This document shows, piece after piece, positions 1 through 64,000 of a stretch of 64,000 bases of DNA. A program made the position numbers and the translations under genes. The DNA is from an uncultured Acidobacteriota bacterium (lineage in GTDB: Bacteria > Acidobacteriota > Vicinamibacteria > Fen-336). Below the pieces are notes generated by a model. It saw nothing but the letters and a program-made list of their open reading frames with translations. It was not told where the DNA came from and made no database searches. Numbering within the stretch: position 1 is the first letter of the stretch; each line of letters opens with the position of its first letter. The DNA is taken from NCBI GenBank assembly GCA_964442185.1, contig CAYTWT010000257.1, forward strand, positions 97,979 through 161,978, written 5' to 3'.

Positions 1-920
1 GTGGCTATCGCACCTTTGCGATCACGGAGAACCCCAACCTCGTCCCCGAGATGGGCTTTGCCCAGGGCTTCCGCCACTTCTCGGCCTTTCCCAAGGGCCT
101 GGACGCGGAGACGATTCTGAAGCGCCTCGACGAGCTCCGGCCCGAACTCCAGGCAAAGGGTCCGTATTTCCTCTACCTGCACTTCATGGACGTCCACGGG
201 CCCTATCGACCGCGCGCGCCCCTGTACGACGACACGCTCGTGGACGAGGCGGAGCGCAAGATCTCAGCCTACGACAGCGGCATCCACGCTCTCGACGAGC
301 GCCTGCGCCAGGCCTTCGCCGCGTGCGGCTGGCAAAAGGACACGCTGGTCCTCGTCACCGCGGATCACGGCGAGGAACTGGGGGATCGCGGCTCGTGGGG
401 TCACGGCGCGACGCTCTTCGGGGAGGTCTTGGACGTGCCGCTGCTCGTCTACCCACCGGGCGGCACGCCGGCCCGACGCAGTGCCGAGCGTGTCAGCCTC
501 ATCGACGTCCTCCCCACGCTGCGCGAAGTGGCCAGGCTTCCGCCGTCGGCGGCCGATCGGGGCCTGAGCCTGCTGCCGCTCATCGATGGCCGGCGCGCGG
601 CGCTCGCGCCGCGCATTCTCTTTGCCCACCTGTGGCGGGGCACGGCCCGAGACGGGAGCGAGCGGGCCCTCAAGGCCGCGATCCAGGGCGACTGGAAGTG
701 GATCGGCGGCGATGTCCAAGGCGCCCGACTCTTTCATCTGCCGGAGGATCCGAGGGAGCTCGTGAATCGCGCGCGCGACGAGCCCGACCGCGTGCTTAGC
801 CTACGGGATCACTATCGTGATTTCGAGGCTCGGAGTCGCAAGTACAGCAGCAAGGCCCGCGACACACCCCTCGACGCCGACGCCCTGGAGAGCCTGAAGG
901 CCCTCGGCTACGTGAACTAG
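1..920 (+). CDS. Sulfatase-family protein, C-terminal part; the 5' end lies upstream of the window
   Basis: ORF 51..920 has sulfatase-like motifs (YDSGIHALDERL, VLVTADHGEELGDRGSWGHG). The reading frame stays open back to position 3, so the gene is truncated by the window edge. Confidence 0.6.
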   Translation, partial: GYRTFAITENPNLVPEMGFAQGFRHFSAFPKGLDAETILKRLDELRPELQAKGPYFLYLHFMDVHGPYRPRAPLYDDTLVDEAERKISAYDSGIHALDERLRQAFAACGWQKDTLVLVTADHGEELGDRGSWGHGATLFGEVLDVPLLVYPPGGTPARRSAERVSLIDVLPTLREVARLPPSAADRGLSLLPLIDGRRAALAPRILFAHLWRGTARDGSERALKAAIQGDWKWIGGDVQGARLFHLPEDPRELVNRARDEPDRVLSLRDHYRDFEARSRKYSSKARDTPLDADALESLKALGYVN

Positions 921-935
921 GACCAAGTCCGGCGC

Positions 936-1667
936 TCAGTTGTTTTTTCGCGCGAGCGCGAAGAGGCTCGCACCGATCGGCAAGGACACGCCGCGACCGA
1001 TCAGCCAGGCCTCCAGCTCGAGCAGTGAGCGAAAGCCCCACTCCAGGGGCGCTGGCAGGAAGCCCAGATCCGAGCCGTGGCGGCCCAGTACGCGGTCGAG
1101 CGTGCGCCGCGCGAGGAGCAACGGAAACAAGAAGGTGTTGGCGTAGCTGGAGCGGAGCACCGTGAGGCCGGCGTGCGTGAGCAGCGCTTCGAGCTCACGC
1201 CGGGCGTAGCGATGACGGGAATGCACGGCCTCATCGTGGGCGCCCCAGAGCAGCTTGAGCGCCGGCACGCGAACCAGCAGCAGGCCATCCGGCCGGAGCA
1301 CGCGCGCCATCTCTCGCATGGCGCGGAGATCGTCGGTCACCCAGCTGTGATAGAGAACGTCGAAGGACGTGACGGCATCGACCGCGGCGCTCCTCACGGG
1401 CAACTCAAGAACGTTGCCTCGCACGGAGACCACACCGCGACTGCGGCAAAACCCGATCGCCTCCTCGGAGATGTCGACGCCGAAGGCCGAGCCGAGCCGG
1501 CCCAGGAGCTCGAGGTTCACGCCCGTACCGCAGCCGGCGTCAAGGAACGCGAGTTTGCCGCCCCGAAGCTCCGGAGCGAGAAACGCCAAGCTGATCGCGC
1601 GCATCCCCACGTACCACCAGTGGCGTTGCTCGGCCTCGTACATCCGGGCGTACTCGGCGCTGTTCAT
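936..1667 (-). CDS. Class I SAM-dependent methyltransferase
   Basis: FLDAGCGTG motif and a Rossmann MTase fold. I read an ATG at 1667-1665 overlapping the TGA of the upstream gene (ATGA). The ORF-track start at 1700 is an over-extension. Confidence 0.75.
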   Translation of the reverse strand: MNSAEYARMYEAEQRHWWYVGMRAISLAFLAPELRGGKLAFLDAGCGTGVNLELLGRLGSAFGVDISEEAIGFCRSRGVVSVRGNVLELPVRSAAVDAVTSFDVLYHSWVTDDLRAMREMARVLRPDGLLLVRVPALKLLWGAHDEAVHSRHRYARRELEALLTHAGLTVLRSSYANTFLFPLLLARRTLDRVLGRHGSDLGFLPAPLEWGFRSLLELEAWLIGRGVSLPIGASLFALARKNN

Positions 1668-3409
1668 CGCGAGCGCTCGAAGACGATGCGCTCGAGCCAC
1701 GCGGCCCCCGGCGCATCCGCCTCGAAACTCACTTCGTTCAGCTCGCGATGCCAGCGTTCTTGTGGAACCGTGATCCGCCGCTCGCCAAGGCGTTCGCCGA
1801 GCCGCACCGCTCCGACGCGGGTTCCGTTGACTGCGAGCCGGAGCGTGCCGTCCCCTCGAACGCGCAGCACCAGCGTCAGGCTCTCGGGCACGTCAAGGGG
1901 CGCAAACAAGCGCGCGTTACCGAGAACGGCGCGGCAGAGCGAGTCCTCGCAAGGCCGCGCCGAACTCCAGCCCTCGCCGAAGAGGCTTGGATCCGCGCGT
2001 GGGTCACCCGCGGCGATCACGCCGCCGAGGTTGTTCTGCCGGTAGAAGAGGTATTTGCCGACTGCCAGGTCGAAGCCGGCCACCGGGGCTTTGTGTTCGG
2101 CGGCGAAAACCCAGTTGGCGGGCCAGGCGAGCGGCGTGCCGACACTCTCGCTCAGGATGGCGGCGCCGTTCTCCGTGATCCGCGCGAAGCTCACGGTCTC
2201 GTCCTGCGGCAGCCGGCTGGCGCGGTACTGCGCCATCAGGAGCGTGTTCCACAGCACCAATAGCGCACCCGTGGCGGCGAGCACAGCGGCCGGCCGGCGC
2301 GCGGCGGCGCGCTCGAGGCCGGCTACCGCATGGGCGAGGCCCAGGGCGAGGATCGGCAGCAATGAATCGAAGCGGCGATTCGAGAAGGAACCGCCCGCCC
2401 ACCAGTCACCCGAACAGACGTTCACGTACCCCATGACCAGCACGGGCGCGAGCAGCGTGAAGCCCGTACGCGCGTCACGGCTCAAGAAGGCGAGGTAGCC
2501 GAGGAGCGCGCCCCACAGCACCGGCGTCCAGTAGAGCAGCCCGTGACGCGATGAAAACAGCGTCTGCAGCAGGTACGGATGGTCGAGCCGCAGGAAGTCG
2601 CGCCCGTGCGGCGGATCCGCGAGCAGATACTGGCCGAAGATCGCTTTCCACGCGAGCAACTGCGGGAAGGCGCCCAGCGCGAACGCGAGCAGCGTGAGGC
2701 TCAGGGCGCCCAGCATCCTGGCGCTCGAGCGTCGGCGCGCGGACAGCAGCGATAGGGCTGGAAGCAGGAGGAATACGGCGTTCTGCCAACGCACCGTGGC
2801 GGCCAGGCCGATCAGCCCGCCCAGCGCCACAGCACGGAGCAGGCTCATCTCTCGCCGCGCGGGCCACCAGAGCGCGAGGATCGCGGCGGCCAGAAAGAAG
2901 CTGCCCGGGTGGCTCATGACCGGCTCGCACACCGCATACCAGCAGAGGAAGGTCGCATAGAACGCGACCAGAATCGTGACGTCCGCGGCCGCAGGCGCGA
3001 CGACGTCTGCCAGCACCCCGCGCAGCAGGAGCAGGCCTGCCACGATGTAGGCAAGGCTCCCGAGACAGACGGCACGGATGTGCCAGGGCGAATAGCCGTC
3101 TAGGACGTCGCCCTGGGCGCGGGCGGCGAGGTCTCCGGCGGCGTAGAACGGCATCCACAGCAGCGCCGGGCCGACCGAGAAGATCGTCCGGCGGTGGCCG
3201 GTGACCGTCTTCACCAGCTTGTCGCCGCGGGTCAGGATCCCGAAGTGCTCGAACTCGTTCGCGAAATCGAGGTCATGATCGAAATACAGCGAGCGCAGGT
3301 GCGAGTAGTACTCCACGGCGTCGGCCGTGAGGCGCGGGACGGGAAGTGAGAGCTGGACCAAGAACGCTGGAAAGGCGAGCGCCAGGGCGAGCAGGAGAGA
3401 GCGTTTCAC
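1664..3409 (-). CDS. Polytopic membrane protein, GT-C-like paralog 1, with a C-terminal soluble domain
   Basis: The N-terminal ~400 aa carry many hydrophobic spans. The first loop has EYYSHLRSLYFDHDLDFANEFEHFG, shared with the ORFs at 4728 and 11332. The start is a GTG at 3409 overlapping the upstream TGA (GTGA). Confidence 0.7.
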   Translation of the reverse strand: MKRSLLLALALAFPAFLVQLSLPVPRLTADAVEYYSHLRSLYFDHDLDFANEFEHFGILTRGDKLVKTVTGHRRTIFSVGPALLWMPFYAAGDLAARAQGDVLDGYSPWHIRAVCLGSLAYIVAGLLLLRGVLADVVAPAAADVTILVAFYATFLCWYAVCEPVMSHPGSFFLAAAILALWWPARREMSLLRAVALGGLIGLAATVRWQNAVFLLLPALSLLSARRRSSARMLGALSLTLLAFALGAFPQLLAWKAIFGQYLLADPPHGRDFLRLDHPYLLQTLFSSRHGLLYWTPVLWGALLGYLAFLSRDARTGFTLLAPVLVMGYVNVCSGDWWAGGSFSNRRFDSLLPILALGLAHAVAGLERAAARRPAAVLAATGALLVLWNTLLMAQYRASRLPQDETVSFARITENGAAILSESVGTPLAWPANWVFAAEHKAPVAGFDLAVGKYLFYRQNNLGGVIAAGDPRADPSLFGEGWSSARPCEDSLCRAVLGNARLFAPLDVPESLTLVLRVRGDGTLRLAVNGTRVGAVRLGERLGERRITVPQERWHRELNEVSFEADAPGAAWLERIVFERSR

Positions 3410-4737
3410 CGACTGGCGGACGCCGGGCCACTCGCGGCGGCCGCCAGTCGCGCCGCCTCCTTGCCCAGGCTGAAGGAGCCGCTGATGGTGCGGTCGTGGG
3501 GATGGAGCTGGCAGGAGTCGGTGAGAAACAGGTTCGGCACGGGCGTCGCGATCGTCGGCGTCGACGTACGGTAGTCCGTCCGGCAGATCGGCTGGGCGAA
3601 GCGATCTCGGAACACGGCTGAGAACTTGACCCAGCTGCGGTCGAAGCCGGGATGGATGACCGCGAGGGCATCGCAGTACTTGCGCAGCACTTCCTCGTCG
3701 TCCTGGTTGTAGCGGGGGTCGTCGGCCGAGAGGTACTGGGGCACGTAGAGGATCCGATCCCCGCCCAGCTCCGGCAGCGGGTTGAGGTTCGTGTACTCGA
3801 TCATCCCGGCGAAAGGCACGCGGCGATCGCTCGTGTTCACCCAGAAGTAGGGCGTGACGCTCTCGCGCAGTCGCAGGAACAGGCAGAAGATCCCGATCGT
3901 CGGGATCCTGCGAAGGCCGTCGAGGTAGGCCCCCTCCGGGAAATCCGGCGCGAGCTTCTCAAAACGCGACGTCGTGATCGTGGAGACGACCACGTCGGCG
4001 GGGAGCGTCTCGCCCCCGACCCGTACGCCGCTCACGCGTCCCGCCCCGAGCAGGATGCGCTCGACGTCGGCCTTCATCCGAATTCGGCCGCCGCGCTTTT
4101 CGAAGTCGAGGCCGAGGCCGTCGAGGACCCGTTGTGAGCCGCCTTCGATGTAGCCGAGCTCCTCGCGCCAGGGCGATTTCCGGGAGCGTGAGAGTCGGAC
4201 CATGCGCGCCCAGATCCAGGCGGCCGAGATCTCCTCGGCGTGCTCCGAGAACTTGAAGCGCAGCAGCGGCTCCCAGATCACCCGATAGGCCGGCTCGCCG
4301 AACATCGCCTTCAGCCATTCGACCGCCTGGCGCGACGCCAGATTCTCTTCTCGCTTCCACTGCGCCAGCTTCACGGCGATGCCCGCCCGCAGCCGGTCGT
4401 GAAAGGCGAGCGGCGCGAACTGGAGCAGCTCGAGCGGCGTCAAGAACGGGTACAGCGTCCCATTCACGAAATACGCCATCCGCGAGTCCTTCCAGTGGAG
4501 CCTGCTCGAAAGGCCTATCTCCGCGACCGTCTCGACCAGATCGTCGTCGCCGCGGCAGATGAAATGGTAGTAGCGTTCGAGGCTGACGCCTTGCACGTCG
4601 AAGGAACTGGCGAGACCGCCAAGAACCGGCGCCGACTCCAGCAGCGTCACGTCCAGGCCCGCCTTCACGAGGCTGTGCGCGGCCTTGATGCCCGCCGGCC
4701 CCCCGCCGATGACCACGGCCTTCCGCCTCAAGCCCAT
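3406..4737 (-). CDS. FAD/NAD(P)-binding oxidoreductase, amine-oxidase/PPO-like fold
   Basis: N-terminal VVIGGGPAGIKAA...LESAPVLGG dinucleotide-binding motif. 443 aa. Confidence 0.7.
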   Translation of the reverse strand: MGLRRKAVVIGGGPAGIKAAHSLVKAGLDVTLLESAPVLGGLASSFDVQGVSLERYYHFICRGDDDLVETVAEIGLSSRLHWKDSRMAYFVNGTLYPFLTPLELLQFAPLAFHDRLRAGIAVKLAQWKREENLASRQAVEWLKAMFGEPAYRVIWEPLLRFKFSEHAEEISAAWIWARMVRLSRSRKSPWREELGYIEGGSQRVLDGLGLDFEKRGGRIRMKADVERILLGAGRVSGVRVGGETLPADVVVSTITTSRFEKLAPDFPEGAYLDGLRRIPTIGIFCLFLRLRESVTPYFWVNTSDRRVPFAGMIEYTNLNPLPELGGDRILYVPQYLSADDPRYNQDDEEVLRKYCDALAVIHPGFDRSWVKFSAVFRDRFAQPICRTDYRTSTPTIATPVPNLFLTDSCQLHPHDRTISGSFSLGKEAARLAAAASGPASASR

Positions 4738-6716
4738 CGCCTCGGGTTGGGGCTTGTTCGGACGAAGCTCACGGCGTCGACACGGACGTCCGTGGCGTCC
4801 TGGGTCACGAAGGCGATCTCGTTGACCTCACGCCGCCAGAACGACGCCGGGACAGCCACGCGCTCTTCGCCCCAGCCGCTTCCAACCCACATTTCTCCAG
4901 CCGCGCGCCCGTTGACCAGCACGCGCAGCCGTCGCGGCTCCGGCGCGTTCACGCGCAGCTGCAGCTCGAGGTCTTCGGGCACGTCCAGACTCGCAAACAG
5001 GCGGGCGCGCTGCTTGATGCGCCGCGCCGCGACACCGCTGTAGTCCTCGATGCCGCCCCAGCCTTCCGCAAGCAGTGCCTCGTCTCCCGCGCTGCCGATC
5101 TCGACACGCCCGCCGAGATTGTTCTGCATGTAGAAGAGGTAGCGGCCAACGACCAGGTCGTACTGGCCCGGTCGGCCGTGGCGGGCCGCAAAGAACCAAC
5201 TCGCTGGCCAGGTGGTCGGAAAACCGACCCGGTCGCTCACGATCTGAGCTGCGTTCCGCGCGAGGGTTGGGAAGGCCACGGTGTCGTCGGCGGGGATCCA
5301 GTTGAGGCGCAGTTGCTCGGCGAGCGCCAGGTTCCAGGCGCAGAACGGCACGGCCATCGCAAGCGTCGCCAGGCGCGGGCGGCGCGCCAGGCAGCGGCGC
5401 AGCGCGTCGATCGAGGCCGCGAAGCCGAAGGCGAACACCGGCAGCAGACTGTCGAAGCGTCGGTTCGAGAAGGAAGCCCCACCCCAGTAGTCGGCAACAC
5501 TCATGTTGAGCCACGTCATCAAGACCAGTGGCGGAAGAAAGGCGAGCGCCATCGCCGCTCGACGCTGCGCGAGCGGGAGCATGCCGACAAAGCCCAGCCA
5601 GAAGACGGGCGTCCACGACAGCAGCCCGTGGCGGGATGAAAACAGCGTTTCGAGCACGAACGGATGATGCAGCCGCACGAAGCCGGGCCCCTCGGGCGGA
5701 TAGGGCACCCAGTGGTCGTAGATCGCCTTCCACGCGAGCAGCTGTGGGAACGCGCCGATCAGGGCGCCTGCGCCCAATGCCAGGGCATGCGGAATCAGGG
5801 CAAGCACGCCTCGCGGAGCGTAGCGGGAGCGCAGGGCGAGATCGAGCGCCGGCAGCAGCAGCAGGGTCCCGTTCTGCCAACGCACGCTCATGGCCAGGCC
5901 CAGGACCAGGCCGAGCGCCAGGAAGGCGAATGGCCCGCTGCGCCCGCGGCCCCGCTCCCACAGCGTGATGGCAAGCGCCGCGAAGAAGGCCGCCGCCGCA
6001 TGTGAATAGGTCGGTTGAAAAACCATGTACCAGTAGTGGAACGTCGCGAAGTAGACGAGCAGCACGGCGGCGAGCGCCGTGCCCGCGGGGAAATGCCGCA
6101 GCAGCAGGGCGTGGATCAGGACCACGGCGAAGAATCCGTACAGCAGGCTGCCGAGCGCCACGGCATTGCGGTGGTAGGGGCCGTAACCCGAGAGGTCGGG
6201 ATCGCCGCCGAGCGCGCGGTCCACGCGGCCGACCAGTTCTCCCACTCCGAAGAACGGGCCCCACACCAGCGCGGGCCCGACCGAATAGATGGTCCGGCGC
6301 AAGCCGGTCTTCGTGGGCATCTGCAGGTCACCCCGCGAAAGCAGGCCGAAGTGCTCGTATTCGTTGGTGAGATCGAAGTCGCCGTCCTTCCAGAGCGAAT
6401 GGACGAACAGGTAGTAGCTGAGCCCGTCGCCGTCGATCCTCCCGCCCGCGACCTGGAAGTGGACGAGGCTCGGCAACAGCAGCAGGCAGAGGGCCAAAAC
6501 GCCGCCGCTCAGGCGCTCGGCCCTGGGCTGCAGACTCCGGAAGCGAAGCACGAAGAGCACCCCGACGAGCGCAGCTCGCACCGCGAAGCCCAGCGCGCTC
6601 ACCGGCGACAGCCCGAAGGGCGCCAGAAGCGAAAGCTCTCCCGTGATCACGATCAGCGCGAGATCAGCCACAAGCAGAGCGAGCGCGGCGCCCGTGAGGC
6701 GACGCAGAATCATCAC
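4728..6716 (-). CDS. Polytopic membrane protein, GT-C-like paralog 2, with a C-terminal soluble domain
   Basis: DGLSYYLFVHSLWKDGDFDLTNEYEHFG loop motif. The C-terminal domain aligns with paralog 1 (YLFYxQNNLGG...RLFAxLDVPE). GTG/ATG start overlaps the upstream stop. Confidence 0.7.
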   Translation of the reverse strand: MMILRRLTGAALALLVADLALIVITGELSLLAPFGLSPVSALGFAVRAALVGVLFVLRFRSLQPRAERLSGGVLALCLLLLPSLVHFQVAGGRIDGDGLSYYLFVHSLWKDGDFDLTNEYEHFGLLSRGDLQMPTKTGLRRTIYSVGPALVWGPFFGVGELVGRVDRALGGDPDLSGYGPYHRNAVALGSLLYGFFAVVLIHALLLRHFPAGTALAAVLLVYFATFHYWYMVFQPTYSHAAAAFFAALAITLWERGRGRSGPFAFLALGLVLGLAMSVRWQNGTLLLLPALDLALRSRYAPRGVLALIPHALALGAGALIGAFPQLLAWKAIYDHWVPYPPEGPGFVRLHHPFVLETLFSSRHGLLSWTPVFWLGFVGMLPLAQRRAAMALAFLPPLVLMTWLNMSVADYWGGASFSNRRFDSLLPVFAFGFAASIDALRRCLARRPRLATLAMAVPFCAWNLALAEQLRLNWIPADDTVAFPTLARNAAQIVSDRVGFPTTWPASWFFAARHGRPGQYDLVVGRYLFYMQNNLGGRVEIGSAGDEALLAEGWGGIEDYSGVAARRIKQRARLFASLDVPEDLELQLRVNAPEPRRLRVLVNGRAAGEMWVGSGWGEERVAVPASFWRREVNEIAFVTQDATDVRVDAVSFVRTSPNPRRWA

Positions 6717-7909
6717 GCGAGCAGCTCTTCGTAGAGCGTGATGGTGCGGCGCGCGAGCGCCGACCAGGCGAACTGCGCCAGCGCGCGCTTTCGACCGGCC
6801 ACGCCGAGCCGCCGGCGCAGGGCGGCGCTCGGGATCAGCTCCGCGAGTGCTGTGGCCAGGCCTTCGATGTCCCCCGGGGCGACGAGCCGGCCCGTGGACT
6901 CGTCCACCTTGTCCGGGATGCCGCCGGCGCGTGTCGCCACGACCGGCAGCCCGTGAGCCATGGCTTCCAGCGTCACCAGGCTCGAACCTTCGTAGTGCGT
7001 CGCGTGGACGAAGATGTCGGCGCGTTCATAGAGAGCGTGCAGCAGACTCTCGCTCGTGCGTCCTGCAAGGAGCAGGTGCCGCGCGACGCCGTGGCGCCGC
7101 TGTTTCAAGAGCGAAGCGGCGTAGCGGCCGTCGCCGACCACGACCCAGGCCCAATTGGGCGGCAGGCTGCCGCGGGCCTCGAGCGCCTCGAGCGCCAGGA
7201 GCGTGTCGCCAAAGCCTTTGTAGGCCTCGATCCTTCCCACCGAGAGGAACACCGGATCGGCCGTCTTGAGCGAAGGCAGCGCCTGGCGGGCGATCCGCTT
7301 CCAGTCGGGCGGGGTCGCCTCGCGGATCTCAGCGGCGTCGATGCCGTTCTCGAGTACGACCACCTTGTCCTCGCTGACGCCGAGATAGCGGGGCACGTCC
7401 CCGCGCGTGGCTTCGTCGGTCGCGATCACCCGGTCCGAGAGGCGCGCCGCTTCGCGGGACAATGCGCGTAGCCGGGACAACGCGAGGCCCTTCACGCCCG
7501 TCGCCTTGTGCTCCTCCATGCCTTGCGGGTTCATCACGAGTGGGGCTCGCAGCCCGGCGTCTTTCGCCCTCAAGCGGCCGTAGCCGAGGGCCGCCACGCC
7601 TTGCGCATGCACGATGTCGATGGCCCCCGCCTTCACCCGCTCCGCCACGGCCGCGCCCAGGCGCACGGCGAAGCGGGGATAGTTGAGGGTGCGATCGAGC
7701 ACACGGCCATGAGCGCCGGCTGGCACGCCGCCATAGGGGACGAAGACGACCTCGCCCGGGAAGGCGCCCTGCCGCGTCGCCGGCCGCGTGAAGAGCGTCA
7801 CCTCGACGCCGGCCTTGCGCAGGTGCTTCGCGAGGTGATAGATGGCACGCTCGAGCCCGCCGGGCTCGTGGAGCGGGTGTGCCGCGCGCGTGAGCAGGGC
7901 AACCTTCAC
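6713..7909 (-). CDS. Glycosyltransferase family 4
   Basis: GT-B/GT4 signatures (KVALLTRAAHPLHEPGGLERAIYHLAK...; C-terminal E-x7-E region). The first 260 aa of the ORF-track protein are Arg/Gly-rich artefact. The true GTG at 7909-7907 overlaps TGA 7908-7906 (checked base by base). Confidence 0.75.
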   Translation of the reverse strand: MKVALLTRAAHPLHEPGGLERAIYHLAKHLRKAGVEVTLFTRPATRQGAFPGEVVFVPYGGVPAGAHGRVLDRTLNYPRFAVRLGAAVAERVKAGAIDIVHAQGVAALGYGRLRAKDAGLRAPLVMNPQGMEEHKATGVKGLALSRLRALSREAARLSDRVIATDEATRGDVPRYLGVSEDKVVVLENGIDAAEIREATPPDWKRIARQALPSLKTADPVFLSVGRIEAYKGFGDTLLALEALEARGSLPPNWAWVVVGDGRYAASLLKQRRHGVARHLLLAGRTSESLLHALYERADIFVHATHYEGSSLVTLEAMAHGLPVVATRAGGIPDKVDESTGRLVAPGDIEGLATALAELIPSAALRRRLGVAGRKRALAQFAWSALARRTITLYEELLA

Positions 7910-9072
7910 GGCTGGAGCCTCTTGTACACGGCCTCGTAGCGCGGCACCAGCGCCTCCGGGGAAAAAATCCGGGCCCGCGCCCGTGCGCCCTCTGCGATGC
8001 GCCGGCGTAATGCTTCGTCGCCGACCAGCCGAGCCACCGCGTCCCCAAGCGATGCGGCGTCGGGCACCACGAGCCCGCTCTCGCCGTCGACGAGGATCTC
8101 GCGCGTACCGCCCGTTTCCATGGCGGCGACGGGGGTGCCCAGGGCCAGCGCCTCGAGTAGCACCCGCGACAGGGGTTCGGGCCAGAGCGAGGGGAACACC
8201 AGAACGCTGGCGCGGGCGAGCGAGCGGAGCACGTCGTCGCGCTGCGCCCAGCCGCGCATCACGAGCGGAACGCCGCGTAAGGCAGCCTCGGATTCTACAT
8301 CGTGGGCCAGCGACCCCTCGCCCAGGATGACGAGCGGCAGGCCGGTCTTGGCGGCGGCCACGGCGGGAACGAGGAGTCGGGCTCCCTTGTTTTCCTCGAG
8401 CTTGCCGATGAAGAGCAAGAAGCGCTCCGGCAGCGGAACCGCCGGCGGCGGCTCCGCCAAGGCCCGGGCTTCCTCCGCATCCACCACGTTTGGGATGACC
8501 TCCACGCGCGGGATACCCGCACCGCGTAGCTCCGCGCCCACCGCTTCGCTGACGGCGAGGGTCGCTCCTGCGCGGCCGAGAGCCGAGCGTTTGGCCCGGA
8601 GATCCCACTGCATGTAGGGGATCGCCCCCCACGAGAACGGGGCCGGCGCGTTCACGTGGCCCTGCACGCAGCGTGTCATCGGCTCCAGGCCACAAGCCAG
8701 GCAGAGCGTCCCGCGCGACAACCGCGTCGACCAGAAGCAGACAGGCCAGTGATCCCGCACGGTGACCGCGACCCGGCGCGCGCGCTGGCCACGGAGCGCG
8801 CCGAGCGCCGACAGCGAGTGCTGCGCGTGGATCACGGCGGCCTCCTCGCGGGCGAGATGGGCGTCGAAGGCGCCGGGCAGCGTGAAGCGCTTGCGACCCG
8901 GCGCGACGAGCCGCGTGACCCGCAAGCCGTCGATGTCCTCAGGGCCCGGGCTCGTGGTGACGACGGACACCTCATGGCCTGCGGCCCGCAGCCCGAGCGC
9001 CAACGCCCGGGACGACCAGCCAGCGCCCCCCGCGCGGGGCGGGAAGACCTCGCTCACGAAGACGAGTCTCAC
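7906..9072 (-). CDS. Glycosyltransferase family 4
   Basis: VRLVFVSEVFPPRAGGAGWSSRALALGL N-terminus and a GT4 C-terminal domain. GTG at 9072-9070 overlaps TGA 9071-9069 (verified). Confidence 0.75.
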   Translation of the reverse strand: MRLVFVSEVFPPRAGGAGWSSRALALGLRAAGHEVSVVTTSPGPEDIDGLRVTRLVAPGRKRFTLPGAFDAHLAREEAAVIHAQHSLSALGALRGQRARRVAVTVRDHWPVCFWSTRLSRGTLCLACGLEPMTRCVQGHVNAPAPFSWGAIPYMQWDLRAKRSALGRAGATLAVSEAVGAELRGAGIPRVEVIPNVVDAEEARALAEPPPAVPLPERFLLFIGKLEENKGARLLVPAVAAAKTGLPLVILGEGSLAHDVESEAALRGVPLVMRGWAQRDDVLRSLARASVLVFPSLWPEPLSRVLLEALALGTPVAAMETGGTREILVDGESGLVVPDAASLGDAVARLVGDEALRRRIAEGARARARIFSPEALVPRYEAVYKRLQP

Positions 9073-10208
9073 GCCGCGATCCTCTCCAGCACCTTCTCGA
9101 GCTGCTCGCAGTGTCGTGCCCACGAGTAGTGCGCGACGACCCGTACGCGCGCCGCGCTGCCAAGGCGGGCACGTAAACCCACATCGTCCGCGAGGCGTTC
9201 GATCTGTCGAGCCAGGTCGACGGGATCGGCCTCGCGGAACATGAGCCCTTCCTCGCCGTCGCGCACGATCTGGGTGAGCGGAAAGCGCGGGATCGTAAGC
9301 GTGGGCAAGGCGCTCGCCATGTACTCGAAGATCTTGAGTGGTGACCAGTAGAAGCCAAGCGAAAGCTGTCGCTGGCGCGCCGTATCGTAAGGCGCTATGC
9401 CGAGGTCGCCCGCGGCGACGATCTCGGGCATGCGCTCGTAGGGCTGGGTGCCGAGCCGCAGCCCGCGATAGCCAACGCCAGGGCCGCGTGTCTCGCCCCC
9501 GACCAGAACGAAAAAGATGTCCGCCCGACTGGCGAGCCGCGCCGCAGCCGCTTCGAAAACGTGCACGCCATGCCAGGGGCGGAAGCTGCCACTGAAGAGA
9601 ACGACGACAGCGGCCTCCGGGATTCCAAGCGAGCGGCGCGTTTCGAGGCGGCGGCGGCTGGGGGCAAAGGCCGCGACGTTGGCGCCCCAGGTGACGGTGA
9701 TGGTTTTCTCACGGGCGAAGGCGGGCACGATCTCGGGGATCGGCGCTACGAGCGCCCGGGCCTCGCGGCACAGCCGCTCGCGGTAGCGTCGTAGCGGCCG
9801 CACCAGCATGGCCGCGTCGAGGACGGCCTTGAATGAGCCCGCGTGATCTACGATCGGCGAGTTCACCTCGAGCAGCGCGGGGATCCCCCTGCGAGTCGCG
9901 ACGGTGATGCCTTCTCCCCCAAAATTGTAGTAGCGCTCCATCAGGACATCGGGCGCGACTGCGCGCGCGAGCTGGTCCACCGCGAGCGCTGCCCGGAAGC
10001 GAAAGAAGCGATGCGGCGGCGTCCAACCGACCCGATGCCAAAACACGCCCCCGTCCTGTTCCTGGGCCTTGGCGCTCGGCGTCTGTCTTATCACGGCGTG
10101 GACCTCGTGGCCGCGGGCTGCAAGCCCGCGGGCCACCTCGAGAACGTGGACGCTCCCGCCGGTGGTTCCCGGGACGACCTGGTCGGAGGCTACGTAGAGG
10201 ATCTTCAA
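9069..10208 (-). CDS. Glycosyltransferase family 4
   Basis: MKILYVASDQVVPGTTGGSVHVLEVARGLAARGHEV and a GT4 C-terminus. Start overlaps the upstream stop (ATGA). Confidence 0.8.
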   Translation of the reverse strand: MKILYVASDQVVPGTTGGSVHVLEVARGLAARGHEVHAVIRQTPSAKAQEQDGGVFWHRVGWTPPHRFFRFRAALAVDQLARAVAPDVLMERYYNFGGEGITVATRRGIPALLEVNSPIVDHAGSFKAVLDAAMLVRPLRRYRERLCREARALVAPIPEIVPAFAREKTITVTWGANVAAFAPSRRRLETRRSLGIPEAAVVVLFSGSFRPWHGVHVFEAAAARLASRADIFFVLVGGETRGPGVGYRGLRLGTQPYERMPEIVAAGDLGIAPYDTARQRQLSLGFYWSPLKIFEYMASALPTLTIPRFPLTQIVRDGEEGLMFREADPVDLARQIERLADDVGLRARLGSAARVRVVAHYSWARHCEQLEKVLERIAA

Positions 10209-11335
10209 GGTCGCGGCCGCGGCACGAGCAGGCCGAAGAACGGCCCCGTCCGGATGCGGCCGAAGAGCCAGATGTCGAGCTTGAGCAAGAGCGTGAGGGC
10301 GCGGGCGATGGCCAGGACGACAGCGCCTGGAGGCGGAGCGCCGGCGCTCTCTTCGGCACGTTCGTGCGCAGCCTCGACGGCGTGGTCGTGAGACGCCTTG
10401 GCTCTCCGGCGCCGGGCCTGCTCCACGATCCGCAACAGCAGGTCCTCGATCACCGCCTTGAAGACGACGTTGTAGTAGCGACGCTGGGTCACGGAAAAGC
10501 CTGCGGTCGCAGCCAGAGCTTCGAAGTGCTCGTGGCTGCGGATCGGATTGAGATGATCGCTCTTCCGCATCGCCTCACGCTCGTAGTCGACTAGGCCGAG
10601 CTGACCGAGCCGCTTCGCCAGACGATTCACCCAGCGCTGGAACGAAGCGAGTTTCGACGACTCCATCGCGTGCGTGTACACGAACAGCCTGCCGGTGGGA
10701 CTGAGCGCCCGGCGCGCTTCGAGCAGAACCTCAGCGACGCCGGGCTCGTCGAGATGTTCGAGAACGTCGAGGCTGTAGGCGCACGGATAGGCGCCCTTGC
10801 GAAACGGCAGCCGGCGCAGATCACCCAGGACCAGGTCCACCTCGCGTGCCGCCCGAGGCAGGAAGAACGGCGCGACATCGACACCGGCGGCGTGGACGCC
10901 GCCCTGGCCGGTGAAGAGTGCGAACTTGCCGGCACCACAGCCCAGGTCGAGGACCGTCTCTCCCGGCGCCGGCCGCAACATGCCCAGCATCATTTCGATC
11001 TTGATCCTGGCCGACAGCACCGGCGTCGCGTCCGTGACGTGGAGGCGCTCGTGGAACTCATGGTCGGCGTACTGCGTGACCTCGCCGACACTGGTGCGCG
11101 GGACGAGATCGACATAGCCAGCTTTGCCGTTCACCACATAGGCGACGCCGCACGCGGGACAGCGCAATCCGGCTCCCGCGCTTTCGAGCCGGACCTTGTC
11201 GGGTCCGCCGCAGGGACATCCGGCTCGTCCGGCATAGTCGTCGGGCCCCTCTGATCTCCGCGTGCAGCGCCCACAGCCTGCGGCCTCGAGGCACAGCGGG
11301 CAGGCCAGGCGCTGGAGGAGCGCCTTCGAAATCAA
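10205..11335 (-). CDS. SAM-dependent methyltransferase with an N-terminal Trm112-like CxxC...CxxC zinc ribbon
   Basis: LACPLCLEAAGCGRC...LRCPACGVAYVV followed by VLDLGCGAGKF. The ORF-track N-terminal 122 aa run antisense of the neighbouring gene. I call a TTG at 11335-11333 overlapping TGA 11334-11332. Confidence 0.65.
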   Translation of the reverse strand: MISKALLQRLACPLCLEAAGCGRCTRRSEGPDDYAGRAGCPCGGPDKVRLESAGAGLRCPACGVAYVVNGKAGYVDLVPRTSVGEVTQYADHEFHERLHVTDATPVLSARIKIEMMLGMLRPAPGETVLDLGCGAGKFALFTGQGGVHAAGVDVAPFFLPRAAREVDLVLGDLRRLPFRKGAYPCAYSLDVLEHLDEPGVAEVLLEARRALSPTGRLFVYTHAMESSKLASFQRWVNRLAKRLGQLGLVDYEREAMRKSDHLNPIRSHEHFEALAATAGFSVTQRRYYNVVFKAVIEDLLLRIVEQARRRRAKASHDHAVEAAHERAEESAGAPPPGAVVLAIARALTLLLKLDIWLFGRIRTGPFFGLLVPRPRP

Positions 11336-12696
11336 GGACCCTCCCTGGCCAGCCGTTCGCGATCGGTCATGAAGAGCCACGCCGCTCGCCCGAGATGGCG
11401 CGGCACCTCGGTGAATTGGTTGATCGCCACGCGCGGCCATTCGAGCTGCTGCCGGTCCATCAGCTTCAGGCCGAACTGCGCCATCAGCGACAGGTTCCAC
11501 CAGACGAAGACGGCGACCACGGCGGCCGCTGTCGCCCTGCCGGCCCGCTGGATGAGCGGCGTCAGGAGCGTCGCGAGGCCCCATGCGAAGACGGGTGTCG
11601 CGGCGACGAAACGGCGGGAGCCGAAAGCGCCGGCCATGTGCCAGCTCTCGATCGAGCCATTGATCCAGATCTGGAGCAGCAGGCCCCCGGCGAGCAGCCA
11701 CACCGCGGGCTCACGGCGCCTCCGCGTGAGCAGGCCGAGACCCAGGACGCAGGCGAGCAGGATCGGGCTCCACAGGAAGAGCCCATGGCCCGGGTCGAAG
11801 AGCACTTCCAGGAAATGTGGGCTGGTGAGGCTCATCTTGCGCGTCACCAGCCGCGAGGGCCCCCACGCCCCGGTCAGCGTGCGGTAGGCCACGAACTGCG
11901 GAAAGAGGGCGAGCGCGGCTCCGGCGGCGAGGGCCAGGCCCCGGAGCAGGCCCGCGCGCCAGTCGCCTCGCCGCAGCACCTGCCATGCGAGATAGCCGGC
12001 GGGCATCGACAGGAACAGCACGTCCTGCTCGCGGACGAAGCCGGCGAGGCCGCCCGCGAGGCCCACGACAAAATAGTCAACGGGCCCGGCAGCTTCGCGC
12101 TCCGCGATTCGCAAGAACAACCAGACGAGCAGCGAGACGGCGAACAGCGACGGCGCGTGACCGAAGCCGGGCGCGATGGTCATGTAGTACAGAACCGGAG
12201 TCGAAAGCCACAGCCCCGCCACCGTCCACGTCGCCGCGGGCTCGCCGAAGCGGCCGTGGCGTCGCAGCGCGTCGTGGATGAGCAGCAGGCCGAGGAAAGC
12301 GTACACAGCGGAGGCGAGCGAGACGGCCGCGAGATAGGGCCAGGAAAAGCCGTCGGCGCTCACTCCGGCGCCGAGCGTGCGAGAGAGAAGCACGACGCCA
12401 TGGGCCGCGAGAAAGAACGGCGACCATAGGAACGCCGCGCCTAGCGGCGCGAAGTTGATGTGCCGGCCGCTACCCGGCTCGCGCGAATCTAGGAAGGTCT
12501 GCTTGAAGCCTTCGAGCCCGTGCGGAGCGCGCGCATAGAAGTACTGATACTCGTTCCCGAAATCGAGGTCCCCATCCAGGAGGAGCGAGCGCAAGGACGA
12601 GTAGTACTCGATCTCGTCGGCCGCCCGGATCCGCGGCGTCACGAGCGGCAGCGTCAAGACGAAGAGCCAGACGAGCGCGCGCCTTCCCGCTATCAC
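11332..12696 (-). CDS. Polytopic membrane protein, GT-C-like paralog 3 (short form, no C-terminal domain)
   Basis: EIEYYSSLRSLLLDGDLDFGNEYQYFY loop motif and multiple TM spans. GTG at 12696-12694 overlaps TGA 12695-12693 (verified). Confidence 0.65.
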   Translation of the reverse strand: MIAGRRALVWLFVLTLPLVTPRIRAADEIEYYSSLRSLLLDGDLDFGNEYQYFYARAPHGLEGFKQTFLDSREPGSGRHINFAPLGAAFLWSPFFLAAHGVVLLSRTLGAGVSADGFSWPYLAAVSLASAVYAFLGLLLIHDALRRHGRFGEPAATWTVAGLWLSTPVLYYMTIAPGFGHAPSLFAVSLLVWLFLRIAEREAAGPVDYFVVGLAGGLAGFVREQDVLFLSMPAGYLAWQVLRRGDWRAGLLRGLALAAGAALALFPQFVAYRTLTGAWGPSRLVTRKMSLTSPHFLEVLFDPGHGLFLWSPILLACVLGLGLLTRRRREPAVWLLAGGLLLQIWINGSIESWHMAGAFGSRRFVAATPVFAWGLATLLTPLIQRAGRATAAAVVAVFVWWNLSLMAQFGLKLMDRQQLEWPRVAINQFTEVPRHLGRAAWLFMTDRERLAREGP

Positions 12697-13880
12697 AGCA
12701 CTTCCTCGATCGCCGCGAGGATCGCTTTGGCCCGCGCGTCCCACGAATAGCGCGGGGCCGCTTCCCAGCCGGCACGGGCGAGGCGTTCGGCCAGATCCCG
12801 ATCTTCGAGCAGACCCTGGATGGCCGCCGCGAGCGCCGCGGGTTCGCCCGGCGGCACGAGCCGCGCGGTTTCGCCCTCGCGCAGGATCTCGCGGCTGGAG
12901 GGGAGATCGGTCGCGACGATCGGCCGACCCGCGGCGAGGGCTTCGAAGAGTTTGATCGGAGAAGTGTGGCGCTCAGTCATGGCGCTCTTCAGGAACGGAA
13001 CACAAACGACCGAGGCCCGGGCCAGCTCCTCCGCGACCCGCGCCTGAGGCACCATGCCCGGCATCTCGGTCCGCTCAGCGAGGCCGCGCGAGCGGACCAG
13101 AGCGCGGATCCGCGGCAGGTCGGCCTCGGTCTCCATCCCGCCGAGGATCACGAGGCGCGCATCGGGAACCTGCGCCATCGCCTCGACCAGCACGTCGACG
13201 CCTTTCCAGGGGTAGAGCTGTCCCGCGTACACGACCCTGGCCAAAGAACGATCCGGTGGCGTGAAGTGGCGAGCCTCGGCCACATCGCAGCCGTTGGGGA
13301 TCACGTGGACGCGCTGGCGCGGGCCGAAGGCTGCCTGGAAGCTGTCGCGGATGCCCGCGGTGGTGGCCACGAACGCCGCCGCGCCCTTCCAAACGCGGCG
13401 CTCGCGCTTGACCAGGCGTCGCGCCTTGCGGGGGTTTGGACTCTCGCCGGTGCCGTAGATCGCGCCGCGCTCGCCATACAGCAGCGACTCTACGGCGTGA
13501 GCCTCGTAGAGCACGGGCCCGTGCGCGAAAGCAGTGAGTCCGAGCAGCAGATCGGCGAGCTGCAGGTCCCGCGTGTAGACGACGGCCGCACGACCGGCCA
13601 CGGCCGCCGCCGTGGTCCGCGCGAGGAACGTGAGGCGGGGCAGCGTAAAGGAGCCAGTGCGGTGGCTGACCGATAGCCGCCGCACCTCGAGGAGCTTGTG
13701 TGGCGCAACAGCGTAGAGGGCGAGGATCTCGTCGGTAGGCCGCGGGTCGCTCTGGCGCACGAGCAGCGTCGTGTGCGTTCCGGCGCGCGCCAGGGCAGCC
13801 GCCGTCTTCACGATCTGCACGCCGTTCGCGCGCGGCAACGGGAAGCGGATGTCGGCCGGCATCAGCACACTCGGGCGCAT
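12693..13880 (-). CDS. Glycosyltransferase family 4
   Basis: GT4 C-terminal motifs (VVCVPFLKSAMTERHTSPIKLFEALAAGRPIVATD). The start is placed at the internal Met (MRPSVLMPAD) 10 nt after the upstream stop. Confidence 0.7.
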   Translation of the reverse strand: MRPSVLMPADIRFPLPRANGVQIVKTAAALARAGTHTTLLVRQSDPRPTDEILALYAVAPHKLLEVRRLSVSHRTGSFTLPRLTFLARTTAAAVAGRAAVVYTRDLQLADLLLGLTAFAHGPVLYEAHAVESLLYGERGAIYGTGESPNPRKARRLVKRERRVWKGAAAFVATTAGIRDSFQAAFGPRQRVHVIPNGCDVAEARHFTPPDRSLARVVYAGQLYPWKGVDVLVEAMAQVPDARLVILGGMETEADLPRIRALVRSRGLAERTEMPGMVPQARVAEELARASVVCVPFLKSAMTERHTSPIKLFEALAAGRPIVATDLPSSREILREGETARLVPPGEPAALAAAIQGLLEDRDLAERLARAGWEAAPRYSWDARAKAILAAIEEVL

Positions 13881-13890
13881 CGCGTCCTGT

Positions 13891-15000
13891 TCACGTCCGA
13901 AGCGCTTCCTCATAGAGCGCCAGATAACGCTGCACGACGCCGGGGAGGCGGAAGCGCTCCGCAATCAGCCGCGCGCTCTCAGCACCCGTCCGCCGAGGCG
14001 AGGCCAGGGCCGAGAGAATCGCGCCTGAGAGCGCCGCGGGATCGGCTTTCGGGACGATGGTCACGTCTTCGCCAAAAAGTGCGCCTAGTTCGACGCCGCC
14101 CGGGTTGTCGGTCGAAACCACCGGTGTTCCGCAGGCGAGGGCTTCCAGGGCCACGGTCGGCGTCGCTTCCAGGACCGAGGAGAGCGCGAAGACGTCAGCC
14201 GTGGCCTGGAGCCGCGCCACGTCCTCGTTCGGGACGAGGCCAAGGAAGCGGACGGCGTCGCCGAGGCCGAGGCGCGCGGCCTGGGCTCGAAGCTCAGCTT
14301 CTTTCTCGCCCACGCCGGCGATAAGCAGGAGAGCGTCGGGCCGCGTGAGGCGGACGCGGGCCATCGCCTCGATCAGCGTAGCCTGGTCGGCGAGCGGATG
14401 CAGGCGTTTGACGTTGAGGACGAGCGCCCCGCCTCCGGGAAGATACTCCTGACGCAGGACCGCGCGCTCCGGCTCCGGGAGTGGCTTGAAGGCATCGGCC
14501 ACGGGCGGGTAGACGACCGACGCCGCTCGCATCGGCACGCTCAGCTCGCGGGCGCGCGCGAGCAGCGCCTCGCTGTAGAGGGTGACGTGGCGCGCGCTGG
14601 CGTTCAGGCGCCGGAAGGCCGCGTTCTTGCCGTCGTGGTGCCAGATCTCCGTCCCGTAGTGGGTGACCACGTAGGGCCGCAGGTGGCGTTCGGCGAGGCG
14701 GGCCACGACTTGGTTCATCCAGGTGTTGGAGTGGATGTGAACGACATCCGCCCGTTTCACCGCGGGAGCGCCCTTGAGCCACGTCTCGGCCGCTTCCAGG
14801 GCCTGGGGCAGGCGCGTCCTTCTCAGGCGGCGCGAGCGACGCCGGACGAAGCTCACCTCCTCGCGATCGGCTTCGCGGCCGAAGGTCAGGAAGCCGACCC
14901 CGTGTCCGCGCGCGCGCAGGCCCTCGCCGAGGAGGTGCGGCAGCAGGGCGTTGGCCGCCTGGTGCGGCGGCAGGTGCGGCGTCACCATGAGGATTCTCAT
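13891..15000 (-). CDS. Glycosyltransferase family 4
   Basis: MRILMVTPHLPPHQAANA...EATPTVALEALACGTPVVSTDNPG. The start is taken at the internal Met; the ORF-track N-terminus is an extension. Confidence 0.7.
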   Translation of the reverse strand: MRILMVTPHLPPHQAANALLPHLLGEGLRARGHGVGFLTFGREADREEVSFVRRRSRRLRRTRLPQALEAAETWLKGAPAVKRADVVHIHSNTWMNQVVARLAERHLRPYVVTHYGTEIWHHDGKNAAFRRLNASARHVTLYSEALLARARELSVPMRAASVVYPPVADAFKPLPEPERAVLRQEYLPGGGALVLNVKRLHPLADQATLIEAMARVRLTRPDALLLIAGVGEKEAELRAQAARLGLGDAVRFLGLVPNEDVARLQATADVFALSSVLEATPTVALEALACGTPVVSTDNPGGVELGALFGEDVTIVPKADPAALSGAILSALASPRRTGAESARLIAERFRLPGVVQRYLALYEEALRT

Positions 15001-15184
15001 GCGACTCTCAGGTAGGGGGCGTCTTGCGCCTCTGGGCAAAGGGAAATGGTACATCGGAAAGCGCTGTCGGCCAAAGAGTTCCAAGCCGACTGGGGCCCGG
15101 GCGCGAGGCCATGAGAGCCTCAGCCTCTCGGCCGGGCCTTCGGTTCCTTCCCGGACCGTCCGGAAGTAACATCAGGGCGCGGCT
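15001..15184. promoter_or_regulatory. Divergent intergenic region between the GT4 operon (minus) and the GT2 gene (plus)
   Basis: A 184-bp non-coding gap between the divergently oriented starts at 15000 and 15185. Confidence 0.4.
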
Positions 15185-16102
15185 GTGAGCGCGATCCCCG
15201 ACCTTTCCGTCGTCCTTCCTGTCTTCGACGAAGAGGCCAATCTGGCCGAACTGCACCGCCAGCTGACGGCGGTCCTCGGCGGGATCCCCGGCTCCTACGA
15301 GATCATCTTCGTCGACGACGGCAGCCGCGACGGCTCGCTCGCCCTCCTCCAGAGGCTGGCAGCTGCGGATCCCCACGTCGGCGTCCTCGCGCTCAGCCGC
15401 AACTTCGGCCACCAGCTGGCCCTGACCGCGGGCCTCGACCACGCCCGGGGCGCCGCGGTCGTGCTGATGGACTCCGACTTGCAGGACCCGCCCGAGCTGA
15501 TCCCGGAGCTGGTGGCGCGCCACCGCGAAGGTTACGAGGTCGTCTATGCCCAGCGCCGTGGACGCCCCGGCGAGTCGATGTTCAAGCGCGCCACGGCGTT
15601 CCTTTTCTATCGCGCGATCCGCGCCATCGGCAACGTGGACATCCCGCCCGACACCGGGGACTTCCGGCTCGTCTCGCGGCGCGTGGCGGACATCCTGGCG
15701 CACGTTCGAGAACGCCGCCGTTTCCTGCGCGGCCTCGTCACCTGGGTCGGTTTCCGCCAGGGGCGCGTGCTCTATGACCGGCCGCCGCGGAAAGGCGGCG
15801 AGAGCAAGTACGACGCGTCGCAGATGGTCCGGCTCGCGCTCCGCGCCGTCTTCTCGTTCAGCACCGCGCCGATCACGCTGATCGGGCTGCTGGGCCTCAC
15901 GGTGATCGCCGGTGCCGCCATGGTAGCGGTCGCGGGCGAGCTCCTGCCCGGAGCACTCCTGCTCGTCGGCGGCGTGCAGCTCGTTTCGCTCTGGATCCTC
16001 GGCCAGTACATCGCGGTCGTCTCCGACGAAGCCCGTCGTCGTCCGCTGTACCTGGTGCGGGAGCGCGTGAACCTTCAGGCGGCGCCGGCGAGCGAAGAGT
16101 AG
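15185..16102 (+). CDS. GT2 polyprenyl-phosphate glycosyltransferase (DPM1/ArnC/GtrB-like)
   Basis: VVLPVFDEEANL...IIFVDDGSRDGS...DSDLQDPPE followed by two C-terminal TM helices. GTG start at 15185. Confidence 0.8.
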   Translation: MSAIPDLSVVLPVFDEEANLAELHRQLTAVLGGIPGSYEIIFVDDGSRDGSLALLQRLAAADPHVGVLALSRNFGHQLALTAGLDHARGAAVVLMDSDLQDPPELIPELVARHREGYEVVYAQRRGRPGESMFKRATAFLFYRAIRAIGNVDIPPDTGDFRLVSRRVADILAHVRERRRFLRGLVTWVGFRQGRVLYDRPPRKGGESKYDASQMVRLALRAVFSFSTAPITLIGLLGLTVIAGAAMVAVAGELLPGALLLVGGVQLVSLWILGQYIAVVSDEARRRPLYLVRERVNLQAAPASEE

Positions 16103-17880
16103 GCCGCGACGTACTCCGCCCACTGGGCGAGGCCGAAGAGCACGAGGCCCGCCGCGACGAGCCCCGCGACCAACCGCCCGCCAGGCTCCCGGTCGGAAAG
16201 CTCCTCGAGGAACGCGCCGGTCGCCACGGCCACGAGCGGTGCTCCGAAGGTCTCCTCCTTCAGGTCCCGGAACAGCCCGCCGCCGAACGCCTTGAGGGCG
16301 ATCAACGTGGCGAGCGTCAGGGCGTAGGCGAGCAGGACCGAGAAGGCGGCCGGTCGCGCGCGCCGCTTGAGGACCACGAGCCCAGCGAGCGTCAAGAGCG
16401 GGTAAACCCAGCCGAAGAAGATCGGCACGCGCATCAGGGCGGCCACGGGGCCTCCCGCGGCCGGGCGCGGTGCGCCGCCGGGCGTCCCGGAAACGAGGGC
16501 CGGCACGATCTCCGTGACGAACGTGAGCGTGAAGGGCAGGTAGAGCCACGCCACGGTCAGCATCGCGGTCAGCGCCACGACGCCGATGAGGCGCGGCCAC
16601 AAGCGCCGCTCCCGCACCGCGAGGAAGGCAGTGAAGATAGGCACGTTGAACAAGCTCGAGATGTAGGTGACCAGTGCGGCGAAGCTCGCCGCGCCGAAGG
16701 CCGCGGTCCGCAGCCGGCCCGGCCGCGCACACAGCGCAGCGGCAGCCACGATCGCGAGCAGGTCGAGGAGGTGGCCGACGATCGTCGGGTACATGGCGAG
16801 CAGCAGCCGGCTGTGGAGCGGCGGCAGGGTGGCCGCGAGCAGTGCGGCGAGGACGCCGCGAGAGCCCGCAGCGCGGGCCAGCGCAAAGACGAGGAGCATC
16901 TCGGTGGCGGCGGCGAAGAGCGCGGCCTGTTTCAGCGCGACCTCGATCGCCTCGCGCCCCGAGAGCCAGGAAAACGGCACGAAGAACAGCGGCGAGTAGG
17001 GGAACACGTAGGCGCGGCCCGCCAGGATCCGCGGGTAGCCGGTGTTCACGATCTTCTGTGCGGTGATGCCGCGCGCGGCGAGGCTCCCCTCGGCCTCGGC
17101 GAATGCCATTGTGTAGCGGCCATGGTTGCGCACGTCGGGATAGAAGTAGCTGGGGCAGAACACGGCGGCGCCCTTGAGGACGTAGCCCGCGAGGAACAGG
17201 AGTGCCACGGCGCGCGTCCCGGATCGGCCCCGGAGGAGCCCTGCGGTCGCAATGGCAGAGGCCGTCGCAGGCCATGCCACGAGCGTCGTCACGTGGGCGC
17301 AGCCGAACGGATCGGCGGCGGCCCAGAGCGCGAGCCCGAGCGCCGCGCCCAGGCCGACCCACAGCGACGTCCCCGCGGCTAGCCCGGCGACGACCGCCGT
17401 GAGGAACACGCCCACGAGCAGCAGGCGGGGTCCGGCGAGGTCGGGAGCGAGGCCCAACGGGAGCCCCTCGAGGCGCAGCCAGTCGAGGGCGACACCCAGC
17501 CTCTCGGCCCCCGGAGCCTCGGCGTCGAACCGGATCGTCACGGGGCCGGGCGCTGCCACCACGTGCAGAAGCACCGTGCGGAAGCGGCCGGAAGTGGCGT
17601 CCATGGTCCGCTCCGGCCCGCCGCTGACGGAGACCCGTAGAGGTGTCGTCCCATCGACGAAGCGGGCGAAGCGCAGGGTCAGGAATCCCTCGCCTCCGCG
17701 AGTCACAAGCGGAAGCGCCAGCTTGGAGTGGTCGCGCGTCCAGCGGAAGGTGACCGGGGGCCGCTCCTCGCTCTCGGTGACCCCGGCGAGATAGCGACCC
17801 GTCGAGGGGCCGACGTCGAAGGCGAGCGTGCCACGCGCCAATGGCGCGAGCCGTAGCGCCGCCTCGCCGACGAGCAGCAC
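16075..17880 (-). CDS. Hypothetical large membrane protein: N-terminal soluble domain plus a polytopic region
   Basis: 601 aa with many hydrophobic segments and good GC3 codon bias. It overlaps the GT2 gene convergently by 28 bp. Confidence 0.55.
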   Translation of the reverse strand: MLLVGEAALRLAPLARGTLAFDVGPSTGRYLAGVTESEERPPVTFRWTRDHSKLALPLVTRGGEGFLTLRFARFVDGTTPLRVSVSGGPERTMDATSGRFRTVLLHVVAAPGPVTIRFDAEAPGAERLGVALDWLRLEGLPLGLAPDLAGPRLLLVGVFLTAVVAGLAAGTSLWVGLGAALGLALWAAADPFGCAHVTTLVAWPATASAIATAGLLRGRSGTRAVALLFLAGYVLKGAAVFCPSYFYPDVRNHGRYTMAFAEAEGSLAARGITAQKIVNTGYPRILAGRAYVFPYSPLFFVPFSWLSGREAIEVALKQAALFAAATEMLLVFALARAAGSRGVLAALLAATLPPLHSRLLLAMYPTIVGHLLDLLAIVAAAALCARPGRLRTAAFGAASFAALVTYISSLFNVPIFTAFLAVRERRLWPRLIGVVALTAMLTVAWLYLPFTLTFVTEIVPALVSGTPGGAPRPAAGGPVAALMRVPIFFGWVYPLLTLAGLVVLKRRARPAAFSVLLAYALTLATLIALKAFGGGLFRDLKEETFGAPLVAVATGAFLEELSDREPGGRLVAGLVAAGLVLFGLAQWAEYVAAYSSLAGAA

Positions 17881-19013
17881 GGCGGCGAGCGCTACGGCGA
17901 TCCTGGAAATCCGCTGTCGCAGTGTCGAGCCGCCTCCGCCTGGGCAGTCTAGGGAGAGCCCTCCGGGGTGTCAAAGGGCCGCGCCCCCTTCGGTGTGCTA
18001 TCGTCGCGCGTTCCAGAAGCGGAGGGCCGAACACGCTGAGCCTGGTCGCGTTCCGCGGCGCGATCGCCGCGGGCCTACTGCTGTTGGTGGTCTTCGCCGC
18101 GTTGCGCTACGCCTGGCGGGCCACGCCCCGCCTCGAGGCCGGCGCGCTGCCCGTCGCCCTATCGGTGGCCTGCGTGTGGCCCGTGGCGCTCGCGGCGACC
18201 CCCGGTCCGACACGATGTCTCTCGGGAATCGCCGACGATCCCCTGGCCTTCTTCGAAGCCTCGCCGTGTCCACCGGCCGAGCGCTTGCTGCTGTGGCCGC
18301 TTGCGGAACTCCTCGGCGAAGGCCTGGCGGCCACCGCCCTGGAGGCGGCGGCCGTGGGCGTGGCCCTGCTGCTCGTCCATGTGCTTGCGCGGGGGGCCTT
18401 GGCCTCGGCCGGCGCCGCGACCTTCGCGCAGGCCGGCCTCGCGCTCCTGTTCGTGACCGCGCTCGAGACATCGGCGGGCGTCGCGGTGACCCTTGCCCTG
18501 GAGCTTCTGTTCCTCGCACACCTTTTCCGCCGCTACGCGCACCTGGCCGGGGCGCGCGATGCGGCGGCCACCACGGCCTACGCGCTCGGCGCGCAGCTCG
18601 GGGGTGAAGGCGCGTCGCTCGACGTCGCCGTCCTGGTCAGCGTGTTCAGCCTCGTCGAGTTCCTGTGGGGTGTGCGGGGGTCCGCGCGGCGGCTGCTCGC
18701 CGGCTGGGCCATCGCGACGGCTGTCGTCGTGGCTGCCGGGGCCGCGCCGTGGCGTGGGCTCGTGTGGGCCGAAGCATCGCTAGAGCGCACCGCCACGGCC
18801 AGCCTGACCGCGGGTGGGCTGTTGGCCCTGATCGGCCTCGTCGCGACGACACAAATGGTGGCGGGCCGCAGGCGCCTGCTGGGGGCGGCGCTCGTGGCGG
18901 GCGTGCTGCGCCTCTCGACGGGCCCGCCGCTCATGCTGGTGGGGCCGCTGGCCGCCCTCGCCGCGCTCGGTCTGGAACGGATCGTGCGCGGGGCGAAGAA
19001 GCCTGCTGCCTAA
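17841..19013 (+). CDS. Hypothetical polytopic membrane protein (possibly Wzy-like); start uncertain
   Basis: About 10 hydrophobic helices, and the opposite-strand ORFs here are Arg/Pro-rich artefacts. The first ~60 aa are Arg-rich and overlap the divergent start of the 16075..17880 gene, so the real start may lie near 18030. Confidence 0.45.
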   Translation: MARAVAPPRRRAARRRALRRSWKSAVAVSSRLRLGSLGRALRGVKGPRPLRCAIVARSRSGGPNTLSLVAFRGAIAAGLLLLVVFAALRYAWRATPRLEAGALPVALSVACVWPVALAATPGPTRCLSGIADDPLAFFEASPCPPAERLLLWPLAELLGEGLAATALEAAAVGVALLLVHVLARGALASAGAATFAQAGLALLFVTALETSAGVAVTLALELLFLAHLFRRYAHLAGARDAAATTAYALGAQLGGEGASLDVAVLVSVFSLVEFLWGVRGSARRLLAGWAIATAVVVAAGAAPWRGLVWAEASLERTATASLTAGGLLALIGLVATTQMVAGRRRLLGAALVAGVLRLSTGPPLMLVGPLAALAALGLERIVRGAKKPAA

Positions 19014-20470
19014 ACGGCGTGCCCTCTCGCGAGCCGTGACAGGCGCTCGCGTTCGCCAGGCGTGAGGAAGCCCGACGCGACGAGGAGAGCGGGAAAGGCC
19101 AACAGGGCCGCGGCTTTCGCTGTGAGGGCGGGCCCCAGCGTCGCCGGGGCGAAGAGCGAGAGCAAAAACGCGACGAGGCCCGCGCCCGCCACGCGCAGCA
19201 GGCGCGACGATTCGAACGGGATCGGGAAGAGCCGCTGTGAGAAGAAGAGGCCCAGGCCGGCCATGAGCGCGTACGAGAGCACCGTGGCCCAGGCCGCGCC
19301 CAGCGTGCCGAAGCGGGGGATCAGTAGGAAGTTCGCCGCGATGTTGGCACTCGCGGTGAGCAACGTGATGATCGGGTAGTAGCGAGCCTGCTTGCGGACG
19401 CCGATGCCGATCGAGGTGAGCAGGAACGCGCCGTGAAACAGGTAGGCGAGCGCGACCGGGGGAATCAACGGCGCCGCCGCGTGAAACGCGGGGTTCTTCG
19501 GGGTCATGACCACGAGCAACTCGCGGCCGAGCACCGAGACGCCGAGGCCGAGGCTCACGAACCCGAGCCAGGCATACGTGACGACGCGGGCGATCGTGGT
19601 GGGGGCCTGTGCCGACTTCAGCTGGGAATAGACAAAGGGCTGCCAGGCGGGCTCGAAGGCCGACAGGGCGAACTTCACGCCCTGGCCGAAGCTGTAACCC
19701 ATCTGGTAGACGCCCACCTCGGCCCGCGAGACGAACAGGTCGAGGATCTTCCGATCCGCCAGGTTCTGGGCCTGGACCAGGATCCCGTGCGGCACCTTGG
19801 GCCCGCCGAAGCGCAGGCACTCGCGCAGCAGCGGGAACGAGAAACCCGGCGCCGCGTTCTTCACGAGCGTCGGCAGGAGCAGCAGCGAGAAGAGGCCGGT
19901 CGCGATCAGGTCACTCCAGAGCACGCCCGCGACACCCCAACCCTGCATCACGAGCGCCACCTTCAAGATCGTATTCGTGGCATGCCGAAAGGCCGCGAAG
20001 CTCGAGAACAGGCCCGGCCGCTCCTGGATCCGCAGCAGGCTCAGCGGGACGAAGGCGAACGAGCCCAGCCACACGTCGGCGGCGGCGAGCATGACCAGGC
20101 TGGCGGCGGGCTGGTCGTGCCCGAAGAGCGTGGCGGTCAGGGCTCGCCGGCCCAACACGACGCACAAAAAAAGCACGCTGCCCAGACCCGCCGAGAACAG
20201 CGCCACGGTCCCCGCCAGGCGCCGGCGCTCTGCCTCGGAGTCGAGATCGTAGTGGACGCGGAAGAAGGCCCCGTCGAGACCCATGCGGAAGACGATCTTC
20301 GCGAGCGTCGAGAAGAGCAGCAGCAGGGCCAGCACGCCGTAGTCGGATGGCGAGAGGTAAGCCGTGTAGAGGGGGACGAGCAGGAAGTTGATGAAGTTGG
20401 TGAACACGTCCGCCGCGCCATACAGCGCGGAATGGGACGCGAGCTTCTTGAGCTGGCCGGCGAGTCTCAC
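19010..20470 (-). CDS. Wzx-like oligosaccharide flippase (MOP superfamily polysaccharide biosynthesis protein)
   Basis: 486 aa with 12-14 TM spans. N-terminus AADVFTNFINFLLVPLYTAYLSPSDYG is typical of Wzx/RfbX. Confidence 0.75.
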   Translation of the reverse strand: MRLAGQLKKLASHSALYGAADVFTNFINFLLVPLYTAYLSPSDYGVLALLLLFSTLAKIVFRMGLDGAFFRVHYDLDSEAERRRLAGTVALFSAGLGSVLFLCVVLGRRALTATLFGHDQPAASLVMLAAADVWLGSFAFVPLSLLRIQERPGLFSSFAAFRHATNTILKVALVMQGWGVAGVLWSDLIATGLFSLLLLPTLVKNAAPGFSFPLLRECLRFGGPKVPHGILVQAQNLADRKILDLFVSRAEVGVYQMGYSFGQGVKFALSAFEPAWQPFVYSQLKSAQAPTTIARVVTYAWLGFVSLGLGVSVLGRELLVVMTPKNPAFHAAAPLIPPVALAYLFHGAFLLTSIGIGVRKQARYYPIITLLTASANIAANFLLIPRFGTLGAAWATVLSYALMAGLGLFFSQRLFPIPFESSRLLRVAGAGLVAFLLSLFAPATLGPALTAKAAALLAFPALLVASGFLTPGERERLSRLARGHAV

Positions 20471-20504
20471 GGCCGTGGCGCGACCAAGGCTGTGGCCGGC
20501 GCGA

Positions 20505-21482
20505 TCAGACGCGGCCCTTGTCCGACGTGAAGTAGGCGCTCACGCGGTCGAGGATCTCGTCCAGATGCACCTGCGGCTCGTAGCCGATCAGGGCCGTGAG
20601 CTTCGAGGTGTCCGGCACGCGCCGGGGCATGTCCTCGAAGCCCTCCTCGTAGGCCTTGGCGTAGGGGACGAGAACGATCTCGCTCTTCGAGCGGGTGCGC
20701 TCCTTGACCCGCATGGCGAGATCGAGGATCGTGATTTCTTCCGTGCTGTTGCCGATGTTGAAGACCTGGCCGACGGCGCCCTCTTGATCGGCAAGCCGAA
20801 CCAGGGCGTCCACAACGTCGCTCACATACGTGAAGCAGCGTCTCTGGGTGCCGTCGCCGAAGACCGTGAGCGGGTGGCCGAGCAGGGCCTGCTTGACGAA
20901 GTTCGGGACCACCATGCCGTAGCGGCCGGTCTGGCGCGGGCCCACGGTGTTGAACAGCCGCACGATCACCACCGGCAGCCGCTTCTCCTTGAAGTACGCG
21001 AGCGCCAGGAATTCGTCGATGGCCTTGCTGCACGCGTAGCTCCAGCGGCCCTTGCTGGTCGGCCCGAGCACGAGATCGGCCTCTTCGTGGAACGGCACGT
21101 CGTTGCTCTTGCCGTAGACCTCCGAGGTCGAGGCCAAGAGCACCTTCTTCTTCTTCTTGTTCGCGAGCTTCAGCACCATCTCGGTCCCGTGGACGTTGGT
21201 CTCGATGGTGTTGACCGGGCTCTCGACGATGAGCCTCACACCCACGGCTGCGGCCAGATGGAAGATCACGTCCACGCGGTCGATCAACTCGGCGCAGACC
21301 GGCTCGTTCGTGACGCTGTCGATGGCATAGTGGAAGCGCGGATTCGGCTTCAGCGGCTCGATGTTCTCGATCGAGCCTGTCGAAAGGTTGTCGAGGACGA
21401 AGACCTCGTCGCCGCGTGCGAGCAGCGCCTCGGCCAGGTGGCTTCCCACGAAGCCGGCGCCGCCGGTGATCAAGGCCTTCAT
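20505..21482 (-). CDS. NAD-dependent epimerase/dehydratase (SDR, UDP-sugar epimerase/decarboxylase-like)
   Basis: MKALITGGAGFVGSHL...YACSK (YxxxK). Contains a KKKKK run encoded by (AAG)5. Confidence 0.85.
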   Translation of the reverse strand: MKALITGGAGFVGSHLAEALLARGDEVFVLDNLSTGSIENIEPLKPNPRFHYAIDSVTNEPVCAELIDRVDVIFHLAAAVGVRLIVESPVNTIETNVHGTEMVLKLANKKKKKVLLASTSEVYGKSNDVPFHEEADLVLGPTSKGRWSYACSKAIDEFLALAYFKEKRLPVVIVRLFNTVGPRQTGRYGMVVPNFVKQALLGHPLTVFGDGTQRRCFTYVSDVVDALVRLADQEGAVGQVFNIGNSTEEITILDLAMRVKERTRSKSEIVLVPYAKAYEEGFEDMPRRVPDTSKLTALIGYEPQVHLDEILDRVSAYFTSDKGRV

Positions 21483-23185
21483 TGCCTGGCTCCCTCGGGC
21501 TCTTTCTTCTGCGCGCTCTCGAGCACGACCTCGGCCACCCGCGTCGCCCCCATCCCGTCGACGAGGCGTCGGCCTTTCTCGCTCATCTCGCGACGGCGCG
21601 CGGGGTCCCCGAGGAGCGAGGCCACCGCTCGCGCGATCTCGGCTTCGGTGGCGTCACTGCCCAGGCCGAGGTATTCGACAGTGCCGTGCCGGGCGAAGCT
21701 GCGCATTCGGCTCTCCTCGCGCAGGTTCTGGGCGAGCACCAGGCCGGGCGTCCCGACCGCCGCGATCTCGTACACGCTCATGCCGCCCGAGCAGAGCACG
21801 AGGTCCGCCTCGAGCATCAGGTCCACGATGTGGCCTTCGGCGTGCTGGATGAGCGGGATAGGCCGGGACAACGCGGCCGCGAGGCTTTCGAACTCCCGCC
21901 GGTGCGAGAAGGCCGGCCCCGCGACGGCCACGATGTCGACCGACCGGGGCAGCGCCTGAAGCGCCCGCGCCGCCTTCAGCGTGAGACCCTGCGGATCGCT
22001 GCCGCCGAACGAGAGCAGTAGCATGCGCGGCGTCTCGCGCAGCTCCTTGACGCGCGGGAGGTCGCGGAAGTGGCGACGCAGGATCGCGTAGGCCGGGCCG
22101 CCGTAAAAGCCTTCGGCCGTCTCGCGGTCTTCGTTCATCACGGACACGATGACCTGGGCGTAGGCCTCGGTCCGCTCCAGGTCGTCCAGCGTGTCGACGA
22201 GGTTCACCGTGGTCGTACCCAGGTGGGAGAGGGCGCGCAGGTACACGTCCTGCAGCGCCGGCAGGTCGTTGATCAGGATCTCGGGCGCGTAGTCGCGGAT
22301 GTGCCCGAGGTAGGTTTCGAGCTTGCCCTCGCCGGCCAGGCGCACGGGGTAGCCGTACTTCGAGACCGTGGTGAGGCCTTGGGCGTGCGTGGCGGTCATC
22401 AAGAACGCGATGTCGGCGCGCGAGCTCTCGCGCAGCGCGTCGGCGATGGCGAGCGAGCGGTAGACGTGGCCCATTCCCATCGTGGTGCCGCCGTCGACGC
22501 GGAACAGGATCCGCGGCGTCCGCAGCAGCCGCTCCGCCATCCAGAAGTCTTCGAGGTCGTGGACCGTGAAGGCCGAGCGCTTGTCGAGGGTCAGGTAGCC
22601 GACCCGCTCGCCAAAGCGCGTGGCACCGTCGAGCACCTCGCGGCGCAGCGCCACGACCGCGCCGTTTTCCTTGTAGACCGGCTGTTGTTCGTCGCGCCGG
22701 CCCTCTTTGTCGAAGAGCGGCCGCAGCCGTCCAGCTTCGGCGCGCCACGAGAGCGTGCGGTCTTCAGTCACGGAGACGACCGCGTCGAAGCCGCCGCTCA
22801 CCAGCCGTTCCAGGGCCTGCTCGATAGCAGCCGCCTCCCGAAACGGGGTCGTGACCTGGAGCACGACAACGAGGTCGTAGCGCGGGCCGGCTGCCTCGAC
22901 TTCGCGGACCGCGTGGACGATCACCGGCTTCAAGCTCGGGATGTCGGCCGCGAGCGTTCCGGGCCTGAGGAATGGAGCCTCCGCGCCGTGGCCCCGGGCC
23001 ACGTCGGCCACGCGCTCGTCATCGGTCGAGATCACGACGCGATCGATCGCGCCGCAACCCCTCGCGGCGTCGATGGTGTGAGCCAGCAGCGGCCGGTCAC
23101 CGAGACGCTTGATGTTCAGATAGGGGACGCGGTCGGTCCCGCCGCGCGCCGGGATCACCGCAAGCACGCGCAAGCCCGCCTTCAC
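21479..23185 (-). CDS. Bifunctional nonulosonic-acid cytidylyltransferase (NeuA/PseF-like) fused to a PseG-like UDP-sugar hydrolase
   Basis: N-terminal LAVIPARGGTDRVPYLNIKRLGDRPLL (cytidylyltransferase). C-terminal RILFRVDGGTTMGMGHVYRSLAIADAL resembles the PseG N-terminus (inferred). GTG at 23185-23183 overlaps TGA 23184-23182. The ORF-track N-terminal 270 aa are artefact. Confidence 0.65.
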   Translation of the reverse strand: MKAGLRVLAVIPARGGTDRVPYLNIKRLGDRPLLAHTIDAARGCGAIDRVVISTDDERVADVARGHGAEAPFLRPGTLAADIPSLKPVIVHAVREVEAAGPRYDLVVVLQVTTPFREAAAIEQALERLVSGGFDAVVSVTEDRTLSWRAEAGRLRPLFDKEGRRDEQQPVYKENGAVVALRREVLDGATRFGERVGYLTLDKRSAFTVHDLEDFWMAERLLRTPRILFRVDGGTTMGMGHVYRSLAIADALRESSRADIAFLMTATHAQGLTTVSKYGYPVRLAGEGKLETYLGHIRDYAPEILINDLPALQDVYLRALSHLGTTTVNLVDTLDDLERTEAYAQVIVSVMNEDRETAEGFYGGPAYAILRRHFRDLPRVKELRETPRMLLLSFGGSDPQGLTLKAARALQALPRSVDIVAVAGPAFSHRREFESLAAALSRPIPLIQHAEGHIVDLMLEADLVLCSGGMSVYEIAAVGTPGLVLAQNLREESRMRSFARHGTVEYLGLGSDATEAEIARAVASLLGDPARRREMSEKGRRLVDGMGATRVAEVVLESAQKKEPEGARQ

Positions 23186-24234
23186 AACATCTCCCACGTG
23201 AGAGTCGTGTCCTCGGGGATGTCGACCGCGGCGATGCGGCCAATCACCTGGTCGAAGAAGCGGGGGCTGATGCCGGTGCCGGGCCGCTTGTAGGTGAGCA
23301 GCGCGCGCGTGAGCCTCGTGCCCTTGGGGATCGCGACCGCCGAGGTCACGCTGCGCCGCGCGTAGTGGAAGGCGTCGGTTTCGAGGGGCTCCAGGCCTTT
23401 CTGCGCCTTGCCCAGCGCCTTCTCGACCGTGCGGATGCCCTCCAGCATCGCCTTCATCTCGAGGGGATCGACCGACAAATGATGATCGGGCGAGCCCGGC
23501 AGCGCCTTGTCCACGGTGTAGTGCTTCTCCAGCATGCAAGCGCCCAGCGCCACGGCTGCCTGCGGCACGCTGATCCCGAGCGAGTGATCCGAGAGACCCA
23601 CGGGCACCTCGGGGAACGCCCGCATCAGGTGCTCCATCATGCGCAGGTTGATGGCTTCGGGAGGACACGGGTACTTGAGCGTGCAGTGGAGCAGCACGAC
23701 CTCCTGGTTGCCGACCTTGCGGCAGACTTCGAGGGCCTCCTCCACCTCGGCCAGGGTCGACGTGCCGGTCGAGAGGATCATGGGCTTTCCGACGCGGGCT
23801 GCCCGCTCCAGGAGCGGATGACAGGTGAGATCCGCGGACGCGATCTTGAAAGCGGGCACCTGGAGGGAGGCGAGGAAATCCACGGCTTCGTCGTCGAAGG
23901 GTGTGGCGAACGCAGTGATGCCAACCGTCTTTCCGTGCTCGAGCAGTGCCCGGAAATCCGCGTCGGAAAGCTTGTCGAGGCGATCGAAAGTGTCCCACTG
24001 CGTCCCCTTCGGGTCCTTGGGCTCGAACCAGTAGCGGGGCGCCACGCGCGTCGAGAGCTTCGACGCCGTGTAGTTCTGGAACTTGACCGCGTCGGCGCCC
24101 GCCGCTGCAGCCGTCGCCACCAGGCGCTTGCCGAGGGCGAGATCGCAGTTGTGGTTGACGCCCGCCTCGGCGATCACGTAGCAGGGCTCGCCACGGCCGA
24201 CGCGGCGGCCGGCGATCTCGAAGACCGACTTCAC
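23182..24234 (-). CDS. NeuB/PseI-family nonulosonic acid (sialic/pseudaminic acid) synthase
   Basis: EPCYVIAEAGVNHNCDLALGKRLV...AVKFQ and a C-terminal antifreeze-like domain. GTG at 24234-24232 overlaps TGA (verified). Confidence 0.8.
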   Translation of the reverse strand: MKSVFEIAGRRVGRGEPCYVIAEAGVNHNCDLALGKRLVATAAAAGADAVKFQNYTASKLSTRVAPRYWFEPKDPKGTQWDTFDRLDKLSDADFRALLEHGKTVGITAFATPFDDEAVDFLASLQVPAFKIASADLTCHPLLERAARVGKPMILSTGTSTLAEVEEALEVCRKVGNQEVVLLHCTLKYPCPPEAINLRMMEHLMRAFPEVPVGLSDHSLGISVPQAAVALGACMLEKHYTVDKALPGSPDHHLSVDPLEMKAMLEGIRTVEKALGKAQKGLEPLETDAFHYARRSVTSAVAIPKGTRLTRALLTYKRPGTGISPRFFDQVIGRIAAVDIPEDTTLTWEML

Positions 24235-25025
24235 TTGTTCCCCGCGATGGCGGCGTCGAGTTCGACCGAGCGCACGTTGTGGGACTTGTGGACCAGGTGG
24301 CTGTTCAGCTTCGCGAGCTCCGGCTCGCGGTCGAGAAGCTCGATGGCCTGCCTGGTGGTGACCAGCTGCCCGGGTGCGGCGAGCCGCGCGAAGAGCGTCT
24401 GCATCAACTCCACATCTTCTCTCTCGTCGACCGTGAGACGGTACTGCGGGCGATACAGGGTCGGATCGAGCTCGAGCGCCTGGACCCGGAACTCCCGCGG
24501 GTGCTCCTTGATGTAGAGCGTCACCAGTTCGGAGCGGTGTCGCGCTTCGCCACGCTCCCAGGATTGTTCGAGAGCGCTGCGCGAGATGACCTCGGAAAGG
24601 ATCCCCATCAGGAGCGCGTCGCCGGGCACGAAGCTGTAGTCGGCGCCGGACTCGAGATGTCGCACAACCAGGCGCTCCATCGTTTCGAGATCGGTGAGCG
24701 GGTTGTCGCCCGTGACGCGGATGATGTGCTGCGCGCCCATCGACCCCGCGCAGTCGATGTAGCGGCGCAGCACGTCGTCCTCGTCGCCCTGGAAGGCGGG
24801 GATGCCGAGCTGACGGCTGAGCTCCACGAGCGGCAGGTTCTCGGCGTTCACCGAGGTCGCCAGGCAGACGCTGTCGAGCTGGGGGGAAGAGGCGATGCGC
24901 CGTAGCAGCACGCTGAGCAGAGGCTCGCCTGCGAGCGGCACGATGGCCTTGCCGGGGCAGCGGGTGGAGGCCATCCGCGCCGAGACGATCGCGACCACGC
25001 GGGGCTCGGTCCCGAGCGGGTTCAC
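24231..25025 (-). CDS. Acylneuraminate cytidylyltransferase-family protein (SpsF/FlmC-like)
   Basis: VVAIVSARMASTRCPGKAIVPLAGEPLL. GTG at 25025-25023 overlaps TGA 25024-25022 (verified). Confidence 0.65.
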   Translation of the reverse strand: MNPLGTEPRVVAIVSARMASTRCPGKAIVPLAGEPLLSVLLRRIASSPQLDSVCLATSVNAENLPLVELSRQLGIPAFQGDEDDVLRRYIDCAGSMGAQHIIRVTGDNPLTDLETMERLVVRHLESGADYSFVPGDALLMGILSEVISRSALEQSWERGEARHRSELVTLYIKEHPREFRVQALELDPTLYRPQYRLTVDEREDVELMQTLFARLAAPGQLVTTRQAIELLDREPELAKLNSHLVHKSHNVRSVELDAAIAGNK

Positions 25026-26053
25026 TCGAGCATCTCCTCGCGAATCGTCTCGTCGGCCTGAATTGGCCGGGCGGCGCGCCGGCCAATCACGCGATCCGCC
25101 TCGCGCGGGGCGAAGCCCGCCTCGAAGCGGATGTCGGTCCGCTTGAAGGCGAGCATCGGCGCGCGCAGCACCTCGCCGCGCGGGATCAGCGTCGCGGCCA
25201 CGATCGAGCGGGCCATCAGGCGGTGATAGCGCTTCGCCCCTTCGCTTTCGGCGGCCGCGGCATCGCCCCGCGCCCGTTCGGCCTGGCGCAGCAGCTCGAC
25301 CATCCGGTAGAAGTCCTCGGGGCTCAGCGACGACTGGTAGTCGAAGCCCTTCTCGCTGCGATCGAGGGTGAAGTGCTTCTCGACGAGATCGGCCCCGTAG
25401 GCCGCGGCCAGCGCGGGCGCCACCAGCGCAAAGGAACTGCCCCCGTCGGTGTGATCGAGAAAGCCGATTGGCACCCGGAAGCGCTCTTTCCAGCGCGTCA
25501 GATCGCTGAAACGGATCTCTTCGATCGGTGTCGGGAAGGTTTGGAAGCCGTGGAGCAGGCCCACCGGCGCTGCCCCCACCCGGTCGAGCGCCTCGTGGAT
25601 GGCCTCCTCGGGCACGCCGCCAGTGGCGAAGAACACGGGCTTGCCGAGCGCCCCCACCGCGCGGATGAAGTCGGGGTTCTCCATATCGGTGGTGTGGACC
25701 TTGTAGCCGTCGGCGCCGGCCTCGGCCGCCATCTCCAGAGACGGCGGGTCGAACGCCTCGGCCAGGACGGCCAGGCCCGAAGCCTTTGCCGCCTTCAGGA
25801 TCTTCTTCCACTCTTTCGCCGTCAACTCGATCTGGTCGAAGTCCTTGCGCCCCGGGTGCCTGCGGACGACGAGCCGGTCGGAGCGGAAGAGCTGGAACTT
25901 GATGCCGTCGGCCCCCATTTTGAAGGCGGCCTCCAACATCTTGAGTGCCGTGTCGGCGGACCCGCCATGGGCGGAGGCAACCTCGGCGAGAACGAAGCAG
26001 GGCGCGCCTTCTCCAACCTGGCGGGGGCCCAGCGTCATCGCCTTTGGCCTCAT
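25022..26053 (-). CDS. Second NeuB-family nonulosonic acid synthase paralog
   Basis: APCFVLAEVASAHGGSADTALKMLEAA...IKFQ with a TIM-barrel synthase fold. It sits in the same module as the NeuB-family gene at 23182..24234. Confidence 0.7.
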   Translation of the reverse strand: MRPKAMTLGPRQVGEGAPCFVLAEVASAHGGSADTALKMLEAAFKMGADGIKFQLFRSDRLVVRRHPGRKDFDQIELTAKEWKKILKAAKASGLAVLAEAFDPPSLEMAAEAGADGYKVHTTDMENPDFIRAVGALGKPVFFATGGVPEEAIHEALDRVGAAPVGLLHGFQTFPTPIEEIRFSDLTRWKERFRVPIGFLDHTDGGSSFALVAPALAAAYGADLVEKHFTLDRSEKGFDYQSSLSPEDFYRMVELLRQAERARGDAAAAESEGAKRYHRLMARSIVAATLIPRGEVLRAPMLAFKRTDIRFEAGFAPREADRVIGRRAARPIQADETIREEMLE

Positions 26054-26083
26054 GTCTTTAAGATTCTATACGATAGGCCCAGA

Positions 26084-26806
26084 ATGCCCGGAATGCGCGT
26101 GCGCGTGGGGACGAGCGGCTATAGCTACAAGGAGTGGAAGGGGAGCTTCTATCCGGAGGATCTCCCCGCCGCGCAGATGCTCCGCTTCTACGCACAGCGC
26201 TTCGCGACCGTCGAGATCAACAACACGTTCTACCGCATGCCGAACCGCGGACTGTTCGAGCGCTGGGCCGCCGAGGTCCCGGAGAGCTTCGCCTTCGTCT
26301 TGAAGGCGCCGCGCCGCATCACCCATCAGAAGCGGCTGCAGGCGACGGCCGCCGAAGACCTCAAGTTCCTCTGGGAGACGGCCGCGGCGCTCGCTCCCAA
26401 GCTCGGCCCGATCCTCTTCCAGACCCCACCGTTTCTCAAGAAGGACATCGACCGCTTGCGGGGCTTTCTCGGGCTCTTGCCCGCGGGGTGTCGCGCAGCC
26501 TTCGAGTTTCGTCACGAGAGCTGGTTCGACGACGAGGTGAGGCAGGCGTTGCGGGACGCAGGTGCTTCGCTTTGCGCGGCCGATACCGACGCAGCGGAGA
26601 CGCCCGAAGCGATCGAGGCGACGGCCGCGTGGGGTTATCTGCGACTTCGTCGCACGGACTACGACGACGCGGCGCTCGACGCCTGGGCGGCCCGGGTGCG
26701 TGCCCAGGCCTGGGACGAGGCCTGGGTGTTCTTCAAGCACGAGGACGAAGGCAACGCGGCCGTCCTGGCGCAGCGGTTTGCGAAGCGTTTCTCGATCCCC
26801 GTCTAG
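26084..26806 (+). CDS. DUF72 (YecE-like) family protein
   Basis: MPGMRVRVGTSGYSYKEWKGSFYPEDL is the canonical DUF72 N-terminus. The start was located at the in-frame ATG 26084. The upstream part of the ORF-track ORF is antisense to the second NeuB-family gene. Confidence 0.75.
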   Translation: MPGMRVRVGTSGYSYKEWKGSFYPEDLPAAQMLRFYAQRFATVEINNTFYRMPNRGLFERWAAEVPESFAFVLKAPRRITHQKRLQATAAEDLKFLWETAAALAPKLGPILFQTPPFLKKDIDRLRGFLGLLPAGCRAAFEFRHESWFDDEVRQALRDAGASLCAADTDAAETPEAIEATAAWGYLRLRRTDYDDAALDAWAARVRAQAWDEAWVFFKHEDEGNAAVLAQRFAKRFSIPV

Positions 26807-26818
26807 GCCCGTCGCCCC

Positions 26819-27841
26819 TCACGGTTCGAGCACCCCGGCCGCCGCAAGCTGCGGCGCCAGGGTCTCCGCCATCAGCTGGCTTCCAGCGGGGCTGAAATGC
26901 AGCGAGTCGATGAAGTACTCCAGGGTCGACGGCAGCGGTGTGTCGATCCCCAGATCGCCCACATCCAGCACCGGTACATTCAGCGAGCGCGCGGTCTCGA
27001 GAAGCACAGCCACATAGGGCGTCCCCCGCGAGTGCGTCTCGTTCGGGTCCTTCCGGCGTGGCAGTGCGATGAAGACGGGGCGGGCGCCCGACTTCCGGCA
27101 CTCGGCAACGATCGCGGCCAGGTTCTCCCGATACCGCACGAGACTGACGCGGGCCACATCCCGCGGCGCGCTCGTGGCGGAACGGACCCGCGAGCGCAAG
27201 TAGGCCGCCTTGATCGCCCGATACAGATAGCTCTGGTCGAGGGCGCCATCGACATCGCGGGCGAGCGCCAGGCGCCGAGCATACTCGCGATCGTCGGCGG
27301 TCCGGACGTTGCCATCGTTCCAGCCGATGCAGATCGTGACCACGTCGGGCTGCAGCAGCGGCACCAGGCGCCGTACGTGGCCCAGCACCTGGTGGCTCGT
27401 GAAGCCGGTCACGCCTGCATTCACAACCTCGACACCGCCGCCTCGGAGCAGGCGCCCCAGGTGGAAGGGGTAGGTCTCGTCGTCGCCCGCCCCGTAGCCG
27501 AAGGTGATCGAGTCGCCGAAGCACAGCACGCGGCGAGAGCCGGGGGTGCGGTCGGGCACCTCCGGCCCGCGCAGACCGATCGAGTTGATCGTGACCGGCT
27601 TGCCCTGGAACTTTCCCTTGAAGCCGGGCTGCGGCGACCAGAAGACGTCCTTGTCCCCACGAATGAAGGGCAGCGTGATGTCCGAATCCATCTGATGCAG
27701 CAGAATCCGGGGCGAGACCGGGCGGGCGACACCCACGATCCGCAGCACGACTTCGCTCAGCGCGAAGAAACCCAGGATCAGGATCGAGGCGAACAGGATC
27801 GATCGACCCCGGGAGAAATGCAGTCGGTCCGGCGCGGTCAT
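26819..27841 (-). CDS. SGNH/GDSL hydrolase-family protein with an N-terminal membrane anchor
   Basis: VLCFGDSITFGYG block, DxxH-type C-terminus, N-terminal hydrophobic helix. Lies 18 bp downstream of ligD on the same strand. Confidence 0.7.
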   Translation of the reverse strand: MTAPDRLHFSRGRSILFASILILGFFALSEVVLRIVGVARPVSPRILLHQMDSDITLPFIRGDKDVFWSPQPGFKGKFQGKPVTINSIGLRGPEVPDRTPGSRRVLCFGDSITFGYGAGDDETYPFHLGRLLRGGGVEVVNAGVTGFTSHQVLGHVRRLVPLLQPDVVTICIGWNDGNVRTADDREYARRLALARDVDGALDQSYLYRAIKAAYLRSRVRSATSAPRDVARVSLVRYRENLAAIVAECRKSGARPVFIALPRRKDPNETHSRGTPYVAVLLETARSLNVPVLDVGDLGIDTPLPSTLEYFIDSLHFSPAGSQLMAETLAPQLAAAGVLEP

Positions 27842-27859
27842 CGTTTCGATCCTAGCGTG

Positions 27860-30424
27860 TTACCCGCCGAGGCGCTCGGCCAGGCGGGCGAGCGCTCGAG
27901 ACAGATCCGGCTCGCGATCCAGCACCGGGCGCATCGGATCGCGCTTGCGCTTCGCCAGGCGGGCCGGCAGCGTGCGGATCGTGAAGCGCCTCGGGTCGAG
28001 GCGCTTCGTGACCTCCCTCCACTCGAGCGGTGTCGAGACGGTCGCCCCCGGAAGCGGCCGGACCGAGAACGGCGACGCCAACAACCGGCCGTGTCCGTTC
28101 TGGAGAAAGTCCACGTAGACCCTTCCGCCGCGAGCTGACGGGTTGCGGATGACAGTCGCGAACTTCGGATGACGCTCGACGAGCACCCGAGCCATCAGCT
28201 CTGCGAGCGACCGGGACTGTTCATACGTGAGCTGCCGTCCCAAAGGCACCAGCACGTGAAGGCCCGTGGACCCGCTGCTCTTGGGAAAACTCGGGACGCC
28301 CATCTCCTCGCACAGTTCCCGCGCCGCGCGCGCCAGCGTCACCACGTTTTCGAAGGGCGCGCCCTTGGGGTCGAAGTCGAGGATCGACCAATCGGGGTGT
28401 TGGAGCGTCGCCACGCGGCTCGACCAGATGTGCAACGGGATCGTGCCCAGGTTGGCGAGGTAGAGCAGCGTCTCGACGTCGTCCACCACGAAGTAGTCGA
28501 TCTCGCGCTGGGCGTGCTCGCTCCACATCCGCTCGGTGCGAAGCCAGCCCGGACCGAAACCAGGCGCGTCCTTCTGGAAGAAGTTCTTGCCGGTGATGCC
28601 GTCGGGATAGCGGGTGAGCACGACGGGGCGGTCCCTGAGATAGGGCAGGAGCCAGGGAGAGACCGTGCGGTAGAACTCGATCAGGTCGCCCTTCGTGTAG
28701 CCTTCTTCGGGCCAGAAGACCTTGTCGAGGTTCGTGAAAGCGACCTTCTTCTCGACTTCGCGCACGGGCTTGGCCGGCTCGGGAAGAGCGGGCGGCTTCG
28801 CTTCGACCTCGGCGCCCTCGCGCACGCACTCCTCGGGCGCCTTGTCGTCGCGGAAACGGACGAAGACCGGCTGCCGCAGCAGCCGGCCCGGCGGCCACTC
28901 GAGGTAGCGCACTTCGCAAACGAGGCGCGGGTCGACCCAGACGTGTCCCGCGCCCTTCGGCGTCTCTCCCACGCAGGGAGGCGCTTTGCGCCGGAGCGGT
29001 TCCAGCCGCTCGGGGATCGCCTTCAGGTCCTTCTCGTCGAAGCCGCTGCCGACCCGCCCGGAATACACGAGCCGGCCGTTCTCGTACGCTCCCAGGTGCA
29101 GCGCCCCGAAGCCGGTGCGCATCCCTTCGGGCGGGCTCAGGCCGCAGACCACGAAATCGCCGCTCTTCTCGAGCCGGAACTTCAGCCACTGTGCCGAGCG
29201 CCCCGCCGTGTACCGGGCGTCCGCGCGCTTCGCGAGCATCCCTTCGAGGCCGATCTCGCGCACGCCCTCGTAGAAGGCCTCGCCATGCTCCTCGACGTGT
29301 TCCGAGTAGCGCAACGGCCCCGCGCGCGGCAGCACGCGCGCCAGCAGCTCTTTGCGAGCCGCGAGCGGCAGGCCACGCAGGTCGAAGTCCTCGAACGCGA
29401 GCAGGTCGAAGACGTAGTAGGTCGCCGGCGAGAGCTGGGCGGCGCGCGCGACGTCGGAATCGCGCTTCATCAGGCCTCGCTTCTGCAGGCGCGTGAAGCT
29501 GGGGCGGCCGGCCTCGTCGAGGATCACGACCTCGCCGTCGAGCACCAGACCGTCATAAGGCAGGCCGGAGACCGCCCGTGCGATCTCGGGGAACGTCGCG
29601 GTCGCGTCCGAGCCGCGCCGGAAGACCAGACGCGACTGTCCCTGGTCACGAGCGGCCAGGATCCGGTAGCCGTCGTACTTCAGCTCGAACAGCCAGCCGC
29701 TCCGGGTGAACGGCTGCTCGCGCGACTCCGCCAGCATCAGGCCGACCTTTGCGACGTCGAGCTTCTTCCGCGGCGCCTTCAGCTTGACGAGCTCGGCGCG
29801 GATCGCCTCCGCGCGCTTCGTGCCCTCCTGCAGCTCCTCGAGCGTCAATCCCGAGTAGATCGACTCGGGCTTGAGCGCACGCGCGCCCTCGGACCCCGAC
29901 CACGCGTCGGGCTTCTTGATCAGCAGCCATTCCTTCTGCGTGCTCCGCTGGGCCCGCTTGGTCCGGAACAGGTGCCACAACCCGCGCAGCTTGTAGCCGC
30001 GCAGCTCGAACGTGAATTTGCCCAGCTGCATGCCGTGCTCGGGGTCTTCGTGCGGGATCCAGACGCCCTTGTCCCACACGATCACGGCGCCCGCGCCGTA
30101 GTTGCCTTCGGGGATGAGGCCCTCGAAGTCCGCGTACTCGACGGGATGGTCCTCGACTTCGACCGCGAGCCGCTTCTCGGCGGGATCGGCGGAGGGCCCC
30201 TTCGGCACGGCCCAGCTCAAGAGCACGCCGCCCAGCTCGAGGCGGAAGTCGTAGTGGAGGCGCCGCGCGGCATGCTTCTGGACGCAGAAGATCCGCGGCC
30301 GTGCCCAGGAGGCCGCGGCGGAAGCCTCGACGGGAGGGGCGTCGACCGGGGCCGCGCCCATCGGCTCCGGCGTCCGGTCGCCGGAGCGCTTGGCTCGATA
30401 CCGATCGAGGTTCTTGACCGCCAC
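27860..30424 (-). CDS. ligD: Multidomain ATP-dependent DNA ligase LigD: phosphoesterase, ligase and polymerase (primase-like) domains
   Basis: N-terminal RIFCVQKHAARRLHYDFRLE (PE domain), FELKYDGYR adenylation lysine motif, and a C-terminal LigD polymerase domain. 854 aa. Confidence 0.9.
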   Translation of the reverse strand: MAVKNLDRYRAKRSGDRTPEPMGAAPVDAPPVEASAAASWARPRIFCVQKHAARRLHYDFRLELGGVLLSWAVPKGPSADPAEKRLAVEVEDHPVEYADFEGLIPEGNYGAGAVIVWDKGVWIPHEDPEHGMQLGKFTFELRGYKLRGLWHLFRTKRAQRSTQKEWLLIKKPDAWSGSEGARALKPESIYSGLTLEELQEGTKRAEAIRAELVKLKAPRKKLDVAKVGLMLAESREQPFTRSGWLFELKYDGYRILAARDQGQSRLVFRRGSDATATFPEIARAVSGLPYDGLVLDGEVVILDEAGRPSFTRLQKRGLMKRDSDVARAAQLSPATYYVFDLLAFEDFDLRGLPLAARKELLARVLPRAGPLRYSEHVEEHGEAFYEGVREIGLEGMLAKRADARYTAGRSAQWLKFRLEKSGDFVVCGLSPPEGMRTGFGALHLGAYENGRLVYSGRVGSGFDEKDLKAIPERLEPLRRKAPPCVGETPKGAGHVWVDPRLVCEVRYLEWPPGRLLRQPVFVRFRDDKAPEECVREGAEVEAKPPALPEPAKPVREVEKKVAFTNLDKVFWPEEGYTKGDLIEFYRTVSPWLLPYLRDRPVVLTRYPDGITGKNFFQKDAPGFGPGWLRTERMWSEHAQREIDYFVVDDVETLLYLANLGTIPLHIWSSRVATLQHPDWSILDFDPKGAPFENVVTLARAARELCEEMGVPSFPKSSGSTGLHVLVPLGRQLTYEQSRSLAELMARVLVERHPKFATVIRNPSARGGRVYVDFLQNGHGRLLASPFSVRPLPGATVSTPLEWREVTKRLDPRRFTIRTLPARLAKRKRDPMRPVLDREPDLSRALARLAERLGG

Positions 30425-30428
30425 GTTC

Positions 30429-31400
30429 CTAGCCGCGCCGGGCGCAGATCGCTTTCACGATCGCGTCGCCGTGGAAGCGGCCGGTCTCGATGAAGATCTT
30501 GCTGGTCTCGTTCCCGGCGGCGATTGAGCCGGCCACGTAGAGGCCGCGCACGTTCGTCTCGAGCGTCTCGGGATCGTGCTCCGGCTTGAGCGTTTGCGCA
30601 TCGATCCTGACGCCCGCCTCCACCAGGAGCCGCGGATCCGGGTGATAGCCGGTGAGCAGGAAGATGGCATCGGCGGGAACCTCGTCTCGGCCGCGCGGGC
30701 CCTCGAGCACGACGCTCTTCGCCCGAATTTCGGCGACGCGCGTCTCGAAGCGCGCCGGGACCGCGCCCTCCTTGATGCGGTTCTCGATGTCGGGCTTGAT
30801 CCAGTACTTGATCGAGGGCGAGAGCGAGGCGCCGCGGTGAACGAGCGTGACGCGCGCGCCTGCGCGGTGCAACTCGAGCGCCACGATCGCGGCGGAGTTC
30901 TTGCCTCCCACGACCACCACGTCCTTCCGGTAGTAGGCGTGCGGCTCGTCGTAGTAGTGCGAGACGTGCGGCAGGTCCTCACCGGCGATGCCGAGGCGGT
31001 TCGGGTGATCGTAGTAGCCGATCGCAAAGGCGACGTTCCGCGCGTCGAGGGTCTCGTCGTGGCCGTCATGGCGCGCCAGGACGTCGAAGCCGGCGGCCTG
31101 TGGCCTCGCGCGCAACACCTCGACGCCGAGCGCGATCTCGAGCGCGTAGCTCTCGACGACGCGCCGATAGTAGCGTAGCGCCTCCCACTGGGTCGGCTTC
31201 TCATAGGGCGTCACGAACGGCAGGCGGCCGATCTCGAGCAGGTCGGGCGTCGTGAAGAAGGTCATCGCGCGCGGGAAGTGGAAGATCGAGTTGACTAGAA
31301 CGCCCTTCTCGAGCACCTGGTAGTCGAGGCCCGCGCCGTGCGCCGCGATCGCGACGGCGAGGCCCGCCGGTCCCGCCCCGACGATCAGCAGGTCCTTCAC
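30429..31400 (-). CDS. YpdA-family FAD-dependent thiol-disulfide oxidoreductase-like protein
   Basis: MKDLLIVGAGPAGLAVAIAA...second Rossmann VVVVGGKNSAA. Resembles the YpdA bacillithiol-disulfide-reductase family (inferred). Confidence 0.6.
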   Translation of the reverse strand: MKDLLIVGAGPAGLAVAIAAHGAGLDYQVLEKGVLVNSIFHFPRAMTFFTTPDLLEIGRLPFVTPYEKPTQWEALRYYRRVVESYALEIALGVEVLRARPQAAGFDVLARHDGHDETLDARNVAFAIGYYDHPNRLGIAGEDLPHVSHYYDEPHAYYRKDVVVVGGKNSAAIVALELHRAGARVTLVHRGASLSPSIKYWIKPDIENRIKEGAVPARFETRVAEIRAKSVVLEGPRGRDEVPADAIFLLTGYHPDPRLLVEAGVRIDAQTLKPEHDPETLETNVRGLYVAGSIAAGNETSKIFIETGRFHGDAIVKAICARRG

Positions 31401-32449
31401 AGGTCCTGCCGCGTCACGCCCTCGATCGCGAGGACGAAGTCGGGGCCGTAGGCCTTCGAGGGCGTCATGAACCCCGGGGGAGCGTCGCCGCCCAGCGAGC
31501 GCTCTGCGATCGTCAGCGCCGTGAGCGCCGTCAGCGTGTAGCCCTCGGGCGTCTGCTGTCGAGCCGCCGCGCGGCGTCCCTGGTCGTCCTCGACCTCACC
31601 CCAGAAGAAACACCGTCCGCGCTCACGCGCGTCGGTCGTCGGCCCGGGCGCGCCGGCCCGCACTCGGCGCAGCAGGAAGGACTGGACCGGTCTGGTCGCC
31701 GCGAGTCCGAGCAGGGGCCGCGCGAGCCGCAACGCGAGGATGCGCGCCGGCGCCGCCGCCACGTAGACCTCGATGTTCGGGATGCCGGTGGAGTGAAAGG
31801 CGGTGGACACGTCGCCCCACGGGATGGTCATGGCCTTGCGCGGCCCGCGCCCGAAATCGATGAGTCGCGTCCTGTAGGCAGGCGGAACCGGCGTGAGCAG
31901 GCCGTTGCGCCGCACCAGGCCTCCGCGATGCAGGTTCTCGATCATCGTGGTGAGGGTGCCTCGTGACAGGCCGCCGCTCGAGTGAAACGCGAGCGTCAGG
32001 CGCGTCGCGCTGGGCAGCCGCCTTTTCAGGTGCGCGGCCAGGCAGTCCGAAGGCACCACGTCGAAGCCGGCGCCCGGCAGCAGCATCACGCCGGCCGCTT
32101 TCGCCTCCGCGTCGCGCCCGGCCAGCGTCTCGAAGACCGCGGCTTCGCCCGTGATGTCGAGATATTGCGCGCCGACACGCAGGCAGGCGTCGACCATCTG
32201 CCTGGACGTGTGCGAGAACGGGCCCGCGCAGTGCACGACCACCCGGACACCCTCGAGGCCGCGCTCGAGTGTCGCGGGATGATCGAGCCCGAAGATGCGT
32301 GACTCGAAACCCAGCTCGCGCGCGAGCCCGCCGATCGACCCGCCGCGTGCCGCAAGGATCGGGGCGAGCCCGCGCGCCCGGGCCAGGCGCGCGACGAGCT
32401 CGCCCGTGAAGCCGTTCGCGCCGTAGATGAGTAGCCGGTCGCGCATCAC
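31397..32449 (-). CDS. Saccharopine dehydrogenase-like NAD(P)-binding oxidoreductase
   Basis: LLIYGANGFTGELVARLA...VVHCAGPF. ATGA overlap with the downstream gene. Confidence 0.6.
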   Translation of the reverse strand: MMRDRLLIYGANGFTGELVARLARARGLAPILAARGGSIGGLARELGFESRIFGLDHPATLERGLEGVRVVVHCAGPFSHTSRQMVDACLRVGAQYLDITGEAAVFETLAGRDAEAKAAGVMLLPGAGFDVVPSDCLAAHLKRRLPSATRLTLAFHSSGGLSRGTLTTMIENLHRGGLVRRNGLLTPVPPAYRTRLIDFGRGPRKAMTIPWGDVSTAFHSTGIPNIEVYVAAAPARILALRLARPLLGLAATRPVQSFLLRRVRAGAPGPTTDARERGRCFFWGEVEDDQGRRAAARQQTPEGYTLTALTALTIAERSLGGDAPPGFMTPSKAYGPDFVLAIEGVTRQDL

Positions 32450-32558
32450 TTGGCCTGCGAGGCCTCAGAGACTACTTCATCCCATCGGGCGACGAAAGCC
32501 ACCAGATGTTGTCGCCGGGCATCCATCCACCGCCAGATATTGTGGCTTAACTCCTTGC

Positions 32559-32595
32559 TTGATAATGACTTGCAGTCGCATGCTAAGATGATTTC
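32559..32595 (+). promoter_or_regulatory. Putative sigma70-like promoter for ku giving a leaderless transcript
   Basis: TTGATA (32559-64), a 19-nt spacer, TAAGAT (32584-89), then 6 nt to the ATG at 32596. This is the only AT-rich patch in the area. Confidence 0.35.
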
Positions 32596-33462
32596 ATGGC
32601 AGCACGACCACTGGCTTCCGGCACCCTCAGCTTCGGGATGGTGTCGATTCCGATCAGGCTCTTCTCGGCCGCGGAATCGCAGGCGGCGATCTCCTTCAAC
32701 CTGCTTCACGCCAAGTGCAAGTCCCGTCTGGAGCAGAAGTACTTCTGCAAGAAGGACGGCGAGCAGGTGCCCCGCGACCAGATGGTGAAGGGCTACGAGT
32801 TCTCGAAGGACCAGTACGTGACGTTCACGCCGGAGGAGCTCAAGGCGCTCGAGCAGGAGAAGGAGCGCGCCATCGAGATCACGGAGTTCGTGCCGGCGCA
32901 GCAAGTCGATCCGATCTACTTCGACGGCGCCTACTTCCTCGGTCCCGACGAGGGTGGCGACAAGGCCTACCACCTGCTGGCCGAGGCGATGCGGCAGACC
33001 GGACGCGCGGCGCTCGCCAAGTGGGCGGCGCGCGGCAAGCAGTACCTGGTGCTGATCCGCCCGATGGGCAAAGGCCTCGTCATGCAGCAGCTGCTCTACG
33101 CCGACGAGGTGCGCGCGATCGACGAGGTGCCGCTCGGCGAGGCCGAGGTGAAGGATGGCGAGCTGAAGCTCGCGGTCCAGCTCGTCCACCAGATCGCCTC
33201 CGAGGAGTTCCGTCCGCAGGACTACGAGGACGAGGTCAGGAAGCGCACCAAGGACGCGATCCAGAAGAAGGTCGAGGGCCAGGAGATCACGGCCGCGCCC
33301 GAAGCGCCCAAGGCGCAAATCATCGACATCATGGAAGCGCTCAAGGCGAGCCTCGCGAAGAAGTCCGAGGCGGCGAAGCTCGCTGCGGCCGCCGTTGAAG
33401 ACCGGCCCAGCGCGAAGCGCGCCTCGCGCCCAGCCGCCCGCCCCCTGTCTCGCGCCAGGTAA
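32596..33462 (+). CDS. ku: Ku protein (non-homologous end-joining DNA-end-binding protein)
   Basis: GTLSFGMVSIPIRLFSA Ku core and a Lys/Ala-rich C-terminal tail. Divergent from the ligD operon. Confidence 0.9.
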   Translation: MAARPLASGTLSFGMVSIPIRLFSAAESQAAISFNLLHAKCKSRLEQKYFCKKDGEQVPRDQMVKGYEFSKDQYVTFTPEELKALEQEKERAIEITEFVPAQQVDPIYFDGAYFLGPDEGGDKAYHLLAEAMRQTGRAALAKWAARGKQYLVLIRPMGKGLVMQQLLYADEVRAIDEVPLGEAEVKDGELKLAVQLVHQIASEEFRPQDYEDEVRKRTKDAIQKKVEGQEITAAPEAPKAQIIDIMEALKASLAKKSEAAKLAAAAVEDRPSAKRASRPAARPLSRAR

Positions 33463-33497
33463 CCCCCGGCCTGCCGGGCTGCGGCGCTACCGCCCGT

Positions 33498-34706
33498 TCA
33501 TTTCGTGAGCAGCCTGGCTGCGGCGACGTAAACGTCGTCTGCCGTCACCAGGCGCAGGCACTCGGGCGGCTCGGGTCCCGCGCACTCCTGCGGCGGCTTG
33601 CGGATCAGGTTGCAGGGTGAGCACCAGAGTTCCGCGCGCACGACGACGTGACGCGTGCCCGACGCACCGCTGCCGCCCGAGAAGTAACGCCCGGGATCGG
33701 AAGGGCCGAAGACGCTCACCGACGGTGTTCCCACGGCGCAGGCCATGTGCATCGGCCCCGTGTCCGACGAGAGGAAGAGATCCAGCCGCTCGATCATGGC
33801 CAGCGTCTCCCGCACGCCGAGCCGGCCCGTCAGATCGACGGGCTTCGTCGACAGCGCCTTTGCGAGGACCGCGGCGAGCGGCCGATCCGCTTCCGAGCCG
33901 GTGACGAGGAGCGTCGCGCCGAACTGCTTCTGAAGCCGGAGCGCCACTTCGGCCCAGCGCGCGACGTCCCATTGCTTCACCAGCCGGCCGCCGCTGGGAT
34001 GCAGGCCAATCAGCGGGCGTCTCTCGTCGAGGTGCAGGTTCCGCAGCAGCTCTTCCGCGAAGCGCCGGTCTTCGCGCGTCAGCGGATCGTGCGCGCTGGG
34101 CGTCGAGACGCCGATCGCCGTCGCCACGGCGCGGCGGTTCTGCTCGACCCACGAAATCGTCTCGTCCAGCGCGACGACGTGCGTGAGCAGGTAGCGGCCG
34201 CCGGTGTTGGCGTAGCCGACGCGCGCGCGCGCCCCGGCCAGGCTCATCAGGATCGAGGCGCGGATGTCGCCCTGCAGGTCGATCGCCAGATCGAGGGATG
34301 CATTACGCAGTGCGCGCGCCGCCGCGGCGAGGCTCGAGAAGCTCGTAGCACCTTCGCTCGGACGGCCCACCCAGGGCGCGCTCCAGACCAGGATCTCGTC
34401 CACGGACGCGCCCTTCGCGAGCCCCGCGCTCCAGGCGCCGACGGCGAGGCGGATGCGGGCGTGCGGCAGCGCCGCGCGGAGCTCAGCGAGAGCTGGCAAG
34501 GACATCACGACGTCGCCGATACGATCGAGGCGCAGCACCAGCACCTCGCGCAGCGTGGCGCGATCGAGCGGCTGTGACGCCTTTGGCCGCCAGCCGAGGA
34601 AGAGGCGCCCGGGGAGATCGAGCGCGCCGAGCAGCAGCCGCTCTGCCGGGTCGTAGACCCGGCTCGCGGTGCCGCTAACGGGCTGCCAGCGCCGCCGCTT
34701 GGACAT
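33498..34706 (-). CDS. Glycosyltransferase family 9 (heptosyltransferase-like)
   Basis: VLVLRLDRIGDVVMSLPAL...SSDTGPMHMACAVGTPSVSVFG...CSPC. Start placed at the ATG 34706-34704, overlapping the upstream gene by 32 bp. Confidence 0.75.
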   Translation of the reverse strand: MSKRRRWQPVSGTASRVYDPAERLLLGALDLPGRLFLGWRPKASQPLDRATLREVLVLRLDRIGDVVMSLPALAELRAALPHARIRLAVGAWSAGLAKGASVDEILVWSAPWVGRPSEGATSFSSLAAAARALRNASLDLAIDLQGDIRASILMSLAGARARVGYANTGGRYLLTHVVALDETISWVEQNRRAVATAIGVSTPSAHDPLTREDRRFAEELLRNLHLDERRPLIGLHPSGGRLVKQWDVARWAEVALRLQKQFGATLLVTGSEADRPLAAVLAKALSTKPVDLTGRLGVRETLAMIERLDLFLSSDTGPMHMACAVGTPSVSVFGPSDPGRYFSGGSGASGTRHVVVRAELWCSPCNLIRKPPQECAGPEPPECLRLVTADDVYVAAARLLTK

Positions 34707-35895
34707 AGCACGCTTCGAAGGCCTGTGCGGCCGCATCCCAGGACAGCCGGGTGAGCGCCGTCTGTCTCGCAGCACTCGCCAGGCGCTCGCGGGTCGCGCT
34801 CTCGCGCAGCAGGCGGCGCAAGGCTTCGGCCAGAGCGGCCGGATCCTTCTCCGGGACCAGCAGGCCGTTGCTGTCGTGCTCGATCACGTCGGGGATGCCG
34901 GCGACGCACGAAGCCACGATCGGCCGGCCCGCGGCAAGCGCCTCGAGCAGCGCGTTCGGCAAGCCGTCGACGTTGCCGGCATGGTCCACCACCGAGGGCA
35001 CCACCGCCACGTCGGCCGTGGCGAGCGCAGCGGCCATTGCCTCACGGGGCAGCGCGCCACAGAACGTGACCGGGGCGCCCGTGTCGCGGGCGAGCGTTTC
35101 GAGCTCAGTGCGCAAATCGCCCTCCCCCGCGATCACGACCCGCGCCCCGCCGAGCAGCGGCGCGGCCTCGATCAGGTAGCGAAAGCCCTTCTTCTCCACG
35201 AGCCGTCCGAAAGCCAGAATCAGAAGAGCCTCCTCCGCGACGCCCAGGCGCGCGCGGATCGCGGCGCCATGCTGGGCGTTCAGATCGGGCGCAAAGGCGG
35301 CGACGTCGACACCATAGGCCACGGTGCGGGTCCGCTCCGGAGGCGCGCCGAGGCGCACAGCGCGACGCCGCAGGTCCACGCTGCAGGCGGTGATGGCGCC
35401 CGCCACTCCGAAGGCGCGTTGCGCCAGGATCCGCGCGGGCCACAGTCGCTCCGCCACGAACACGTCGCTGCCGTGCAGGCTCACCACGAACGCCGTGCGG
35501 TGGCCCTGCACGATGTCGGTCACCAAGGCCGCGTTCGGAACGACCCAGTGGGCATGAACGACATCGTAGCGCTCGGCCAGCAGCCGCTCGCTGAGCTGCC
35601 GGCGGAGCGCGAGTGCGACGAAGGGTGCGAGCAGGTACATGCCCTTCCGCACCCGCACGTCGGCCTCGAGGCTCTGCGCGTAGCCCCAGCGGCTCCACGC
35701 CTCGGAGGGGGCGTATGCGTATGGGAAGAAGCGAACGCCCTCATCACCGCCGCGCTGCAGCTCAGGGTGATGCGGCAGGACCACGTCCACCTGGTGCCCG
35801 CGCTTGGCGATGGAAACGGCGATGGACTCGATGAACGGGGCGGTCACGTCGCCGGGGAACTTGGGGTACGACGAGGTGAGCATGAGCACGCGCAT
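34675..35895 (-). CDS. Glycosyltransferase family 4
   Basis: MRVLMLTSSYPKFPGDVTAPFIES...HAGNVDGLPNALLEALAAGRPIV. ATG 35895-35893 shares a base with the upstream TGA. The ORF-track N-terminal 104 aa are artefact. Confidence 0.75.
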   Translation of the reverse strand: MRVLMLTSSYPKFPGDVTAPFIESIAVSIAKRGHQVDVVLPHHPELQRGGDEGVRFFPYAYAPSEAWSRWGYAQSLEADVRVRKGMYLLAPFVALALRRQLSERLLAERYDVVHAHWVVPNAALVTDIVQGHRTAFVVSLHGSDVFVAERLWPARILAQRAFGVAGAITACSVDLRRRAVRLGAPPERTRTVAYGVDVAAFAPDLNAQHGAAIRARLGVAEEALLILAFGRLVEKKGFRYLIEAAPLLGGARVVIAGEGDLRTELETLARDTGAPVTFCGALPREAMAAALATADVAVVPSVVDHAGNVDGLPNALLEALAAGRPIVASCVAGIPDVIEHDSNGLLVPEKDPAALAEALRRLLRESATRERLASAARQTALTRLSWDAAAQAFEACYVQAAALAAR

Positions 35896-38444
35896 CAGTG
35901 GTTCGCCGTGAGGCGCAGGCGATCCAGCATCACGCCCAGATCGCGCGTGTCCGTAGCCCCGGGCAGGACGTTGGCTGGCCGCCAAGCGTTCACGTCGAAG
36001 CGCAGCACCGGTGGACCAGGGGGGAGCGTCTCGGGCAGCCGCAAGGAGTATTCGTCGAACCCGGTCGTCGGCGTGAAGGCGCCGAGCTCGGCGCCCGAGA
36101 GTGAAGCTCGCACCACTGCAGGCTTGAGGTCCGGGCGTGCTCCTGCAGCGGCTGTGACCACGAGTGTGTCGCCACCCCTTGCGCCGGGCAGGTAGACCGA
36201 GGCGCACGCCCCGGTCCAGCGAAACGTAAGGTCCCCGCCTCCCTCCTTGTCGAACAACCCCGAGACCTGGAAGTCATCGGAGCCGCCGAGGTCGACCTCG
36301 CGCAACGGCGGCACCTGGAGCTCTTCGGGCGGCACAACGCGCGAGACCGTGAAGTGCAGGGCGCGGAACTCGGGCCGCTCCGGCGGCCGGCCGTAGGCAC
36401 GCTCCCACTCGTAGGTTCCGAAGGAGTAATTCTCGACGCGCTCCAGGAACAAGCCGCACAGGTCAGTGCGGTAAGTGTGGACAAAATACAGGTTGCGATA
36501 AACGGGGCGCCAACTCGTCACGAGATGCCGCAATTTCTCGGGATCCGGGTTGAAGCGTGCGAGCTCGAGCACGCTCACTCCGTGGACGGCCCACAAGGGC
36601 AGCGACAGCAGGTGAATGCTCTGGACCTGCTCGAAGATCACGATGTCGTCGGGCCCGAAGCGTCGCGCTACGTCGTCGACGAAGCGCACGGCGTTCTTCC
36701 AATCCGTGAAGCCCGCGATGCGGGCCGTGTCTCGAGCGAAGGCAAGCAGCAGTGCCAGCGCGAGCGCGCCGGCGGCCACGCGCCGTAGCCCGCCCCGGCC
36801 CGCGAGGCGCACCAGGAAGAAGGCCGCGAGGCCGAGCAGGCACGGCAGGATCACCGGCACGAAGCGGCGCAAGGCGAAGTAGTAGTCGTTGTAGATGCGG
36901 ATCTTGTAGAAGTAGAAGCTCGAGAAGGAGAGTGCCGCGAGCAAGAAGAACAGATAGCGTCCGCGAAACTGCCGAATCGCGAGCAGCAGGCCGAGGATCC
37001 CGAGGCCAAGCCCGAGCGGCGTCACGAACCAACCCAGCCTCACAAGCGACTGGGCGTCGTGGGCGGCGAGCCGCGAGAAGCCCAGCCTGCCGAGCACTCC
37101 GGCATCCTGCCAGGCGAGAGCGGGATCATTGCCGTCGGCGCCGGCCCAGGCGGAGAACAACGGCCGGACGAAGTAGGCGTAGGCCGCGACGAAAACGACC
37201 AGAGCCATCGCGCCCGAGCGCAGCCTCTCGGTGCGGCCCTCGAGCCAGAGCACCAGGCGCGGGCCATAGCGACTCGCGGCCAGCATGAAGCCGAGCGCCA
37301 GAACGCCGCAGGCGATCCACACCGCCGGCGGCTGCCGCCAGTACGGACGCGACGCGATGTTGTCGATGTACTTCCGCGCGAACAGGGCGGCGTGCAGAGC
37401 GGCGTGGGCCAACAGGGCCGCCAGCGGAACGAGCGCGGCCGCGGCTCTTCGCCAGGGCAGATCGCCATGGGCGCGCCGGATCAGCACGTAGAGCGCGAGC
37501 GGCGCCAGCAGCAGCACGCTGTCGATGCGGACCAGCAGCGACAGGCCGAGTGCCAACCCGAAGAGGGCGCCGAAGAATGGCGACGCGCGCTCCTCCCAGT
37601 GCGCCAGCCCCAGCAGAGCGACGAAGACGAGGAACTGCGAGACGGGCTCGGACACCGGATAACGCGCGAACCAGACCTGCATGACGTTGCTGGCGAGCAG
37701 CAGCGCGCCCAGCAGCGCCGTGGCATCGCCGAACAGGCGCCGCATCGCCAGGAAGAAGCCGAGCGTGCCGAGGATCCCGAAGACCGGAGGCGTCGCGAGC
37801 GCGCCCTTCACGCCCATGGCCTGGAACAAGAAAGCCCCGAAGGCGGGAAACAGGTGGAAGAACTCGGGGAAGACGCGGCCCGACTCCGGACGCTCCAGGG
37901 GGAAGCCCATGAAGCGGCCCCAGTTGAAGTCGGGGCTCCCGGGGTTGCGATAGAACAGCTCGACGTCCTGCTTCGGGATCGAGAGCACGGCAGGGTCGGT
38001 GTAGGCAATCCCGCCCGTGCGCGCGATCAAGCCCATGGCGCCGATGTAGGTGCCCGGATCGCGTCCACCTAGCAGGTACTCGCCGGGTCGCGCCTGCATG
38101 CCAAAGGCGAGCAACAGCACGATCAGGGCGGGAGCGGCATCCGTAGCCGAACCAAGGCGCGGGAACGGCGCCGCGAGCCGGCGCCTCCCGAAAACCAGCG
38201 CCGCGAGGCTCGCCGCGCCGAGAATCGCGGCCGCGCTGACGAGCGAGAAGCGCCCCATCTCCGCGAGCACCAGCCCGACCCACGACGCGGCCATGACGCT
38301 GACCGCGACCGACAGGAACAGCGCCTCGTCGAGGCGCAGCGCATCCCTCTCGCGTTTGCCCAGCAGCGCCAGGAAGACGAGGCCGGGAACGACGAATAGA
38401 AAGAGCCCGGCCACCGTCGCCGTGGCGGGGTCGACCAGATTCAC
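35895..38444 (-). CDS. 849-aa polytopic membrane protein, GT-C-like, with a C-terminal extracytoplasmic domain
   Basis: At least 13 predicted TM helices over ~600 aa, then a ~230-aa soluble C-terminus. No recognisable catalytic family beyond this architecture. Confidence 0.55.
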   Translation of the reverse strand: MNLVDPATATVAGLFLFVVPGLVFLALLGKRERDALRLDEALFLSVAVSVMAASWVGLVLAEMGRFSLVSAAAILGAASLAALVFGRRRLAAPFPRLGSATDAAPALIVLLLAFGMQARPGEYLLGGRDPGTYIGAMGLIARTGGIAYTDPAVLSIPKQDVELFYRNPGSPDFNWGRFMGFPLERPESGRVFPEFFHLFPAFGAFLFQAMGVKGALATPPVFGILGTLGFFLAMRRLFGDATALLGALLLASNVMQVWFARYPVSEPVSQFLVFVALLGLAHWEERASPFFGALFGLALGLSLLVRIDSVLLLAPLALYVLIRRAHGDLPWRRAAAALVPLAALLAHAALHAALFARKYIDNIASRPYWRQPPAVWIACGVLALGFMLAASRYGPRLVLWLEGRTERLRSGAMALVVFVAAYAYFVRPLFSAWAGADGNDPALAWQDAGVLGRLGFSRLAAHDAQSLVRLGWFVTPLGLGLGILGLLLAIRQFRGRYLFFLLAALSFSSFYFYKIRIYNDYYFALRRFVPVILPCLLGLAAFFLVRLAGRGGLRRVAAGALALALLLAFARDTARIAGFTDWKNAVRFVDDVARRFGPDDIVIFEQVQSIHLLSLPLWAVHGVSVLELARFNPDPEKLRHLVTSWRPVYRNLYFVHTYRTDLCGLFLERVENYSFGTYEWERAYGRPPERPEFRALHFTVSRVVPPEELQVPPLREVDLGGSDDFQVSGLFDKEGGGDLTFRWTGACASVYLPGARGGDTLVVTAAAGARPDLKPAVVRASLSGAELGAFTPTTGFDEYSLRLPETLPPGPPVLRFDVNAWRPANVLPGATDTRDLGVMLDRLRLTANH

Positions 38445-39556
38445 GCCGGCAGGGAGCGCAAGGCCTCCCGCAGCGCCGCCACCACGGCGCCCACCTGCGC
38501 GTCAGTCATTTCCGGATAGATCGGCAGCGAGAAGATCTCCCGTGCCGCCTGCTCGGCCACGGGCAGATCGCCCGGCTTCCCGCCCAGGGATGCGAAGGCC
38601 GGTTGCAAGTGCAGCGGGATCGGGTAGTGGATCAGCGTGCCGACGCCACGCCCCTTCAAGGCGGCCATCAGCGAGTCGCGAAGTGCGTGGCGCACCACAT
38701 ACAGATGATAGACGGCGCGGGCGTACGGCTGTTCCTCGGGGAGCTGTAGCCCGATGCCCGCAAGGCCGTCCGCGTAAGCGGCGGCGATCTGCCGCCGCCT
38801 CCCGGTCCAGTTGGGCAGATGCCGGAGCTTCACGCGCAGGATCGCGGCCTGCATCTCGTCCAGGCGGCTGTTGATCCCGGAGAGCTCGTGCCGGTAGCGA
38901 TCGCTCTGCCCGCCGTTTCTGAGCTGGCGGAGTCGCGGCGCGAGCGAGAGGTCGTTCACCAGCACGGCGCCGCCGTCTCCGAAGGCGCCCAGGTTCTTGG
39001 TCGGATAGTACGAATGCGTTCCGAGGGCGCCGAGCGTTCCGACCGTCTGACCCTTGTACTCCGCGCCGTGGGACTGGCAGGCGTCTTCGACGACAACGAG
39101 ACCACGCCGTTCGGCGCTCTCGAGGATCGGATCGAGGTCGACGGGGTGGCCGTAAAGGTGCACCGGGAGGATCGCCCTGGTGCGCTTCGTGATCGCCCGT
39201 TCGACCGCGCCGGGCGCGAGGTTCAGCGTCCTGGGATCGAGGTCGGCGAACACGGGCCGCGCCCCCGCCCGCTCGATGGCGAGGGCGGTAAACGCCGCTG
39301 AGAGCGGCGAAGTGACGACCTCGTCGCCGCGCCCCACGCCCGTGGCCTCGAGCGCCAACTGGATGGCCTCCGTTCCATTCGCCACCGCCACCACGTCGGG
39401 GCAGCCCATCTGGGCCGCAAGCTCTCGTTCGAAGGCTTCATTCTCGGGACCGAGGATGAACCAGCCGGATTCCAGGACGCGCGCGATCGCGGCATCGATC
39501 TCGGCCCGGATCGGTGCCAGCTGGGCGCGGAAATCGCCGAACGGAACAGCGCTCAC
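38441..39556 (-). CDS. DegT/DnrJ/EryC1/StrS-family PLP-dependent sugar aminotransferase
   Basis: VANGTEAIQLAL...DACQSHGAEYKG...HSYYPTKNLGAFGDGG. GTG at 39556-39554 overlaps TGA 39555-39553 (verified). The ORF-track N-terminal 300 aa are artefact. Confidence 0.8.
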   Translation of the reverse strand: MSAVPFGDFRAQLAPIRAEIDAAIARVLESGWFILGPENEAFERELAAQMGCPDVVAVANGTEAIQLALEATGVGRGDEVVTSPLSAAFTALAIERAGARPVFADLDPRTLNLAPGAVERAITKRTRAILPVHLYGHPVDLDPILESAERRGLVVVEDACQSHGAEYKGQTVGTLGALGTHSYYPTKNLGAFGDGGAVLVNDLSLAPRLRQLRNGGQSDRYRHELSGINSRLDEMQAAILRVKLRHLPNWTGRRRQIAAAYADGLAGIGLQLPEEQPYARAVYHLYVVRHALRDSLMAALKGRGVGTLIHYPIPLHLQPAFASLGGKPGDLPVAEQAAREIFSLPIYPEMTDAQVGAVVAALREALRSLPA

Positions 39557-40548
39557 AGGTAGTGCTGCTTGTGGGCGCGATAGTAGGCGATGGTCTTTTC
39601 CAGGCCTTCGCGCAGACCGATGCGGGGCTTCCAGCCCAGCGCCGCATGGATCCGCGAGGCGTCGGCGTAGAAGTCGCCGATGTCGATGCGCTTCCGCTCG
39701 GGCGGAAACGGCGCCAGGCGCAGCGAGCCCTGGCCCGCGATCTCGATCATCAGCTTCGCCAGATCGGCGAGCGAAACCGGCGCCTCGCCACCGAGGTTGA
39801 AGACCTGGCCGTCGGCGGCCTGCATCGCCCCCGCACGCAAGAACGCATCGACCACGTCGTCGATGTAGTCGAAATCGCGGCGCTGGCTGCCGTCGCCGAA
39901 CAACTGGATCTCCTCGCCCAAGCTCACCTGGCGCACGAACCAGCCGATGAAGCCCTGGCGATTGTGGCGGATCAACTGGCGCGGACCGTAGCTGTTGGTG
40001 AGCCGCAACGAGGTGGTGCGGATGCCGTACACCGAGTGGTACACGAGGTGATACATCTCGCCCGAGATCTTGTTGATGCCATTCACGTCGATGGGCTGGA
40101 GCGGATGGGTTTCGTCGACGGGCAGTCGTTGGGGCTTTCCGTAGACCTGGCGGGTTCCCGCGTAGACGATCTTGAGGCCCGGGTTGCCCTTGCGCACGGC
40201 CTCGAGGATCGACAACTGGCTCCGGCAGTTGATCTCCAGGTCGGTGAACGGGTCCGTCATCGAATCGATGTGGCTCACCTGGCCCGCCAGGTTGAAGAGC
40301 AGCTCCTGGCCGAGTACCAGGTACTCCATGCCGTGGCCCCGAACGTCGGCGACGTTGATGCGGAGCTTGTCCTCGTAGCCTGCGAGGTTGAAGAGATTCC
40401 CGCCGTAGTCGGGGAGCAGGCTGTCGACCGCGGTGACGTCGGCGCCCAGATCGGCGAGCGTCCGGCACAGGTTCGAACCGATGAACCCGAGGCCGCCCGT
40501 GACCAGGACCTTGCGACCCCGGTAGAAATCGCGATGCGCCTCGCTCAA
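39553..40548 (-). CDS. NAD-dependent sugar 4,6-dehydratase/epimerase (SDR)
   Basis: FYRGRKVLVTGGLGFIGSNL...SGEMYHLVYHSVYG. TTG at 40548-40546 overlaps TGA 40547-40545 (verified). Confidence 0.75.
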   Translation of the reverse strand: MSEAHRDFYRGRKVLVTGGLGFIGSNLCRTLADLGADVTAVDSLLPDYGGNLFNLAGYEDKLRINVADVRGHGMEYLVLGQELLFNLAGQVSHIDSMTDPFTDLEINCRSQLSILEAVRKGNPGLKIVYAGTRQVYGKPQRLPVDETHPLQPIDVNGINKISGEMYHLVYHSVYGIRTTSLRLTNSYGPRQLIRHNRQGFIGWFVRQVSLGEEIQLFGDGSQRRDFDYIDDVVDAFLRAGAMQAADGQVFNLGGEAPVSLADLAKLMIEIAGQGSLRLAPFPPERKRIDIGDFYADASRIHAALGWKPRIGLREGLEKTIAYYRAHKQHYL

Positions 40549-41291
40549 CGCCGCCCCGCGGCGGCCTGGGCGGCGGGGGCCTTCAAGTGTTCCTTCCTCA
40601 CCACCAGCTCGAACCACAGCCGAGTCAGATCGACGAGCGTACGCGCGACGCGCGAGAAGTTGAAGAACTGGCTCTTGCCGTGGGAGCGGTGGTAGTGGTG
40701 CACGGGCACTTGCGCGATTCTAAAACCATGGTCCTGGACCTTCTTCATGAGCTCGACGCAGATCACGCCCGAGCTGCGCGTCAGGGTCACCTTTCGGAAG
40801 ATATCGCGTCGCATCAGGCGGAAGTCGCAGTCCACGTCCCGCAACCGCAGCCCGAACACGCTCCGCACGAACCAGTGATAGACGCGGCCGATCACGATCC
40901 GGTGCAGCGGATCGGAGCGGCCGATCTTGTAGCCGTTCACGAAATCGACGTCTGGGCCGAAGGCCTGGTAGAGTCTGGTCATCTCGCGCGGGTCGTACTG
41001 GGCGTCGCCGTCGGTGTAGAAGACCAGCTCCTTCGAGGCGGCTTCGAAGCCGCTGCGCAGCGCCCCGCCGTAGCCCCGGTTCTTCACGTGGTGAACGACC
41101 TTGAGCCATGGGAAGTGCTGGACCATCTCGTCCAGTAGCGCGCCCGTGTGGTCAGGGCCGCCGTCGTCGATCACGATCACCTCGTAGTCGTCGGCGATGC
41201 TGCGTGCCGTCATGTGGGCCGCGAGGCAGAGGCTCGCGATGGTGGCGGCGTCGTTGTAGGCGGGAAAGAAGATGGAGAGTGAGGGCTTCAC
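40545..41291 (-). CDS. GT2 polyprenyl-phosphate glycosyltransferase-like (DPM1/GtrB-like)
   Basis: SIFFPAYNDAATI...VIVIDDGGPDHTG...YTDGDAQYDP. Confidence 0.75.
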   Translation of the reverse strand: MKPSLSIFFPAYNDAATIASLCLAAHMTARSIADDYEVIVIDDGGPDHTGALLDEMVQHFPWLKVVHHVKNRGYGGALRSGFEAASKELVFYTDGDAQYDPREMTRLYQAFGPDVDFVNGYKIGRSDPLHRIVIGRVYHWFVRSVFGLRLRDVDCDFRLMRRDIFRKVTLTRSSGVICVELMKKVQDHGFRIAQVPVHHYHRSHGKSQFFNFSRVARTLVDLTRLWFELVVRKEHLKAPAAQAAAGRR

Positions 41292-41345
41292 GGGAAGAGC
41301 ACGCCTTTATGGAAAAAAGACGCTAACACGCGCGCTCTTTCGGGG

Positions 41346-43949
41346 TCAAACACGCCGCACCAGCAGGCTCGCAAGGCCCAGGCCCGCCACGCCGGCGAGG
41401 CCGAGGCCGACCATGAACCCGGGTGGCCGATGCCGAAGCTGCACGCGGTGCGTCCCAGGCCTGAGAACCACGCCCAGAGAGGCCTGGTTCACGCGCAGCA
41501 GAGGCGCCGACGTGTCGTCGAGTGAAGCGCTCCAGCCGGGATCCCAGCTCTCGGCGATCACCAGCACACCCGGACCCTCGGCGCGCACTTCGAGCGAGGA
41601 AGCCGAGGCGCTCACGACCGCGGCGCGCGAGGCGCGCCCGTCCGTGGGAAGGACGATGCCCGTGACATCGGAAGCGCTCACCAGCGCCTCGCGGCGGAGA
41701 TCGATGCCAGCCGTTTCGGGGATGCGCAGGTTTTCCACGACCGCGACATCCGTAGGCAAGACACGGAGCGACTCGACGACGTAGGCGCGTCCCTGCCCGC
41801 CGACGACTTCGTAGAGCCGGACCGACGGTGTCGCCGCCAGCTCGCGCAGGTGAGCTTCGTCGCTGACGTAGCCGCTCGCCAGTGATACCGGCGTGTAGCG
41901 TCCGGTGGCCGTATCCAGCAGCGCCATTCGCGCGAGCGTGAGCCGGCCACGGCCGGGTCCCCGGACGACGCGCACGCTGTCGACGTAGAAGCGCGAGGGC
42001 AGACGCAGGATGCCGAGATAGCGGTGCGCCGTGAAACCTCCAGGCCCGCGCCAACTTTCGAGGAGCGGGGCACGCTCATGGCGGACCAGCGGCCGGACAT
42101 CGGCGCGATCGAAGGCCCATTCGGCGGTCTCGAGGCCGGCGCGCAGCGGCAGGCGTGCCTCGCGACCGGAGGCGAGTCGTACCCGCACTTCCGCAACGAC
42201 TTCACCTTGCTCCAGCTCGACCGCGTCGGAAAGCCAGGACCCAAAGCGCAGCTCGGTGGCGGCGCTGAGCGGGACCGGGAAGGTGCGGCTCTCGCCAGGG
42301 CCGAGCACGAGGTCCAGGGTGTCGCCCAGGCCCCAACCGTCCGGCTCGGCGCGCAGCGCTGAGGAAGGCACCTGGAGCAGCCGCACGCCCTGTGCCGACA
42401 GCCGCGCCGGCTGCGAGCGCAAGAAGCCGCCGCTGAGCGTACCGCCCACCCCCATGCCATCCCAGGCAGCGCGGGTTCGCAGCGGGACCATCGGGTCGTA
42501 GCCCCCCGCGCTGCGCCGGCCACGCAGCGAGCCCAGGTTGCCGAAAGCGAGGTCGAGGGCCTCGAGGGCTGGCCAAGCGCGCGTCAAGCTCAGCACGCGT
42601 TCGCCCACGAGCGCCCCCATCGCGTGTTCGAGCGAGGCGCTCGTCGGCGTGCCGGCCTCGAGAACGCTGCGTGTCGGCGCGCTGTTCCACAGCCCGCGAG
42701 CATGGGGCTGAAGGAAGAAGGCCGCAGTGAAGGGTAGCAGCCACACGGCGGCGACGCCGGGCTGGGGCGAGCCGGCGAGCGTGAAGTACAGGATCATCGC
42801 CAGCGCCAGAACCCCCACGGCTCCCGCGAGCGTATCGGGGAGCGGTCCGAGTATGGCTGCCGAAACCGCCAGCCCCGCGCACGAGGCCAGCGAGGCAAAC
42901 AGCGTATAGGCTCGCAGACGCCGACCGAGCCCCTCGCGCCGTTCGGACCACTGCGCCGACAGCGACAAACCGGCCAGCACCGCCAGGGACAGATCGAAGA
43001 CGAGCGCCAGCGCCCCCGGCGCCGAGAGCGGCCCGCGTCCAAACTGCAAGGCGAGGCACAACCCGAGCGCCACGCCGAAGACGCGCACCGGCGTCTGCGT
43101 CAGCAGCAGCGGCAGCGCTGCGAGCGCGAACGCGGGCGCGGGTGAGTGGGAGACGTAGCGCAGGACGAGGCCGGTGAGGCCCGGGACGCCGGCCGACTCG
43201 GTCGGAAGCCCAGTCAGCGCCCGGCCTGCCTCTCGGGCCGCCAAAAGCGAGGGCAGCAACTGGGGTGCGGCGAGCAGGAAGCCGGCGCCGACCACGAGCA
43301 GGGACGTGAGGACGCGCGGTCGCGCGCCCGAGCCCCGAAACAAATGGCCCACGGCGAGCCGACCCACGACGAGCGCGAGCCCAGCGCGCCCGGCTTCGGG
43401 CGAGCCGGACAAGAACAACAGCGCGAGCGCGATGGCGAGCCCTGCGCTGCGCCGAGCGGTCGTCGCACGCATATGCCCCTCGGCCGCGAGCAACACGAGC
43501 GGCAGAAGTGGCGCGGCGACGATCGTGGCCGCGTCGTCCAGGTGCCCCACGAGATAGGGGCCAAGGCCGAAGCACAAGCCACCCACGTACGCGCCGATGC
43601 GATTTGTGCCGAGCCCTCGCAGATACACGAAGGTCAGCACCGCCGCCGCCGCCAGCGACGCGGTCAGCAGCAGTTGAAACGCGTCGAAAGGCGGCAGCCA
43701 CGCGAGCGCCAGCATCGGCGGATACAGCGCGCCGGGCCGGTACGCAGCCAGCAGTGGAGCGCCCGAGAAGATGGCACCGTTCCAGCTCGGCAGTTCGCCG
43801 TGGCGAAAGGCCTGCCACACGGCGGCGCGCAGGGGGAAGTGCAGGAATGCCCCGTCCCCGGGACTCACGATACGGCCTTCCAGCAGCGGCGGCGAGAGCG
43901 CTATGACCGGCGCCAGGGCCAGGAGGGCGAGGACCAGCCTCTCCCTCAC
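41346..43949 (-). CDS. YfhO-like large membrane protein (GT-C-type, probably uses polyprenyl-phosphate-sugar)
   Basis: 867 aa with an N-terminal polytopic domain, a central soluble domain and a C-terminal TM helix. ATGA-coupled to the upstream GT2, as in csbB-yfhO pairs (inferred). Confidence 0.55.
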   Translation of the reverse strand: MRERLVLALLALAPVIALSPPLLEGRIVSPGDGAFLHFPLRAAVWQAFRHGELPSWNGAIFSGAPLLAAYRPGALYPPMLALAWLPPFDAFQLLLTASLAAAAVLTFVYLRGLGTNRIGAYVGGLCFGLGPYLVGHLDDAATIVAAPLLPLVLLAAEGHMRATTARRSAGLAIALALLFLSGSPEAGRAGLALVVGRLAVGHLFRGSGARPRVLTSLLVVGAGFLLAAPQLLPSLLAAREAGRALTGLPTESAGVPGLTGLVLRYVSHSPAPAFALAALPLLLTQTPVRVFGVALGLCLALQFGRGPLSAPGALALVFDLSLAVLAGLSLSAQWSERREGLGRRLRAYTLFASLASCAGLAVSAAILGPLPDTLAGAVGVLALAMILYFTLAGSPQPGVAAVWLLPFTAAFFLQPHARGLWNSAPTRSVLEAGTPTSASLEHAMGALVGERVLSLTRAWPALEALDLAFGNLGSLRGRRSAGGYDPMVPLRTRAAWDGMGVGGTLSGGFLRSQPARLSAQGVRLLQVPSSALRAEPDGWGLGDTLDLVLGPGESRTFPVPLSAATELRFGSWLSDAVELEQGEVVAEVRVRLASGREARLPLRAGLETAEWAFDRADVRPLVRHERAPLLESWRGPGGFTAHRYLGILRLPSRFYVDSVRVVRGPGRGRLTLARMALLDTATGRYTPVSLASGYVSDEAHLRELAATPSVRLYEVVGGQGRAYVVESLRVLPTDVAVVENLRIPETAGIDLRREALVSASDVTGIVLPTDGRASRAAVVSASASSLEVRAEGPGVLVIAESWDPGWSASLDDTSAPLLRVNQASLGVVLRPGTHRVQLRHRPPGFMVGLGLAGVAGLGLASLLVRRV

Positions 43950-44794
43950 TTACGATCCTGTCCCGCCGCGATCTGCTCCGAGATGAGCCCGAACAGGAAG
44001 ACCACTACCGCCAGCTGGATCAGCAGCGCCGAGCCCATCGGGATCTTGCCGCGGTTCGCCACGTTCCAGGCGCCGTAGGCTGCGCCCAACACGAAGGCCA
44101 GGGCGCTTACCGGGAAGAACACGCGCAGCGGGCTGTAGAGCGTGACGATCTTGAGAATGATGAGCAGGAAGCGCGTCCCGTCGCGCAGCACTCTGACCTT
44201 GCTCGTGCCCACGCGCGGGCGCGCCCGGACCCTGACGAAATCCACAGACAGCCCTGCCTTGAGGAACGCGAGGCAGGACGTGGTTGGATAGGAGAAACCG
44301 TTGGGAAGCAGGGGCAGGATCTCGAGCAGCCGTTCACGGCGCGCCGCGCGGAAGCCGGAGGTGAGATCGGGGATCGGCCGCCCCGTGAGCCAGGAGGCGA
44401 GCGCCTTGAAGAGCGCGTTGCCGAGCGCGCGCGTGAAGGACTGGTCCTTCGACGCCCGGGCGCCGATCACCATGTCGAAGCTGCCGATGGGCCCGTAGAT
44501 CGCAGGCGCCTCGCCGGGATCGTGTTGGCCGTCGGCATCCATCAGCAGCACGACCTCGCCGCGCGCCTCGCGGATCCCGGTCTTGACCGCAGCCCCGTTG
44601 CCCTTGTTGTAGGGGTGGCGAACCACGCGGGCGCCTGCAGCCGTCGCACGCGCGGCCGTCGCATCCGAAGAACCGTCGTCGACGACGAGAACCTCGCGGA
44701 AGCCACCCTCCAGCAGCGGCGCGAGCACGCCTGCGATGCCGTCCTCTTCATTGAAGGCGGGAATCACGACCGAGACGTCCTTCGCCTCAGCCAC
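43946..44794 (-). CDS. GT2 polyprenyl-phosphate glycosyltransferase (CsbB/GtrB-like)
   Basis: VSVVIPAFNEEDGI...VLVVDDGSSDATA...LMDADGQHDP plus C-terminal TM helices. Confidence 0.8.
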   Translation of the reverse strand: MAEAKDVSVVIPAFNEEDGIAGVLAPLLEGGFREVLVVDDGSSDATAARATAAGARVVRHPYNKGNGAAVKTGIREARGEVVLLMDADGQHDPGEAPAIYGPIGSFDMVIGARASKDQSFTRALGNALFKALASWLTGRPIPDLTSGFRAARRERLLEILPLLPNGFSYPTTSCLAFLKAGLSVDFVRVRARPRVGTSKVRVLRDGTRFLLIILKIVTLYSPLRVFFPVSALAFVLGAAYGAWNVANRGKIPMGSALLIQLAVVVFLFGLISEQIAAGQDRK

Positions 44795-45749
44795 GGCGCT
44801 CGGGGGCCCGGAGCTCAGCCTTGCGGATCCGGTAGAGCAGGTCTTCGAGCAGCTTGCGGTTGCTCGCGATCAGGTCGGCCATGATCCCCCACTGCAGGGT
44901 CTGGAAGCCGAGGATCAAGAGCAGCACCGAGAGGATCGCGGACTGCAGGTGGCCGCGGATGTCGCCCAGCCACCAGAAGTAGGCGTAGCGCAGGCCCAGC
45001 AGGGCGCCGGCGGAGAACAGCGTCGATCCGAGCAGGACGAAGACCTTGAAGGGCTCGTACATCGCGTAGATGCGGAGGATCGTGGCGCCGCTGCGCTTCA
45101 CGTAGTCCCAGGTGGAAGAGAACAACCGCGACGGTCGCGTCTGCTTCGCCTCGATCGGCAGATGGGCGACCGCCATCTTTTTCTTGCCGGCCTGGATGAT
45201 CGACTCGAGCGTGTAGGTGAACTCGCTCACGATGTTGATGCGCAAGGCGGCGTCGCGCGTCAAGGCACGGAACCCGCTGGTCGTGTCCGGCACGTCGGTG
45301 CCAGAGACCTTGCGCACGACCCAGGATCCCAGCTCTTGCAGGCGGCGCTTGCCCCACGAGAAGTGGGCCACCTCGCTCACACGCCGATCGCCGATCACCA
45401 TGTCCGCTTCGCCGGCCAGGATCGGTGCGATCAGCAGCGGAATATCCGCCGCCGGATACTGGTTGTCCGCGTCGGTGTTCACGATGATGTCGGCGCCCAG
45501 GTGCACGCAGCTATCGAGGCCGGCCATGAAGACGTAGGCAAGGCCCCTACGTTTCGGGAACCGGACGACGTGGTCGGCGCCGTGTTCCCTGGCGACGGCG
45601 CTGGTCCGATCCGTGGAGCCGTCATCGATTACCAGCACCTCGACCGCGTCGATGCCGGGAATCTGTCGTGGGATCGAACGCAGCGCCTCGGGAAGTGTCG
45701 CTTCCTCGTTGAGACACGGGATCTGCACGATGAGTTTCACGCGCCGCAA
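44787..45749 (-). CDS. GT2 polyprenyl-phosphate glycosyltransferase (GtrB-like)
   Basis: LIVQIPCLNEEATL...VLVIDDGSTDRTS...NTDADNQYP plus C-terminal TM helices. Confidence 0.8.
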   Translation of the reverse strand: MRRVKLIVQIPCLNEEATLPEALRSIPRQIPGIDAVEVLVIDDGSTDRTSAVAREHGADHVVRFPKRRGLAYVFMAGLDSCVHLGADIIVNTDADNQYPAADIPLLIAPILAGEADMVIGDRRVSEVAHFSWGKRRLQELGSWVVRKVSGTDVPDTTSGFRALTRDAALRINIVSEFTYTLESIIQAGKKKMAVAHLPIEAKQTRPSRLFSSTWDYVKRSGATILRIYAMYEPFKVFVLLGSTLFSAGALLGLRYAYFWWLGDIRGHLQSAILSVLLLILGFQTLQWGIMADLIASNRKLLEDLLYRIRKAELRAPERRG

Positions 45750-45776
45750 ACGGTAGCACAGGGGTGTTTTCGGCCG

Positions 45777-46703
45777 TTAACTGCGCTGTCGACGCTGGAG
45801 GGCCCCGCGCCAGCCCGAATAGGCGCGGAACTGCCGCAGGTTATCGAGGATCGCCGCCGCCTGGTTCCGGCCGGTTGGGCGCTTCGGGAGCAGCGCCTCG
45901 CTGGCGCGGACCGCGCCCGCCGCCGCGGGCGTTTCCGGGGCGAGTGCCGGCGGGAGTGAGCGGAAGCCATCGTCCGTCGGGACACCCGCCGCGAAGACGG
46001 CGATTGAGCCCGCGAGCGTCAGAAACGACGAGCCCGAGGCGCCCTTGCCCAGCTCGAAGGCCCACGGGTCGATCTCGATGGGGGTCGGGTCTTCCCGCCA
46101 GTAAAGGTGAAAACGGTAACCGGCCTCAAGGGTTGCGGTGCGGATCGTCTTGCGCGCAGTGGCCCGCGCCTGGTACTCGCGGACGATCGGCCCGCGCACG
46201 ATCAGGAGCAGGTCTTTCGCCTCGACCGAAAGCCGAGCGTCGCCGAATCGCAGCCACAGTGCTTCAGCCGCGGCCGCCCCCCCCAGCGCGAGGCGCGGCG
46301 TTTCGGCCGCGCGCGTTTCGGCCTCGGGGATGGCGAGCGCTCTCACGCCCAGCGTCACCAGCCTTGCCGCTTCGGCCTCGGCCTCCGGGAGCGTCAGGAC
46401 GCGATGCAGTTGGGCGCCGCCGCGCCGCAGCCGCTGGTCGGCCTCGTAGGCTGTGAGGCCCAGGGCGCGGGCCAGAAGCGGCGCCGCGATGCCCAGGGCC
46501 TCGAACACCACCAAGCCGCGCTCGAGGTGTTTCGCCGCTGCCGGCACGCCCGGGACTCCAAGCGCCTGTGCGGCCGCGCTGGCGCTCTCCTGCGCCGCGG
46601 CCGAGAGCCCTGCGCCGCAGTAGAGGCAGCGGGCCTGCGCCACGGCGACCGGCCTTCGGCAAGAAGGGCAGCTAGACGTTGAAGCGGAAGTTGATGACAT
46701 CTC
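45777..46703 (-). CDS. Hypothetical protein with an N-terminal CPxC...CxxC zinc ribbon
   Basis: SCPSCRRPVAVAQARCLYCGAGL. No recognisable domain beyond that. The start is ambiguous (ATG 46754 or 46703). Confidence 0.5.
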   Translation of the reverse strand, partial: EMSSTSASTSSCPSCRRPVAVAQARCLYCGAGLSAAAQESASAAAQALGVPGVPAAAKHLERGLVVFEALGIAAPLLARALGLTAYEADQRLRRGGAQLHRVLTLPEAEAEAARLVTLGVRALAIPEAETRAAETPRLALGGAAAAEALWLRFGDARLSVEAKDLLLIVRGPIVREYQARATARKTIRTATLEAGYRFHLYWREDPTPIEIDPWAFELGKGASGSSFLTLAGSIAVFAAGVPTDDGFRSLPPALAPETPAAAGAVRASEALLPKRPTGRNQAAAILDNLRQFRAYSGWRGALQRRQRS

Positions 46704-47751
46704 CGTCGCGAACGACGTAGTCCTTGCCCTCGAGGCGCAAGCTGCCCTTCTCACGACAAGCCGCGAGCGACCCCGCGCCGATCAGATCGTCGAAGGCGAC
46801 CACCTCGGCCCGGATAAAGCCGCGCTCGATGTCGGAGTGGATCTCGCGCGCCGCTGGCTGCGCCTTGGTGCCCTTGCGGAGCGTCCAGGCGCGGCACTCG
46901 TCCTCGCCAGCCGTCAGGAACGAGATCAGGCCGAGCAGCGCGTAGGAGGTGCGGATCACTCGATCGAGCCCCGGCTCTTCGAGGCCGAGGTCCTCGAGAA
47001 AGGCCTTCGCATCCTCGGGGGAGAGCTCCGACATCTCGCTCTCGATCGTGGCTGAGACTGGGCACAGCGCCAGATGCGGGCGGCTCGCCACGAAGCCCAC
47101 CAGGCCGGAGGCGTCCAGGAAGGCCGCGGCGTTCTTGATCTGGTTTTCGCCCATGTTGATGGCGAGCAGCACGGGCTTTTCCGACAGGAACGAGTAGTTG
47201 CGCAGGCGGCGCCGCTCTTCGTCGTCGAACCCGATATCTCGGAGCGGCCTTTCCGCTTCGAGCGCTTCTTTCAGCTTGAGGAAGATCACCCGTTCCGCGA
47301 CGTCTTCAGCGTGATTGGCCTTCTTGATGCTGGCGCCCAAGCGCTCGAGGCGTTTCTCCACGGCGCCGAGGTCGGCGAGGATCAGTTCGAGGTCGAGCAT
47401 CGACGCGTCACGGAGCGGGTCGACCGAGCCCTCAGGATGGGGAACCACGTCCGACTCGAAGGCCCGCACGACATGGACCAGCGCATCGATGTTCCGCAGC
47501 GCTGGAAGATCCACGAGCTCCGCGCCCTCGCCCTTGGCGACACCGGGAACGTCCACGTACTCGATGCTAGCGAGCGTCTTCTTCTTGGGGCTGTAAAGCT
47601 TCGAGAGGGCCTCGACTCGAGGGTCTGGGACCCTGGCGATCCCTACGCGTGGCTCGGGGCGCCCGGAGGGAGGTGCCTGGGGGGCGCCGGTGAGGAGTTG
47701 GAACAGCGTGCTCTTGCCGACGGAGGAGAGACCGATGATGCCGACTTTCAT
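46672..47751 (-). CDS. ychF: Redox-regulated ATPase YchF (Obg-family GTPase)
   Basis: MKVGIIGLSSVGKSTLF ... C-terminal TGS-like DGDVINFRFNV. Confidence 0.9.
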   Translation of the reverse strand: MKVGIIGLSSVGKSTLFQLLTGAPQAPPSGRPEPRVGIARVPDPRVEALSKLYSPKKKTLASIEYVDVPGVAKGEGAELVDLPALRNIDALVHVVRAFESDVVPHPEGSVDPLRDASMLDLELILADLGAVEKRLERLGASIKKANHAEDVAERVIFLKLKEALEAERPLRDIGFDDEERRRLRNYSFLSEKPVLLAINMGENQIKNAAAFLDASGLVGFVASRPHLALCPVSATIESEMSELSPEDAKAFLEDLGLEEPGLDRVIRTSYALLGLISFLTAGEDECRAWTLRKGTKAQPAAREIHSDIERGFIRAEVVAFDDLIGAGSLAACREKGSLRLEGKDYVVRDGDVINFRFNV

Positions 47752-47814
47752 GCGGGGGGATTATAGCGTCCGGGCCTGGCCGAGGCCGGTGTAGTAACAT
47801 CGTGCAGCCTCAGC

Positions 47815-49350
47815 ATGCTGCTCACGCCGCTCCTGGCAACACTTCTCGCCGCGTCGCAGACGCCTTCGCCGAGCCCCTCTGCGGCGCCGGCCGCCGGGCC
47901 GGTGATCCTCTTCCTGATGGACAACTCGGCCTCGCTCCCGCCCCTCGATCCAGAGGAGAAACGGGTCCAGGCACTCGAGCAGATGTTCGGCTTCTTGCAG
48001 GGCCAGCCCTACCGGTTGATCCTGTTCGGCGGCCGGCGGGAGATCTTCGTCGACGACGCTTCGCGCTACCGGAACAACGGTCAGTGGACGGATTTCTACT
48101 TCGCCTTCGAGGAGGCGCGGGAACTGATGCAGTCGTACCCGAATGGCACCGAGTTTCGCATCGTGCTGCTGACCGACGCGATCGTCGATCCAGGTCCAGA
48201 GGACTGGACCGACATGGGTGTGCCCAGGGGCGAGGACCTGCGCGCGTACTCGATCCAGAAGACGCTGGCGCTGCTGCGCGAACTCAAGGTGTCGCTGTAC
48301 GTGATCCTGGTGGGCGACATTCCCACCCAGGGTGTCGTCCCCGGGGATCCCGAGCAGTCCCCGGCGCTGATCCTCGACATGGTACGCACCGCCAACGGCG
48401 CTTCAGCCTCGCCGCGGGCTCAGACGCTGTCGTCCTTCTTCAAGGACGACGGGTTCCTGTTGAAGAAATTCGTGTATCGCATCGAGCCTCACGAAGGACT
48501 GAGGAAGTTGGAGCCGGTCGTACGTCGGATCGTGGCCGCGCCTCGACCCTCGGTCGAACTCAAGTTTCTATCCGGCCTGATCTTGCCCCTCGCGCTCTTC
48601 ATCCTGTTGCTGCTGGGGATCCTGGTTCGCTCCTTCCCGGGCCCTGGCGATGTCGAGATGATCGAGCTGGCAACGCTCACGCCGGTCCATGTGGCAGTGG
48701 ACAAGCTGCATCGGCTCGAGGACGGCGGCTGGGGAACGACCGGCCTCACGCTGCTCGGCGACGCCCGCGGCGCCGTCGCAACGCTGACCTACCAGGTGCC
48801 GCCGATCGACCTCAGCGGCATCGGCATCGACGCCAACGGCCTCGACGCGGTGACGACGAGGCTGCTGCCCCTGGGCATCGACGAACTGCGCCAGGCGCTC
48901 GAGGACTTCATGGATGGAGGCTCGAAGGACGAGAAGATCTACGCCCTGAATCTCGATTACGTGGCGAAGAACTTCGACTCGGCCGAGGCTGCACGGATCC
49001 TGACCACACCGACCGCGGATCACCGCAAGCTCAAAGCGCTCGATTTCGTGAGGGCAAAGGCCCACCTGATCTCGAACGGCGAGCTGCGTCGCAAGCTCAC
49101 CGAAGCGCGCGTGCATCTCGTCGGCTACGGCAAGGACGCGGAGCGCAAGGACCTGCAACCCGGGGCGCCGGTGCGGATCGGTCGCTACGGCTTCGTGGTC
49201 AAGGAAGTGGCGAAAGGCGGCCGCAAGGATGTCCGTGTCGTGCTCTACTACGACCGCATCCCGTCGCTGCTCGGGCTCAAGAACTGGCTCCCAGACGGCC
49301 TGCAGCGGCTGGTGCGCTTCCGGCGCAGCTCTCAGCGCGTCGTCCGCTAG
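47815..49350 (+). CDS. von Willebrand factor A domain protein with a signal peptide and a central TM helix
   Basis: Signal-like N-terminus, VILFLMDNSASL (MIDAS DxSxS), and a mid-protein hydrophobic helix (LILPLALFILLLLGILV). Confidence 0.65.
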   Translation: MLLTPLLATLLAASQTPSPSPSAAPAAGPVILFLMDNSASLPPLDPEEKRVQALEQMFGFLQGQPYRLILFGGRREIFVDDASRYRNNGQWTDFYFAFEEARELMQSYPNGTEFRIVLLTDAIVDPGPEDWTDMGVPRGEDLRAYSIQKTLALLRELKVSLYVILVGDIPTQGVVPGDPEQSPALILDMVRTANGASASPRAQTLSSFFKDDGFLLKKFVYRIEPHEGLRKLEPVVRRIVAAPRPSVELKFLSGLILPLALFILLLLGILVRSFPGPGDVEMIELATLTPVHVAVDKLHRLEDGGWGTTGLTLLGDARGAVATLTYQVPPIDLSGIGIDANGLDAVTTRLLPLGIDELRQALEDFMDGGSKDEKIYALNLDYVAKNFDSAEAARILTTPTADHRKLKALDFVRAKAHLISNGELRRKLTEARVHLVGYGKDAERKDLQPGAPVRIGRYGFVVKEVAKGGRKDVRVVLYYDRIPSLLGLKNWLPDGLQRLVRFRRSSQRVVR

Positions 49351-49489
49351 ACCCCGGAGCAGCCCTGGGCTCTTGGTGAGCGCCGGCGGGATCGTCGTGA
49401 CCCTCGCCGCGTAGCGTCCGGAGAGCCGCTGCAGGTGATTTGCCGCCCTCCCGCGCCCCCTCTACACTGTCGCTCCGGACCCGACTCGA

Positions 49490-50416
49490 ATGCTTCCACC
49501 CATCCTCGTCGCGGGCCTCGACGGGCGCAGCCTCCTCTTGGAGGCGCCGCTGCTGCGTCGTGAGGGGTACCCCGTCGAGGAGTTGCCCTCGGCGCACGAC
49601 CTGTTCGCGGTGCTGGCCTCCCAGGGCGCCTGCCGGCTCGTGGTCCTGGGCCCGCGCCTGCCGGACCTCAACCTGGCCGAGAGCATTCGCCGGATCCGCA
49701 GCTCCCCGCTGACCCGCCACGTCTCGGTTCTCGCCATCCTGCCCGCGGGCGAACCGGAGGACCTCGACGGCGCGGCCGTCGAAGCCGGGGCCAACGCGGT
49801 GATCCGGCGGCCGCTCGAGCAGGCGCGGCTCGAAGCGTGGCTGGCGAAGCTGCTGGCGGTGCCGCGGCGCGTCGAGGCACGGGTCCCGGTGCAGGGTCAC
49901 GTCGTCGGGACGCCAAAGGCCGCTAGCGGGCATTTCTACGGACTCACGCGCAACCTGAGCGTCAACGGGATGCTGCTCGCGAGCCCGGTGCGCCTCGCCC
50001 ATCCCGACGTCGAGCTGGAGTTCGGCCTGTCAGAGGCGCGCCCGGCGCTGCGCGCCCTGGGCCGGGTCGTGCGGGAGGCTCCGGAGATCGCCTGGCCGTA
50101 TCTCGGCTATGGCGTCGAGTTCCTGTTCATCCCGGAGGAGAGCATCATCAGCATCTCGTCCTTCATCGAGCGCGCCGTGCTCGCCTCGCTCCAGCGCATC
50201 AGCTCGGCGCCGATTCACGCGACGCTGCGGCGGGAGTTCTGGGTCTATGAGATCCTGAAACCGATCCCCGGCCCGGACGGCTGGCAGGCTGAGATCCGGC
50301 GCGCGCCCCGCGAAGCCTGGCGGCCGGGAGCGGCGGGCCCGTTCTACGTCGTTCTGGGCCGCTCGCCTGAAGATGCGCTTGCGCAGGCGCGGGGCTTCAT
50401 CCAGCGCCACGGCTAG
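49490..50416 (+). CDS. REC-like (degenerate receiver) plus PilZ-like domain protein
   Basis: N-terminal CheY-like fold (ILVAGLDGRSLLLEA...VLGPRLPDLN) and a PilZ-like RxxxR / N-x-S-x-x-G segment (GLTRNLSVNGMLL). Confidence 0.5.
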   Translation: MLPPILVAGLDGRSLLLEAPLLRREGYPVEELPSAHDLFAVLASQGACRLVVLGPRLPDLNLAESIRRIRSSPLTRHVSVLAILPAGEPEDLDGAAVEAGANAVIRRPLEQARLEAWLAKLLAVPRRVEARVPVQGHVVGTPKAASGHFYGLTRNLSVNGMLLASPVRLAHPDVELEFGLSEARPALRALGRVVREAPEIAWPYLGYGVEFLFIPEESIISISSFIERAVLASLQRISSAPIHATLRREFWVYEILKPIPGPDGWQAEIRRAPREAWRPGAAGPFYVVLGRSPEDALAQARGFIQRHG

Positions 50417-50417
50417 G

Positions 50418-51425
50418 GTGCCGCGCGTCAGCGTCCTGCTGCCGGTGCGGGACGCTGCCGCGACACTCCCTGAGGCGCTCGCGTCGCTACGCGCGCAGAC
50501 GCTCCCGGATCACGAGGTCGTCGTGATCGACGACGGGTCGCGTGACGGCAGCGGCGAGATTCTGGAAGCCGCGGCCCGCGAGGATTCGCGCCTGCGGGTG
50601 CGTCAGCGCGCGGCTGGGGGTCTCGTCGCGGCGCTCAACGAGGCGCTGCATGCGGCAGCTTCGCCGCTCGTCGCGCGCATGGATGCGGACGACGTCGCGC
50701 ATCCCTCGCGCCTCGAACTCCAGGCGGCTCGGCTTGCCTCGGACGATCGCACCGACGTTCTCGGCTGCCGTGTGCGATGGCTCGGGGAGCCCGCGACCGG
50801 CGCCGAGGGCATGCGTGCCTACGTCGGCTGGCTGAACGGGCTCATCGATCACGACGCCATCGTCCGCGACCTGTTCGTGGAGTCGCCCCTGGCGCATCCC
50901 TCGGTCATGATGCGCACGGCTGCGCTGCGAAGGCTCGGTGGTTATCGCGTCTTTGACGGCCCGGAGGACTACGACCTCTGGCTCCGGGCCTACGAGGCGG
51001 GCCTGCGTTTTGGCAAGTGCCCGGAGACGCTGCTCGACTGGCGTGATCGCGCCGCGCGTCTCACGCGGACGGACCCGCGCTACGGCGTGGAGCGGTTTCG
51101 AGCTCTGAAGGTCGCCGCCCTTGGCCGCGGGCCGCTCGCTGGCGGCCGGCGCTCCGTCGTCTGGGGCGCGGGCCCCGTGGGCAAGGCGCTCGCGCGTGCC
51201 CTCGCGCACGCGGGCCACGCGGTCGCCGCGTTCGTGGAAGTGGACGTGGACAAGATCGGCCAACGGATCCAGGGAGCGCCGGTCGTAGGCCTCGAACGGG
51301 CCCTCCACTTCCCGGGCGCCTTGCACCTGGCGGCCGTGGGTCAGCCGGGCGCGCGAGCCCGGATCCGGGCCGCGGCGGCACGCCTCGGCCTCGCCGAAGG
51401 CCGGGACCTGATCGCTCTCGCCTGA
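50418..51425 (+). CDS. GT2-family glycosyltransferase
   Basis: VSVLLPVRDAAATL...VVVIDDGSRDGS...DADDVAHP. GTG at 50418, 1 nt after the upstream TAG. Confidence 0.7.
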   Translation: MPRVSVLLPVRDAAATLPEALASLRAQTLPDHEVVVIDDGSRDGSGEILEAAAREDSRLRVRQRAAGGLVAALNEALHAAASPLVARMDADDVAHPSRLELQAARLASDDRTDVLGCRVRWLGEPATGAEGMRAYVGWLNGLIDHDAIVRDLFVESPLAHPSVMMRTAALRRLGGYRVFDGPEDYDLWLRAYEAGLRFGKCPETLLDWRDRAARLTRTDPRYGVERFRALKVAALGRGPLAGGRRSVVWGAGPVGKALARALAHAGHAVAAFVEVDVDKIGQRIQGAPVVGLERALHFPGALHLAAVGQPGARARIRAAAARLGLAEGRDLIALA

Positions 51426-51440
51426 GGTGTCGTCTGCCCC

Positions 51441-51452
51441 TTGCTATAATCC
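51441..51452 (+). promoter_or_regulatory. Extended -10 element (TGcTATAAT) directly upstream of nth
   Basis: ttgcTATAAT at 51441-51450 with the GTG codons at 51453-51464. This implies a leaderless or very short-leader transcript. Confidence 0.4.
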
Positions 51453-52130
51453 GTGGCCGTGGTGCGTGCCTCCCTGGACCGCCGGCTCGCCGTGGTCGCA
51501 ACTCGCCTCGCGGCCGTTTACGGCCGGCCGCGCCGGCGGCTCTCCGATCCGCTCAGCGGTCTGGTCGAGACCGTTCTCTCTCAGAACACGAGCGACGTGA
51601 ACAGCGGCCGCGCCTACGCCTCGCTGCGCGCGGCATTCCCGACCTGGGAAGCGCTGGCCGCGGCCCAGCCCGCTCGGATCGAGAGTGTGATCCGCGCGGG
51701 TGGCCTCGCCCGCCTCAAGAGCCGACGCCTCACGGGCTTGCTCGCGGCCGTGAAGCAGCGCGAGGGCCGTTACGATCTGCGCCGCCTGCGCCGTCTCACG
51801 CCGGAGCACGCGGACGCGCGCCTGCGCGGGCTCCCCGGAGTCGGACCCAAGACCCGCGCCTGCGTGTTGCTATTCAACTGCGGCCATCCTGCGTTCCCGG
51901 TGGACACGCATGTCCACCGCGTGAGCCTGCGCCTCGGGCTCTTGCCGCCAAAGACCGATGCCGCGAAGGCTCACCAGCTTCTCGCTCCCGCGGTACCCGT
52001 GGGGCGCCATCTGGATCTGCACCTCAACCTGATCCGGCTGGGACGTGAAGTGTGCCGCGCGCGCGAGCCGCGCTGCGCCGTCTGCCCGCTCGCGTCAGGC
52101 TGCGCGCACGCCCAGCGGCAGGGCGCATGA
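51453..52130 (+). CDS. nth: Endonuclease III (HhH-GPD base-excision glycosylase with a 4Fe-4S cluster)
   Basis: HhH-GPD motif (LPGVGPKTRACVLLF...D) and C-x6-C-x2-C-x5-C (CRAREPRCAVCPLASGC). Confidence 0.85.
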   Translation: MAVVRASLDRRLAVVATRLAAVYGRPRRRLSDPLSGLVETVLSQNTSDVNSGRAYASLRAAFPTWEALAAAQPARIESVIRAGGLARLKSRRLTGLLAAVKQREGRYDLRRLRRLTPEHADARLRGLPGVGPKTRACVLLFNCGHPAFPVDTHVHRVSLRLGLLPPKTDAAKAHQLLAPAVPVGRHLDLHLNLIRLGREVCRAREPRCAVCPLASGCAHAQRQGA

Positions 52131-54139
52131 TCGGCGGTGCGCTGCTCAGCCTGGTTCTCGCCGCGGCTGGCGCGAGCGCCCCGGTCACCCGCCTCGACAA
52201 AATGGCGCGCCTGGCATCGCTCGAAGACCGGCGCACGGCGGGCGCTGGCGAACTCGAACGCCTGATCCGCGATCCCGACAAGGGCGTGCGGCGGCGTGCC
52301 GCGCTGGCGGCGGGGCGTATTGCCGATTCCGGCGTGGTTCCGGCTCTCGTCGACCTCATGAACGACCCGGATCCGGAGCTGCGGCAAATGGCGGCCTTCG
52401 GCCTGGGCCTGATCGGCGACCGGCAGGCCGTGCAGCGCCTCGTCGCGTCGCTCAAGGATGTCGACGCCGTCGTGCGCGCGCGTTCGGCCGAGGCCCTGGG
52501 CCGGATCGGCGATGTCCGCGCCGCGGGCGATGTCGTGCAAATGATCCTCGAGGCGATGCCGAAGGGCGCGGCCGTGGTGAGCGTGCGCGGCGACGATCCG
52601 GGCAACCCGTACGATCCCTGGCTGGAGTTACGGCTGGGGCTGTTTGCGCTGGCGCGGCTCAAGGACGCGAAGGCCGCCGAGGCCGCCTTGCTCTCGAACG
52701 GCCGCGCCCGCTTCGACTGGTGGGCGGCGGCCTTCACAGCGATGCGCCTCGAGAGCCCGCTGCTCCGGCCCGCGCTGCTCGCGGCAGCGGAGTCGGACGA
52801 TCGGCTGGCGCGCGCGTACGCCGCCCACGGACTCGGCGCGCTCAAGGACGCTTCGGCCATCGACACGCTCGCGACACTGGCGCGTGACCTTGATGAAACA
52901 GTGGTGGTGAATGCGCTCCGGGCGCTGACCACGATCGGCGACCCACGCGGCACGGCGATTGCTGCGTCCACACTGGCGTCGCCAAGCCTCACGATCAAGC
53001 GCGAGGCGCTCTTGGCGTTGGCCGCGCTGCCCCCCGATCGCGGCCTGCGCGGGCGTGTCGTTCCCTACGTCGGCCACGAGCAGGCCGTGATCCGCGCCGC
53101 GGCGCTCTCGGCGCTAGCCAGGATCGACCCTGACGAGTTCGCCCTGGTGCTCTCGGGCCTCGACCCCGACCCCGCTTGGTTCGTGCGCGGAGCCCTTGCC
53201 ACGGCGCTGGGCGAGCGCGCCGACGAGCAGAGCGTCGGGATCCTGTTTGGACTGCTGAAGGATTCCGACGTGCGGGTCCTGCCCTATGTTCTCGCGGCGA
53301 TGCGCAAGGCGCGCGGCAGCGACGCTGCCGAAACTCTCAAGGGTCATCTCGATCATCCAGACATGGCGGTGCGCACCGCAGCCATCGAGAACCTGGCCCA
53401 GTTGAAGATGCCGGGCGTGGGCGCCAGCCTGGTCGCGGCGCTCAAGGCGGGCGCCAGCGACCGCGAGATCGACGCGCGCGCGGCCGCCATTGCCGGCCTC
53501 GCCGAGCAGAAGGACGCTGCAGCCAAGGCCGCACTGCGCGAGGCGGCGGCGAGCGACCCCTCGCGCGTGCTGCGCGTGCAGGCGGGCGCAGCCCTCGTCG
53601 CCCTCGGCGAGACGCCTCCGGCGCCCGGTCCCGAGGACCTGCTGCGCCCGAGCCTCGACTACCGCGAGGCGATGGCCCCTTTCGACCCGCCGTCTGGCTC
53701 GACGCTCTACACGCCGCGCGCGATCCTCCACACGCGCAAGGGCAAGATCGAGATCCACCTCAATGTCGTCGAAGCGCCGCTCACCGCACAGAACTTCATC
53801 GACCTGGCGCGCCGTGGTTTCTACGACGGGCTCAGCTTCCATCGCGTGGTGCCGGGCTTCCTGGTCCAGGGTGGCTGCCCGCGCGGCGACGGCAACGGCG
53901 GGCCCGGGTACATGCTGCGTTGCGAGATCGGCGAAAGGCCCTATGGCCGCGCCGCCGTGGGCATGGCGCTCTCCGGGAAGGACACCGGCGGGAGCCAGTT
54001 CTTCATCACGCACGTGCCGACGCCGCACCTGGACGGCGGCTACACGCTCTTCGGGTGGGTGGCGAGCGGCATGGACGTCGTCGACCAGATTCAGCCCGGC
54101 GACACGATCGACAAGGTGGAGATCTGGGACGGGAGGTAG
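52127..54139 (+). CDS. Secreted HEAT-repeat (PBS-lyase type) protein fused to a C-terminal cyclophilin-type peptidyl-prolyl isomerase
   Basis: Signal-like MIGGALLSLVLAAAGASA, about 12 HEAT-like repeats (…GRIADSGVVPALVDLMNDPDPELRQMAAFGLG…), and a C-terminal cyclophilin (FHRVVPGFLVQGG...GSQFFIT). ATG 52127 overlaps the nth TGA (ATGA). Confidence 0.75.
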   Translation: MIGGALLSLVLAAAGASAPVTRLDKMARLASLEDRRTAGAGELERLIRDPDKGVRRRAALAAGRIADSGVVPALVDLMNDPDPELRQMAAFGLGLIGDRQAVQRLVASLKDVDAVVRARSAEALGRIGDVRAAGDVVQMILEAMPKGAAVVSVRGDDPGNPYDPWLELRLGLFALARLKDAKAAEAALLSNGRARFDWWAAAFTAMRLESPLLRPALLAAAESDDRLARAYAAHGLGALKDASAIDTLATLARDLDETVVVNALRALTTIGDPRGTAIAASTLASPSLTIKREALLALAALPPDRGLRGRVVPYVGHEQAVIRAAALSALARIDPDEFALVLSGLDPDPAWFVRGALATALGERADEQSVGILFGLLKDSDVRVLPYVLAAMRKARGSDAAETLKGHLDHPDMAVRTAAIENLAQLKMPGVGASLVAALKAGASDREIDARAAAIAGLAEQKDAAAKAALREAAASDPSRVLRVQAGAALVALGETPPAPGPEDLLRPSLDYREAMAPFDPPSGSTLYTPRAILHTRKGKIEIHLNVVEAPLTAQNFIDLARRGFYDGLSFHRVVPGFLVQGGCPRGDGNGGPGYMLRCEIGERPYGRAAVGMALSGKDTGGSQFFITHVPTPHLDGGYTLFGWVASGMDVVDQIQPGDTIDKVEIWDGR

Positions 54140-54966
54140 GCCCGTTCCAACTCCTAGCACTCGACATCGACGGCACGCTGCTCGGGCGCGACAAGCGGGT
54201 CTCGCCGCGCACGCGGGCAGCCCTGGTGGCGGCGCTCGCGCGTGACGTGCGCGTTCTGCTCGTGACCGGCCGCCGCCCCCCTGCCGCGCGTCAAGTGGCG
54301 GCGCAGATCGCGCCGGACCTGCCGATGGTGGCGAACAACGGCGGCCTGCTCATCGAGGCCGGCGCGATCATCCGCCGCCGCCCGTTGTCATGCGAGCTGG
54401 CACGCGAAGCCATAGCTGTGGGAAAGGCGTGCGCTGCGGATCCGGTCGTGCACTCCGGCCCGAATGGCGAGGGCCGGCTGCTCGTCGAGTCGGGGGCACT
54501 GGGCCACACGCTCCGCGCCTACTACATCGACACCTCGAACCCCGCGGTCGCGCAGTTCGAAGCGCTCGAGGCGGCTGTCGTCGAGGATGTGGTCCAGGTG
54601 ATGTTCGGCGGCGAGCTTGCCGCGATGGACGCGCTTTTACCCCAGCTACAGGCGGCGCTCGGAAGTTCCGTCAACATCGAGCGCACGGTCTATCCAGCGC
54701 TCGGCATCGGCCTCATCGACGTGATGGCGGCTGGTGTTGCGAAGAGCGAAGCGGTCAGCTTCTTCGAGAGGCGCTGGGGGATCCTGGCCTGCCGCACCCT
54801 CGCAATCGGTGACAACTGGAACGACCGGGGCATGCTCGAGCAGGCGGGGCTGGGCTTCGTCATGGGCAACGCCGACCCGGCCATGCATCGCCTGGGGCTG
54901 CCCGTGCTCCCCTCGAACGAGGACGACGGTGTCGCCATCGCCATCGAGGAACATGTTCTCAAATAA
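54139..54966 (+). CDS. Cof-type HAD-IIB phosphatase; start codon unresolved
   Basis: LALDIDGTLL...LLVTGRRP...GDNWNDRGMLEQAGLGFVMGNA. The frame is open upstream, but there is no ATG/GTG/TTG between the cyclophilin TAG (54137-39) and the DxD motif. Confidence 0.6.
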   Translation, partial: GPFQLLALDIDGTLLGRDKRVSPRTRAALVAALARDVRVLLVTGRRPPAARQVAAQIAPDLPMVANNGGLLIEAGAIIRRRPLSCELAREAIAVGKACAADPVVHSGPNGEGRLLVESGALGHTLRAYYIDTSNPAVAQFEALEAAVVEDVVQVMFGGELAAMDALLPQLQAALGSSVNIERTVYPALGIGLIDVMAAGVAKSEAVSFFERRWGILACRTLAIGDNWNDRGMLEQAGLGFVMGNADPAMHRLGLPVLPSNEDDGVAIAIEEHVLK

Positions 54967-54970
54967 AGAA

Positions 54971-54995
54971 GGGGGTGATTGCTCACCCCCTTTTC
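54971..54995. terminator. Rho-independent terminator hairpin, bidirectional
   Basis: GGGGGTGA-ttgc-TCACCCCC followed by TTTTC on the plus strand. The minus-strand reading is followed by TTCTTTATTT. It lies 5 nt after the TAA of the HAD gene. Confidence 0.8.
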
Positions 54996-55059
54996 GTGGG
55001 CTGACCTCGTTGCTGCTTTCTTCTTGGTGGCTGCTTCCGGCTAGCCACGAAAAGAATCA

Positions 55060-55086
55060 GGGGGGTGATCGGTCCACCCCCCTTTT
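55060..55086. terminator. Second GC-rich hairpin, possibly a bidirectional terminator
   Basis: GGGGGGTG-atcggtc-CACCCCCC followed by TTTT on the plus strand and by TGATTCTTTTCG on the minus strand. On the minus strand it starts about 12 nt after the micro-ORF stop. Confidence 0.7.
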
Positions 55087-55099
55087 CCCCGGGGCGATA

Positions 55100-55147
55100 C
55101 TACTTCTTCTTCTTCGCCGCCTTCTTCGCCTTCTTCTTCGCCGCCAT
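55100..55147 (-). CDS. Micro-ORF encoding MAAKKKAKKAAKKKK (15 aa) with a strong Shine-Dalgarno
   Basis: Base-by-base translation of the minus strand gives ATG GCG GCG (AAG)3 GCG (AAG)2 GCG GCG (AAG)4 TAG. AAAGGGGGGA lies 10 nt upstream of the ATG. Not in the ORF track because it is under 60 aa. Confidence 0.4.
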   Translation of the reverse strand: MAAKKKAKKAAKKKK

Positions 55148-55682
55148 GGTTGTTAATCCCCCCTTTCGGTCCAGGAATGGACGGAGATCTCGCCCCTCGA
55201 TCAACATCTCGGGTGACAAGGAGCCTTGCATACTACAGGTAGGGTAGGGAGCCCCCCGAACCTTGTCAAGTACTTTTTTCGGTCACAACAGCGGCATACC
55301 GCAGAAGGCGCGAGGCTTAGCCTGTGGACGCAGGTACGGAATCCGACTTCAGCCGCTCTGGGCGCTGTCGAAACGTATGTGCGCCTCAGGAAACGCCTGA
55401 CCCTGAAGCGCTTCAGGCCGATCGGCGCTACCCGGGCAGCGAGACCTCATTGCGCTTGGAGTAGAATACTACTTGGAATGCTTATGCTCGGCGGTGTCGC
55501 GCGCGCTGGCCGCTTGCGTTCTGCCTTCCGGCATAGCGCCAGCGCGGCCAGGTAGGCGGGCATCGGATCGTCGGGCGCTGCCGTGGCCAAGGCGGCGAGC
55601 TGTTCGAGCGGCGCGCTGAGATCTGCATCCGTGGTCCGCGCGCCGCTCCTGAGCGCCGCTGCGACGACGAACGCCCCGAGCA

Positions 55683-57930
<2,248 letters not shown>

Positions 57931-57990
57931 AGACTGCCCCGCTCTCGCGGCCTCGGACCCCTTTAACTTGAAGCTCCTGAAGAAGAACCT

Positions 57991-58323
57991 ATGTTCGACG
58001 CCCGCCTGATCCTGGCCCTCGGCGGCCCGCAAGCCTCCGGGGAGCAGAGCCCTTTCGCGAGCCTCATCTTGATGGGGCTGATTTTTGGCATCTTCTATTT
58101 CGTGCTCATCATGCCCATGCGCAACAAGCAGAAGAAGCTCGAAAACGTGATCCGGACCCTCAAGACCGGCGACAAGGTGATCGTGAGCCCGGGTATTTTC
58201 GCGGTCATCGTCGGCGTCGAGGACGACGCCTTCCAGGTGCGCATCGATGACAAGACTCGTATCAAGGTCCTGAAGAGCGCCATCGCCGGGCTCCAGGGCG
58301 CCACAGCAGCGGAGAGGAAGTAG
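57991..58323 (+). CDS. yajC: Preprotein translocase subunit YajC
   Basis: 110 aa with one TM helix and MRNKQKKLENVIRTLKTGDKVIVSPGIFA, typical of YajC. Confidence 0.85.
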   Translation: MFDARLILALGGPQASGEQSPFASLILMGLIFGIFYFVLIMPMRNKQKKLENVIRTLKTGDKVIVSPGIFAVIVGVEDDAFQVRIDDKTRIKVLKSAIAGLQGATAAERK

Positions 58324-58324
58324 C

Positions 58325-59971
58325 ATGCCGGAACCGCTTCAAAACCCCATCGTCCTCTGGTTCGCGCTGAGTGTCGCCCTGGCGGGGCTTGCCTACGCGT
58401 TCCTGCGTCGCGAGCTGCTCGTGAAGGGGACGCTCTACGGCTCGTTCCTGCTCGCCTGCCTGGTGGCGGCGTGGCCGCCCTACGAAACGCCGGAACAGCC
58501 GGGCAAGATCCGCCTCGGCCTCGACCTGCGCGGCGGGATCCACCTGGTGCTACAGGTGGTCACCGACGACGCGCTCAACGCGACCATCGATGACGCGGTC
58601 CAGACGACGCGCGACCAGACCAGCCGCAAGGGCATCGCCTTCGGATCCTGTCAGCGTATCGACGCCACGTCGTTCTCGCTCGAAGGCGTCGAGCCGGCCC
58701 GCGTCAAGGACGTGCGCGACCTGCTAAAGGACTACTTCCGCAGCGAGTGGGAGATCCGCGAACCCAGCGAGGGCCGCTTCCTCGTCAAGATGACCGATCC
58801 CTACGTCCGGCTCGTGAAGGACCGGACGGTGAAAGAGGCCATCAAGACCCTGGAGCGCCGCGTAAACCAGCTCGGTGTCGCCGAGCCGGTGATTGCCGAG
58901 CACGGCAGCTCGGGCGACCAGATCCTCGTGCAGCTGCCCGGGGTGACGGACGTCCAGCAGGCCAAGCGCGTCATCATCACGCTCGCGCAGCTCCAGCTCA
59001 AACTGGTCGAGGACCAGGCGCCGAGTCGCGAGGCGCTGCTCCAGAACTTCCAGGGCAAGCTGCCCGACAACATGGAAGTGGTCCAGGGCGCGGGCGACAC
59101 GCCAGGCCAGCCGGTCTTCTACCTGGTGCGGCGTGAGGCCGTGATCACCGGGCGTGATCTCAAGAACGCCCGCGCGGGCGTCGACCAGAGCAACCAGCCC
59201 GACGTCCAGTTCACTCTCAACCCCCAGGGCGCCGAGAAGTTCAAGCGCGAGACCGGGCGCAACATCGGCCGCCGCCTCGCGATCATTCTCGACGGCAGCG
59301 TCGCCTCGGCGCCGACCATCCAATCGCAGATCTCGCACGACGGCGTGATCACCGGCCGTTTCACGGCGCAGGAGGCCGACGAGCTTTCGAAGGTGTTGCG
59401 CGCCGGCGCCCTGCCGGCGACGCTTCGGTACTTGCAGGAGCTGACCGTGGGCGCTTCGCTCGGCAAGGACTCGATCCGCTCGGGCGTCCTCGCCTCCTCT
59501 GCAGCGATGGCCTTCATCACGATCTTCATGCTCGTCTATTACCGACTCTCCGGTCTCAACGCCGTCGTGGCCCTCGCGGCCAACCTGCTGATCCTGCTCG
59601 GCGCGATGGCCTACTCGGGGGCGACGCTCACGCTGCCCGGGATCGCCGGCATCATCCTTACGATCGGCGTGGGTGTGGACACCAACGTCCTCGTCTTCGA
59701 GCGCATCCGCGAGGAGCTGCGCAACGGCAAGACCGTTCGCGCCGCCATCACGAACGGCTTCGAGCGCGTCTGGATCACCATCCTCGACACTCACGCGACC
59801 GCGCTGATCGCCGCGGCCTTCCTGTTCCAGTTTGGCACGGGCCCGATCAAGGGCTTCGCCGTGACGCTGGTCTGGGGTCTCGTGGCCAACGTCTTCGCCT
59901 CGTACTTCGTCAGCCAGTTCCTCTTCGAGTGGGTGCTCGGCAAGCGCCACGTCGACAGCTTGAGCATCTAG
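58325..59971 (+). CDS. secD: Protein translocase subunit SecD
   Basis: 548 aa. Conserved SecD periplasmic domain plus a C-terminal 6-TM region (GLDLRGGIHLVLQV ...). Immediately follows yajC. Confidence 0.9.
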   Translation: MPEPLQNPIVLWFALSVALAGLAYAFLRRELLVKGTLYGSFLLACLVAAWPPYETPEQPGKIRLGLDLRGGIHLVLQVVTDDALNATIDDAVQTTRDQTSRKGIAFGSCQRIDATSFSLEGVEPARVKDVRDLLKDYFRSEWEIREPSEGRFLVKMTDPYVRLVKDRTVKEAIKTLERRVNQLGVAEPVIAEHGSSGDQILVQLPGVTDVQQAKRVIITLAQLQLKLVEDQAPSREALLQNFQGKLPDNMEVVQGAGDTPGQPVFYLVRREAVITGRDLKNARAGVDQSNQPDVQFTLNPQGAEKFKRETGRNIGRRLAIILDGSVASAPTIQSQISHDGVITGRFTAQEADELSKVLRAGALPATLRYLQELTVGASLGKDSIRSGVLASSAAMAFITIFMLVYYRLSGLNAVVALAANLLILLGAMAYSGATLTLPGIAGIILTIGVGVDTNVLVFERIREELRNGKTVRAAITNGFERVWITILDTHATALIAAAFLFQFGTGPIKGFAVTLVWGLVANVFASYFVSQFLFEWVLGKRHVDSLSI

Positions 59972-59980
59972 GTTAGGAAG

Positions 59981-60925
59981 ATGGAGATCCTCAAGAATCC
60001 GAACTTCGACTTTCTCGGCAAGACCCGCTACTTCGTGGCGGCGAGCCTCGCGATCATCCTGGGAGGCCTGCTTCTCATGTCGCGCCCCGGGGGCGTGCGC
60101 TATGGCGTCGAGTTCTCGGGCGGCACCCAGCTCGTCGTGAAGTTCCAGCAGGCCCCGGCGGTGGACCTGATCCGCACGGCGGTCGTGGCCCAGTCACAGG
60201 GTGCGACCATCCAGATCTACGACGATCCCAAGAAGAACCAGGTGCTGATCCGACTAGCCGAGACGGGCGAGCAGGAAATCACCCAGACGGCCGACAGGGT
60301 GCTCGCCTCCCTGCGCACCGCCTATGCCCAGAACCCGTTGATCGAGTCTTCGTCGGAGATCGTGGGCCCGATCGTGGGCGCGGAGCTGCGGCAGAAGGCC
60401 GTCCAGCTCACGGTCCTGGGCCTCGTCTTCCAGCTCGTCTACATCGCCATCCGCTTCAAGGGCGCGATCTGGGGCGCCGCGGCGACGGTTGCGGTGCTCC
60501 ACGACGTGCTCGTGACGCTCGCCTTCCTGGCGTTCTTCAAGTACGAGATCACGCTCAACGTGATCGCGGCGCTGCTCACGCTCGTCGGCTACAGCGTGAA
60601 CGACACGATCGTGATCTTCGACCGCGCGCGGGAGAACCTCCGCCAGAAGCGCAAGGACTCCCTGACCAAGATCCTCAACGACTCGCTCAACCAGACGCTC
60701 ACCCGAACCCTCATCTCCAATGGCACCACGTTCCTCTCGGTCCTGGGCCTCTACCTCTTCGGCGGCGAAGTGCTCCGCAGCTTCGGCTTCACGATGGTCA
60801 TCGGGATTCTCGTCGGCACCTACTCGACGGTCTACATCGCGAGCCCGATCGTGATCTGGTGGGGAGGCTACCGGAAGAAGACGGGCGGCGGCACGGGCGC
60901 CGCCGGCGCCAAGGCAGCACTGTAG
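59981..60925 (+). CDS. secF: Protein translocase subunit SecF
   Basis: 314 aa with SecF motifs (FDFLGKTRYF..., C-terminal TM bundle). 9 nt after secD. Confidence 0.9.
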   Translation: MEILKNPNFDFLGKTRYFVAASLAIILGGLLLMSRPGGVRYGVEFSGGTQLVVKFQQAPAVDLIRTAVVAQSQGATIQIYDDPKKNQVLIRLAETGEQEITQTADRVLASLRTAYAQNPLIESSSEIVGPIVGAELRQKAVQLTVLGLVFQLVYIAIRFKGAIWGAAATVAVLHDVLVTLAFLAFFKYEITLNVIAALLTLVGYSVNDTIVIFDRARENLRQKRKDSLTKILNDSLNQTLTRTLISNGTTFLSVLGLYLFGGEVLRSFGFTMVIGILVGTYSTVYIASPIVIWWGGYRKKTGGGTGAAGAKAAL

Positions 60926-61067
60926 CTCGAGGCTCGGTCCAAGGGACTCCCAGGGTGAACCGGGCAAGGGACTTGCTTACGCTCTCGTCCCGGGGCGGTT
61001 TGTGATCCAGAACGGAACCTCCCGAGGACACTTGGCGTCAGAGTCTGAGGGGGCGGGTGAGAAGAAG

Positions 61068-61865
61068 ATGGCGACAATGAGCGGCAGCGCGCCGCACTCC
61101 CTCGAAGACGACCTCTTCCGGGAGCTGGTCGTGTCCAACCCGGCCCCCAAGCGGGGCTGGTTTGGCGTGCGCGAGTCGCTCGCCGGGCACGCGGTCCTGA
61201 TCAGCCTGCTGGTGCTTGCGCCGATCCTGTGGCCGACACCCTCGCCCGACCATCCAGATTACATCCGCGCGCTGCTCTACGACCCGCCCCCGCCCCCGCC
61301 CCCGCCCCTCCCCAAGGGCTCAGCGATGGTCGAGAAGGCCCGGCCCGCGGAGCCGACGACGCCTGAGGTCAAGCCGCAGAAGCCGGATTTCACGGCTCCC
61401 ATCGAGCAGCCGAGAGACCAGGAGCTCAGGCCCGAGGCCAAGCTGCCGGAGACGGAGCAGGCCGGGAGTCCGAGCGGCAGCGACTTCGGTGTCGCCGACG
61501 GCATGGAGGACGGCGTCGAGGGCGGCGTCGTCGGAGGTGTGCCCGGCGGCGTTCTGGGTGGCGTGATCGGCGGCACGGGCGACGGGCCTGTCATGGACTA
61601 CGACCAAGCGCCGCGGCCCATCAAGATCACCAAGCCGCAGTACCCCCAGGAAGCCTTCGTCAAGAAGATCGAAGGGACCGTGATCGTCGAGATCCTGATC
61701 GACTCGACGGGCGCCGTGGTCCGGGCGCGCGTGACCCAGTCGATCCCGGCGCTCGACGCAGCCGCCCTCCAGACAGTGCGCGAATGGCGCTTCTCCCCGG
61801 CGATCAAGAACGGCCGCCCCGTCGCGACGATCGCCCAGGCCCCCGTGACGTTTCGGATCTTCTGA
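61068..61865 (+). CDS. TonB-family energy transducer (Pro-rich linker plus TonB C-terminal domain)
   Basis: TM anchor, PPPPPPPP linker, and C-terminal YPQEAFVKKIEGTVIVEILIDSTGAV...REWRFSPA. Start taken at ATG 61068, preceded by GAGGGGG. Confidence 0.75.
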   Translation: MATMSGSAPHSLEDDLFRELVVSNPAPKRGWFGVRESLAGHAVLISLLVLAPILWPTPSPDHPDYIRALLYDPPPPPPPPLPKGSAMVEKARPAEPTTPEVKPQKPDFTAPIEQPRDQELRPEAKLPETEQAGSPSGSDFGVADGMEDGVEGGVVGGVPGGVLGGVIGGTGDGPVMDYDQAPRPIKITKPQYPQEAFVKKIEGTVIVEILIDSTGAVVRARVTQSIPALDAAALQTVREWRFSPAIKNGRPVATIAQAPVTFRIF

Positions 61866-61962
61866 TCGGACCCCCGAAAACTCCGGCGCTGTCGCGAGGC
61901 GAGCGCTCCCGACGGAAGGGTCCAGCCTGCCCCGCCGAACCGGGAGTAAGAGCGAGCGGCTA

Positions 61963-63696
61963 CTACTTAAAGAACTTGCGGAGGCTGGTGAGTGCGGAGT
62001 CGCGCGGGGAGAGCGACTCGAGTTCCAGGCGCGCCTGCTTGTGGGTCGGGTTCAGGCGCACGGCGGTCTGCAACACAGCAATCGCGCGCGACTTCACCTT
62101 CATCGACTTGTAGTAGAGGCCGAACTGGTAGTGAAGGTCCGCGTTGTTCGGGTCGAGGCGCGCAGCCTCCAGGAACTCGCGCTCCGCGTGCTTCGCCATG
62201 CGCGGCCAGCAGGCCAGCGCGACGGCGAGGCGCAGCCGGTAGGCTGGAACCCGCGGGGCCAGGTCGACGAGCGCGCCGTAGACCTTGGAGGCGTTCGCAT
62301 AGTCGGAGACCGCCATCCGGACGTCGCCTTCCATGATGAGGCGCTGAATGTCCGCGGCGCGGGCGGCGATCTGCACGGCATCCTCGCCTGGAGGCGCCGC
62401 GGGCTCGGCAGTCTCGGGCGCGGTCACCGGTGGCGCGACCGGCTCGACCGGGACGCTCGCCACCACGGCTTCCGGCGTGAGCACGGGCGAAGTCGGCGCC
62501 TTTGCGACGGGAAGCGCCGGGTTCGTCGTGGCCTCTTTCGTGGCAGGCCTCAAGCCAGGCGGGGCGGCCGGCGCCGTGCCCCTTGGAACCGCGGGCGGAG
62601 CAGCCGCCGCTTTGAGCAGCGGGGCCTGGCGCGCCAGCCTCAGCATCGTCGAAGCCCGCCCCAGGATCAGCTCGATGTCGGTCTTGAGCGTCTGGTCGTC
62701 GCCCACGGCGTCGAGCAGCGCGTGGTAGCGCTCCATCTTTTCTTCGAGGGCGCGGATCAGCTCGTCGCGCGGGGCGGTGCGCGACACGCGCAGCCATGCC
62801 TCGCGATCGAGCCGCGCGGAGCGTGCCAGCTCGTCCTCGACCTCCTGGCGCAAGGCCTCGCGCGCCGACGGATCGGGCCGCGAGCGCAGCGCCGAAAGCA
62901 GGAACGTGCTGGTTTCCATCTGGATCACCGGCGTCGGCTCTGCCTTGCCCTGGGGCTTGTCGGCGTACTCGAGGATCCCGGCGGCGACAAGCGCGTACAC
63001 GGCGCGCAGCCGGGTGAAGGCGACGCCGCCCTTCTCCCACGCCAGCCGCCGGATCGTGACCTTCCGGTTCGCTTGCTCGAGGACGTCGAGTTCCTCGGCC
63101 GAGCACTTGCGTACGCCAAAGGGGAACGGCGGCACGGGCGCCAGCGTCACCCAGCGATCGAGATCGCCGATCCCGGTCAGGACCAGCTCCTCGCCCTTCA
63201 TGGCCTTGATGCCCATGTAGAGGATGCGGTGGACCGACAGGCTCACCATGTACTCGAGCGGGATCGGGCACTTGCGCTCCTCGAAGGACGCGGCGCCCTC
63301 CTTGAAGTCGAAGAGCGAGACCACGATCCGCTTGACCTGCCGCGAGACCGAGCGGCCGACCTCCTTCTTGTCCATGACGCCGGAAGCCACGAGCGCGTCG
63401 CCGAAGCGCTTGCGACGCTCCTTCATGAACGCCGCGGCTCGCGCGTACTCCTCGTCGGTGATCCGGCCCAGGGCCACGAGCGCTTCGCCGAGGCGGTCCT
63501 TCTTCATGTTGCTCGCGGCGAAAACGATCCGGCCGTGGTCGAAGTACACGGTCTTGATCACCTTGCCGGAGCGCACTTCGAGGTCGCCGCTGCTGCGCCC
63601 AGCCGAAAGGCTGCGCAGCGTCTCAGAGATCGGCACTCGGGACAGGTCGTTCAGCACGCGATCTTCTAGACTAACGCAGCTCGGCCCAGAGCCCAA
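61963..63696 (-). CDS. DUF4388 (PilZ/REC-like N-terminal) plus TPR-repeat protein
   Basis: N-terminal LEDRVLNDLSRVPISETLRSL...GKVIKTVYFDHGRIVFAAS (DUF4388-like), a Pro/Ala-rich linker and C-terminal TPR-like repeats. Confidence 0.65.
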   Translation of the reverse strand: MGSGPSCVSLEDRVLNDLSRVPISETLRSLSAGRSSGDLEVRSGKVIKTVYFDHGRIVFAASNMKKDRLGEALVALGRITDEEYARAAAFMKERRKRFGDALVASGVMDKKEVGRSVSRQVKRIVVSLFDFKEGAASFEERKCPIPLEYMVSLSVHRILYMGIKAMKGEELVLTGIGDLDRWVTLAPVPPFPFGVRKCSAEELDVLEQANRKVTIRRLAWEKGGVAFTRLRAVYALVAAGILEYADKPQGKAEPTPVIQMETSTFLLSALRSRPDPSAREALRQEVEDELARSARLDREAWLRVSRTAPRDELIRALEEKMERYHALLDAVGDDQTLKTDIELILGRASTMLRLARQAPLLKAAAAPPAVPRGTAPAAPPGLRPATKEATTNPALPVAKAPTSPVLTPEAVVASVPVEPVAPPVTAPETAEPAAPPGEDAVQIAARAADIQRLIMEGDVRMAVSDYANASKVYGALVDLAPRVPAYRLRLAVALACWPRMAKHAEREFLEAARLDPNNADLHYQFGLYYKSMKVKSRAIAVLQTAVRLNPTHKQARLELESLSPRDSALTSLRKFFK

Positions 63697-64000
63697 GCAT
63701 CTCCCGCAGGATCTTGAGGATGACGCCCGGCGACGACAGCGTCGAGACGCCGCGCGAGCGCGGGAAGTAGTCGACGCCGATCTGGATGATGCTGGCCCCG
63801 GCCTTGCGCGCCCGGATCAGGAACTCGGCGTCGATGAAGCTGCCGTCGCTCTTGAGCGGGAAGCGCTCGAGCAGGGCGCGGCGGAAGAGCTTGAACGAGA
63901 AGTTCACGTCCTTCACCGGCAGATCGAACAGCGACCGGATCAGGAGCGTGTAGAGGAAGGTGTAGACGGAGCGCAGCGGGCCCTCGAGCGTGCGGTCGAA
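63671..64000 (-). CDS. GT2-family glycosyltransferase, C-terminal part; the 5' end is beyond the window
   Basis: FIDAEFLIRARKAG...ILKILREM resembles the C-terminus of DPM1/DPG-synthase-like GT2. The frame is open to the window end. Confidence 0.5.
   Translation of the reverse strand, partial: FDRTLEGPLRSVYTFLYTLLIRSLFDLPVKDVNFSFKLFRRALLERFPLKSDGSFIDAEFLIRARKAGASIIQIGVDYFPRSRGVSTLSSPGVILKILREMLGLWAELR

What the first reader, a model, noticed from the sequence alone, without database searches (positions are those of the whole stretch)
1664..40548. Pervasive 4-nt GTGA/TTGA/ATGA start-stop overlaps; ORF-track N-termini are systematically over-extended
I checked the junctions base by base. The downstream start codon overlaps the upstream stop as GTGA at 3409, 7909, 9072, 12696, 23185, 24234, 25025 and 39556. 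It overlaps as TTGA at 11335 and 40548, as ATGA at 1667, 10208, 21482, 31400, 43949 and 52127, and as TGATG at 35895 and 6713. In every GTGA/TTGA case the ORF-track protein instead begins 30-300 aa earlier with Arg/Gly/Pro-rich sequence, which is the signature of reading a GC-rich gene in the wrong frame or antisense. Preference for GTG/TTG starts embedded in stop codons points to strong translational coupling and fixed stoichiometry across the glycan operons. It also means automated annotation of this region would mis-size many proteins, including creating an apparent 839-aa fusion at 21479..23998 and a 675-aa aminotransferase.
Basis: seen in the sequence. Interest (0 to 1): 0.55.

Follow-up and report, generated by a model that had tools for sequence, protein, structure and literature searches.

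The report
Ordinary 4-nt stop–start gene overlaps
Tightly packed sugar-chain biosynthesis genes of a GC-rich soil acidobacterium (Vicinamibacteria) are joined by the familiar four-base stop/start overlaps. The long Arg-rich N-termini come only from a naive longest-ORF list, and public gene calls already use the short starts, so the feature is real but ordinary.

Summary
The core observation holds. On the minus strand, 17 co-directional junctions between 936 and 47751 are NTGA overlaps and two are TGATG. One more ATGA lies on the plus strand at 52127. Three motifs were mislabelled: 10208 is TTGA, and 31400 and 43949 are GTGA. One GTGA at 38444 was missed. Only 6 of the 10 listed GTGA/TTGA cases have extensions of 30 aa or more.

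The short starts are correct. This is supported by Pfam, NCBIfam and PDB alignments, by homologue lengths, by codon-position substitution patterns across 28 Vicinamibacteria loci, and by A/G/T toggling at orthologous junctions.

Nineteen of 21 short proteins already exist as exact sequences in public gene predictions, and 0 of 9 long forms do. Automated annotation therefore does not over-extend them. The only miscall on this exact sequence is a truncation, though one 442-aa member of the epimerase cluster is an over-long call on a relative.

There is no preference for GTG/TTG. GTGA dominance follows from GC3 composition (G 41%, A 3%), and in relatives ATGA is enriched far above that composition. 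"Fixed stoichiometry" is unsupported: the overlaps join unrelated enzymes, while yajC-secD-secF in the same window has none.

Translational coupling is plausible, since SD-like motifs are enriched, but it is untested. The phenomenon is already known and of low interest.

The parts
1664..1667 (-). ATGA overlap: stop of the 581-aa unknown protein (1664-3409) and ATG start of the 243-aa methyltransferase (936-1667)
   Evidence: Searches show the motif. The exact 243-aa protein is in public predictions and in the L085 gene call. No SD-like motif.
3406..3409 (-). GTGA overlap: stop of the amine-oxidase-like gene and GTG start of the 581-aa protein. The ORF track is not extended here.
   Evidence: The exact 581-aa protein is on record and called in L085.
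4728..4737 (-).
   Evidence: The Rossmann GGGPAG motif starts at residue 11 of the ATG-4737 form.
6713..6716 (-). GTGATG: either a TGATG 1-nt overlap (ATG 6713, 661 aa) or a GTGA 4-nt overlap (GTG 6716, 662 aa)
   Evidence: The 661-aa form is on record and the 662-aa form is not.
7906..7909 (-). GTGA overlap: GTG start of the 398-aa GT4 glycosyltransferase. The ORF track gives 660 aa.
   Evidence: The Pfam GT4 N-domain starts 16 aa after this start. The exact 398-aa protein is on record and the 660-aa form is not. Called in L085. SD duplex -5.8.
9069..9072 (-). GTGA overlap: GTG start of the 388-aa GT4 glycosyltransferase. The ORF track gives 405 aa.
   Evidence: SD duplex -7.0.
10205..10208 (-). 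It is the first start codon in the open frame.
   Evidence: The exact protein is on record. L081 and L085 both call it.
11332..11335 (-). TTGA overlap: TTG start of the 376-aa methyltransferase with a Cys-rich Trm112-like N-domain. The ORF track gives 498 aa.
   Evidence: Homologue N-termini (M/V-IS.ALL.R.ACP.CLEA) align exactly here. The 376-aa form is on record. SD duplex -11.4. JGI contig L081 truncates it to 320 aa.
12693..12696 (-). GTGA overlap: GTG start of the 454-aa protein with no Pfam match. The ORF track gives 470 aa.
   Evidence: SD duplex -5.9.
21479..21482 (-). ATGA overlap: ATG start of the 325-aa NAD-dependent sugar dehydratase/epimerase
   Evidence: The Pfam domain starts at residue 1-4. 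NTGA is kept in 19 of 22 relatives (13 ATGA, 6 GTGA). On record.
23182..23185 (-). GTGA overlap: GTG start of the 568-aa PseF-like + PseG-like fusion protein. The ORF track gives an '839-aa fusion'.
   Evidence: All 120 best homologues are 552-587 aa. Substitutions in 23200-23998 peak at position 3 of the upstream gene's frame. The 568-aa form is on record and the 839-aa form is not. NCBIfam places PseF at residues 8-220 and PseG at 225-485.
24231..24234 (-). GTGA overlap: GTG start of the 350-aa NeuB-family nonulosonate synthase. The ORF track gives 634 aa.
   Evidence: PDB NeuB residue 5 aligns to ORF residue 287, and the proposed start is residue 285. Twelve of 18 relatives keep NTGA, mostly as ATGA.
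25022..25025 (-). GTGA overlap: GTG start of the 264-aa cytidylyltransferase. The ORF track gives 526 aa.
   Evidence: The Pfam domain starts 11 aa after this start. Eighteen of 21 relatives have an in-frame A/G/T-TGA here.
31397..31400 (-).
   Evidence: GTGA or TTGA in 2 of 2 relatives. On record.
34675..34706 (-). 32-nt overlap: TAG stop of the GT4 gene and ATG 34706 start of the GT9 gene.
   Evidence: ATG at the same offset in 9 of 10 relatives..
35893..35897 (-). TGATG 1-nt overlap: ATG 35895 start of the 406-aa GT4 glycosyltransferase. The ORF track gives 510 aa.
   Evidence: Logan gene calls on L082-84. On record.
38441..38444 (-).
   Evidence: On record. Logan gene calls. Three of 6 relatives keep G/T-TGA. 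No SD-like motif.
39553..39556 (-). GTGA overlap: GTG start of the 371-aa DegT/PseC-type aminotransferase. The ORF track gives 675 aa.
   Evidence: PDB WbpE/QdtB residues 2-3 align to ORF residue 308, and the proposed start is residue 305. The 371-aa form is on record and the 675-aa form is not. No SD-like motif.
40545..40548 (-). TTGA overlap: TTG start of the 331-aa SDR epimerase/dehydratase. The ORF track gives 354 aa.
   Evidence: It is the only start codon between GTG 40617 and the Rossmann fold. The 331-aa form is on record together with 7 other 331-aa cluster members.
43946..43949 (-). It is the first start codon in the open frame.
44787..44794 (-). 8-nt overlap (GTGGCTGA): GTG start of the 282-aa GT2 glycosyltransferase
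   Evidence: The Pfam GT2 domain starts at residue 8, which excludes the next start codon downstream.
52127..52130 (+). ATGA overlap between functionally unrelated genes: an Nth-like DNA glycosylase and a HEAT-repeat/PPIase protein

Best explanation
The window comes from a 69%-GC Acidobacteriota genome of the class Vicinamibacteria. Its left 47 kb holds several minus-strand operons, mainly for glycan and nonulosonic-acid biosynthesis. They include GT4, GT2 and GT9 glycosyltransferases, methyltransferases, two NeuB-type synthases, a PseF/PseG-like fusion, a PseC-like aminotransferase, a flippase, and PMT/YfhO-like membrane proteins.

Neighbouring genes in these operons are joined by the canonical short overlaps: (A/G/T)TGA of 4 nt, or TGATG of 1 nt. 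The downstream gene really does start at the overlap.

The longer 'ORF-track' proteins arise because off-frame stop codons are rare in a GC-rich genome. The downstream reading frame therefore stays open for up to about 300 codons across the upstream gene. That read-through yields Arg/Gly/Pro/Ala-rich pseudo-sequence that is not translated.

GTG is the commonest overlapping start in this window because the N of NTGA is the third codon position of the upstream gene's last codon, and third positions here are 41% G against 3% A.

Inferred, not shown: ribosomes that terminate at TGA reinitiate at the overlapping start (termination-reinitiation). In about two thirds of cases an SD-like motif inside the upstream gene would help this. 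The result would be translational coupling along chains of up to 10 genes.
For: - Motifs are present at every stated coordinate.
- The codon-usage changepoint falls within a few codons of the overlap at nearly every junction.
- Pfam, NCBIfam and PDB homologies begin 2-38 aa after the proposed starts.
- Homologue lengths match: 552-587 aa for the '839-aa' ORF, and about 376 aa for the '498-aa' ORF with N-termini aligned at TTG 11335.
- Across 28 Vicinamibacteria loci, substitutions inside three long extensions peak at position 3 of the upstream gene's frame (0.37-0.40). That is position 1 of the long-ORF frame.
- By my count of the rows, about 73% of relatives keep an in-frame NTGA at the orthologous junction. 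N toggles between A, G and T, and when it is C the start lies elsewhere.
- The frame-class excess has p = 2e-4.
- SD-like duplexes of -5 kcal/mol or stronger occur at 11 of 17 overlap starts in the window, against 26.5% of internal start-like codons (p = 0.012). In relatives the figures are 72% against 35% (p = 5e-17).
- Nineteen of 21 short proteins are on record as exact sequences, and 0 of 9 long forms are. Independent gene calls agree.
- Composition explains GTGA dominance.
- Literature: the 4-nt overlap is the commonest, and termination-reinitiation has been shown experimentally in H. volcanii and E. coli (PMC6728339). Short phase-2 overlaps rise with GC content, r2 = 0.69 (PMC3887535).
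Against: - No expression, ribosome-profiling or proteomic data exist for this organism, so start-site usage and coupling are inferred.
- Six of 17 overlap starts have no SD-like motif: 1667, 3409, 6716, 10208, 38444 and 39556.
- A few junctions stay ambiguous: 6716 against 6713, 4737/4731/4716, 23197 against 23185, and 26053 against 26038.
- The relatives are syntenic orthologues, so counts pooled across loci are not independent.
- No genome-wide baseline for this lineage was available.
Confidence: 0.88

Rival explanations
1. The overlaps are real starts, but they are neutral and evolutionarily labile by-products of start/stop codon turnover in a compact GC-rich genome. On this view they are not selected for translational coupling or stoichiometry.
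For: - Orthologous junctions are gained and lost among relatives. 23185 is kept in only about 10 of 19 loci and 24234 in 12 of 18.
- A 2026 preprint finds that overlaps are labile and not enriched among protein-complex subunits compared with closely spaced pairs.
- Mutation-only simulations reproduce the 4-nt peak (PMC3887535).
- Overlaps join unrelated genes at 52127 and 31400.
- secDF-yajC has no overlaps.
Against: - SD-like motifs are strongly enriched upstream of overlap starts.
- ATG is enriched about 6-fold over composition at N of NTGA.
- C is over-represented before TGA where there is no overlap (41 of 59).
- Coupling has been shown experimentally for such pairs in other species (PMC6728339).
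Confidence: 0.3
2. One reading: weak GTG/TTG starts embedded in stop codons are specifically preferred, in order to enforce fixed stoichiometry across the glycan operons.
For: GTGA and TTGA make up 14 of 17 minus-strand overlaps in the window. In relatives, GTGA starts carry somewhat stronger SD-like motifs than ATGA starts (-7.3 against -5.5).
Against: - Composition alone predicts about 83% GTGA.
- Relatives show 45% ATGA against 7% expected.
- The same junction reads ATGA in most relatives, for example 24234.
- The products are enzymes rather than complex subunits.
- GTG is also common at non-overlapping starts.
Confidence: 0.05
3. Some NTGA motifs are coincidental, since G precedes TGA in about 41% of cases by composition. 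On this view the true start lies further downstream at an internal ATG or GTG.
For: Six junctions lack an SD-like motif. One pipeline chose a downstream TTG at 11167. The public call at 4716 avoids an overlap.
Against: - Homologue N-termini align at the overlap wherever this was tested: 11335, 23185, 24234 and 39556.
- At 10208, 7909, 9072 and 25025 the next start codon downstream would cut into the Pfam domain.
- The frame-class excess has p = 2e-4.
Confidence: 0.06
4. The long N-terminal extensions, such as the 839-aa and 675-aa forms, are real alternative isoforms.
For: The frames are open and begin with GTG or TTG. Two of these starts have SD-like motifs: 23998 at -8.4 and 25086 at -7.1.
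Against: - The extensions show no own-frame constraint.
- Their composition is R/G/P/A-rich.
- No homologue among the 120 best hits carries the extension.
- None of the long forms is present among about 15 billion proteins.
- They would need gene overlaps of 780-910 nt.
Confidence: 0.01

Closest known systems
Canonical unidirectional short gene overlaps, (A/G/T)TGA of 4 nt and TGATG of 1 nt, with translational coupling by termination-reinitiation (Huber et al. 2019, PMC6728339; Fonseca et al. 2013, PMC3887535)
   Same: The motifs, the frame relation and the obligatory TGA stop are the same. Operon context, frequent SD-like motifs inside the upstream gene, higher frequency in GC-rich genomes, and interchange of overlap motifs among orthologues also match.
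   Different: The local density is high: about 60% of co-directional junctions in the left block, and 47% in syntenic relatives, against about 15% of pairs genome-wide in most groups. That comparison sets long biosynthetic operons against whole genomes. Coupling itself was not tested here.
Longest-ORF over-extension and shadow ORFs in high-GC genomes, the problem that gene finders such as Prodigal were built to handle (PMC2848648)
   Same: Rare off-frame stops produce long spurious 5' extensions and antisense shadow ORFs. Examples here are 26066-26740 (-), 25223-26806 (+), and the extended tgt and HAD ORFs.
   Different: Nothing differs. Public gene calls for this very sequence already resolve these cases.
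Pseudaminic-, legionaminic- or sialic-acid-type nonulosonic acid biosynthesis clusters (PseB/C/F/G/H/I, NeuB)
   Same: The window has NeuB/PseI-like synthases, PseF-like and PseG-like domains, a PseC-like aminotransferase and SDR dehydratases, all beside glycosyltransferases and a flippase.
   Different: All hits fall below the NCBIfam equivalog cut-offs. PseF-like and PseG-like are fused into one 568-aa protein. There are two NeuB paralogues. No PseH-type acetyltransferase was identified. The sugar that is made is unknown.

Membership tests
Canonical 4-nt/1-nt unidirectional stop-start overlaps | Two adjacent co-directional genes that are both genuinely protein-coding | tested here: met
   Pfam, NCBIfam or PDB hits support most partners. 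Position-3 substitution excess in relatives supports coding. Exact proteins are on record. A few partners, such as 1664-3409, 4728-6713 and 11332-12696, have no Pfam hit but have coding statistics and conserved homologues.
Canonical 4-nt/1-nt unidirectional stop-start overlaps | The downstream start codon (ATG, GTG or TTG) shares bases with the upstream TGA stop, as NTGA or TGATG | tested here: met
   Base-level check at 20 junctions.
Canonical 4-nt/1-nt unidirectional stop-start overlaps | The overlapping codon is the real initiation site, so that homologue N-termini coincide with it | tested here: met
   Direct N-terminus alignments at 11335, 23185, 24234 and 39556. Domain-offset evidence supports the others. 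A/G/T toggling occurs in orthologues. No experimental start-site data exist.
Canonical 4-nt/1-nt unidirectional stop-start overlaps | Downstream translation depends on upstream termination (termination-reinitiation coupling) | not testable with these tools
   Only indirect evidence: SD-like motif enrichment and experiments in other species (PMC6728339).
Longest-ORF over-extension artefact | The extension lies over the upstream gene in another frame and shows no purifying selection in its own frame | tested here: met
   In the long-ORF frame, substitution rates by codon position are 0.37-0.40, 0.13-0.23 and 0.10-0.17. The peak is therefore at position 3 of the upstream gene's frame. The 39556 extension had too little coverage to test.
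Longest-ORF over-extension artefact | Homologues and independent gene calls lack the extension | tested here: met
Pseudaminic-acid (Pse) biosynthesis cluster | The full PseB, PseC, PseH, PseG, PseI and PseF set scoring at equivalog level | tested here: inconclusive
   PseC-, PseF-, PseG- and PseI/NeuB-like hits all fall below the curated cut-offs. For example, PseI scores 288 against 340 and NeuB 355 against 400. No PseH was found.

The most novel reading that the evidence does not exclude
Vicinamibacteria glycan operons might maintain an unusually high density of -4 overlaps by selection: about 50-60% of co-directional junctions, in chains of up to 10 genes. On this reading, SD motifs inside the upstream gene are tuned to the start codon, with stronger SDs at GTGA than at ATGA, and C is favoured before TGA where reinitiation is unwanted. 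Together these would form a graded reinitiation cascade that sets expression ratios along the operon.
Probability: 0.12. Interest if true: 0.25.

Novelty: already known. Interest (0 to 1): 0.08.

Why it matters
It matters little beyond quality control. The result shows that the first-stage 'ORF track' (first start codon after a stop) badly over-extends genes in GC-rich sequence, and that any 'fusion' read from it should be distrusted. Standard gene callers already place these starts at the 4-nt overlaps.

The overlaps are a textbook feature of compact operons and are known to be commoner at high GC. The one practically useful point concerns TTG-initiated overlap starts, which can be missed by pipelines. 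A Trm112-like N-domain was cut off the 376-aa methyltransferase in one JGI call.

Tried and rejected
- The look-up of encoding contigs returned nothing for proteins that are held only in the NCBI record. Exact look-ups with the listing of cluster members and the Logan contigs replaced it.
- My codon-usage changepoint put the methyltransferase start near 11149. Homologue alignment showed this was wrong and that TTG 11335 is right.
- My crude gene caller missed the low-scoring Nth-like gene at 51453-52130, so 52127 was checked by NCBIfam instead.
- The minus ORF 26066-26740 was considered as a gene and rejected. The substitution phase and Pfam show a plus-strand DUF72 gene at 26084-26806.
- A metagenome scan for a lineage baseline was considered but not run. 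Syntenic loci would not give an independent genome-wide rate.
- The third homologue search was not spent on the ambiguous 4737/4731/4716 junction.
- The idea that GTG/TTG is preferred was tested against GC3 composition and rejected.

Full report
**Observation**

The window is 68.9% GC. Every coordinate in the finding carries a stop/start overlap. All but 52127 are on the minus strand, where they read as TCAC/TCAA/TCAT ending at the stated coordinate.

Several details are wrong.
- 10208 is TTGA, and 31400 and 43949 are GTGA. None of the three is ATGA.
- 6713 is GTGATG, so it allows either a 4-nt overlap (GTG 6716) or a 1-nt overlap (ATG 6713).

The statement that the ORF track begins 30-300 aa earlier in every GTGA/TTGA case holds for only 6 of the 10 listed. 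Those six are 7909, 11335, 23185, 24234, 25025 and 39556, with extensions of 122 to 304 aa. At 3409 there is no extension. At 9072, 12696 and 40548 it is 16-23 aa. The six long extensions are indeed R/G/P/A-rich: 58-68% against 29-41% in the gene bodies.

**Is it more than chance?**

G precedes a TGA by composition in about 41% of cases, so a GTGA on its own means little. The telling evidence is the frame relation and the position of the coding signal.

- Nineteen of 28 co-directional minus-strand junctions have the frame class that a -4/-1 overlap requires, against 1/3 expected (p = 2e-4).
- A codon-usage changepoint model trained on the window places the onset of coding within a few codons of the overlap at almost every junction.
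- By my tally of the junction table, 17 of 28 junctions in the left block are -4 overlaps, against 1 of about 8 in the right-hand 16 kb (Fisher p = 0.04).

**What the genes are**

Pfam and NCBIfam show glycan and nonulosonic-acid biosynthesis operons. They hold several GT4, GT2 and GT9 glycosyltransferases, methyltransferases, two NeuB-family synthases and a 264-aa cytidylyltransferase. They also hold a 568-aa PseF-like + PseG-like fusion, a PseC/DegT aminotransferase, SDR dehydratases, a flippase, and PMT_2/YfhO-like membrane proteins.

The region is not continuous. It is interrupted by a GDSL hydrolase, LigD, two oxidoreductases, Ku (plus strand) and a plus-strand DUF72 gene.

The closest relatives are Vicinamibacteria (Acidobacteriota) MAGs. 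NeuB identity is 73-90%, with extensive synteny.

**Are the short starts right?**

1. Domain and structure alignments begin just after the proposed starts.
   - GT4 N-domains start 15-16 aa in. CTP_transf_3 starts 9-11 aa in. NeuB starts 38 aa in (Pfam), and at residue 18 against the full-length NCBIfam model.
   - PDB WbpE/QdtB residue 2-3 aligns to residue 308 of the 675-aa ORF, where the proposed start is residue 305.
   - N. meningitidis NeuB residue 5 aligns to residue 287 of the 634-aa ORF, where the proposed start is residue 285.
   - For the epimerase, TTG 40548 is the only start codon between GTG 40617 and the Rossmann fold.
2. Homologue lengths agree. All 120 best hits to the '839-aa' ORF are 552-587 aa (mode 568) and cover 66-68% of it. 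Hits to the '498-aa' ORF are about 370-400 aa, and their N-termini align exactly at TTG 11335. This reveals a conserved Cys-rich Trm112-like N-domain.
3. In alignments to 28 Vicinamibacteria loci, substitutions inside three long extensions peak at codon position 1 of the long-ORF frame (0.37-0.40). That position is position 3 of the upstream gene's frame, so the extensions are not under selection in their own frame.
4. Orthologous junctions keep an in-frame NTGA in about 73% of relatives, by my count of the rows: 19 of 22 at 21482, 18 of 21 at 25025, 12 of 18 at 24234 and about 10 of 19 at 23185. N toggles between A, G and T. Where it is C, or the stop is TAG/TAA, the start has moved.

**Does automated annotation over-extend these genes?**

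It does not.
- Exact-sequence look-ups found 19 of 21 short models in the public collection, mostly on an NCBI 164,067-nt contig.
- The look-ups found none of the nine long forms, including the 839-aa and 675-aa proteins.
- Gene calls on Logan contig L085, which is 99.97% identical to window 1-13409, reproduce every proposed start from 1667 to 12696. They use ATG 6713 for the TGATG junction.
- Contigs L082-84 reproduce 38444 and 35895.
- Prodigal caps same-strand overlap at 60 bp and treats 1- and 4-bp overlaps specially (PMC2848648).

The only miscall on this exact sequence goes the other way. JGI contig L081 starts the methyltransferase at TTG 11167, giving 320 aa, which truncates the conserved N-domain. 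One 442-aa outlier in the 331-aa epimerase cluster, on a relative's contig, shows that over-extension does occur occasionally.

**Is GTG/TTG preferred?**

It is not. Third-position composition in these genes is C 50%, G 41%, T 4.9% and A 3.4%. Composition alone would give about 83% GTGA, 10% TTGA and 7% ATGA.

On the minus strand the window has 11 GTGA, 3 TTGA and 3 ATGA, which is not different from that expectation. The plus-strand overlap at 52127 is a further ATGA.

Across relatives the 97 -4 overlaps are 44 ATGA, 41 GTGA and 12 TTGA, so ATG is strongly enriched over composition (p = 1e-25). The window's GTGA at 24234 is ATGA in most relatives.

**Coupling and stoichiometry**

SD-like complementarity of -5 kcal/mol or stronger to a generic anti-SD occurs upstream of 11 of 17 overlap starts. 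The rate is 26.5% for 825 internal start-like codons (p = 0.012). In relatives the figures are 72% against 35% (p = 5e-17, not phylogenetically independent). Six junctions have no such motif.

This matches the published picture. Overlap starts are usually preceded by an SD inside the upstream gene, and such pairs are coupled by termination-reinitiation (PMC6728339). Coupling is therefore plausible here but remains an inference.

'Fixed stoichiometry' is not supported.
- The coupled products are enzymes, not complex subunits.
- ATGA at 52127 joins an Nth-like glycosylase to a HEAT/PPIase protein, and GTGA at 31400 joins two unrelated oxidoreductases.
- The heteromeric yajC-secD-secF operon in the same window has 1- and 9-nt gaps rather than overlaps.
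- A 2026 preprint finds that overlaps are labile and not enriched for complex subunits.

**Comparison with known work**

(A/G/T)TGA is the commonest unidirectional overlap, and about 15% of co-directional pairs overlap in most prokaryotic groups (PMC6728339). ATGA accounts for 24% and GTGA for 3.8% of unidirectional overlaps across 3,998 genomes. [quoted passage not shown] Spurious long ORFs in high-GC genomes are a stated design problem for gene finders (PMC2848648).

The local density here is high: about 60% in the left block and 47% in syntenic relatives. This compares long biosynthetic operons with genome averages, and no lineage-wide baseline could be obtained.

**Verdict**

It is an already known, ordinary property of compact operons in GC-rich bacteria, and public gene predictions already capture it.

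Noticed in passing
window 26819-33462: A block sits between two glycan clusters: GDSL hydrolase, LigD (27860-30424), Pyr_redox_3, Sacchrp_dh-like and Ku (32596-33462, plus strand). In 11 of the Vicinamibacteria loci about 2 kb of other DNA takes its place. It is wholly or partly present in L001, L003, L008, L009, L017 and L018. It looks like a variable NHEJ island.
   Followed up: partly
window 21479-23185 (-): A 568-aa fusion of a PseF-like cytidylyltransferase (residues 8-220) and a PseG-like hydrolase (residues 225-485). More than 120 homologues conserve it at 552-587 aa. Two NeuB paralogues (23182-24234 and 25022-26053) flank a second, 264-aa cytidylyltransferase. All score below the NCBIfam equivalog cut-offs, so the nonulosonic acid made is unknown.
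   Followed up: partly
window 10205-11335 (-); L081 1777-2739: This methyltransferase has a conserved Cys-rich Trm112-like zinc-ribbon N-domain of about 56 aa. A JGI gene call on a 99.8%-identical contig truncates the protein to 320 aa by starting at TTG 11167.
   Followed up: yes
window 34675-34706 (-): A 32-nt overlap between a GT4 gene (TAG stop) and a GT9 heptosyltransferase-like gene (ATG 34706). Nine of 10 relatives have it at the same offset, which is unusual conservation for a longer overlap.
   Followed up: partly
window 26038-26093 and 47751: -10-like boxes lie directly upstream of operon-leading ATGs: TATAGAAT ends about 10 nt before ATG 26053, and TATAAT ends about 9 nt before ATG 47751 (ychF). 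The divergent DUF72 gene starts only about 30 nt from ATG 26053. These may be leaderless or very short-leader mRNAs.
   Followed up: no
window 26066-26806; 56476-57930; 53176-54966: More ORF-track artefacts. The minus ORF 26066-26740 is a shadow of a plus-strand DUF72 gene (26084-26806), whose own listed ORF (25223-26806, 527 aa) is over-extended. In tgt the TGT domain starts at residue 121, and in a HAD hydrolase the domain starts at residue 327, so both are over-extended too.
   Followed up: yes
window 1664-3409, 4728-6713, 11332-12696, 16075-17880 (-): Four large proteins inside the glycan clusters (581, 661, 454 and 601 aa) have no Pfam match at E <= 1e-3. They may be polymerases, ligases or other membrane or secreted components.
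   Followed up: no
28 Vicinamibacteria loci (L001-L026, L029, L075): At co-directional junctions that end in TGA without an overlap, the preceding base is C in 41 of 59 cases, against 50% expected (p = 0.004). GTGA overlap starts have stronger SD-like motifs than ATGA starts (mean -7.3 against -5.5 kcal/mol). Neither figure is corrected for shared ancestry.
   Followed up: partly
window 4716-4737 (-): The start of the amine-oxidase-like gene is ambiguous. ATG 4737 gives a 10-nt overlap. TTG 4731 gives a TTGA overlap with GAGG 8 nt upstream. GTG 4716, the start used by public gene calls, would begin the protein right at the Rossmann beta-1 strand.
   Followed up: partly

Follow-up and report, generated by a model that had tools for sequence, protein, structure and literature searches.

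Introduction

Bacterial end joining is usually portrayed as a two-protein system. In Mycobacterium (Rv0937c/Rv0938) and Pseudomonas, Ku and a LigD of the PE-Lig-Pol type are encoded on opposite strands of one locus. The main comparative survey of bacterial non-homologous end joining (NHEJ) deals with Ku-LigD proximity only (PMC7719229). In Sinorhizobium meliloti, the NHEJ genes are stress-induced via the general stress response (PMC6379672).

Here we analyze a Ku/LigD locus within a 64-kb stretch of DNA (the window), in which these two genes are accompanied by genes for two oxidoreductases, an SGNH hydrolase and a DUF72 protein. A sequence-only reading of this DNA had stated that the genes linked to LigD are not a described NHEJ accessory set, and the literature that we searched likewise contains no such description.

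Results

The locus consists of a plus-strand gene for Ku, the NHEJ end-binding protein, with its beta-barrel core (32596-33462; PF02735, 177.5 bits; TIGR02772, 292.6 bits, cutoff 150), and a divergent run of four genes on the minus strand. This run opens with an NAD(P) oxidoreductase of the saccharopine dehydrogenase (SDH) fold (31397-32449; Sacchrp_dh_NADP, PF03435, 33 bits, cutoff 25.1). It continues with a FAD/NADPH flavoprotein of the YpdA/Bdr family, a putative bacillithiol-disulfide reductase (30429-31400; TIGR04018, 409.6 bits, cutoff 339.9), and with LigD (27860-30424), and it ends with an SGNH/GDSL hydrolase (26819-27841; PF13472, GDSL_2, 94 bits). This order, the ORF coordinates and the gene identities had all been read from the sequence before, and they are borne out by our ORF check and by Pfam and TIGRFAM profiles. 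The SDH and YpdA genes overlap by 4 nt, and gaps of 4 nt and 18 nt separate YpdA from LigD and LigD from SGNH. The ORFs of the locus have a coding-type GC3 of 0.85-0.92. One gene had been overlooked: frame statistics, the translation and PF01904 (212 bits) identify a plus-strand DUF72 gene (YecE/TM1631 family; 26084-26806) that converges on the SGNH gene with a 12-nt gap to its stop, and this convergent gene marks the end of the putative operon. A scan for consensus promoters and terminators between the four minus-strand genes found none, with counts no higher than the shuffle expectation, and is uninformative for this phylum.

LigD contains its phosphoesterase, ligase and polymerase domains, as judged by Pfam (LigD_N, DNA_ligase_A_M, DNA_ligase_A_C, LigD_Prim-Pol) and by scores above cutoff for TIGR02776 (523.9 bits, cutoff 373), TIGR02777, TIGR02778 and TIGR02779. 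Its nearest relatives (66-71% identity) are found in Vicinamibacteria/Acidobacteria MAGs. An exact database look-up of LigD gave no match; the SDH and SGNH proteins have exact matches, on short JGI contigs only. Ku and LigD are divergently oriented in about 65 of 80 related LigD loci. A Ku with special redox properties was considered and rejected, since the H-x2-C...C-x2-D pattern is identical in YpdA-linked and canonical loci.

The AF2 model of the SDH-fold protein (pLDDT 93.7) gives Foldseek matches to 8DEB, 8H50, 3ABI and 1E5L with TM scores of 0.75-0.79 at 13-16% identity. According to this model, the whole chain has the saccharopine-reductase/carboxyspermidine-dehydrogenase fold, which also resembles lysine dehydrogenase; a specific activity is not assignable at such identities. 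Both the N-terminal NAD(P) Rossmann domain and the second domain of the saccharopine dehydrogenase/reductase fold are present. The exact database match (P0001) has 349 aa, and translation probably starts at the ATG at 32446, which would lengthen the spacer between Ku and SDH from 146 nt to 149 nt. In one relative (L175), a 280-aa ORF that lacks a Pfam match is an intact SDH gene whose gene call was truncated.

The flavoprotein is an ordinary full-length Bdr homolog that carries the FAD/NADPH motifs and has no extra domain, and it matches the Bdr structures 7A76 (278.9 bits, residues 4-321) and 7A7B over its full length. The window protein reads GAGPAG where Firmicute proteins read GGGPCG, which replaces Cys14 by Ala; each of the 120 closest YpdA homologs has Ala or Ser at this position, and none has Cys. 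We rejected this loss as an argument against YpdA function, since substitution in non-Firmicutes is already in the literature: a structural paper on Bdr describes Cys14 as buried and substituted outside Firmicutes, and hence as no universal requirement. Within the 64-kb window there are no recognizable bshA, bshB or bshC genes; bacillithiol has been detected in Acidobacteria (PMC10950700).

The SGNH hydrolase has block I (GDS, residues 109-111) and block V (DxxH, here DSLH, residues 312-315). Its N-terminal membrane anchor (Kyte-Doolittle 2.49 at residues 15-33) is kept in 117 of 118 homologs, and a distant relative (56%) adjoins a Polysacc_synt flippase in a polysaccharide cluster (L177). The conserved anchor and the setting of this relative point to membership in the surrounding glycan pathway, and the protein is probably a glycan-related extracytoplasmic esterase. 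A role in processing DNA ends is not plausible on the same grounds. Besides the window, three relatives (L058, L175, L176) are the only loci in which SGNH comes after LigD.

The spacer between SDH and Ku (32450-32595) is a putative divergent control region, as judged from its sequence and from the intergenic regions of 44 relatives, 16 of which were aligned. Near Ku lies a block composed of TTGCAG (32570-32575) and TGCTAAGAT (32581-32589), followed by 6 nt to the Ku ATG in a leaderless-like arrangement. The form ...GACTTGAC-N6-7-cTGCTAnnAT-N6-ATG is conserved whether SDH or YpdA faces Ku, and we infer that this Ku-side block would serve as a promoter. Further recurrent motifs occupy 32468-32479, 32494-32508 and 32533-32545.

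The conservation of this arrangement was assessed in metagenome loci seeded with YpdA at at least 65% identity, of which 30 were assessable for Ku and 34 for the gene after YpdA. Ku is the divergent neighbor of (SDH-)YpdA in 28 of the 30. LigD follows YpdA in only 2 of the 34 and is the least constant member, so that the fixed partnership of LigD with YpdA and SDH implied by the sequence-only reading does not stand. The neighbors do accompany the NHEJ genes across related genomes, and the chance adjacency that would have refuted that reading is itself refuted: clustering at 80% identity divides the 36 Ku-linked loci into 12 groups, among which pairwise identity goes down to 60%, and L058, L082, L002, L175 and L176 share the tightly packed SDH-YpdA-LigD(-SGNH) run, with operon-like spacing (4-nt overlap, gaps of 4-22 nt) retained in L082, L175 and L176. 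The outer flanks are variable, with MerR-TPR, UDG, GT9 or other genes past Ku and DUF72, LigD or others after YpdA. Either SDH or YpdA can be absent (L001, L003, L084 and loci in which Ku faces YpdA), so the set is not obligate.

The link between Ku and YpdA/SDH is restricted to a single Vicinamibacteria-type clade. Of the 80 LigD loci sampled in Acidobacteriota, Gemmatimonadota and Myxococcota, about 74 lack it, as do YpdA relatives of less than about 64% identity, and in the sampled LigD and YpdA loci, YpdA never lies near Ku or LigD outside this clade. On a neighbor-joining YpdA tree without support values, LigD-bearing loci are scattered, which suggests that the order seen in the window is probably ancestral and that LigD was lost repeatedly. 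The same scatter is the reason for rejecting a rare, derived origin of LigD in this position.

The DUF72 protein matches PF01904 across profile positions 1-216 of 217 and PDB entry 1VPQ at 2.8e-18 by sequence and 1.8e-32 by profile. A DUF72 gene lies downstream of YpdA in 18 of the 34 YpdA-seeded loci. Of the 80 LigD loci, 22 have one within 10 kb of the ligase gene (5 Acidobacteriota, 13 Gemmatimonadota, 3 Myxococcota, 1 unclassified), in at least four configurations. The other recurrent LigD neighbors across phyla are MerR-TPR (48/80) and Abhydrolase_11 (23/80); besides these, DUF72 and Ku, no gene cluster occurs in more than 5 of the 80 LigD loci. None of six plasmid contexts of DUF72 from other taxa includes Ku or LigD, so the link with NHEJ is lineage-restricted and not universal. 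E. coli has a DUF72 protein, YecE, and lacks NHEJ. The family has been described as a UVDE/EndoIV-like TIM barrel that occurs in other DNA-damage gene contexts and is enriched near translesion polymerase operons (PMC11791011, PMC3828134); the literature that we searched does not report a recurrent association with Ku/LigD. Our profile search against the PDB matched DUF72 structures only, neither UVDE nor EndoIV, and a single-sequence structure model (pLDDT 44.7) was unusable. Of these neighbors, DUF72 would be the likeliest to serve as a real end-processing accessory; its gene turns up next to Ku/LigD across three phyla, in several arrangements.

Discussion

We propose that the locus encodes canonical bacterial Ku/LigD end joining in an ancient arrangement specific to its lineage, and that it forms a stress-linked repair neighborhood that shares one divergent control region. 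For this explanation as a whole, we estimate a probability of about one half. The old, clade-wide layout points to shared stress regulation rather than to novel repair chemistry. SDH and YpdA would have come between divergent Ku and LigD in the common ancestor of a large, Vicinamibacteria-type clade, resulting in an order in which Ku faces SDH-YpdA-LigD and a convergent DUF72 gene closes the run. The shared 146-bp spacer would drive joint transcription of the four minus-strand genes. Based on the gene layout, we infer that Ku and the oxidoreductases are co-regulated, and that they may have been kept together by being switched on jointly when thiols oxidize and DNA breaks, possibly in stationary phase, during desiccation or under oxidative stress. 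Ku and LigD would then perform end joining while YpdA regenerates a low-molecular-weight thiol and SDH carries out some NAD(P)-dependent reaction, with neither oxidoreductase acting on DNA. The DUF72 TIM barrel would be a candidate accessory for end processing, and the SGNH hydrolase, a putative membrane-anchored esterase of the glycan pathway, may simply be carried along by read-through transcription.

The genomic surroundings raise two other explanations. The block is embedded in a glycan cluster of about 45 kb and separates two sets of glycan genes, as would be expected of the insertion event that had been suggested earlier. A recently acquired island is, nevertheless, scarcely credible. 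GC (about 0.66-0.71) and GC3 (0.85-0.92) are uniform and resemble those of the flanks, so that the comparison of composition shows no shift; tRNA and Rfam scans of the locus and a profile search for integrases around the block found nothing, and the flanking repeats are short, imperfect and not meaningful. The same site between the GT9 and NeuB genes is, moreover, already occupied by the block in diverged relatives, whose proteins are 67-88% identical, which refutes a recent insertion. It is also very unlikely that SDH, YpdA and SGNH are all glycan-cluster genes with the NHEJ genes merely among them. The embedding favors this reading and a glycan role suits SGNH, but the Ku|SDH-YpdA|DUF72 arrangement is kept in loci that have no glycan genes nearby (for example L114, L117, L121, L133 and L091-L093), so that the glycan reading fits SGNH alone and is contradicted for SDH and YpdA.

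A more serious alternative to shared stress regulation, although a rather doubtful one, is historical accident: SDH-YpdA landed once between Ku and LigD, and the order was kept by synteny inertia. The restriction of the link to one clade and the clean loss of SDH, YpdA or LigD from some loci are consistent with this proposal, and many of the same loci, with much of the sampled clade, also preserve the wider GT9...NeuB synteny, so inertia accounts for part of the conservation. Inertia is harder to reconcile with a Ku|(SDH)YpdA junction that persists in 28 of 30 loci, at YpdA identities down to 60% and with both outer flanks replaced, or with the maintenance of such tight coupling. It is also conceivable, but quite improbable, that YpdA and/or SDH serve end joining as true biochemical accessories, as the sequence-only reading had suggested, for example by keeping Ku/LigD thiols reduced or by processing oxidized ends or protein-DNA adducts. 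Linkage to Ku is clade-wide, repair genes (UDG, 2H phosphoesterase, DUF72) abound in the neighborhood, and two Gemmatimonadota loci (L041, L043) carry an SDH-fold homolog (44-46% identity) immediately downstream of LigD. These two loci are alike, however, and probably reflect one event. YpdA does not recur across phyla and is a standard Bdr homolog without an added domain, Ku stays in place where either enzyme is missing, and its Cys/His pattern is the same with or without YpdA linkage. A wider version of this idea, which we also consider unlikely, is that Vicinamibacteria possess an extended break-repair module made up of Ku, YpdA, SDH and DUF72, with LigD optional. DUF72 would then be an end-cleaning nuclease and the flavoprotein a source of reducing power for oxidized ends or repair proteins, and MerR-TPR, Abhydrolase_11 and DUF72 would represent as yet undescribed accessories of NHEJ in Acidobacteriota, Gemmatimonadota and Myxococcota.

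In three soil-dominant phyla, then, the NHEJ locus repeatedly occurs with the additional genes MerR-TPR, Abhydrolase_11 and DUF72, and the partner that Ku retains more faithfully in one Acidobacteria clade is a thiol-disulfide-reductase homolog, not LigD. Should these links prove regulatory, they would give a clue to when NHEJ is deployed in these uncultured soil bacteria. A role of DUF72 in end processing would give a function to a large and widespread orphan family, to which E. coli YecE belongs.

Comparison with known systems places these features in context. The flavoprotein shares full-length homology, a TIGR04018 score above cutoff and the FAD/NADPH motifs with the YpdA/Bdr proteins of S. 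aureus and B. cereus (7A7B, 7A76), and differs from them in the Ala or Ser at position 14 and in a Ku-linked context that has not been reported for Firmicutes. The window DUF72 protein is a clear member of the DUF72/TM1631/YecE family (1VPQ, 1VPY, 1ZTV), and its association with Ku/LigD is absent in the other taxa sampled (the six plasmid contexts). The Ku and PE-Lig-Pol LigD genes lie on opposite strands of one locus, as in the two-component systems of Mycobacterium and Pseudomonas; here, however, two oxidoreductase genes separate ligD from the Ku promoter region and make it the third gene of a putative operon, and most sampled clade members retain the oxidoreductases with Ku, not with LigD. 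The closest parallel to the regulation that we propose is the RpoE2 regulon of S. meliloti, in which ku/ligD transcription is tied to stress. There the regulon consists of dispersed genes, whereas here the connection would be hard-wired by gene order.

Gene content of the window

Family profile matches agree with every gene assigned to the NHEJ block by the sequence-only reading, and its coordinates are exact. On the minus strand, a saccharopine-dehydrogenase-like (SDH) gene (31397-32449; PF03435, 33 bits) is followed by genes for a YpdA-family flavoprotein (30429-31400; TIGR04018, 409.6 bits against a curated cutoff of 339.9), a LigD with phosphoesterase, ligase and primase-polymerase domains (27860-30424; TIGR02776, 523.9 bits) and an SGNH/GDSL hydrolase (26819-27841; PF13472, 94 bits); the first two genes overlap by 4 nt, and the next two junctions are gaps of 4 and 18 nt. 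Ku (32596-33462, plus strand; TIGR02772, 292.6 bits) diverges across a 146-nt spacer. Frame statistics and translation reveal a further plus-strand gene, overlooked at first, that encodes a DUF72 protein (26084-26806; PF01904, 212 bits). Because its stop converges to within 12 nt of the SGNH stop, the minus-strand run terminates there. All ORFs of the block carry a strong coding-frame signature (GC3 0.85-0.92).

The rest of the first ~46 kb is given to glycan biosynthesis, with many GT4, GT2 and GT9 transferases, a flippase, two NeuB-type synthases with cytidylyltransferases, a DegT aminotransferase and epimerases. The two nonulosonic-acid synthase genes lie at 21479-26053 (minus strand), each with a partner gene for a CMP-sugar cytidylyltransferase domain, an arrangement that points to two branches of sialic-acid-like sugars in the cluster; gene borders here come from frame statistics and are only rough, as long listed ORFs overlap in different frames. 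Seven sizeable ORFs with good coding signature, mostly within the glycan cluster, have no Pfam match at E≤1e-5 (1664-3409, 4728-6716, 11332-12744, 16075-17880, 17841-19013, 45777-46754 and 47815-49350) and may encode membrane proteins of this pathway, such as polymerases or ligases. About 18 kb away from the NHEJ block, next to a GT2 transferase gene, lies a gene for an HhH-GPD base-excision glycosylase (51453-52130), with which the listed start of a HEAT-repeat/cyclophilin ORF overlaps.

Conservation of the neighbourhood

A metagenome scan seeded on YpdA, and unbiased with respect to NHEJ, was split at 65% YpdA identity. At or above this value, Ku is the divergent upstream neighbour of YpdA in 28 of 30 assessable loci; below it, the count is 3/22, all at 63-65%. 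LigD directly follows YpdA in only 2/34 and 0/27 loci, respectively, and DUF72 lies downstream in 18/34 (10 within 300 nt) and 1/27. Conservation of the neighbours with NHEJ genes in relatives is thereby upheld, whereas an accessory set centred on LigD is not. At 63% identity and above, YpdA itself faces Ku in 22 loci and SDH-YpdA does so in 14; grouped by YpdA identity, these 36 loci fall into 23 clusters at 90% and 12 at 80%, and the most divergent pairs share 60%. Both flanks of the Ku-linked loci vary: MerR-TPR, UDG, GT9 or other genes lie beyond Ku, and DUF72, LigD, an outer-membrane-type protein or many others follow YpdA.

Five further loci came from searching long contigs for SDH and SGNH homologs. 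Two of them (L175, L176) carry the entire window order, SGNH included, and a third (L082) has the same order minus SGNH; operon-like spacing is kept in all three. L084 has Ku divergent from SDH and DUF72 nearby, without YpdA and LigD, and L086, from a Pyrinomonadaceae genome, lacks any repair context. On their Ku side, YpdA-linked loci repeatedly carry a gene of the uracil-DNA-glycosylase superfamily (PF03167; 17 metagenome loci by tblastn), which lies beyond Ku/MerR-TPR in L084, L096, L107, L108, L117, L121, L122 and others and turns the neighbourhood into a small repair hub. In L175, a Vsr endonuclease, a NotI-like endonuclease and a C5 DNA methylase (11278-15853) sit beside two DUF72 copies, one full and one a partial duplicate (residues 107-237, 92% identical), which looks like insertion of a restriction-modification cassette with target duplication.

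A genome scan seeded on LigD gave 80 loci, on all of which the window proteins were mapped. The best matches (66-71% identity) come from MAGs of Vicinamibacteria and other Acidobacteria, the probable group of origin of the window, and the remainder from Gemmatimonadota, Myxococcota and other Acidobacteriota. Approximately 65 of the 80 carry the canonical, directly divergent Ku and LigD pair, and SDH and/or YpdA intervene only in L001, L002, L003, L011 and L058. L041 (14906-15940) and L043 (12541-13575), two similar Gemmatimonadota loci that both also contain DUF72, have an SDH-fold homolog (44-46% identity to the window protein) downstream of LigD; nothing else outside Vicinamibacteria hints at a link of SDH with NHEJ, and the two loci probably reflect a single event.

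Unbiased clustering of all called genes in these 80 loci, combined with tblastn and Pfam, recovers four recurrent neighbours, namely Ku, a MerR-HTH/TPR protein, Abhydrolase_11 and DUF72; every other cluster occurs in at most 5 loci. The MerR-TPR protein (~275 aa; N-terminal MerR-type HTH, C-terminal TPR repeats) is encoded directly 3' of Ku on the same strand in 37 loci by clustering and 48 by tblastn, that is, in about half of the LigD loci and across Acidobacteriota, Gemmatimonadota and Myxococcota (L026, for example); among the YpdA-linked relatives it accompanies L002, L082 and L175, and the window lacks it. The literature searched held no link between it and NHEJ. Abhydrolase_11 (PF20408), an alpha/beta hydrolase, comes just after LigD, its gene lying a few to ~80 nt from the LigD stop. 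Clustering places it there in 11 loci and tblastn in 23, among them L010, L033, L046, L060, L062, L070, L071 and L078; this is the slot taken in the window by the unrelated SGNH hydrolase.

DUF72 is the Ku/LigD neighbour with the broadest phylogenetic support, present in 22 of the 80 LigD loci (5 Acidobacteriota, 13 Gemmatimonadota, 3 Myxococcota, 1 unclassified) and in at least four arrangements: convergent or co-directional directly after LigD, directly after Ku, or one gene removed. Published work likens its TIM barrel to UV-damage endonuclease and endonuclease IV, predicts DNA binding and reports that the family is enriched near translesion polymerase operons (PMC11791011, PMC3828134); our own profile search of the PDB matched DUF72 structures only. 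We found no mention of DUF72 together with LigD in the literature searched. On plasmids of other taxa, none of six DUF72 contexts has Ku or LigD nearby; in Deinococcus the context includes an SOS-response peptidase along with an RNase H-like gene, and in Hymenobacter it includes RtcB. The association is thus real, but limited to certain lineages, and we hypothesize that DUF72 may act as a nuclease in end processing. A 2H phosphoesterase/cyclic-phosphodiesterase-like protein (PF07823, PF13563; two HxT/S motifs) adjoins DUF72 divergently in L003 (13084-13617), L011 and L084 and is a possible nucleic-acid end-healing partner.

The putative control region

In 16 aligned relatives, a conserved block, ...AAAGACTTGAC-N6-7-cTGCTAnnAT-N6-ATG, lies within the ~50 nt that precede the Ku start codon and is kept whether SDH or YpdA faces Ku. 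The window copy (32547-32598) has TTGCAG at 32570-32575, N5, TGCTAAGAT at 32581-32589, and then 6 nt to the Ku ATG. An extended -10-like element so close to the start codon suggests that ku mRNA may be leaderless or nearly so. A TTGAC-like element precedes the -10-like element by only ~8 nt, a distance that departs from standard -35 spacing, and more recurrent motifs occur towards the SDH/YpdA side (32468-32479, 32494-32508, 32533-32545). As the entire spacer is just 37-47 nt in some relatives, the two divergent promoters must overlap there. A generic sigma-70/terminator scan returned nothing above shuffle expectation, and an Rfam scan gave no match. Such a conserved short divergent region fits, but does not prove, shared control of Ku and the oxidoreductases.

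The three associated enzymes

The window YpdA homolog can be aligned end to end with two bacillithiol-disulfide reductases of known structure, 7A76 and 7A7B. The Firmicute Cys14 is missing from it (GAGPAG) and from all 120 closest homologs. An earlier YpdA paper reported that a C14A mutant is inactive; the structural paper describes a buried Cys14 that is replaced outside Firmicutes and so cannot be universally catalytic. Because that replacement is already reported for non-Firmicute homologs, assignment to the family holds, and the flavoprotein is a putative bacillithiol-disulfide reductase. Bacillithiol has been detected in Acidobacteria (PMC10950700).

The SDH-like protein has a confident predicted model (pLDDT 93.7) whose whole chain resembles carboxyspermidine dehydrogenase, L-lysine dehydrogenase and saccharopine reductase (TM 0.75-0.79, identity only 13-16%), and it is, as modelled, an NAD(P) oxidoreductase of the saccharopine-reductase/carboxyspermidine-dehydrogenase fold.

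The SGNH protein retains GDS and DxxH motifs. A strongly hydrophobic segment preceded by basic residues, at positions 15-33, is kept in 117/118 full-length homologs, and by the positive-inside rule the catalytic domain is predicted to face outward and should lie on the outer side of the membrane. A 56% identical relative (L177) adjoins a polysaccharide flippase, with no repair genes there. The enzyme probably belongs to the glycan pathway and is not DNA-related; the membrane anchor and the polysaccharide context of L177 speak against the proposal that it serves as an NHEJ accessory.

Evolution of the layout

On a neighbour-joining YpdA tree, computed without support values, the Ku-linked loci group in a single large clade, and the outgroups lack Ku. 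LigD-bearing loci are dispersed within this clade (L011, L002, L082, L058/L176, window/L175, L003/L108, L107), and SGNH occurs in a single subclade; the sister loci of that subclade, L098 and L103, have neither LigD nor SGNH. The most parsimonious account has four steps. An ancestral layout of divergent Ku and LigD with convergent DUF72, still present in Myxococcota and other loci (L008, L013), would have received a single insertion of SDH-YpdA between the Ku promoter region and ligD; LigD would then have been lost or relocated repeatedly, and SDH lost in several lineages; finally, a glycan-type SGNH gene would have been captured late behind ligD. The losses are clean, with no YpdA remnant in L001 and no SDH remnant in L003.

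The layout had also been called consistent with insertion of the block into a glycan supercluster. The block lies at the corresponding site, flanked by GT9 and NeuB genes, in the loci of eight relatives (L001, L002, L058, L082, L098, L103, L175, L176). Scans of the window for tRNA genes, an integrase, meaningful flanking repeats and a shift in composition were all negative; GC is 66-73% in the window and uniform with the flanks across 26-34 kb. Any insertion is therefore old and stable, and a recent genomic island is excluded.

What the linkage may mean

The best-supported account, to which we give a probability of about 0.5, is a stress-linked repair neighbourhood. Ku and LigD would perform end joining, and the oxidoreductases would be co-expressed with Ku from the common short divergent region because the same conditions oxidise thiols and break DNA. 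There is precedent in S. meliloti, where NHEJ is stress-inducible under the general stress response (PMC6379672). Pure synteny inertia would account for a link that is confined to one clade and for the broader gene order shared by some of the sampled loci, but the junction of Ku with YpdA outlives turnover of both flanks, and we consider inertia rather unlikely as the whole explanation.

The sequence-only reading raised a direct biochemical role in repair for YpdA or SDH. This is improbable: YpdA shows no cross-phylum recurrence, SDH or YpdA can each be missing, the Ku cysteine pattern is not distinctive in linked loci, and the flavoprotein has no additional domain. A glycan-pathway role for the non-NHEJ genes fits only SGNH, as Ku, SDH-YpdA and DUF72 are found together in loci without glycan genes. 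What endures of the sequence-only reading is the conserved linkage; the LigD-centred set, the esterase role and the insertion event do not.

A stress-linked repair neighbourhood thus remains our preferred interpretation. MerR-TPR, Abhydrolase_11 and DUF72 emerge as recurrent NHEJ neighbours, a published description of which was not found in the literature searched. The window locus itself is a variant of the known Ku/LigD locus, from a clade of Acidobacteria in which Ku is linked more constantly to a YpdA-family reductase than to LigD.

Follow-up and report, generated by a model that had tools for sequence, protein, structure and literature searches.

Layout of the operon

The window, the whole 64-kb stretch of DNA analysed here, belongs to a member of the Acidobacteriota, class Vicinamibacteria, and encodes a TonB_C protein at 61002-61865, in agreement with the TonB-bearing organism proposed in a preliminary description of the sequence. 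That description centred on three GT2 genes and a gene for an 867-aa membrane protein. All four open reading frames are present on the minus strand exactly where it placed them, with coding-type GC3 of 0.83-0.88, and its family calls were broadly right; public gene calls identical to the 282-, 867- and 248-aa products were found. The region lies at the centre of an operon of ten translationally coupled genes, whose order is conserved across soil Vicinamibacteria (Table 1). Read from the sequence, the overlaps within the operon are 8, 4, 4, 4, 4 and 1 nt, and the sole real intergenic gap, of 54 nt, lies between the YfhO-like gene and GT2-A. The 8-nt overlap is that between GT2-C and GT2-B, and GT2-B in turn shares 4 nt with the YfhO-like gene; the latter coupling had been given as ATGA and is in fact GTGA, the start codon being GTG. 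The proposal of a csbB-yfhO-type pair holds insofar as GT2s of the polyprenyl-phosphate-sugar synthase type stand beside a YfhO-type GT-C in a diderm, but the unit is the ten-gene operon, not a pair plus spare GT2s.

Table 1. Genes of the operon from first to last, with positions in the window
Gene	Coordinates	Strand	Product	Features
Orphan	45777..46700	-	about 288-307 aa	First operon gene; start ATG 46700 or GTG 46643
GT2-C	44787..45749	-	320 aa	Polyprenyl-phosphate glycosyltransferase-like GT2; two C-terminal TM helices
GT2-B	43946..44794	-	282 aa	Polyprenyl-phosphate glycosyltransferase-like GT2; two C-terminal TM helices
YfhO-like GT-C	41346..43949	-	867 aa	TM domain ~1-420; soluble domain ~430-840; C-terminal TM helix 845-865
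GT2-A	40545..41291	-	248 aa	ArnC-like GT2 catalytic domain and juxtamembrane region; no TM helices
Extended SDR	39553..40548	-	331 aa	Epimerase/dehydratase family; TTGA overlap with GT2-A
Aminotransferase	38441..39556	-	371 aa	DegT/DnrJ/EryC1 nucleotide-sugar aminotransferase; 4-nt overlaps with SDR and PMT_2 genes
Second GT-C (PMT_2/ArnT-like)	35895..38444	-	849 aa	Polytopic; C-terminal soluble domain
GT4	34675..35895	-	~406 aa	Cytoplasmic glycosyltransferase; 1-nt overlap with PMT_2 stop codon
GT9	33498..34736	-		Heptosyltransferase family; last operon gene; start 34775, 34736 or 34706

The first gene encodes a cytoplasmic protein with a zinc ribbon at its N-terminus and no family match in Pfam or NCBIfam. 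Only 152 homologues were found, all unnamed or hypothetical, and the few with an organism name are from Vicinamibacteria; of the 27 loci compared, 21 have the gene upstream of their GT2 or YfhO genes. Its structural model (pLDDT 88) gave no significant PDB match, the top one being a ClpS-like subdomain (E 0.015). We count this orphan among the oddities of the operon.

Enzymes of the operon

All three operon GT2s match Pfam Glycos_transf_2 (94 bits for GT2-B, 86 for GT2-C and 79 for GT2-A) and carry DDG and DxD motifs. As had been suspected, they resemble polyprenyl-phosphate glycosyltransferases: their closest solved relatives are ArnC, Pyrococcus DPMS and GtrB. GT2-C scores 121 bits on the AglJ model across residues 7-298, aligns over residues 5-294 to residues 9-295 of ArnC (9HWJ) and matches DPMS (5MLZ) at 1e-13; its DxD motif is D93-A-D95 and its TM segments lie near 233-254 and 271-291. 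GT2-B scores 131 bits on the same AglJ model across residues 6-277 and matches DPMS at 4e-14 and ArnC at 2e-13, with TM segments at 209-243 and 249-279. Thus the C-terminal TM anchor expected of such enzymes is present in GT2-B and GT2-C, as two hydrophobic helices each, and absent from GT2-A. A further GT2 at 15185, already listed in the preliminary description, is PgfS/ArnC-like and also has C-terminal TM helices. In ArnC the acceptor phosphate is bound by the basic residues R128 and R137 (bioRxiv 10.1101/2025.01.29.634835), which correspond by alignment to R113/R122 in GT2-B and K122/R131 in GT2-A.

A hydropathy scan of GT2-A detected no TM helix (19-residue maximum 1.27), and its C-terminal helix is amphipathic; this anchor-less GT2 is another oddity of the operon. 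ArnC is its top match in both NCBIfam (1e-21) and the PDB (6e-19), with residues 5-224 aligned to 10-226, an alignment that reaches the start of the ArnC TM region and includes the 'PVHH..R..G.S' segment. Two of the three ArnC acceptor-phosphate positions are retained, and the equivalent of S141 is Gly. The 120 homologues listed share 80% identity or more and range in length from 238 to 273 aa. GT2-A also matches the NCBIfam models of PpgS (226 positions) and of a haloarchaeal dolichyl-phosphate hexose transferase (213 positions) at E values of 1e-11 to 1e-12. Since these models have roughly the length of a catalytic domain and are too short to include two C-terminal TM helices, absence of the anchor does not exclude lipid-phosphate-sugar synthase activity. 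PpgS itself is a short GT2 without a TM anchor of its own that works with a GT-C.

The YfhO-like protein has ~10 N-terminal TM helices, a ~440-aa soluble, beta-rich domain that we infer to be periplasmic, and one C-terminal TM helix. Its assignment to Pfam YfhO passes the cut-off (29.8 versus 28.5 bits), but through the last 60 residues only; homologues retrieved with the profile of its family reach 50-97 bits, with matches that extend to the N-terminal TM region, and uphold the similarity first proposed. Its structural model (pLDDT 86.6) matches GT-C enzymes, with AftD first (1.5e-12), followed by EmbC, ArnT, PglB, AftA and STT3. Residues G31-D32, in the first loop after TM1, are invariant in 36 homologues, at what we take to be the site where GT-C enzymes carry their catalytic acidic residue. 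Architecture, homologues and fold, besides the marginal Pfam score, support a YfhO-type GT-C. The second GT-C scores 30.7 bits on Pfam PMT_2 (cut-off 26.1) and has ~12 hydrophobic segments; its position is conserved in 22 loci. At least five GT-C-like transferases had been counted in the window, and five were listed: these two are firm, whereas the open reading frames at 1664, 4728 and 11332 have no Pfam match. The latter three are paralogous to each other (30-43% identity); a comparison of their profile with the PMT_2 core by hhalign gives no more than a moderate match (probability 85%, E 7e-6). The unusually rich glycosylation capacity that had been read from these counts is to be taken as a description.

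The remaining operon genes encode sugar enzymes. The SDR (Pfam Epimerase, 154 bits) is closest in the PDB to the UDP-hexose 4-epimerase 4ZRM (4e-42), with Asn in place of the catalytic Tyr of YxxxK ('DVNGINK' aligned to 'SPYGIAK'). The motif occurs unchanged in 26 orthologues, and the SDR also lacks the acid/base residues of 4,6-dehydratases and decarboxylases; the gene is missing from the operon in three loci (L009, L023 and L024). An SDR with Asn at this site is likewise counted among the operon's oddities. The aminotransferase (Pfam, 381 bits) has as its top PDB match an entry with a generic name only (7B0D, 1e-113); the closest specifically named structures are DesV (2OGA), QdtB and WbpE (1e-107 to 1e-86), all C3-aminotransferases, with ArnB at 1e-52. 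The GT4 matches Pfam Glycos_transf_1 and Glyco_trans_1_4 at 115-117 bits. The GT9 matches Glyco_transf_9 at 128 bits and, below the respective cut-offs, the models of LPS heptosyltransferase I (107 bits) and II (97 bits).

Gene partners across related loci

The comparison covered 27 loci in species-representative genomes, every one a MAG of Acidobacteriota or Vicinamibacteria, together with two metagenome contigs. The operon order is kept, with few exceptions, in essentially all of the ~29 Vicinamibacteria loci that cover the region, and GT2-A lies directly downstream of the YfhO-like gene in every one of them, at a gap of 8-81 nt. Two deep-branching loci, L022 and L025, which are not each other's closest relatives, lack GT2-C, GT2-B, PMT_2, GT4 and GT9 and keep the orphan, YfhO, GT2-A, SDR and DegT genes, with the YfhO-like gene still adjoining GT2-A. 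Given this gene content, it is the TM-less GT2-A that constantly accompanies the YfhO-like enzyme, not the overlap-coupled GT2-B; the partnership originally read from the start/stop overlap finds no backing in comparative genomics. The operon appears to comprise two modules, a core (orphan, YfhO-like, GT2-A, SDR, aminotransferase) and a second module (GT2-C, GT2-B, PMT_2, GT4, GT9), a split drawn from two genomes only, with GT2-B staying GTGA-coupled to the YfhO-like gene.

Other divisions of labour are conceivable. GT2-B could be the CsbB equivalent that feeds the YfhO-like protein, leaving GT2-A, SDR, aminotransferase and PMT_2 as a separate Arn-like module that places an amino sugar on lipid A or the core. 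The GTGA overlap and the 54-nt gap favour such a pairing, and the 4-nt overlaps chaining GT2-A through PMT_2, ArnC as the top family and structure match of GT2-A, and the membership of ArnT in Pfam family PMT_2 favour such a module. We nevertheless regard this arrangement as doubtful, since L022 and L025 hold YfhO, GT2-A, SDR and DegT together yet lack both GT2-B and PMT_2. Moreover, the aminotransferase is much nearer DesV/QdtB/WbpE (1e-107) than ArnB (1e-52), the SDR, with 34 bits on the ArnA model and no catalytic Tyr, is not a decarboxylase of the ArnA type, and genes for a formyltransferase, a deformylase or ArnE/F are lacking.

It is unlikely that GT2-A is an ordinary soluble GT2 acting on a lipid-pyrophosphate-linked or other cytoplasmic acceptor, so that GT2-B and GT2-C alone would make GT-C donors. 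The missing TM helix, the Gly at the S141 position and the modest similarity to ArnC (72 bits, with other GT2s such as chondroitin synthase scoring too) are what one would expect of such an enzyme. Yet the ArnC alignment spans the juxtamembrane region up to TM1, the 'PVHH..R..G.S' segment and two basic positions for the acceptor phosphate being kept, and GT2-A matches the PpgS and haloarchaeal models of TM-less length. It also adjoins the YfhO-like gene in every locus covering the region, and ~14 loci have a second TM-less GT2, this one DPM1-like, placed after the PMT_2 GT-C just as GT2-A is placed after the YfhO-like gene.

AftD, an arabinofuranosyltransferase, builds a polymer and carries carbohydrate-binding modules. 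That the YfhO-like protein is an AftD/Emb-like elongating or polymerising GT-C or a non-catalytic scaffold, not a single-sugar decorator, is highly improbable despite AftD and EmbC heading its structural matches and the weak, partial resemblance (E about 1e-2) of its beta-rich domain to those of glycoside hydrolases, because GT-C fold similarity cannot tell these activities apart, the invariant Asp32 argues for catalysis, and the characterised YfhO members cited are reported or proposed to transfer sugars from Und-P-linked donors (PMC5836110; bioRxiv 10.1101/2024.05.05.592596).

Proposed function and relation to known systems

We propose, with a probability of roughly 55%, that the operon serves periplasmic glycosylation of an envelope glycoconjugate by a multi-component transmembrane route, via two lipid-phosphate-sugar/GT-C modules. 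At the cytoplasmic face, the membrane-anchored GT2-B and GT2-C and the peripheral GT2-A would each load undecaprenyl phosphate with a single sugar taken from a nucleotide sugar. The lipid-linked sugars would then be flipped by a protein encoded outside the operon and window: no GtrA-like candidate (90-230 aa, at least three hydrophobic segments) was found among the open reading frames of the 64-kb window, nor any flippase-like small membrane protein among the conserved genes of related operons. On the periplasmic side, the YfhO-like and PMT_2/ArnT-like GT-Cs, each presumably served by its own GT2s, would pass the sugars to the acceptor. The core module would probably deliver an amino sugar; with the SDR lacking both the catalytic Tyr and the dehydratase/decarboxylase acid/base residues, the supply of keto-sugar to the aminotransferase is unexplained by the operon. 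The second module includes a GT9 of the heptosyltransferase family, which suggests that LPS core or lipid A is the acceptor and that the glycoconjugate is perhaps LPS; since neither GT9 nor GT4 reaches any NCBIfam equivalog cut-off, this is only a hint. To our knowledge, a teichoic-acid acceptor is not to be expected in a diderm. Counting against the proposal, GT2-A lacks the TM helices of solved Pren-P GTs and has Gly at the S141 equivalent, and more distant YfhO-like paralogues are orphan genes without an adjoining GT2.

The operon most likely belongs to a well-known kind of glycosylation system, and its mechanism would not be new. Arn (PmrHFIJKLM), the lipid A 4-amino-arabinose pathway (ArnB, ArnC, ArnA, ArnD, ArnT, ArnE/F), shares with it a contiguous, translationally coupled DegT-family aminotransferase, ArnC-like GT2, extended SDR and PMT_2-family GT-C, and the presumed outcome, periplasmic addition of an amino sugar to an LPS component, would be analogous. 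Unlike Arn, it lacks the formyltransferase domain, the ArnD deformylase and ArnE/F; its aminotransferase and SDR differ as described above, and GT2-A is without ArnC's two TM helices. The mycobacterial galactosamine transfer system PpgS (Rv3631)/Rv3632/Rv3779 is similar at the family or fold level only, as is AftD: on the PpgS model GT2-B scores 83 bits and GT2-A 44 bits, AftD is 12% identical to the YfhO-like protein, and no small membrane protein like Rv3632/GtrA is encoded here.

Glycosylation by a GT2 together with YfhO is known for teichoic acids (PMC5836110, PMC8035078) and also for Ser/Thr-rich proteins (bioRxiv 10.1101/2024.05.05.592596). An example of the latter is protein O-glycosylation in streptococci, whose Pgf cluster comprises a GT2, an epimerase and two YfhO-type GT-Cs; PgfM1, PgfM2 and the PgtC2 of the GtrB/PgtC2 pair belong to the YfhO family (bioRxiv 10.1101/2024.05.05.592596). 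Like S. mutans Pgf (PgfS, PgfE, PgfM1, PgfM2), our operon unites a GT2, an SDR-type epimerase-like gene and two GT-Cs in one locus. The sole NCBIfam match of the 867-aa protein is PgfM2 (weak, E 1e-3), and the PgfS model gives 218 bits for the GT2 at 15185, every score lying far under the equivalog cut-offs. Unlike in Pgf, only one GT-C is YfhO-like, the other being PMT_2; the operon additionally encodes an aminotransferase, a GT4 and a GT9, and no Ser/Thr-rich acceptor protein was identified.

CsbB-GtcA-YfhO of Bacillus subtilis and Staphylococcus aureus and Lmo2550-GtcA-Lmo1079 of Listeria add GlcNAc to teichoic acids (PMC5836110, PMC8035078). Here, too, a GT2 with two C-terminal TM helices lies directly upstream of a YfhO-type GT-C with many TM helices, the last two of which enclose a large extracytoplasmic domain of about 390-440 aa, and the logic of lipid-phosphate-sugar formation, flipping and transfer outside would be the same. 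The differences are a diderm acidobacterial host, a marginal, C-terminal Pfam YfhO score, the lack of a GtcA/GtrA-like gene in the window, a single operon with three GT2s, a second GT-C, SDR, aminotransferase, GT4 and GT9, and a conserved partner that is the downstream TM-less GT2 instead of the upstream anchored one. Whereas the Bacillus system is under stress sigma-factor control (PMC8035078), the cytoplasmic enzymes of this operon are more conserved than a housekeeping neighbour: median identity across loci is 81% for GT2-A, GT2-C and SDR versus 75% for the GTPase YchF, a sign of purifying selection that suggests a core envelope function and not a variable decoration.

Layout and conservation of the operon

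The operon lies within a run of consecutive minus-strand ORFs between 33.5 and 46.7 kb of the window (G+C ~69%), whose third-position GC of 0.82-0.88 is of the coding type. Overlaps of 8, 4, 4, 4, 4 and 1 nt join successive genes, GT4 and GT9 also overlap to an extent that depends on the uncertain GT9 start, and the 54 nt between the YfhO-like gene and GT2-A are the sole real gap. The overlap of GT2-B with the YfhO-like gene, given as ATGA in the preliminary description, was found to read GTGA, with a GTG start. Public gene calls were identical to the 282-, 867- and 248-aa products. Scans of 33000-48000 returned no promoter-like sites and eight terminator-like sites against 6.7 expected, and were uninformative in both respects.

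Features of the operon and of the rest of the window, with the median identity of orthologues in related loci to the window proteins
Feature	Position (nt)	Strand	Median identity (%)
YchF			75
Orphan protein	45777 to ~46700	-	43
GT2-C, 320 aa	44787-45749	-	81
GT2-B, 282 aa	43946-44794	-	75
YfhO-like membrane protein, 867 aa	41346-43949	-	57
GT2-A, 248 aa	40545-41291	-	81
Extended SDR	39553-40548	-	81
DegT-family aminotransferase	38441-39556	-	69
PMT_2 membrane protein, 849 aa	35895-38444	-	62
GT4	34675-35895	-	64
GT9	33498 to ~34736	-	66
Polysaccharide cluster	1-26053		
Paralogous polytopic membrane protein	1664-3409	-	
Paralogous polytopic membrane protein	4728-6716	-	
Paralogous polytopic membrane protein	11332-12744	-	
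PgfS/ArnC-like GT2	15185-16102		
Membrane protein, 601 aa	16075-17880	-	
Wzx-type flippase	19010-20470		
SDR of the polysaccharide cluster	20505-21482		
NHEJ pair, first gene	27860-30424	-	
NHEJ pair, second gene	32596-33462	+	
VWA/PilZ/GT2 trio	47815-51425	+	
PilZ-domain protein of the trio	49490-50416	+	
GT2 of the trio, 350 aa	50373-51425	+	
TonB_C protein	61002-61865		

Synteny was compared across 27 species-representative genomes and two metagenome contigs. In loci covering the region the order YchF, orphan, GT2-C, GT2-B, YfhO-like, GT2-A, SDR, DegT, PMT_2, GT4, GT9 was constant, a few exceptions aside, and the homologues with an organism name come from Acidobacteriota, mostly labelled Vicinamibacteria. 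The cytoplasmic enzymes are constrained at least as much as the housekeeping GTPase YchF, which argues for a core function and not a variable decoration.

The 152 homologues of the orphan first gene either lack a name or bear the label hypothetical, and none has a Pfam domain; where an organism is given, in a few cases, it belongs to Vicinamibacteria. Its product carries a zinc ribbon (CPxC...CLYCG), and its confident model (pLDDT 88) shows a ClpS/L7-L12-like alpha/beta domain and a PH-like beta sandwich, for which structural comparison with the PDB gave no significant neighbour. The public gene call (288 aa, GTG at 46643) seems to clip the first CxxC.

The YfhO-like protein and its candidate GT2 partners

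Identification of the 867-aa protein as YfhO-like in the preliminary description held, though the Pfam score itself was marginal (29.8 bits on PF09586 against a cut-off of 28.5). Residues 791-850 alone, a 60-residue stretch at the end of the protein, match the model, at positions 774-833; precomputed YfhO marks on close homologues were 'weak' or 'faint', and Pfam gave a weak DUF2079 match at the N-terminus. Beyond this score, the assignment is supported by transitive homology, architecture and fold. A profile built from 36 YfhO-like homologues retrieved 53,320 cluster representatives at E<=1e-3, and YfhO-like genes are extremely common in metagenomes. Distant matches sampled from this set scored 50-97 bits on PF09586, and the homologues P0204 and P0180 match its positions 5-432, the N-terminal TM region.

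Hydropathy and an AlphaFold model (pLDDT 86.6, pTM 0.86) place about ten TM helices in residues 1-420 of the protein, followed by a soluble, beta-rich domain (~430-840) and a last TM helix (845-865). In the published description of B. subtilis YfhO (PMC5836110), a loop of 389 aa separates the last two of 13 TM helices. The architecture seen here, for which sidedness is predicted, agrees with that description and with the family pattern of about 12-13 TM helices and a very large extracytoplasmic domain between the final two. Foldseek searches of the PDB with the model gave significant E-values for GT-C enzymes exclusively, led by AftD (1.5e-12) and followed by EmbC, ArnT, PglB, AftA and STT3, all at probability 1.00; a sequence search against the PDB returned no match for either the 867-aa or the 849-aa protein. 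Directly after TM1, in the first loop, G31-D32 is invariant in 36 homologues, and D32 lies where GT-C enzymes have their catalytic acidic residue. The protein combines a GT-C fold with a conserved, putatively catalytic acidic residue in the first loop, and it falls within the YfhO superfamily as a divergent member.

GT2-A, GT2-B and GT2-C all match Pfam Glycos_transf_2 at 79-94 bits and contain DDG and DxD motifs, the latter being D94-G-D96, D86-A-D88 and, in GT2-C, D93-A-D95. The nearest solved relatives of all three are ArnC, Pyrococcus DPMS and GtrB, and in NCBIfam the top model is AglJ for both GT2-B and GT2-C and ArnC for GT2-A, each score being far under the equivalog cut-off. Each thus combines a GT-A domain and a DxD motif with Pren-P GTs as its closest relatives, in agreement with the preliminary description. 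The C-terminal TM anchor that it expected of each was present, as two hydrophobic helices, in GT2-B and GT2-C (the alignment of GT2-C to ArnC reaches residue 294-295) but not in GT2-A, which has no TM helices (maximum 19-residue hydropathy 1.27) and ends in an amphipathic helix 22 residues past the ArnC-aligned juxtamembrane segment. The 120 GT2-A homologues among the matches listed, all >=80% identical and none from another phylum, are 238-273 aa long, so the absence of an anchor is conserved among them.

GT2-A aligns to ArnC over residues 10-226, up to the juxtamembrane region and including a 'PVHH..R..G.S' segment. The acceptor phosphate is bound in ArnC by R128, R137 and S141, equivalent to R117, R131 and S135 of PfDPMS (bioRxiv 10.1101/2025.01.29.634835); at these positions GT2-A has K122, R131 and G135 and GT2-B has R113, R122 and N126, both basic residues being retained in each protein and the serine in neither. 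The fit of GT2-B and GT2-C to the Pren-P GT family is well supported at the sequence level, and GT2-A is a plausible non-canonical lipid-phosphate-sugar synthase, kept apart from canonical Pren-P GTs, in which two juxtamembrane helices lead into two C-terminal TM helices, because the latter are absent. It may work like the TM-less PpgS and DPM1 types.

Which GT2 serves which GT-C was judged from gene content. Two related loci that are not mutual nearest relatives, L022 and L025, lack GT2-C, GT2-B, PMT_2, GT4 and GT9 and retain the orphan, YfhO-like, GT2-A, SDR and DegT genes, with unrelated polysaccharide genes coming next; in three further genomes the SDR alone is missing. GT2-A directly follows the YfhO-like gene, at a distance of 8-81 nt, in all loci covering the region. 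About 14 other loci (e.g. L002, 18188-18955) hold an extra gene for a 255-aa TM-less DPM1-like GT2 right after the PMT_2 GT-C, in parallel to the YfhO-like/GT2-A order; the window has no such gene. Taken together, these few informative genomes suggest that the operon comprises two modules, a core of orphan, YfhO-like, GT2-A, SDR and DegT, and a second module in which GT2-C and GT2-B would go with PMT_2, GT4 and GT9. The pairing proposed in the preliminary description, of GT2-B with the YfhO-like protein whose gene it overlaps, is a possible alternative, under which GT2-A, SDR, DegT and PMT_2 would make up an Arn-like block. Two distant YfhO-like relatives, P0239 and P0204, are orphan genes with no GT2 beside them and say nothing on partners.

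A 1187-aa homologue annotated as a YfhO-GT2-A 'fusion' (P0102, whose cluster has 30 members) was considered as Rosetta-stone evidence and dropped, since the DNA shows that the YfhO-like gene has lost its stop codon, probably in a single lineage, with ~70 intergenic codons translated between the two parts. The read-through ORF occurs with identical spacing in two loci (L003, 81-3644; L007, 7798-11307), and in all others the two genes are separate, mostly in different frames. All that follows from it is that the topology of the YfhO C-terminus is compatible with that of GT2-A.

Donor sugar, acceptor and proposed pathway

Among the solved relatives of the DegT-family aminotransferase, the nearest with a specific name are the C3-aminotransferases DesV, QdtB and WbpE (1e-107 to 1e-86). 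The top PDB match, 7B0D (1e-113), has a generic name, and a literature search for this entry found no paper; ArnB matched at 1e-52. The SDR is most closely related to UDP-hexose 4-epimerases. Extended SDRs share a catalytic triad, [ST]...YxxxK (PMC8987622), which is incomplete here, an Asn occupying the place of the Tyr ('DVNGINK', as aligned to 4ZRM, 7YS8 and 1ORR). The NxxxK motif is invariant in 26 orthologues, and the Thr, the Lys and the GxxGxxG motif are retained; neither the Asp-Glu nor the Asp-Lys pair found in 4,6-dehydratases is present. Tyr-less SDRs with activity are known in the Mx3K enzymes WbpM and PglF (PMC8987622), and these Met-for-Tyr cases were the only ones in the literature searched, which described no nucleotide-sugar SDR with Asn in the Tyr position. 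The gene content of the operon thus suggests an amino-sugar donor, without accounting for the origin of the aminotransferase's keto-sugar substrate.

The components of the operon probably act in the manner of known multi-component systems for transmembrane glycosylation, namely CsbB/GtcA/YfhO, Gtr, Arn and Pgf. An Arn operon proper can be dismissed: with every gene accounted for, the operon has no formyltransferase, deformylase or SMR-like protein (ArnE/F type), and so lacks the set of ArnA formyltransferase/decarboxylase, ArnD and ArnE/F, and the SDR scores 34 bits on ArnA, while the 217 bits of the aminotransferase on ArnB fall short of the cut-off, 631. Of the three components GT-A, GtrA-type flippase and GT-C, the flippase was not found in the window, where no 90-230-aa ORF has the >=3 hydrophobic segments of a GtrA/GtcA- or ArnE/F-like protein, nor was a small multi-TM protein of this kind seen among the conserved genes of 29 related operons; its gene may lie elsewhere in the genome.

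GT9 belongs to the heptosyltransferase family, with a score under the cut-off, and this membership hints at LPS core or lipid A as the acceptor. Partial matches of the beta-rich domain of the YfhO-like protein were limited to weak ones (E ~1e-2), with similarly beta-rich domains from glycoside hydrolases and toxins, by which a glycan acceptor is at most hinted. By analogy with streptococci, the acceptor may also be a protein. In the literature searched, every characterised YfhO-type enzyme came from Firmicutes, where the targets are teichoic acids and Ser/Thr-rich proteins, and none was from a Gram-negative or other diderm organism.

Vicinamibacteria are abundant in soils and rarely cultured, and their envelope chemistry is poorly known. 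A more far-reaching reading, given a probability of roughly 0.3, is that the operon encodes an envelope pathway strongly conserved across this class, in which a diderm YfhO-type GT-C, a docking anchor-less lipid-phosphate-sugar synthase, an NxxxK SDR of new specificity, a C3-type aminotransferase and the orphan zinc-ribbon protein would place an unusual amino sugar on LPS or on a surface protein, a modification that would belong to the core of the envelope and not to its accessory features. In Vicinamibacteria the operon offers a concrete and conserved candidate for a core modification of envelope glycans. Confirmation would bring YfhO-type GT-C enzymes into diderms, past the Firmicutes systems characterised so far, and leave the paradigm of lipid-phosphate-sugar synthase plus GT-C as known. 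The details that stand out as odd are the GT2 lacking an anchor, the Nx3K SDR, the orphan at the start of the operon and the absent flippase, and three questions are tractable by biochemistry: in what way a GT2 without an anchor cooperates with a GT-C, what role the Asn-for-Tyr SDR plays, and which acceptor is modified.

Other genes of the window

The preliminary description counted a further lipid-phosphate-sugar synthase and at least five GT-C-like proteins in the window, in what it took to be a TonB-bearing organism. The additional GT2 is indeed PgfS/ArnC-like, with two C-terminal hydrophobic TM helices, and a TonB_C protein is encoded. Two of the GT-C-like proteins, PMT_2 and YfhO-like, are firm, and the other three (starting at 1664, 4728 and 11332) are moderately supported. 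These paralogues, 30-43% identical to one another, have no Pfam match, and their profile aligned, with an hhalign probability of 85%, to the PMT_2 core of the family that includes the 849-aa protein. They sit inside the upstream polysaccharide cluster, and the first of them weakly matches the Leptospira LA_3751/LA_3752 putative glycosyltransferase family.

Also in this large cluster are five or more GT4 genes, two methyltransferases, an amine oxidase-like flavoprotein, a Wzx-type flippase, two NeuB paralogues (one within a long ORF), an 839-aa protein containing a cytidylyltransferase, and an SDR. Its gene content suggests a nonulosonic-acid-containing glycan as the product. The 601-aa membrane protein gene is convergent with the PgfS/ArnC-like GT2 gene and overlaps its 3' end. 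The N-terminal ~120 residues of its product resemble the C-terminal soluble domain of PMT_2 (33% identity, E 6e-6, hhalign probability 68%), which looks like a common, presumably extracytoplasmic domain.

Right downstream of the operon lies an NHEJ pair, LigD with phosphoesterase, ligase and primase-polymerase domains and Ku nearby; Ku adjoins the operon in several related genomes as well. On the other side, divergent from YchF, a trio encodes a 511-aa protein of no assigned family (weak VWA match), a PilZ-domain protein with a degenerate receiver domain and, adjoining it, the fifth GT2 of the window. The trio is kept in the related loci L001 and L002 and may represent a c-di-GMP-controlled glycosyltransferase.
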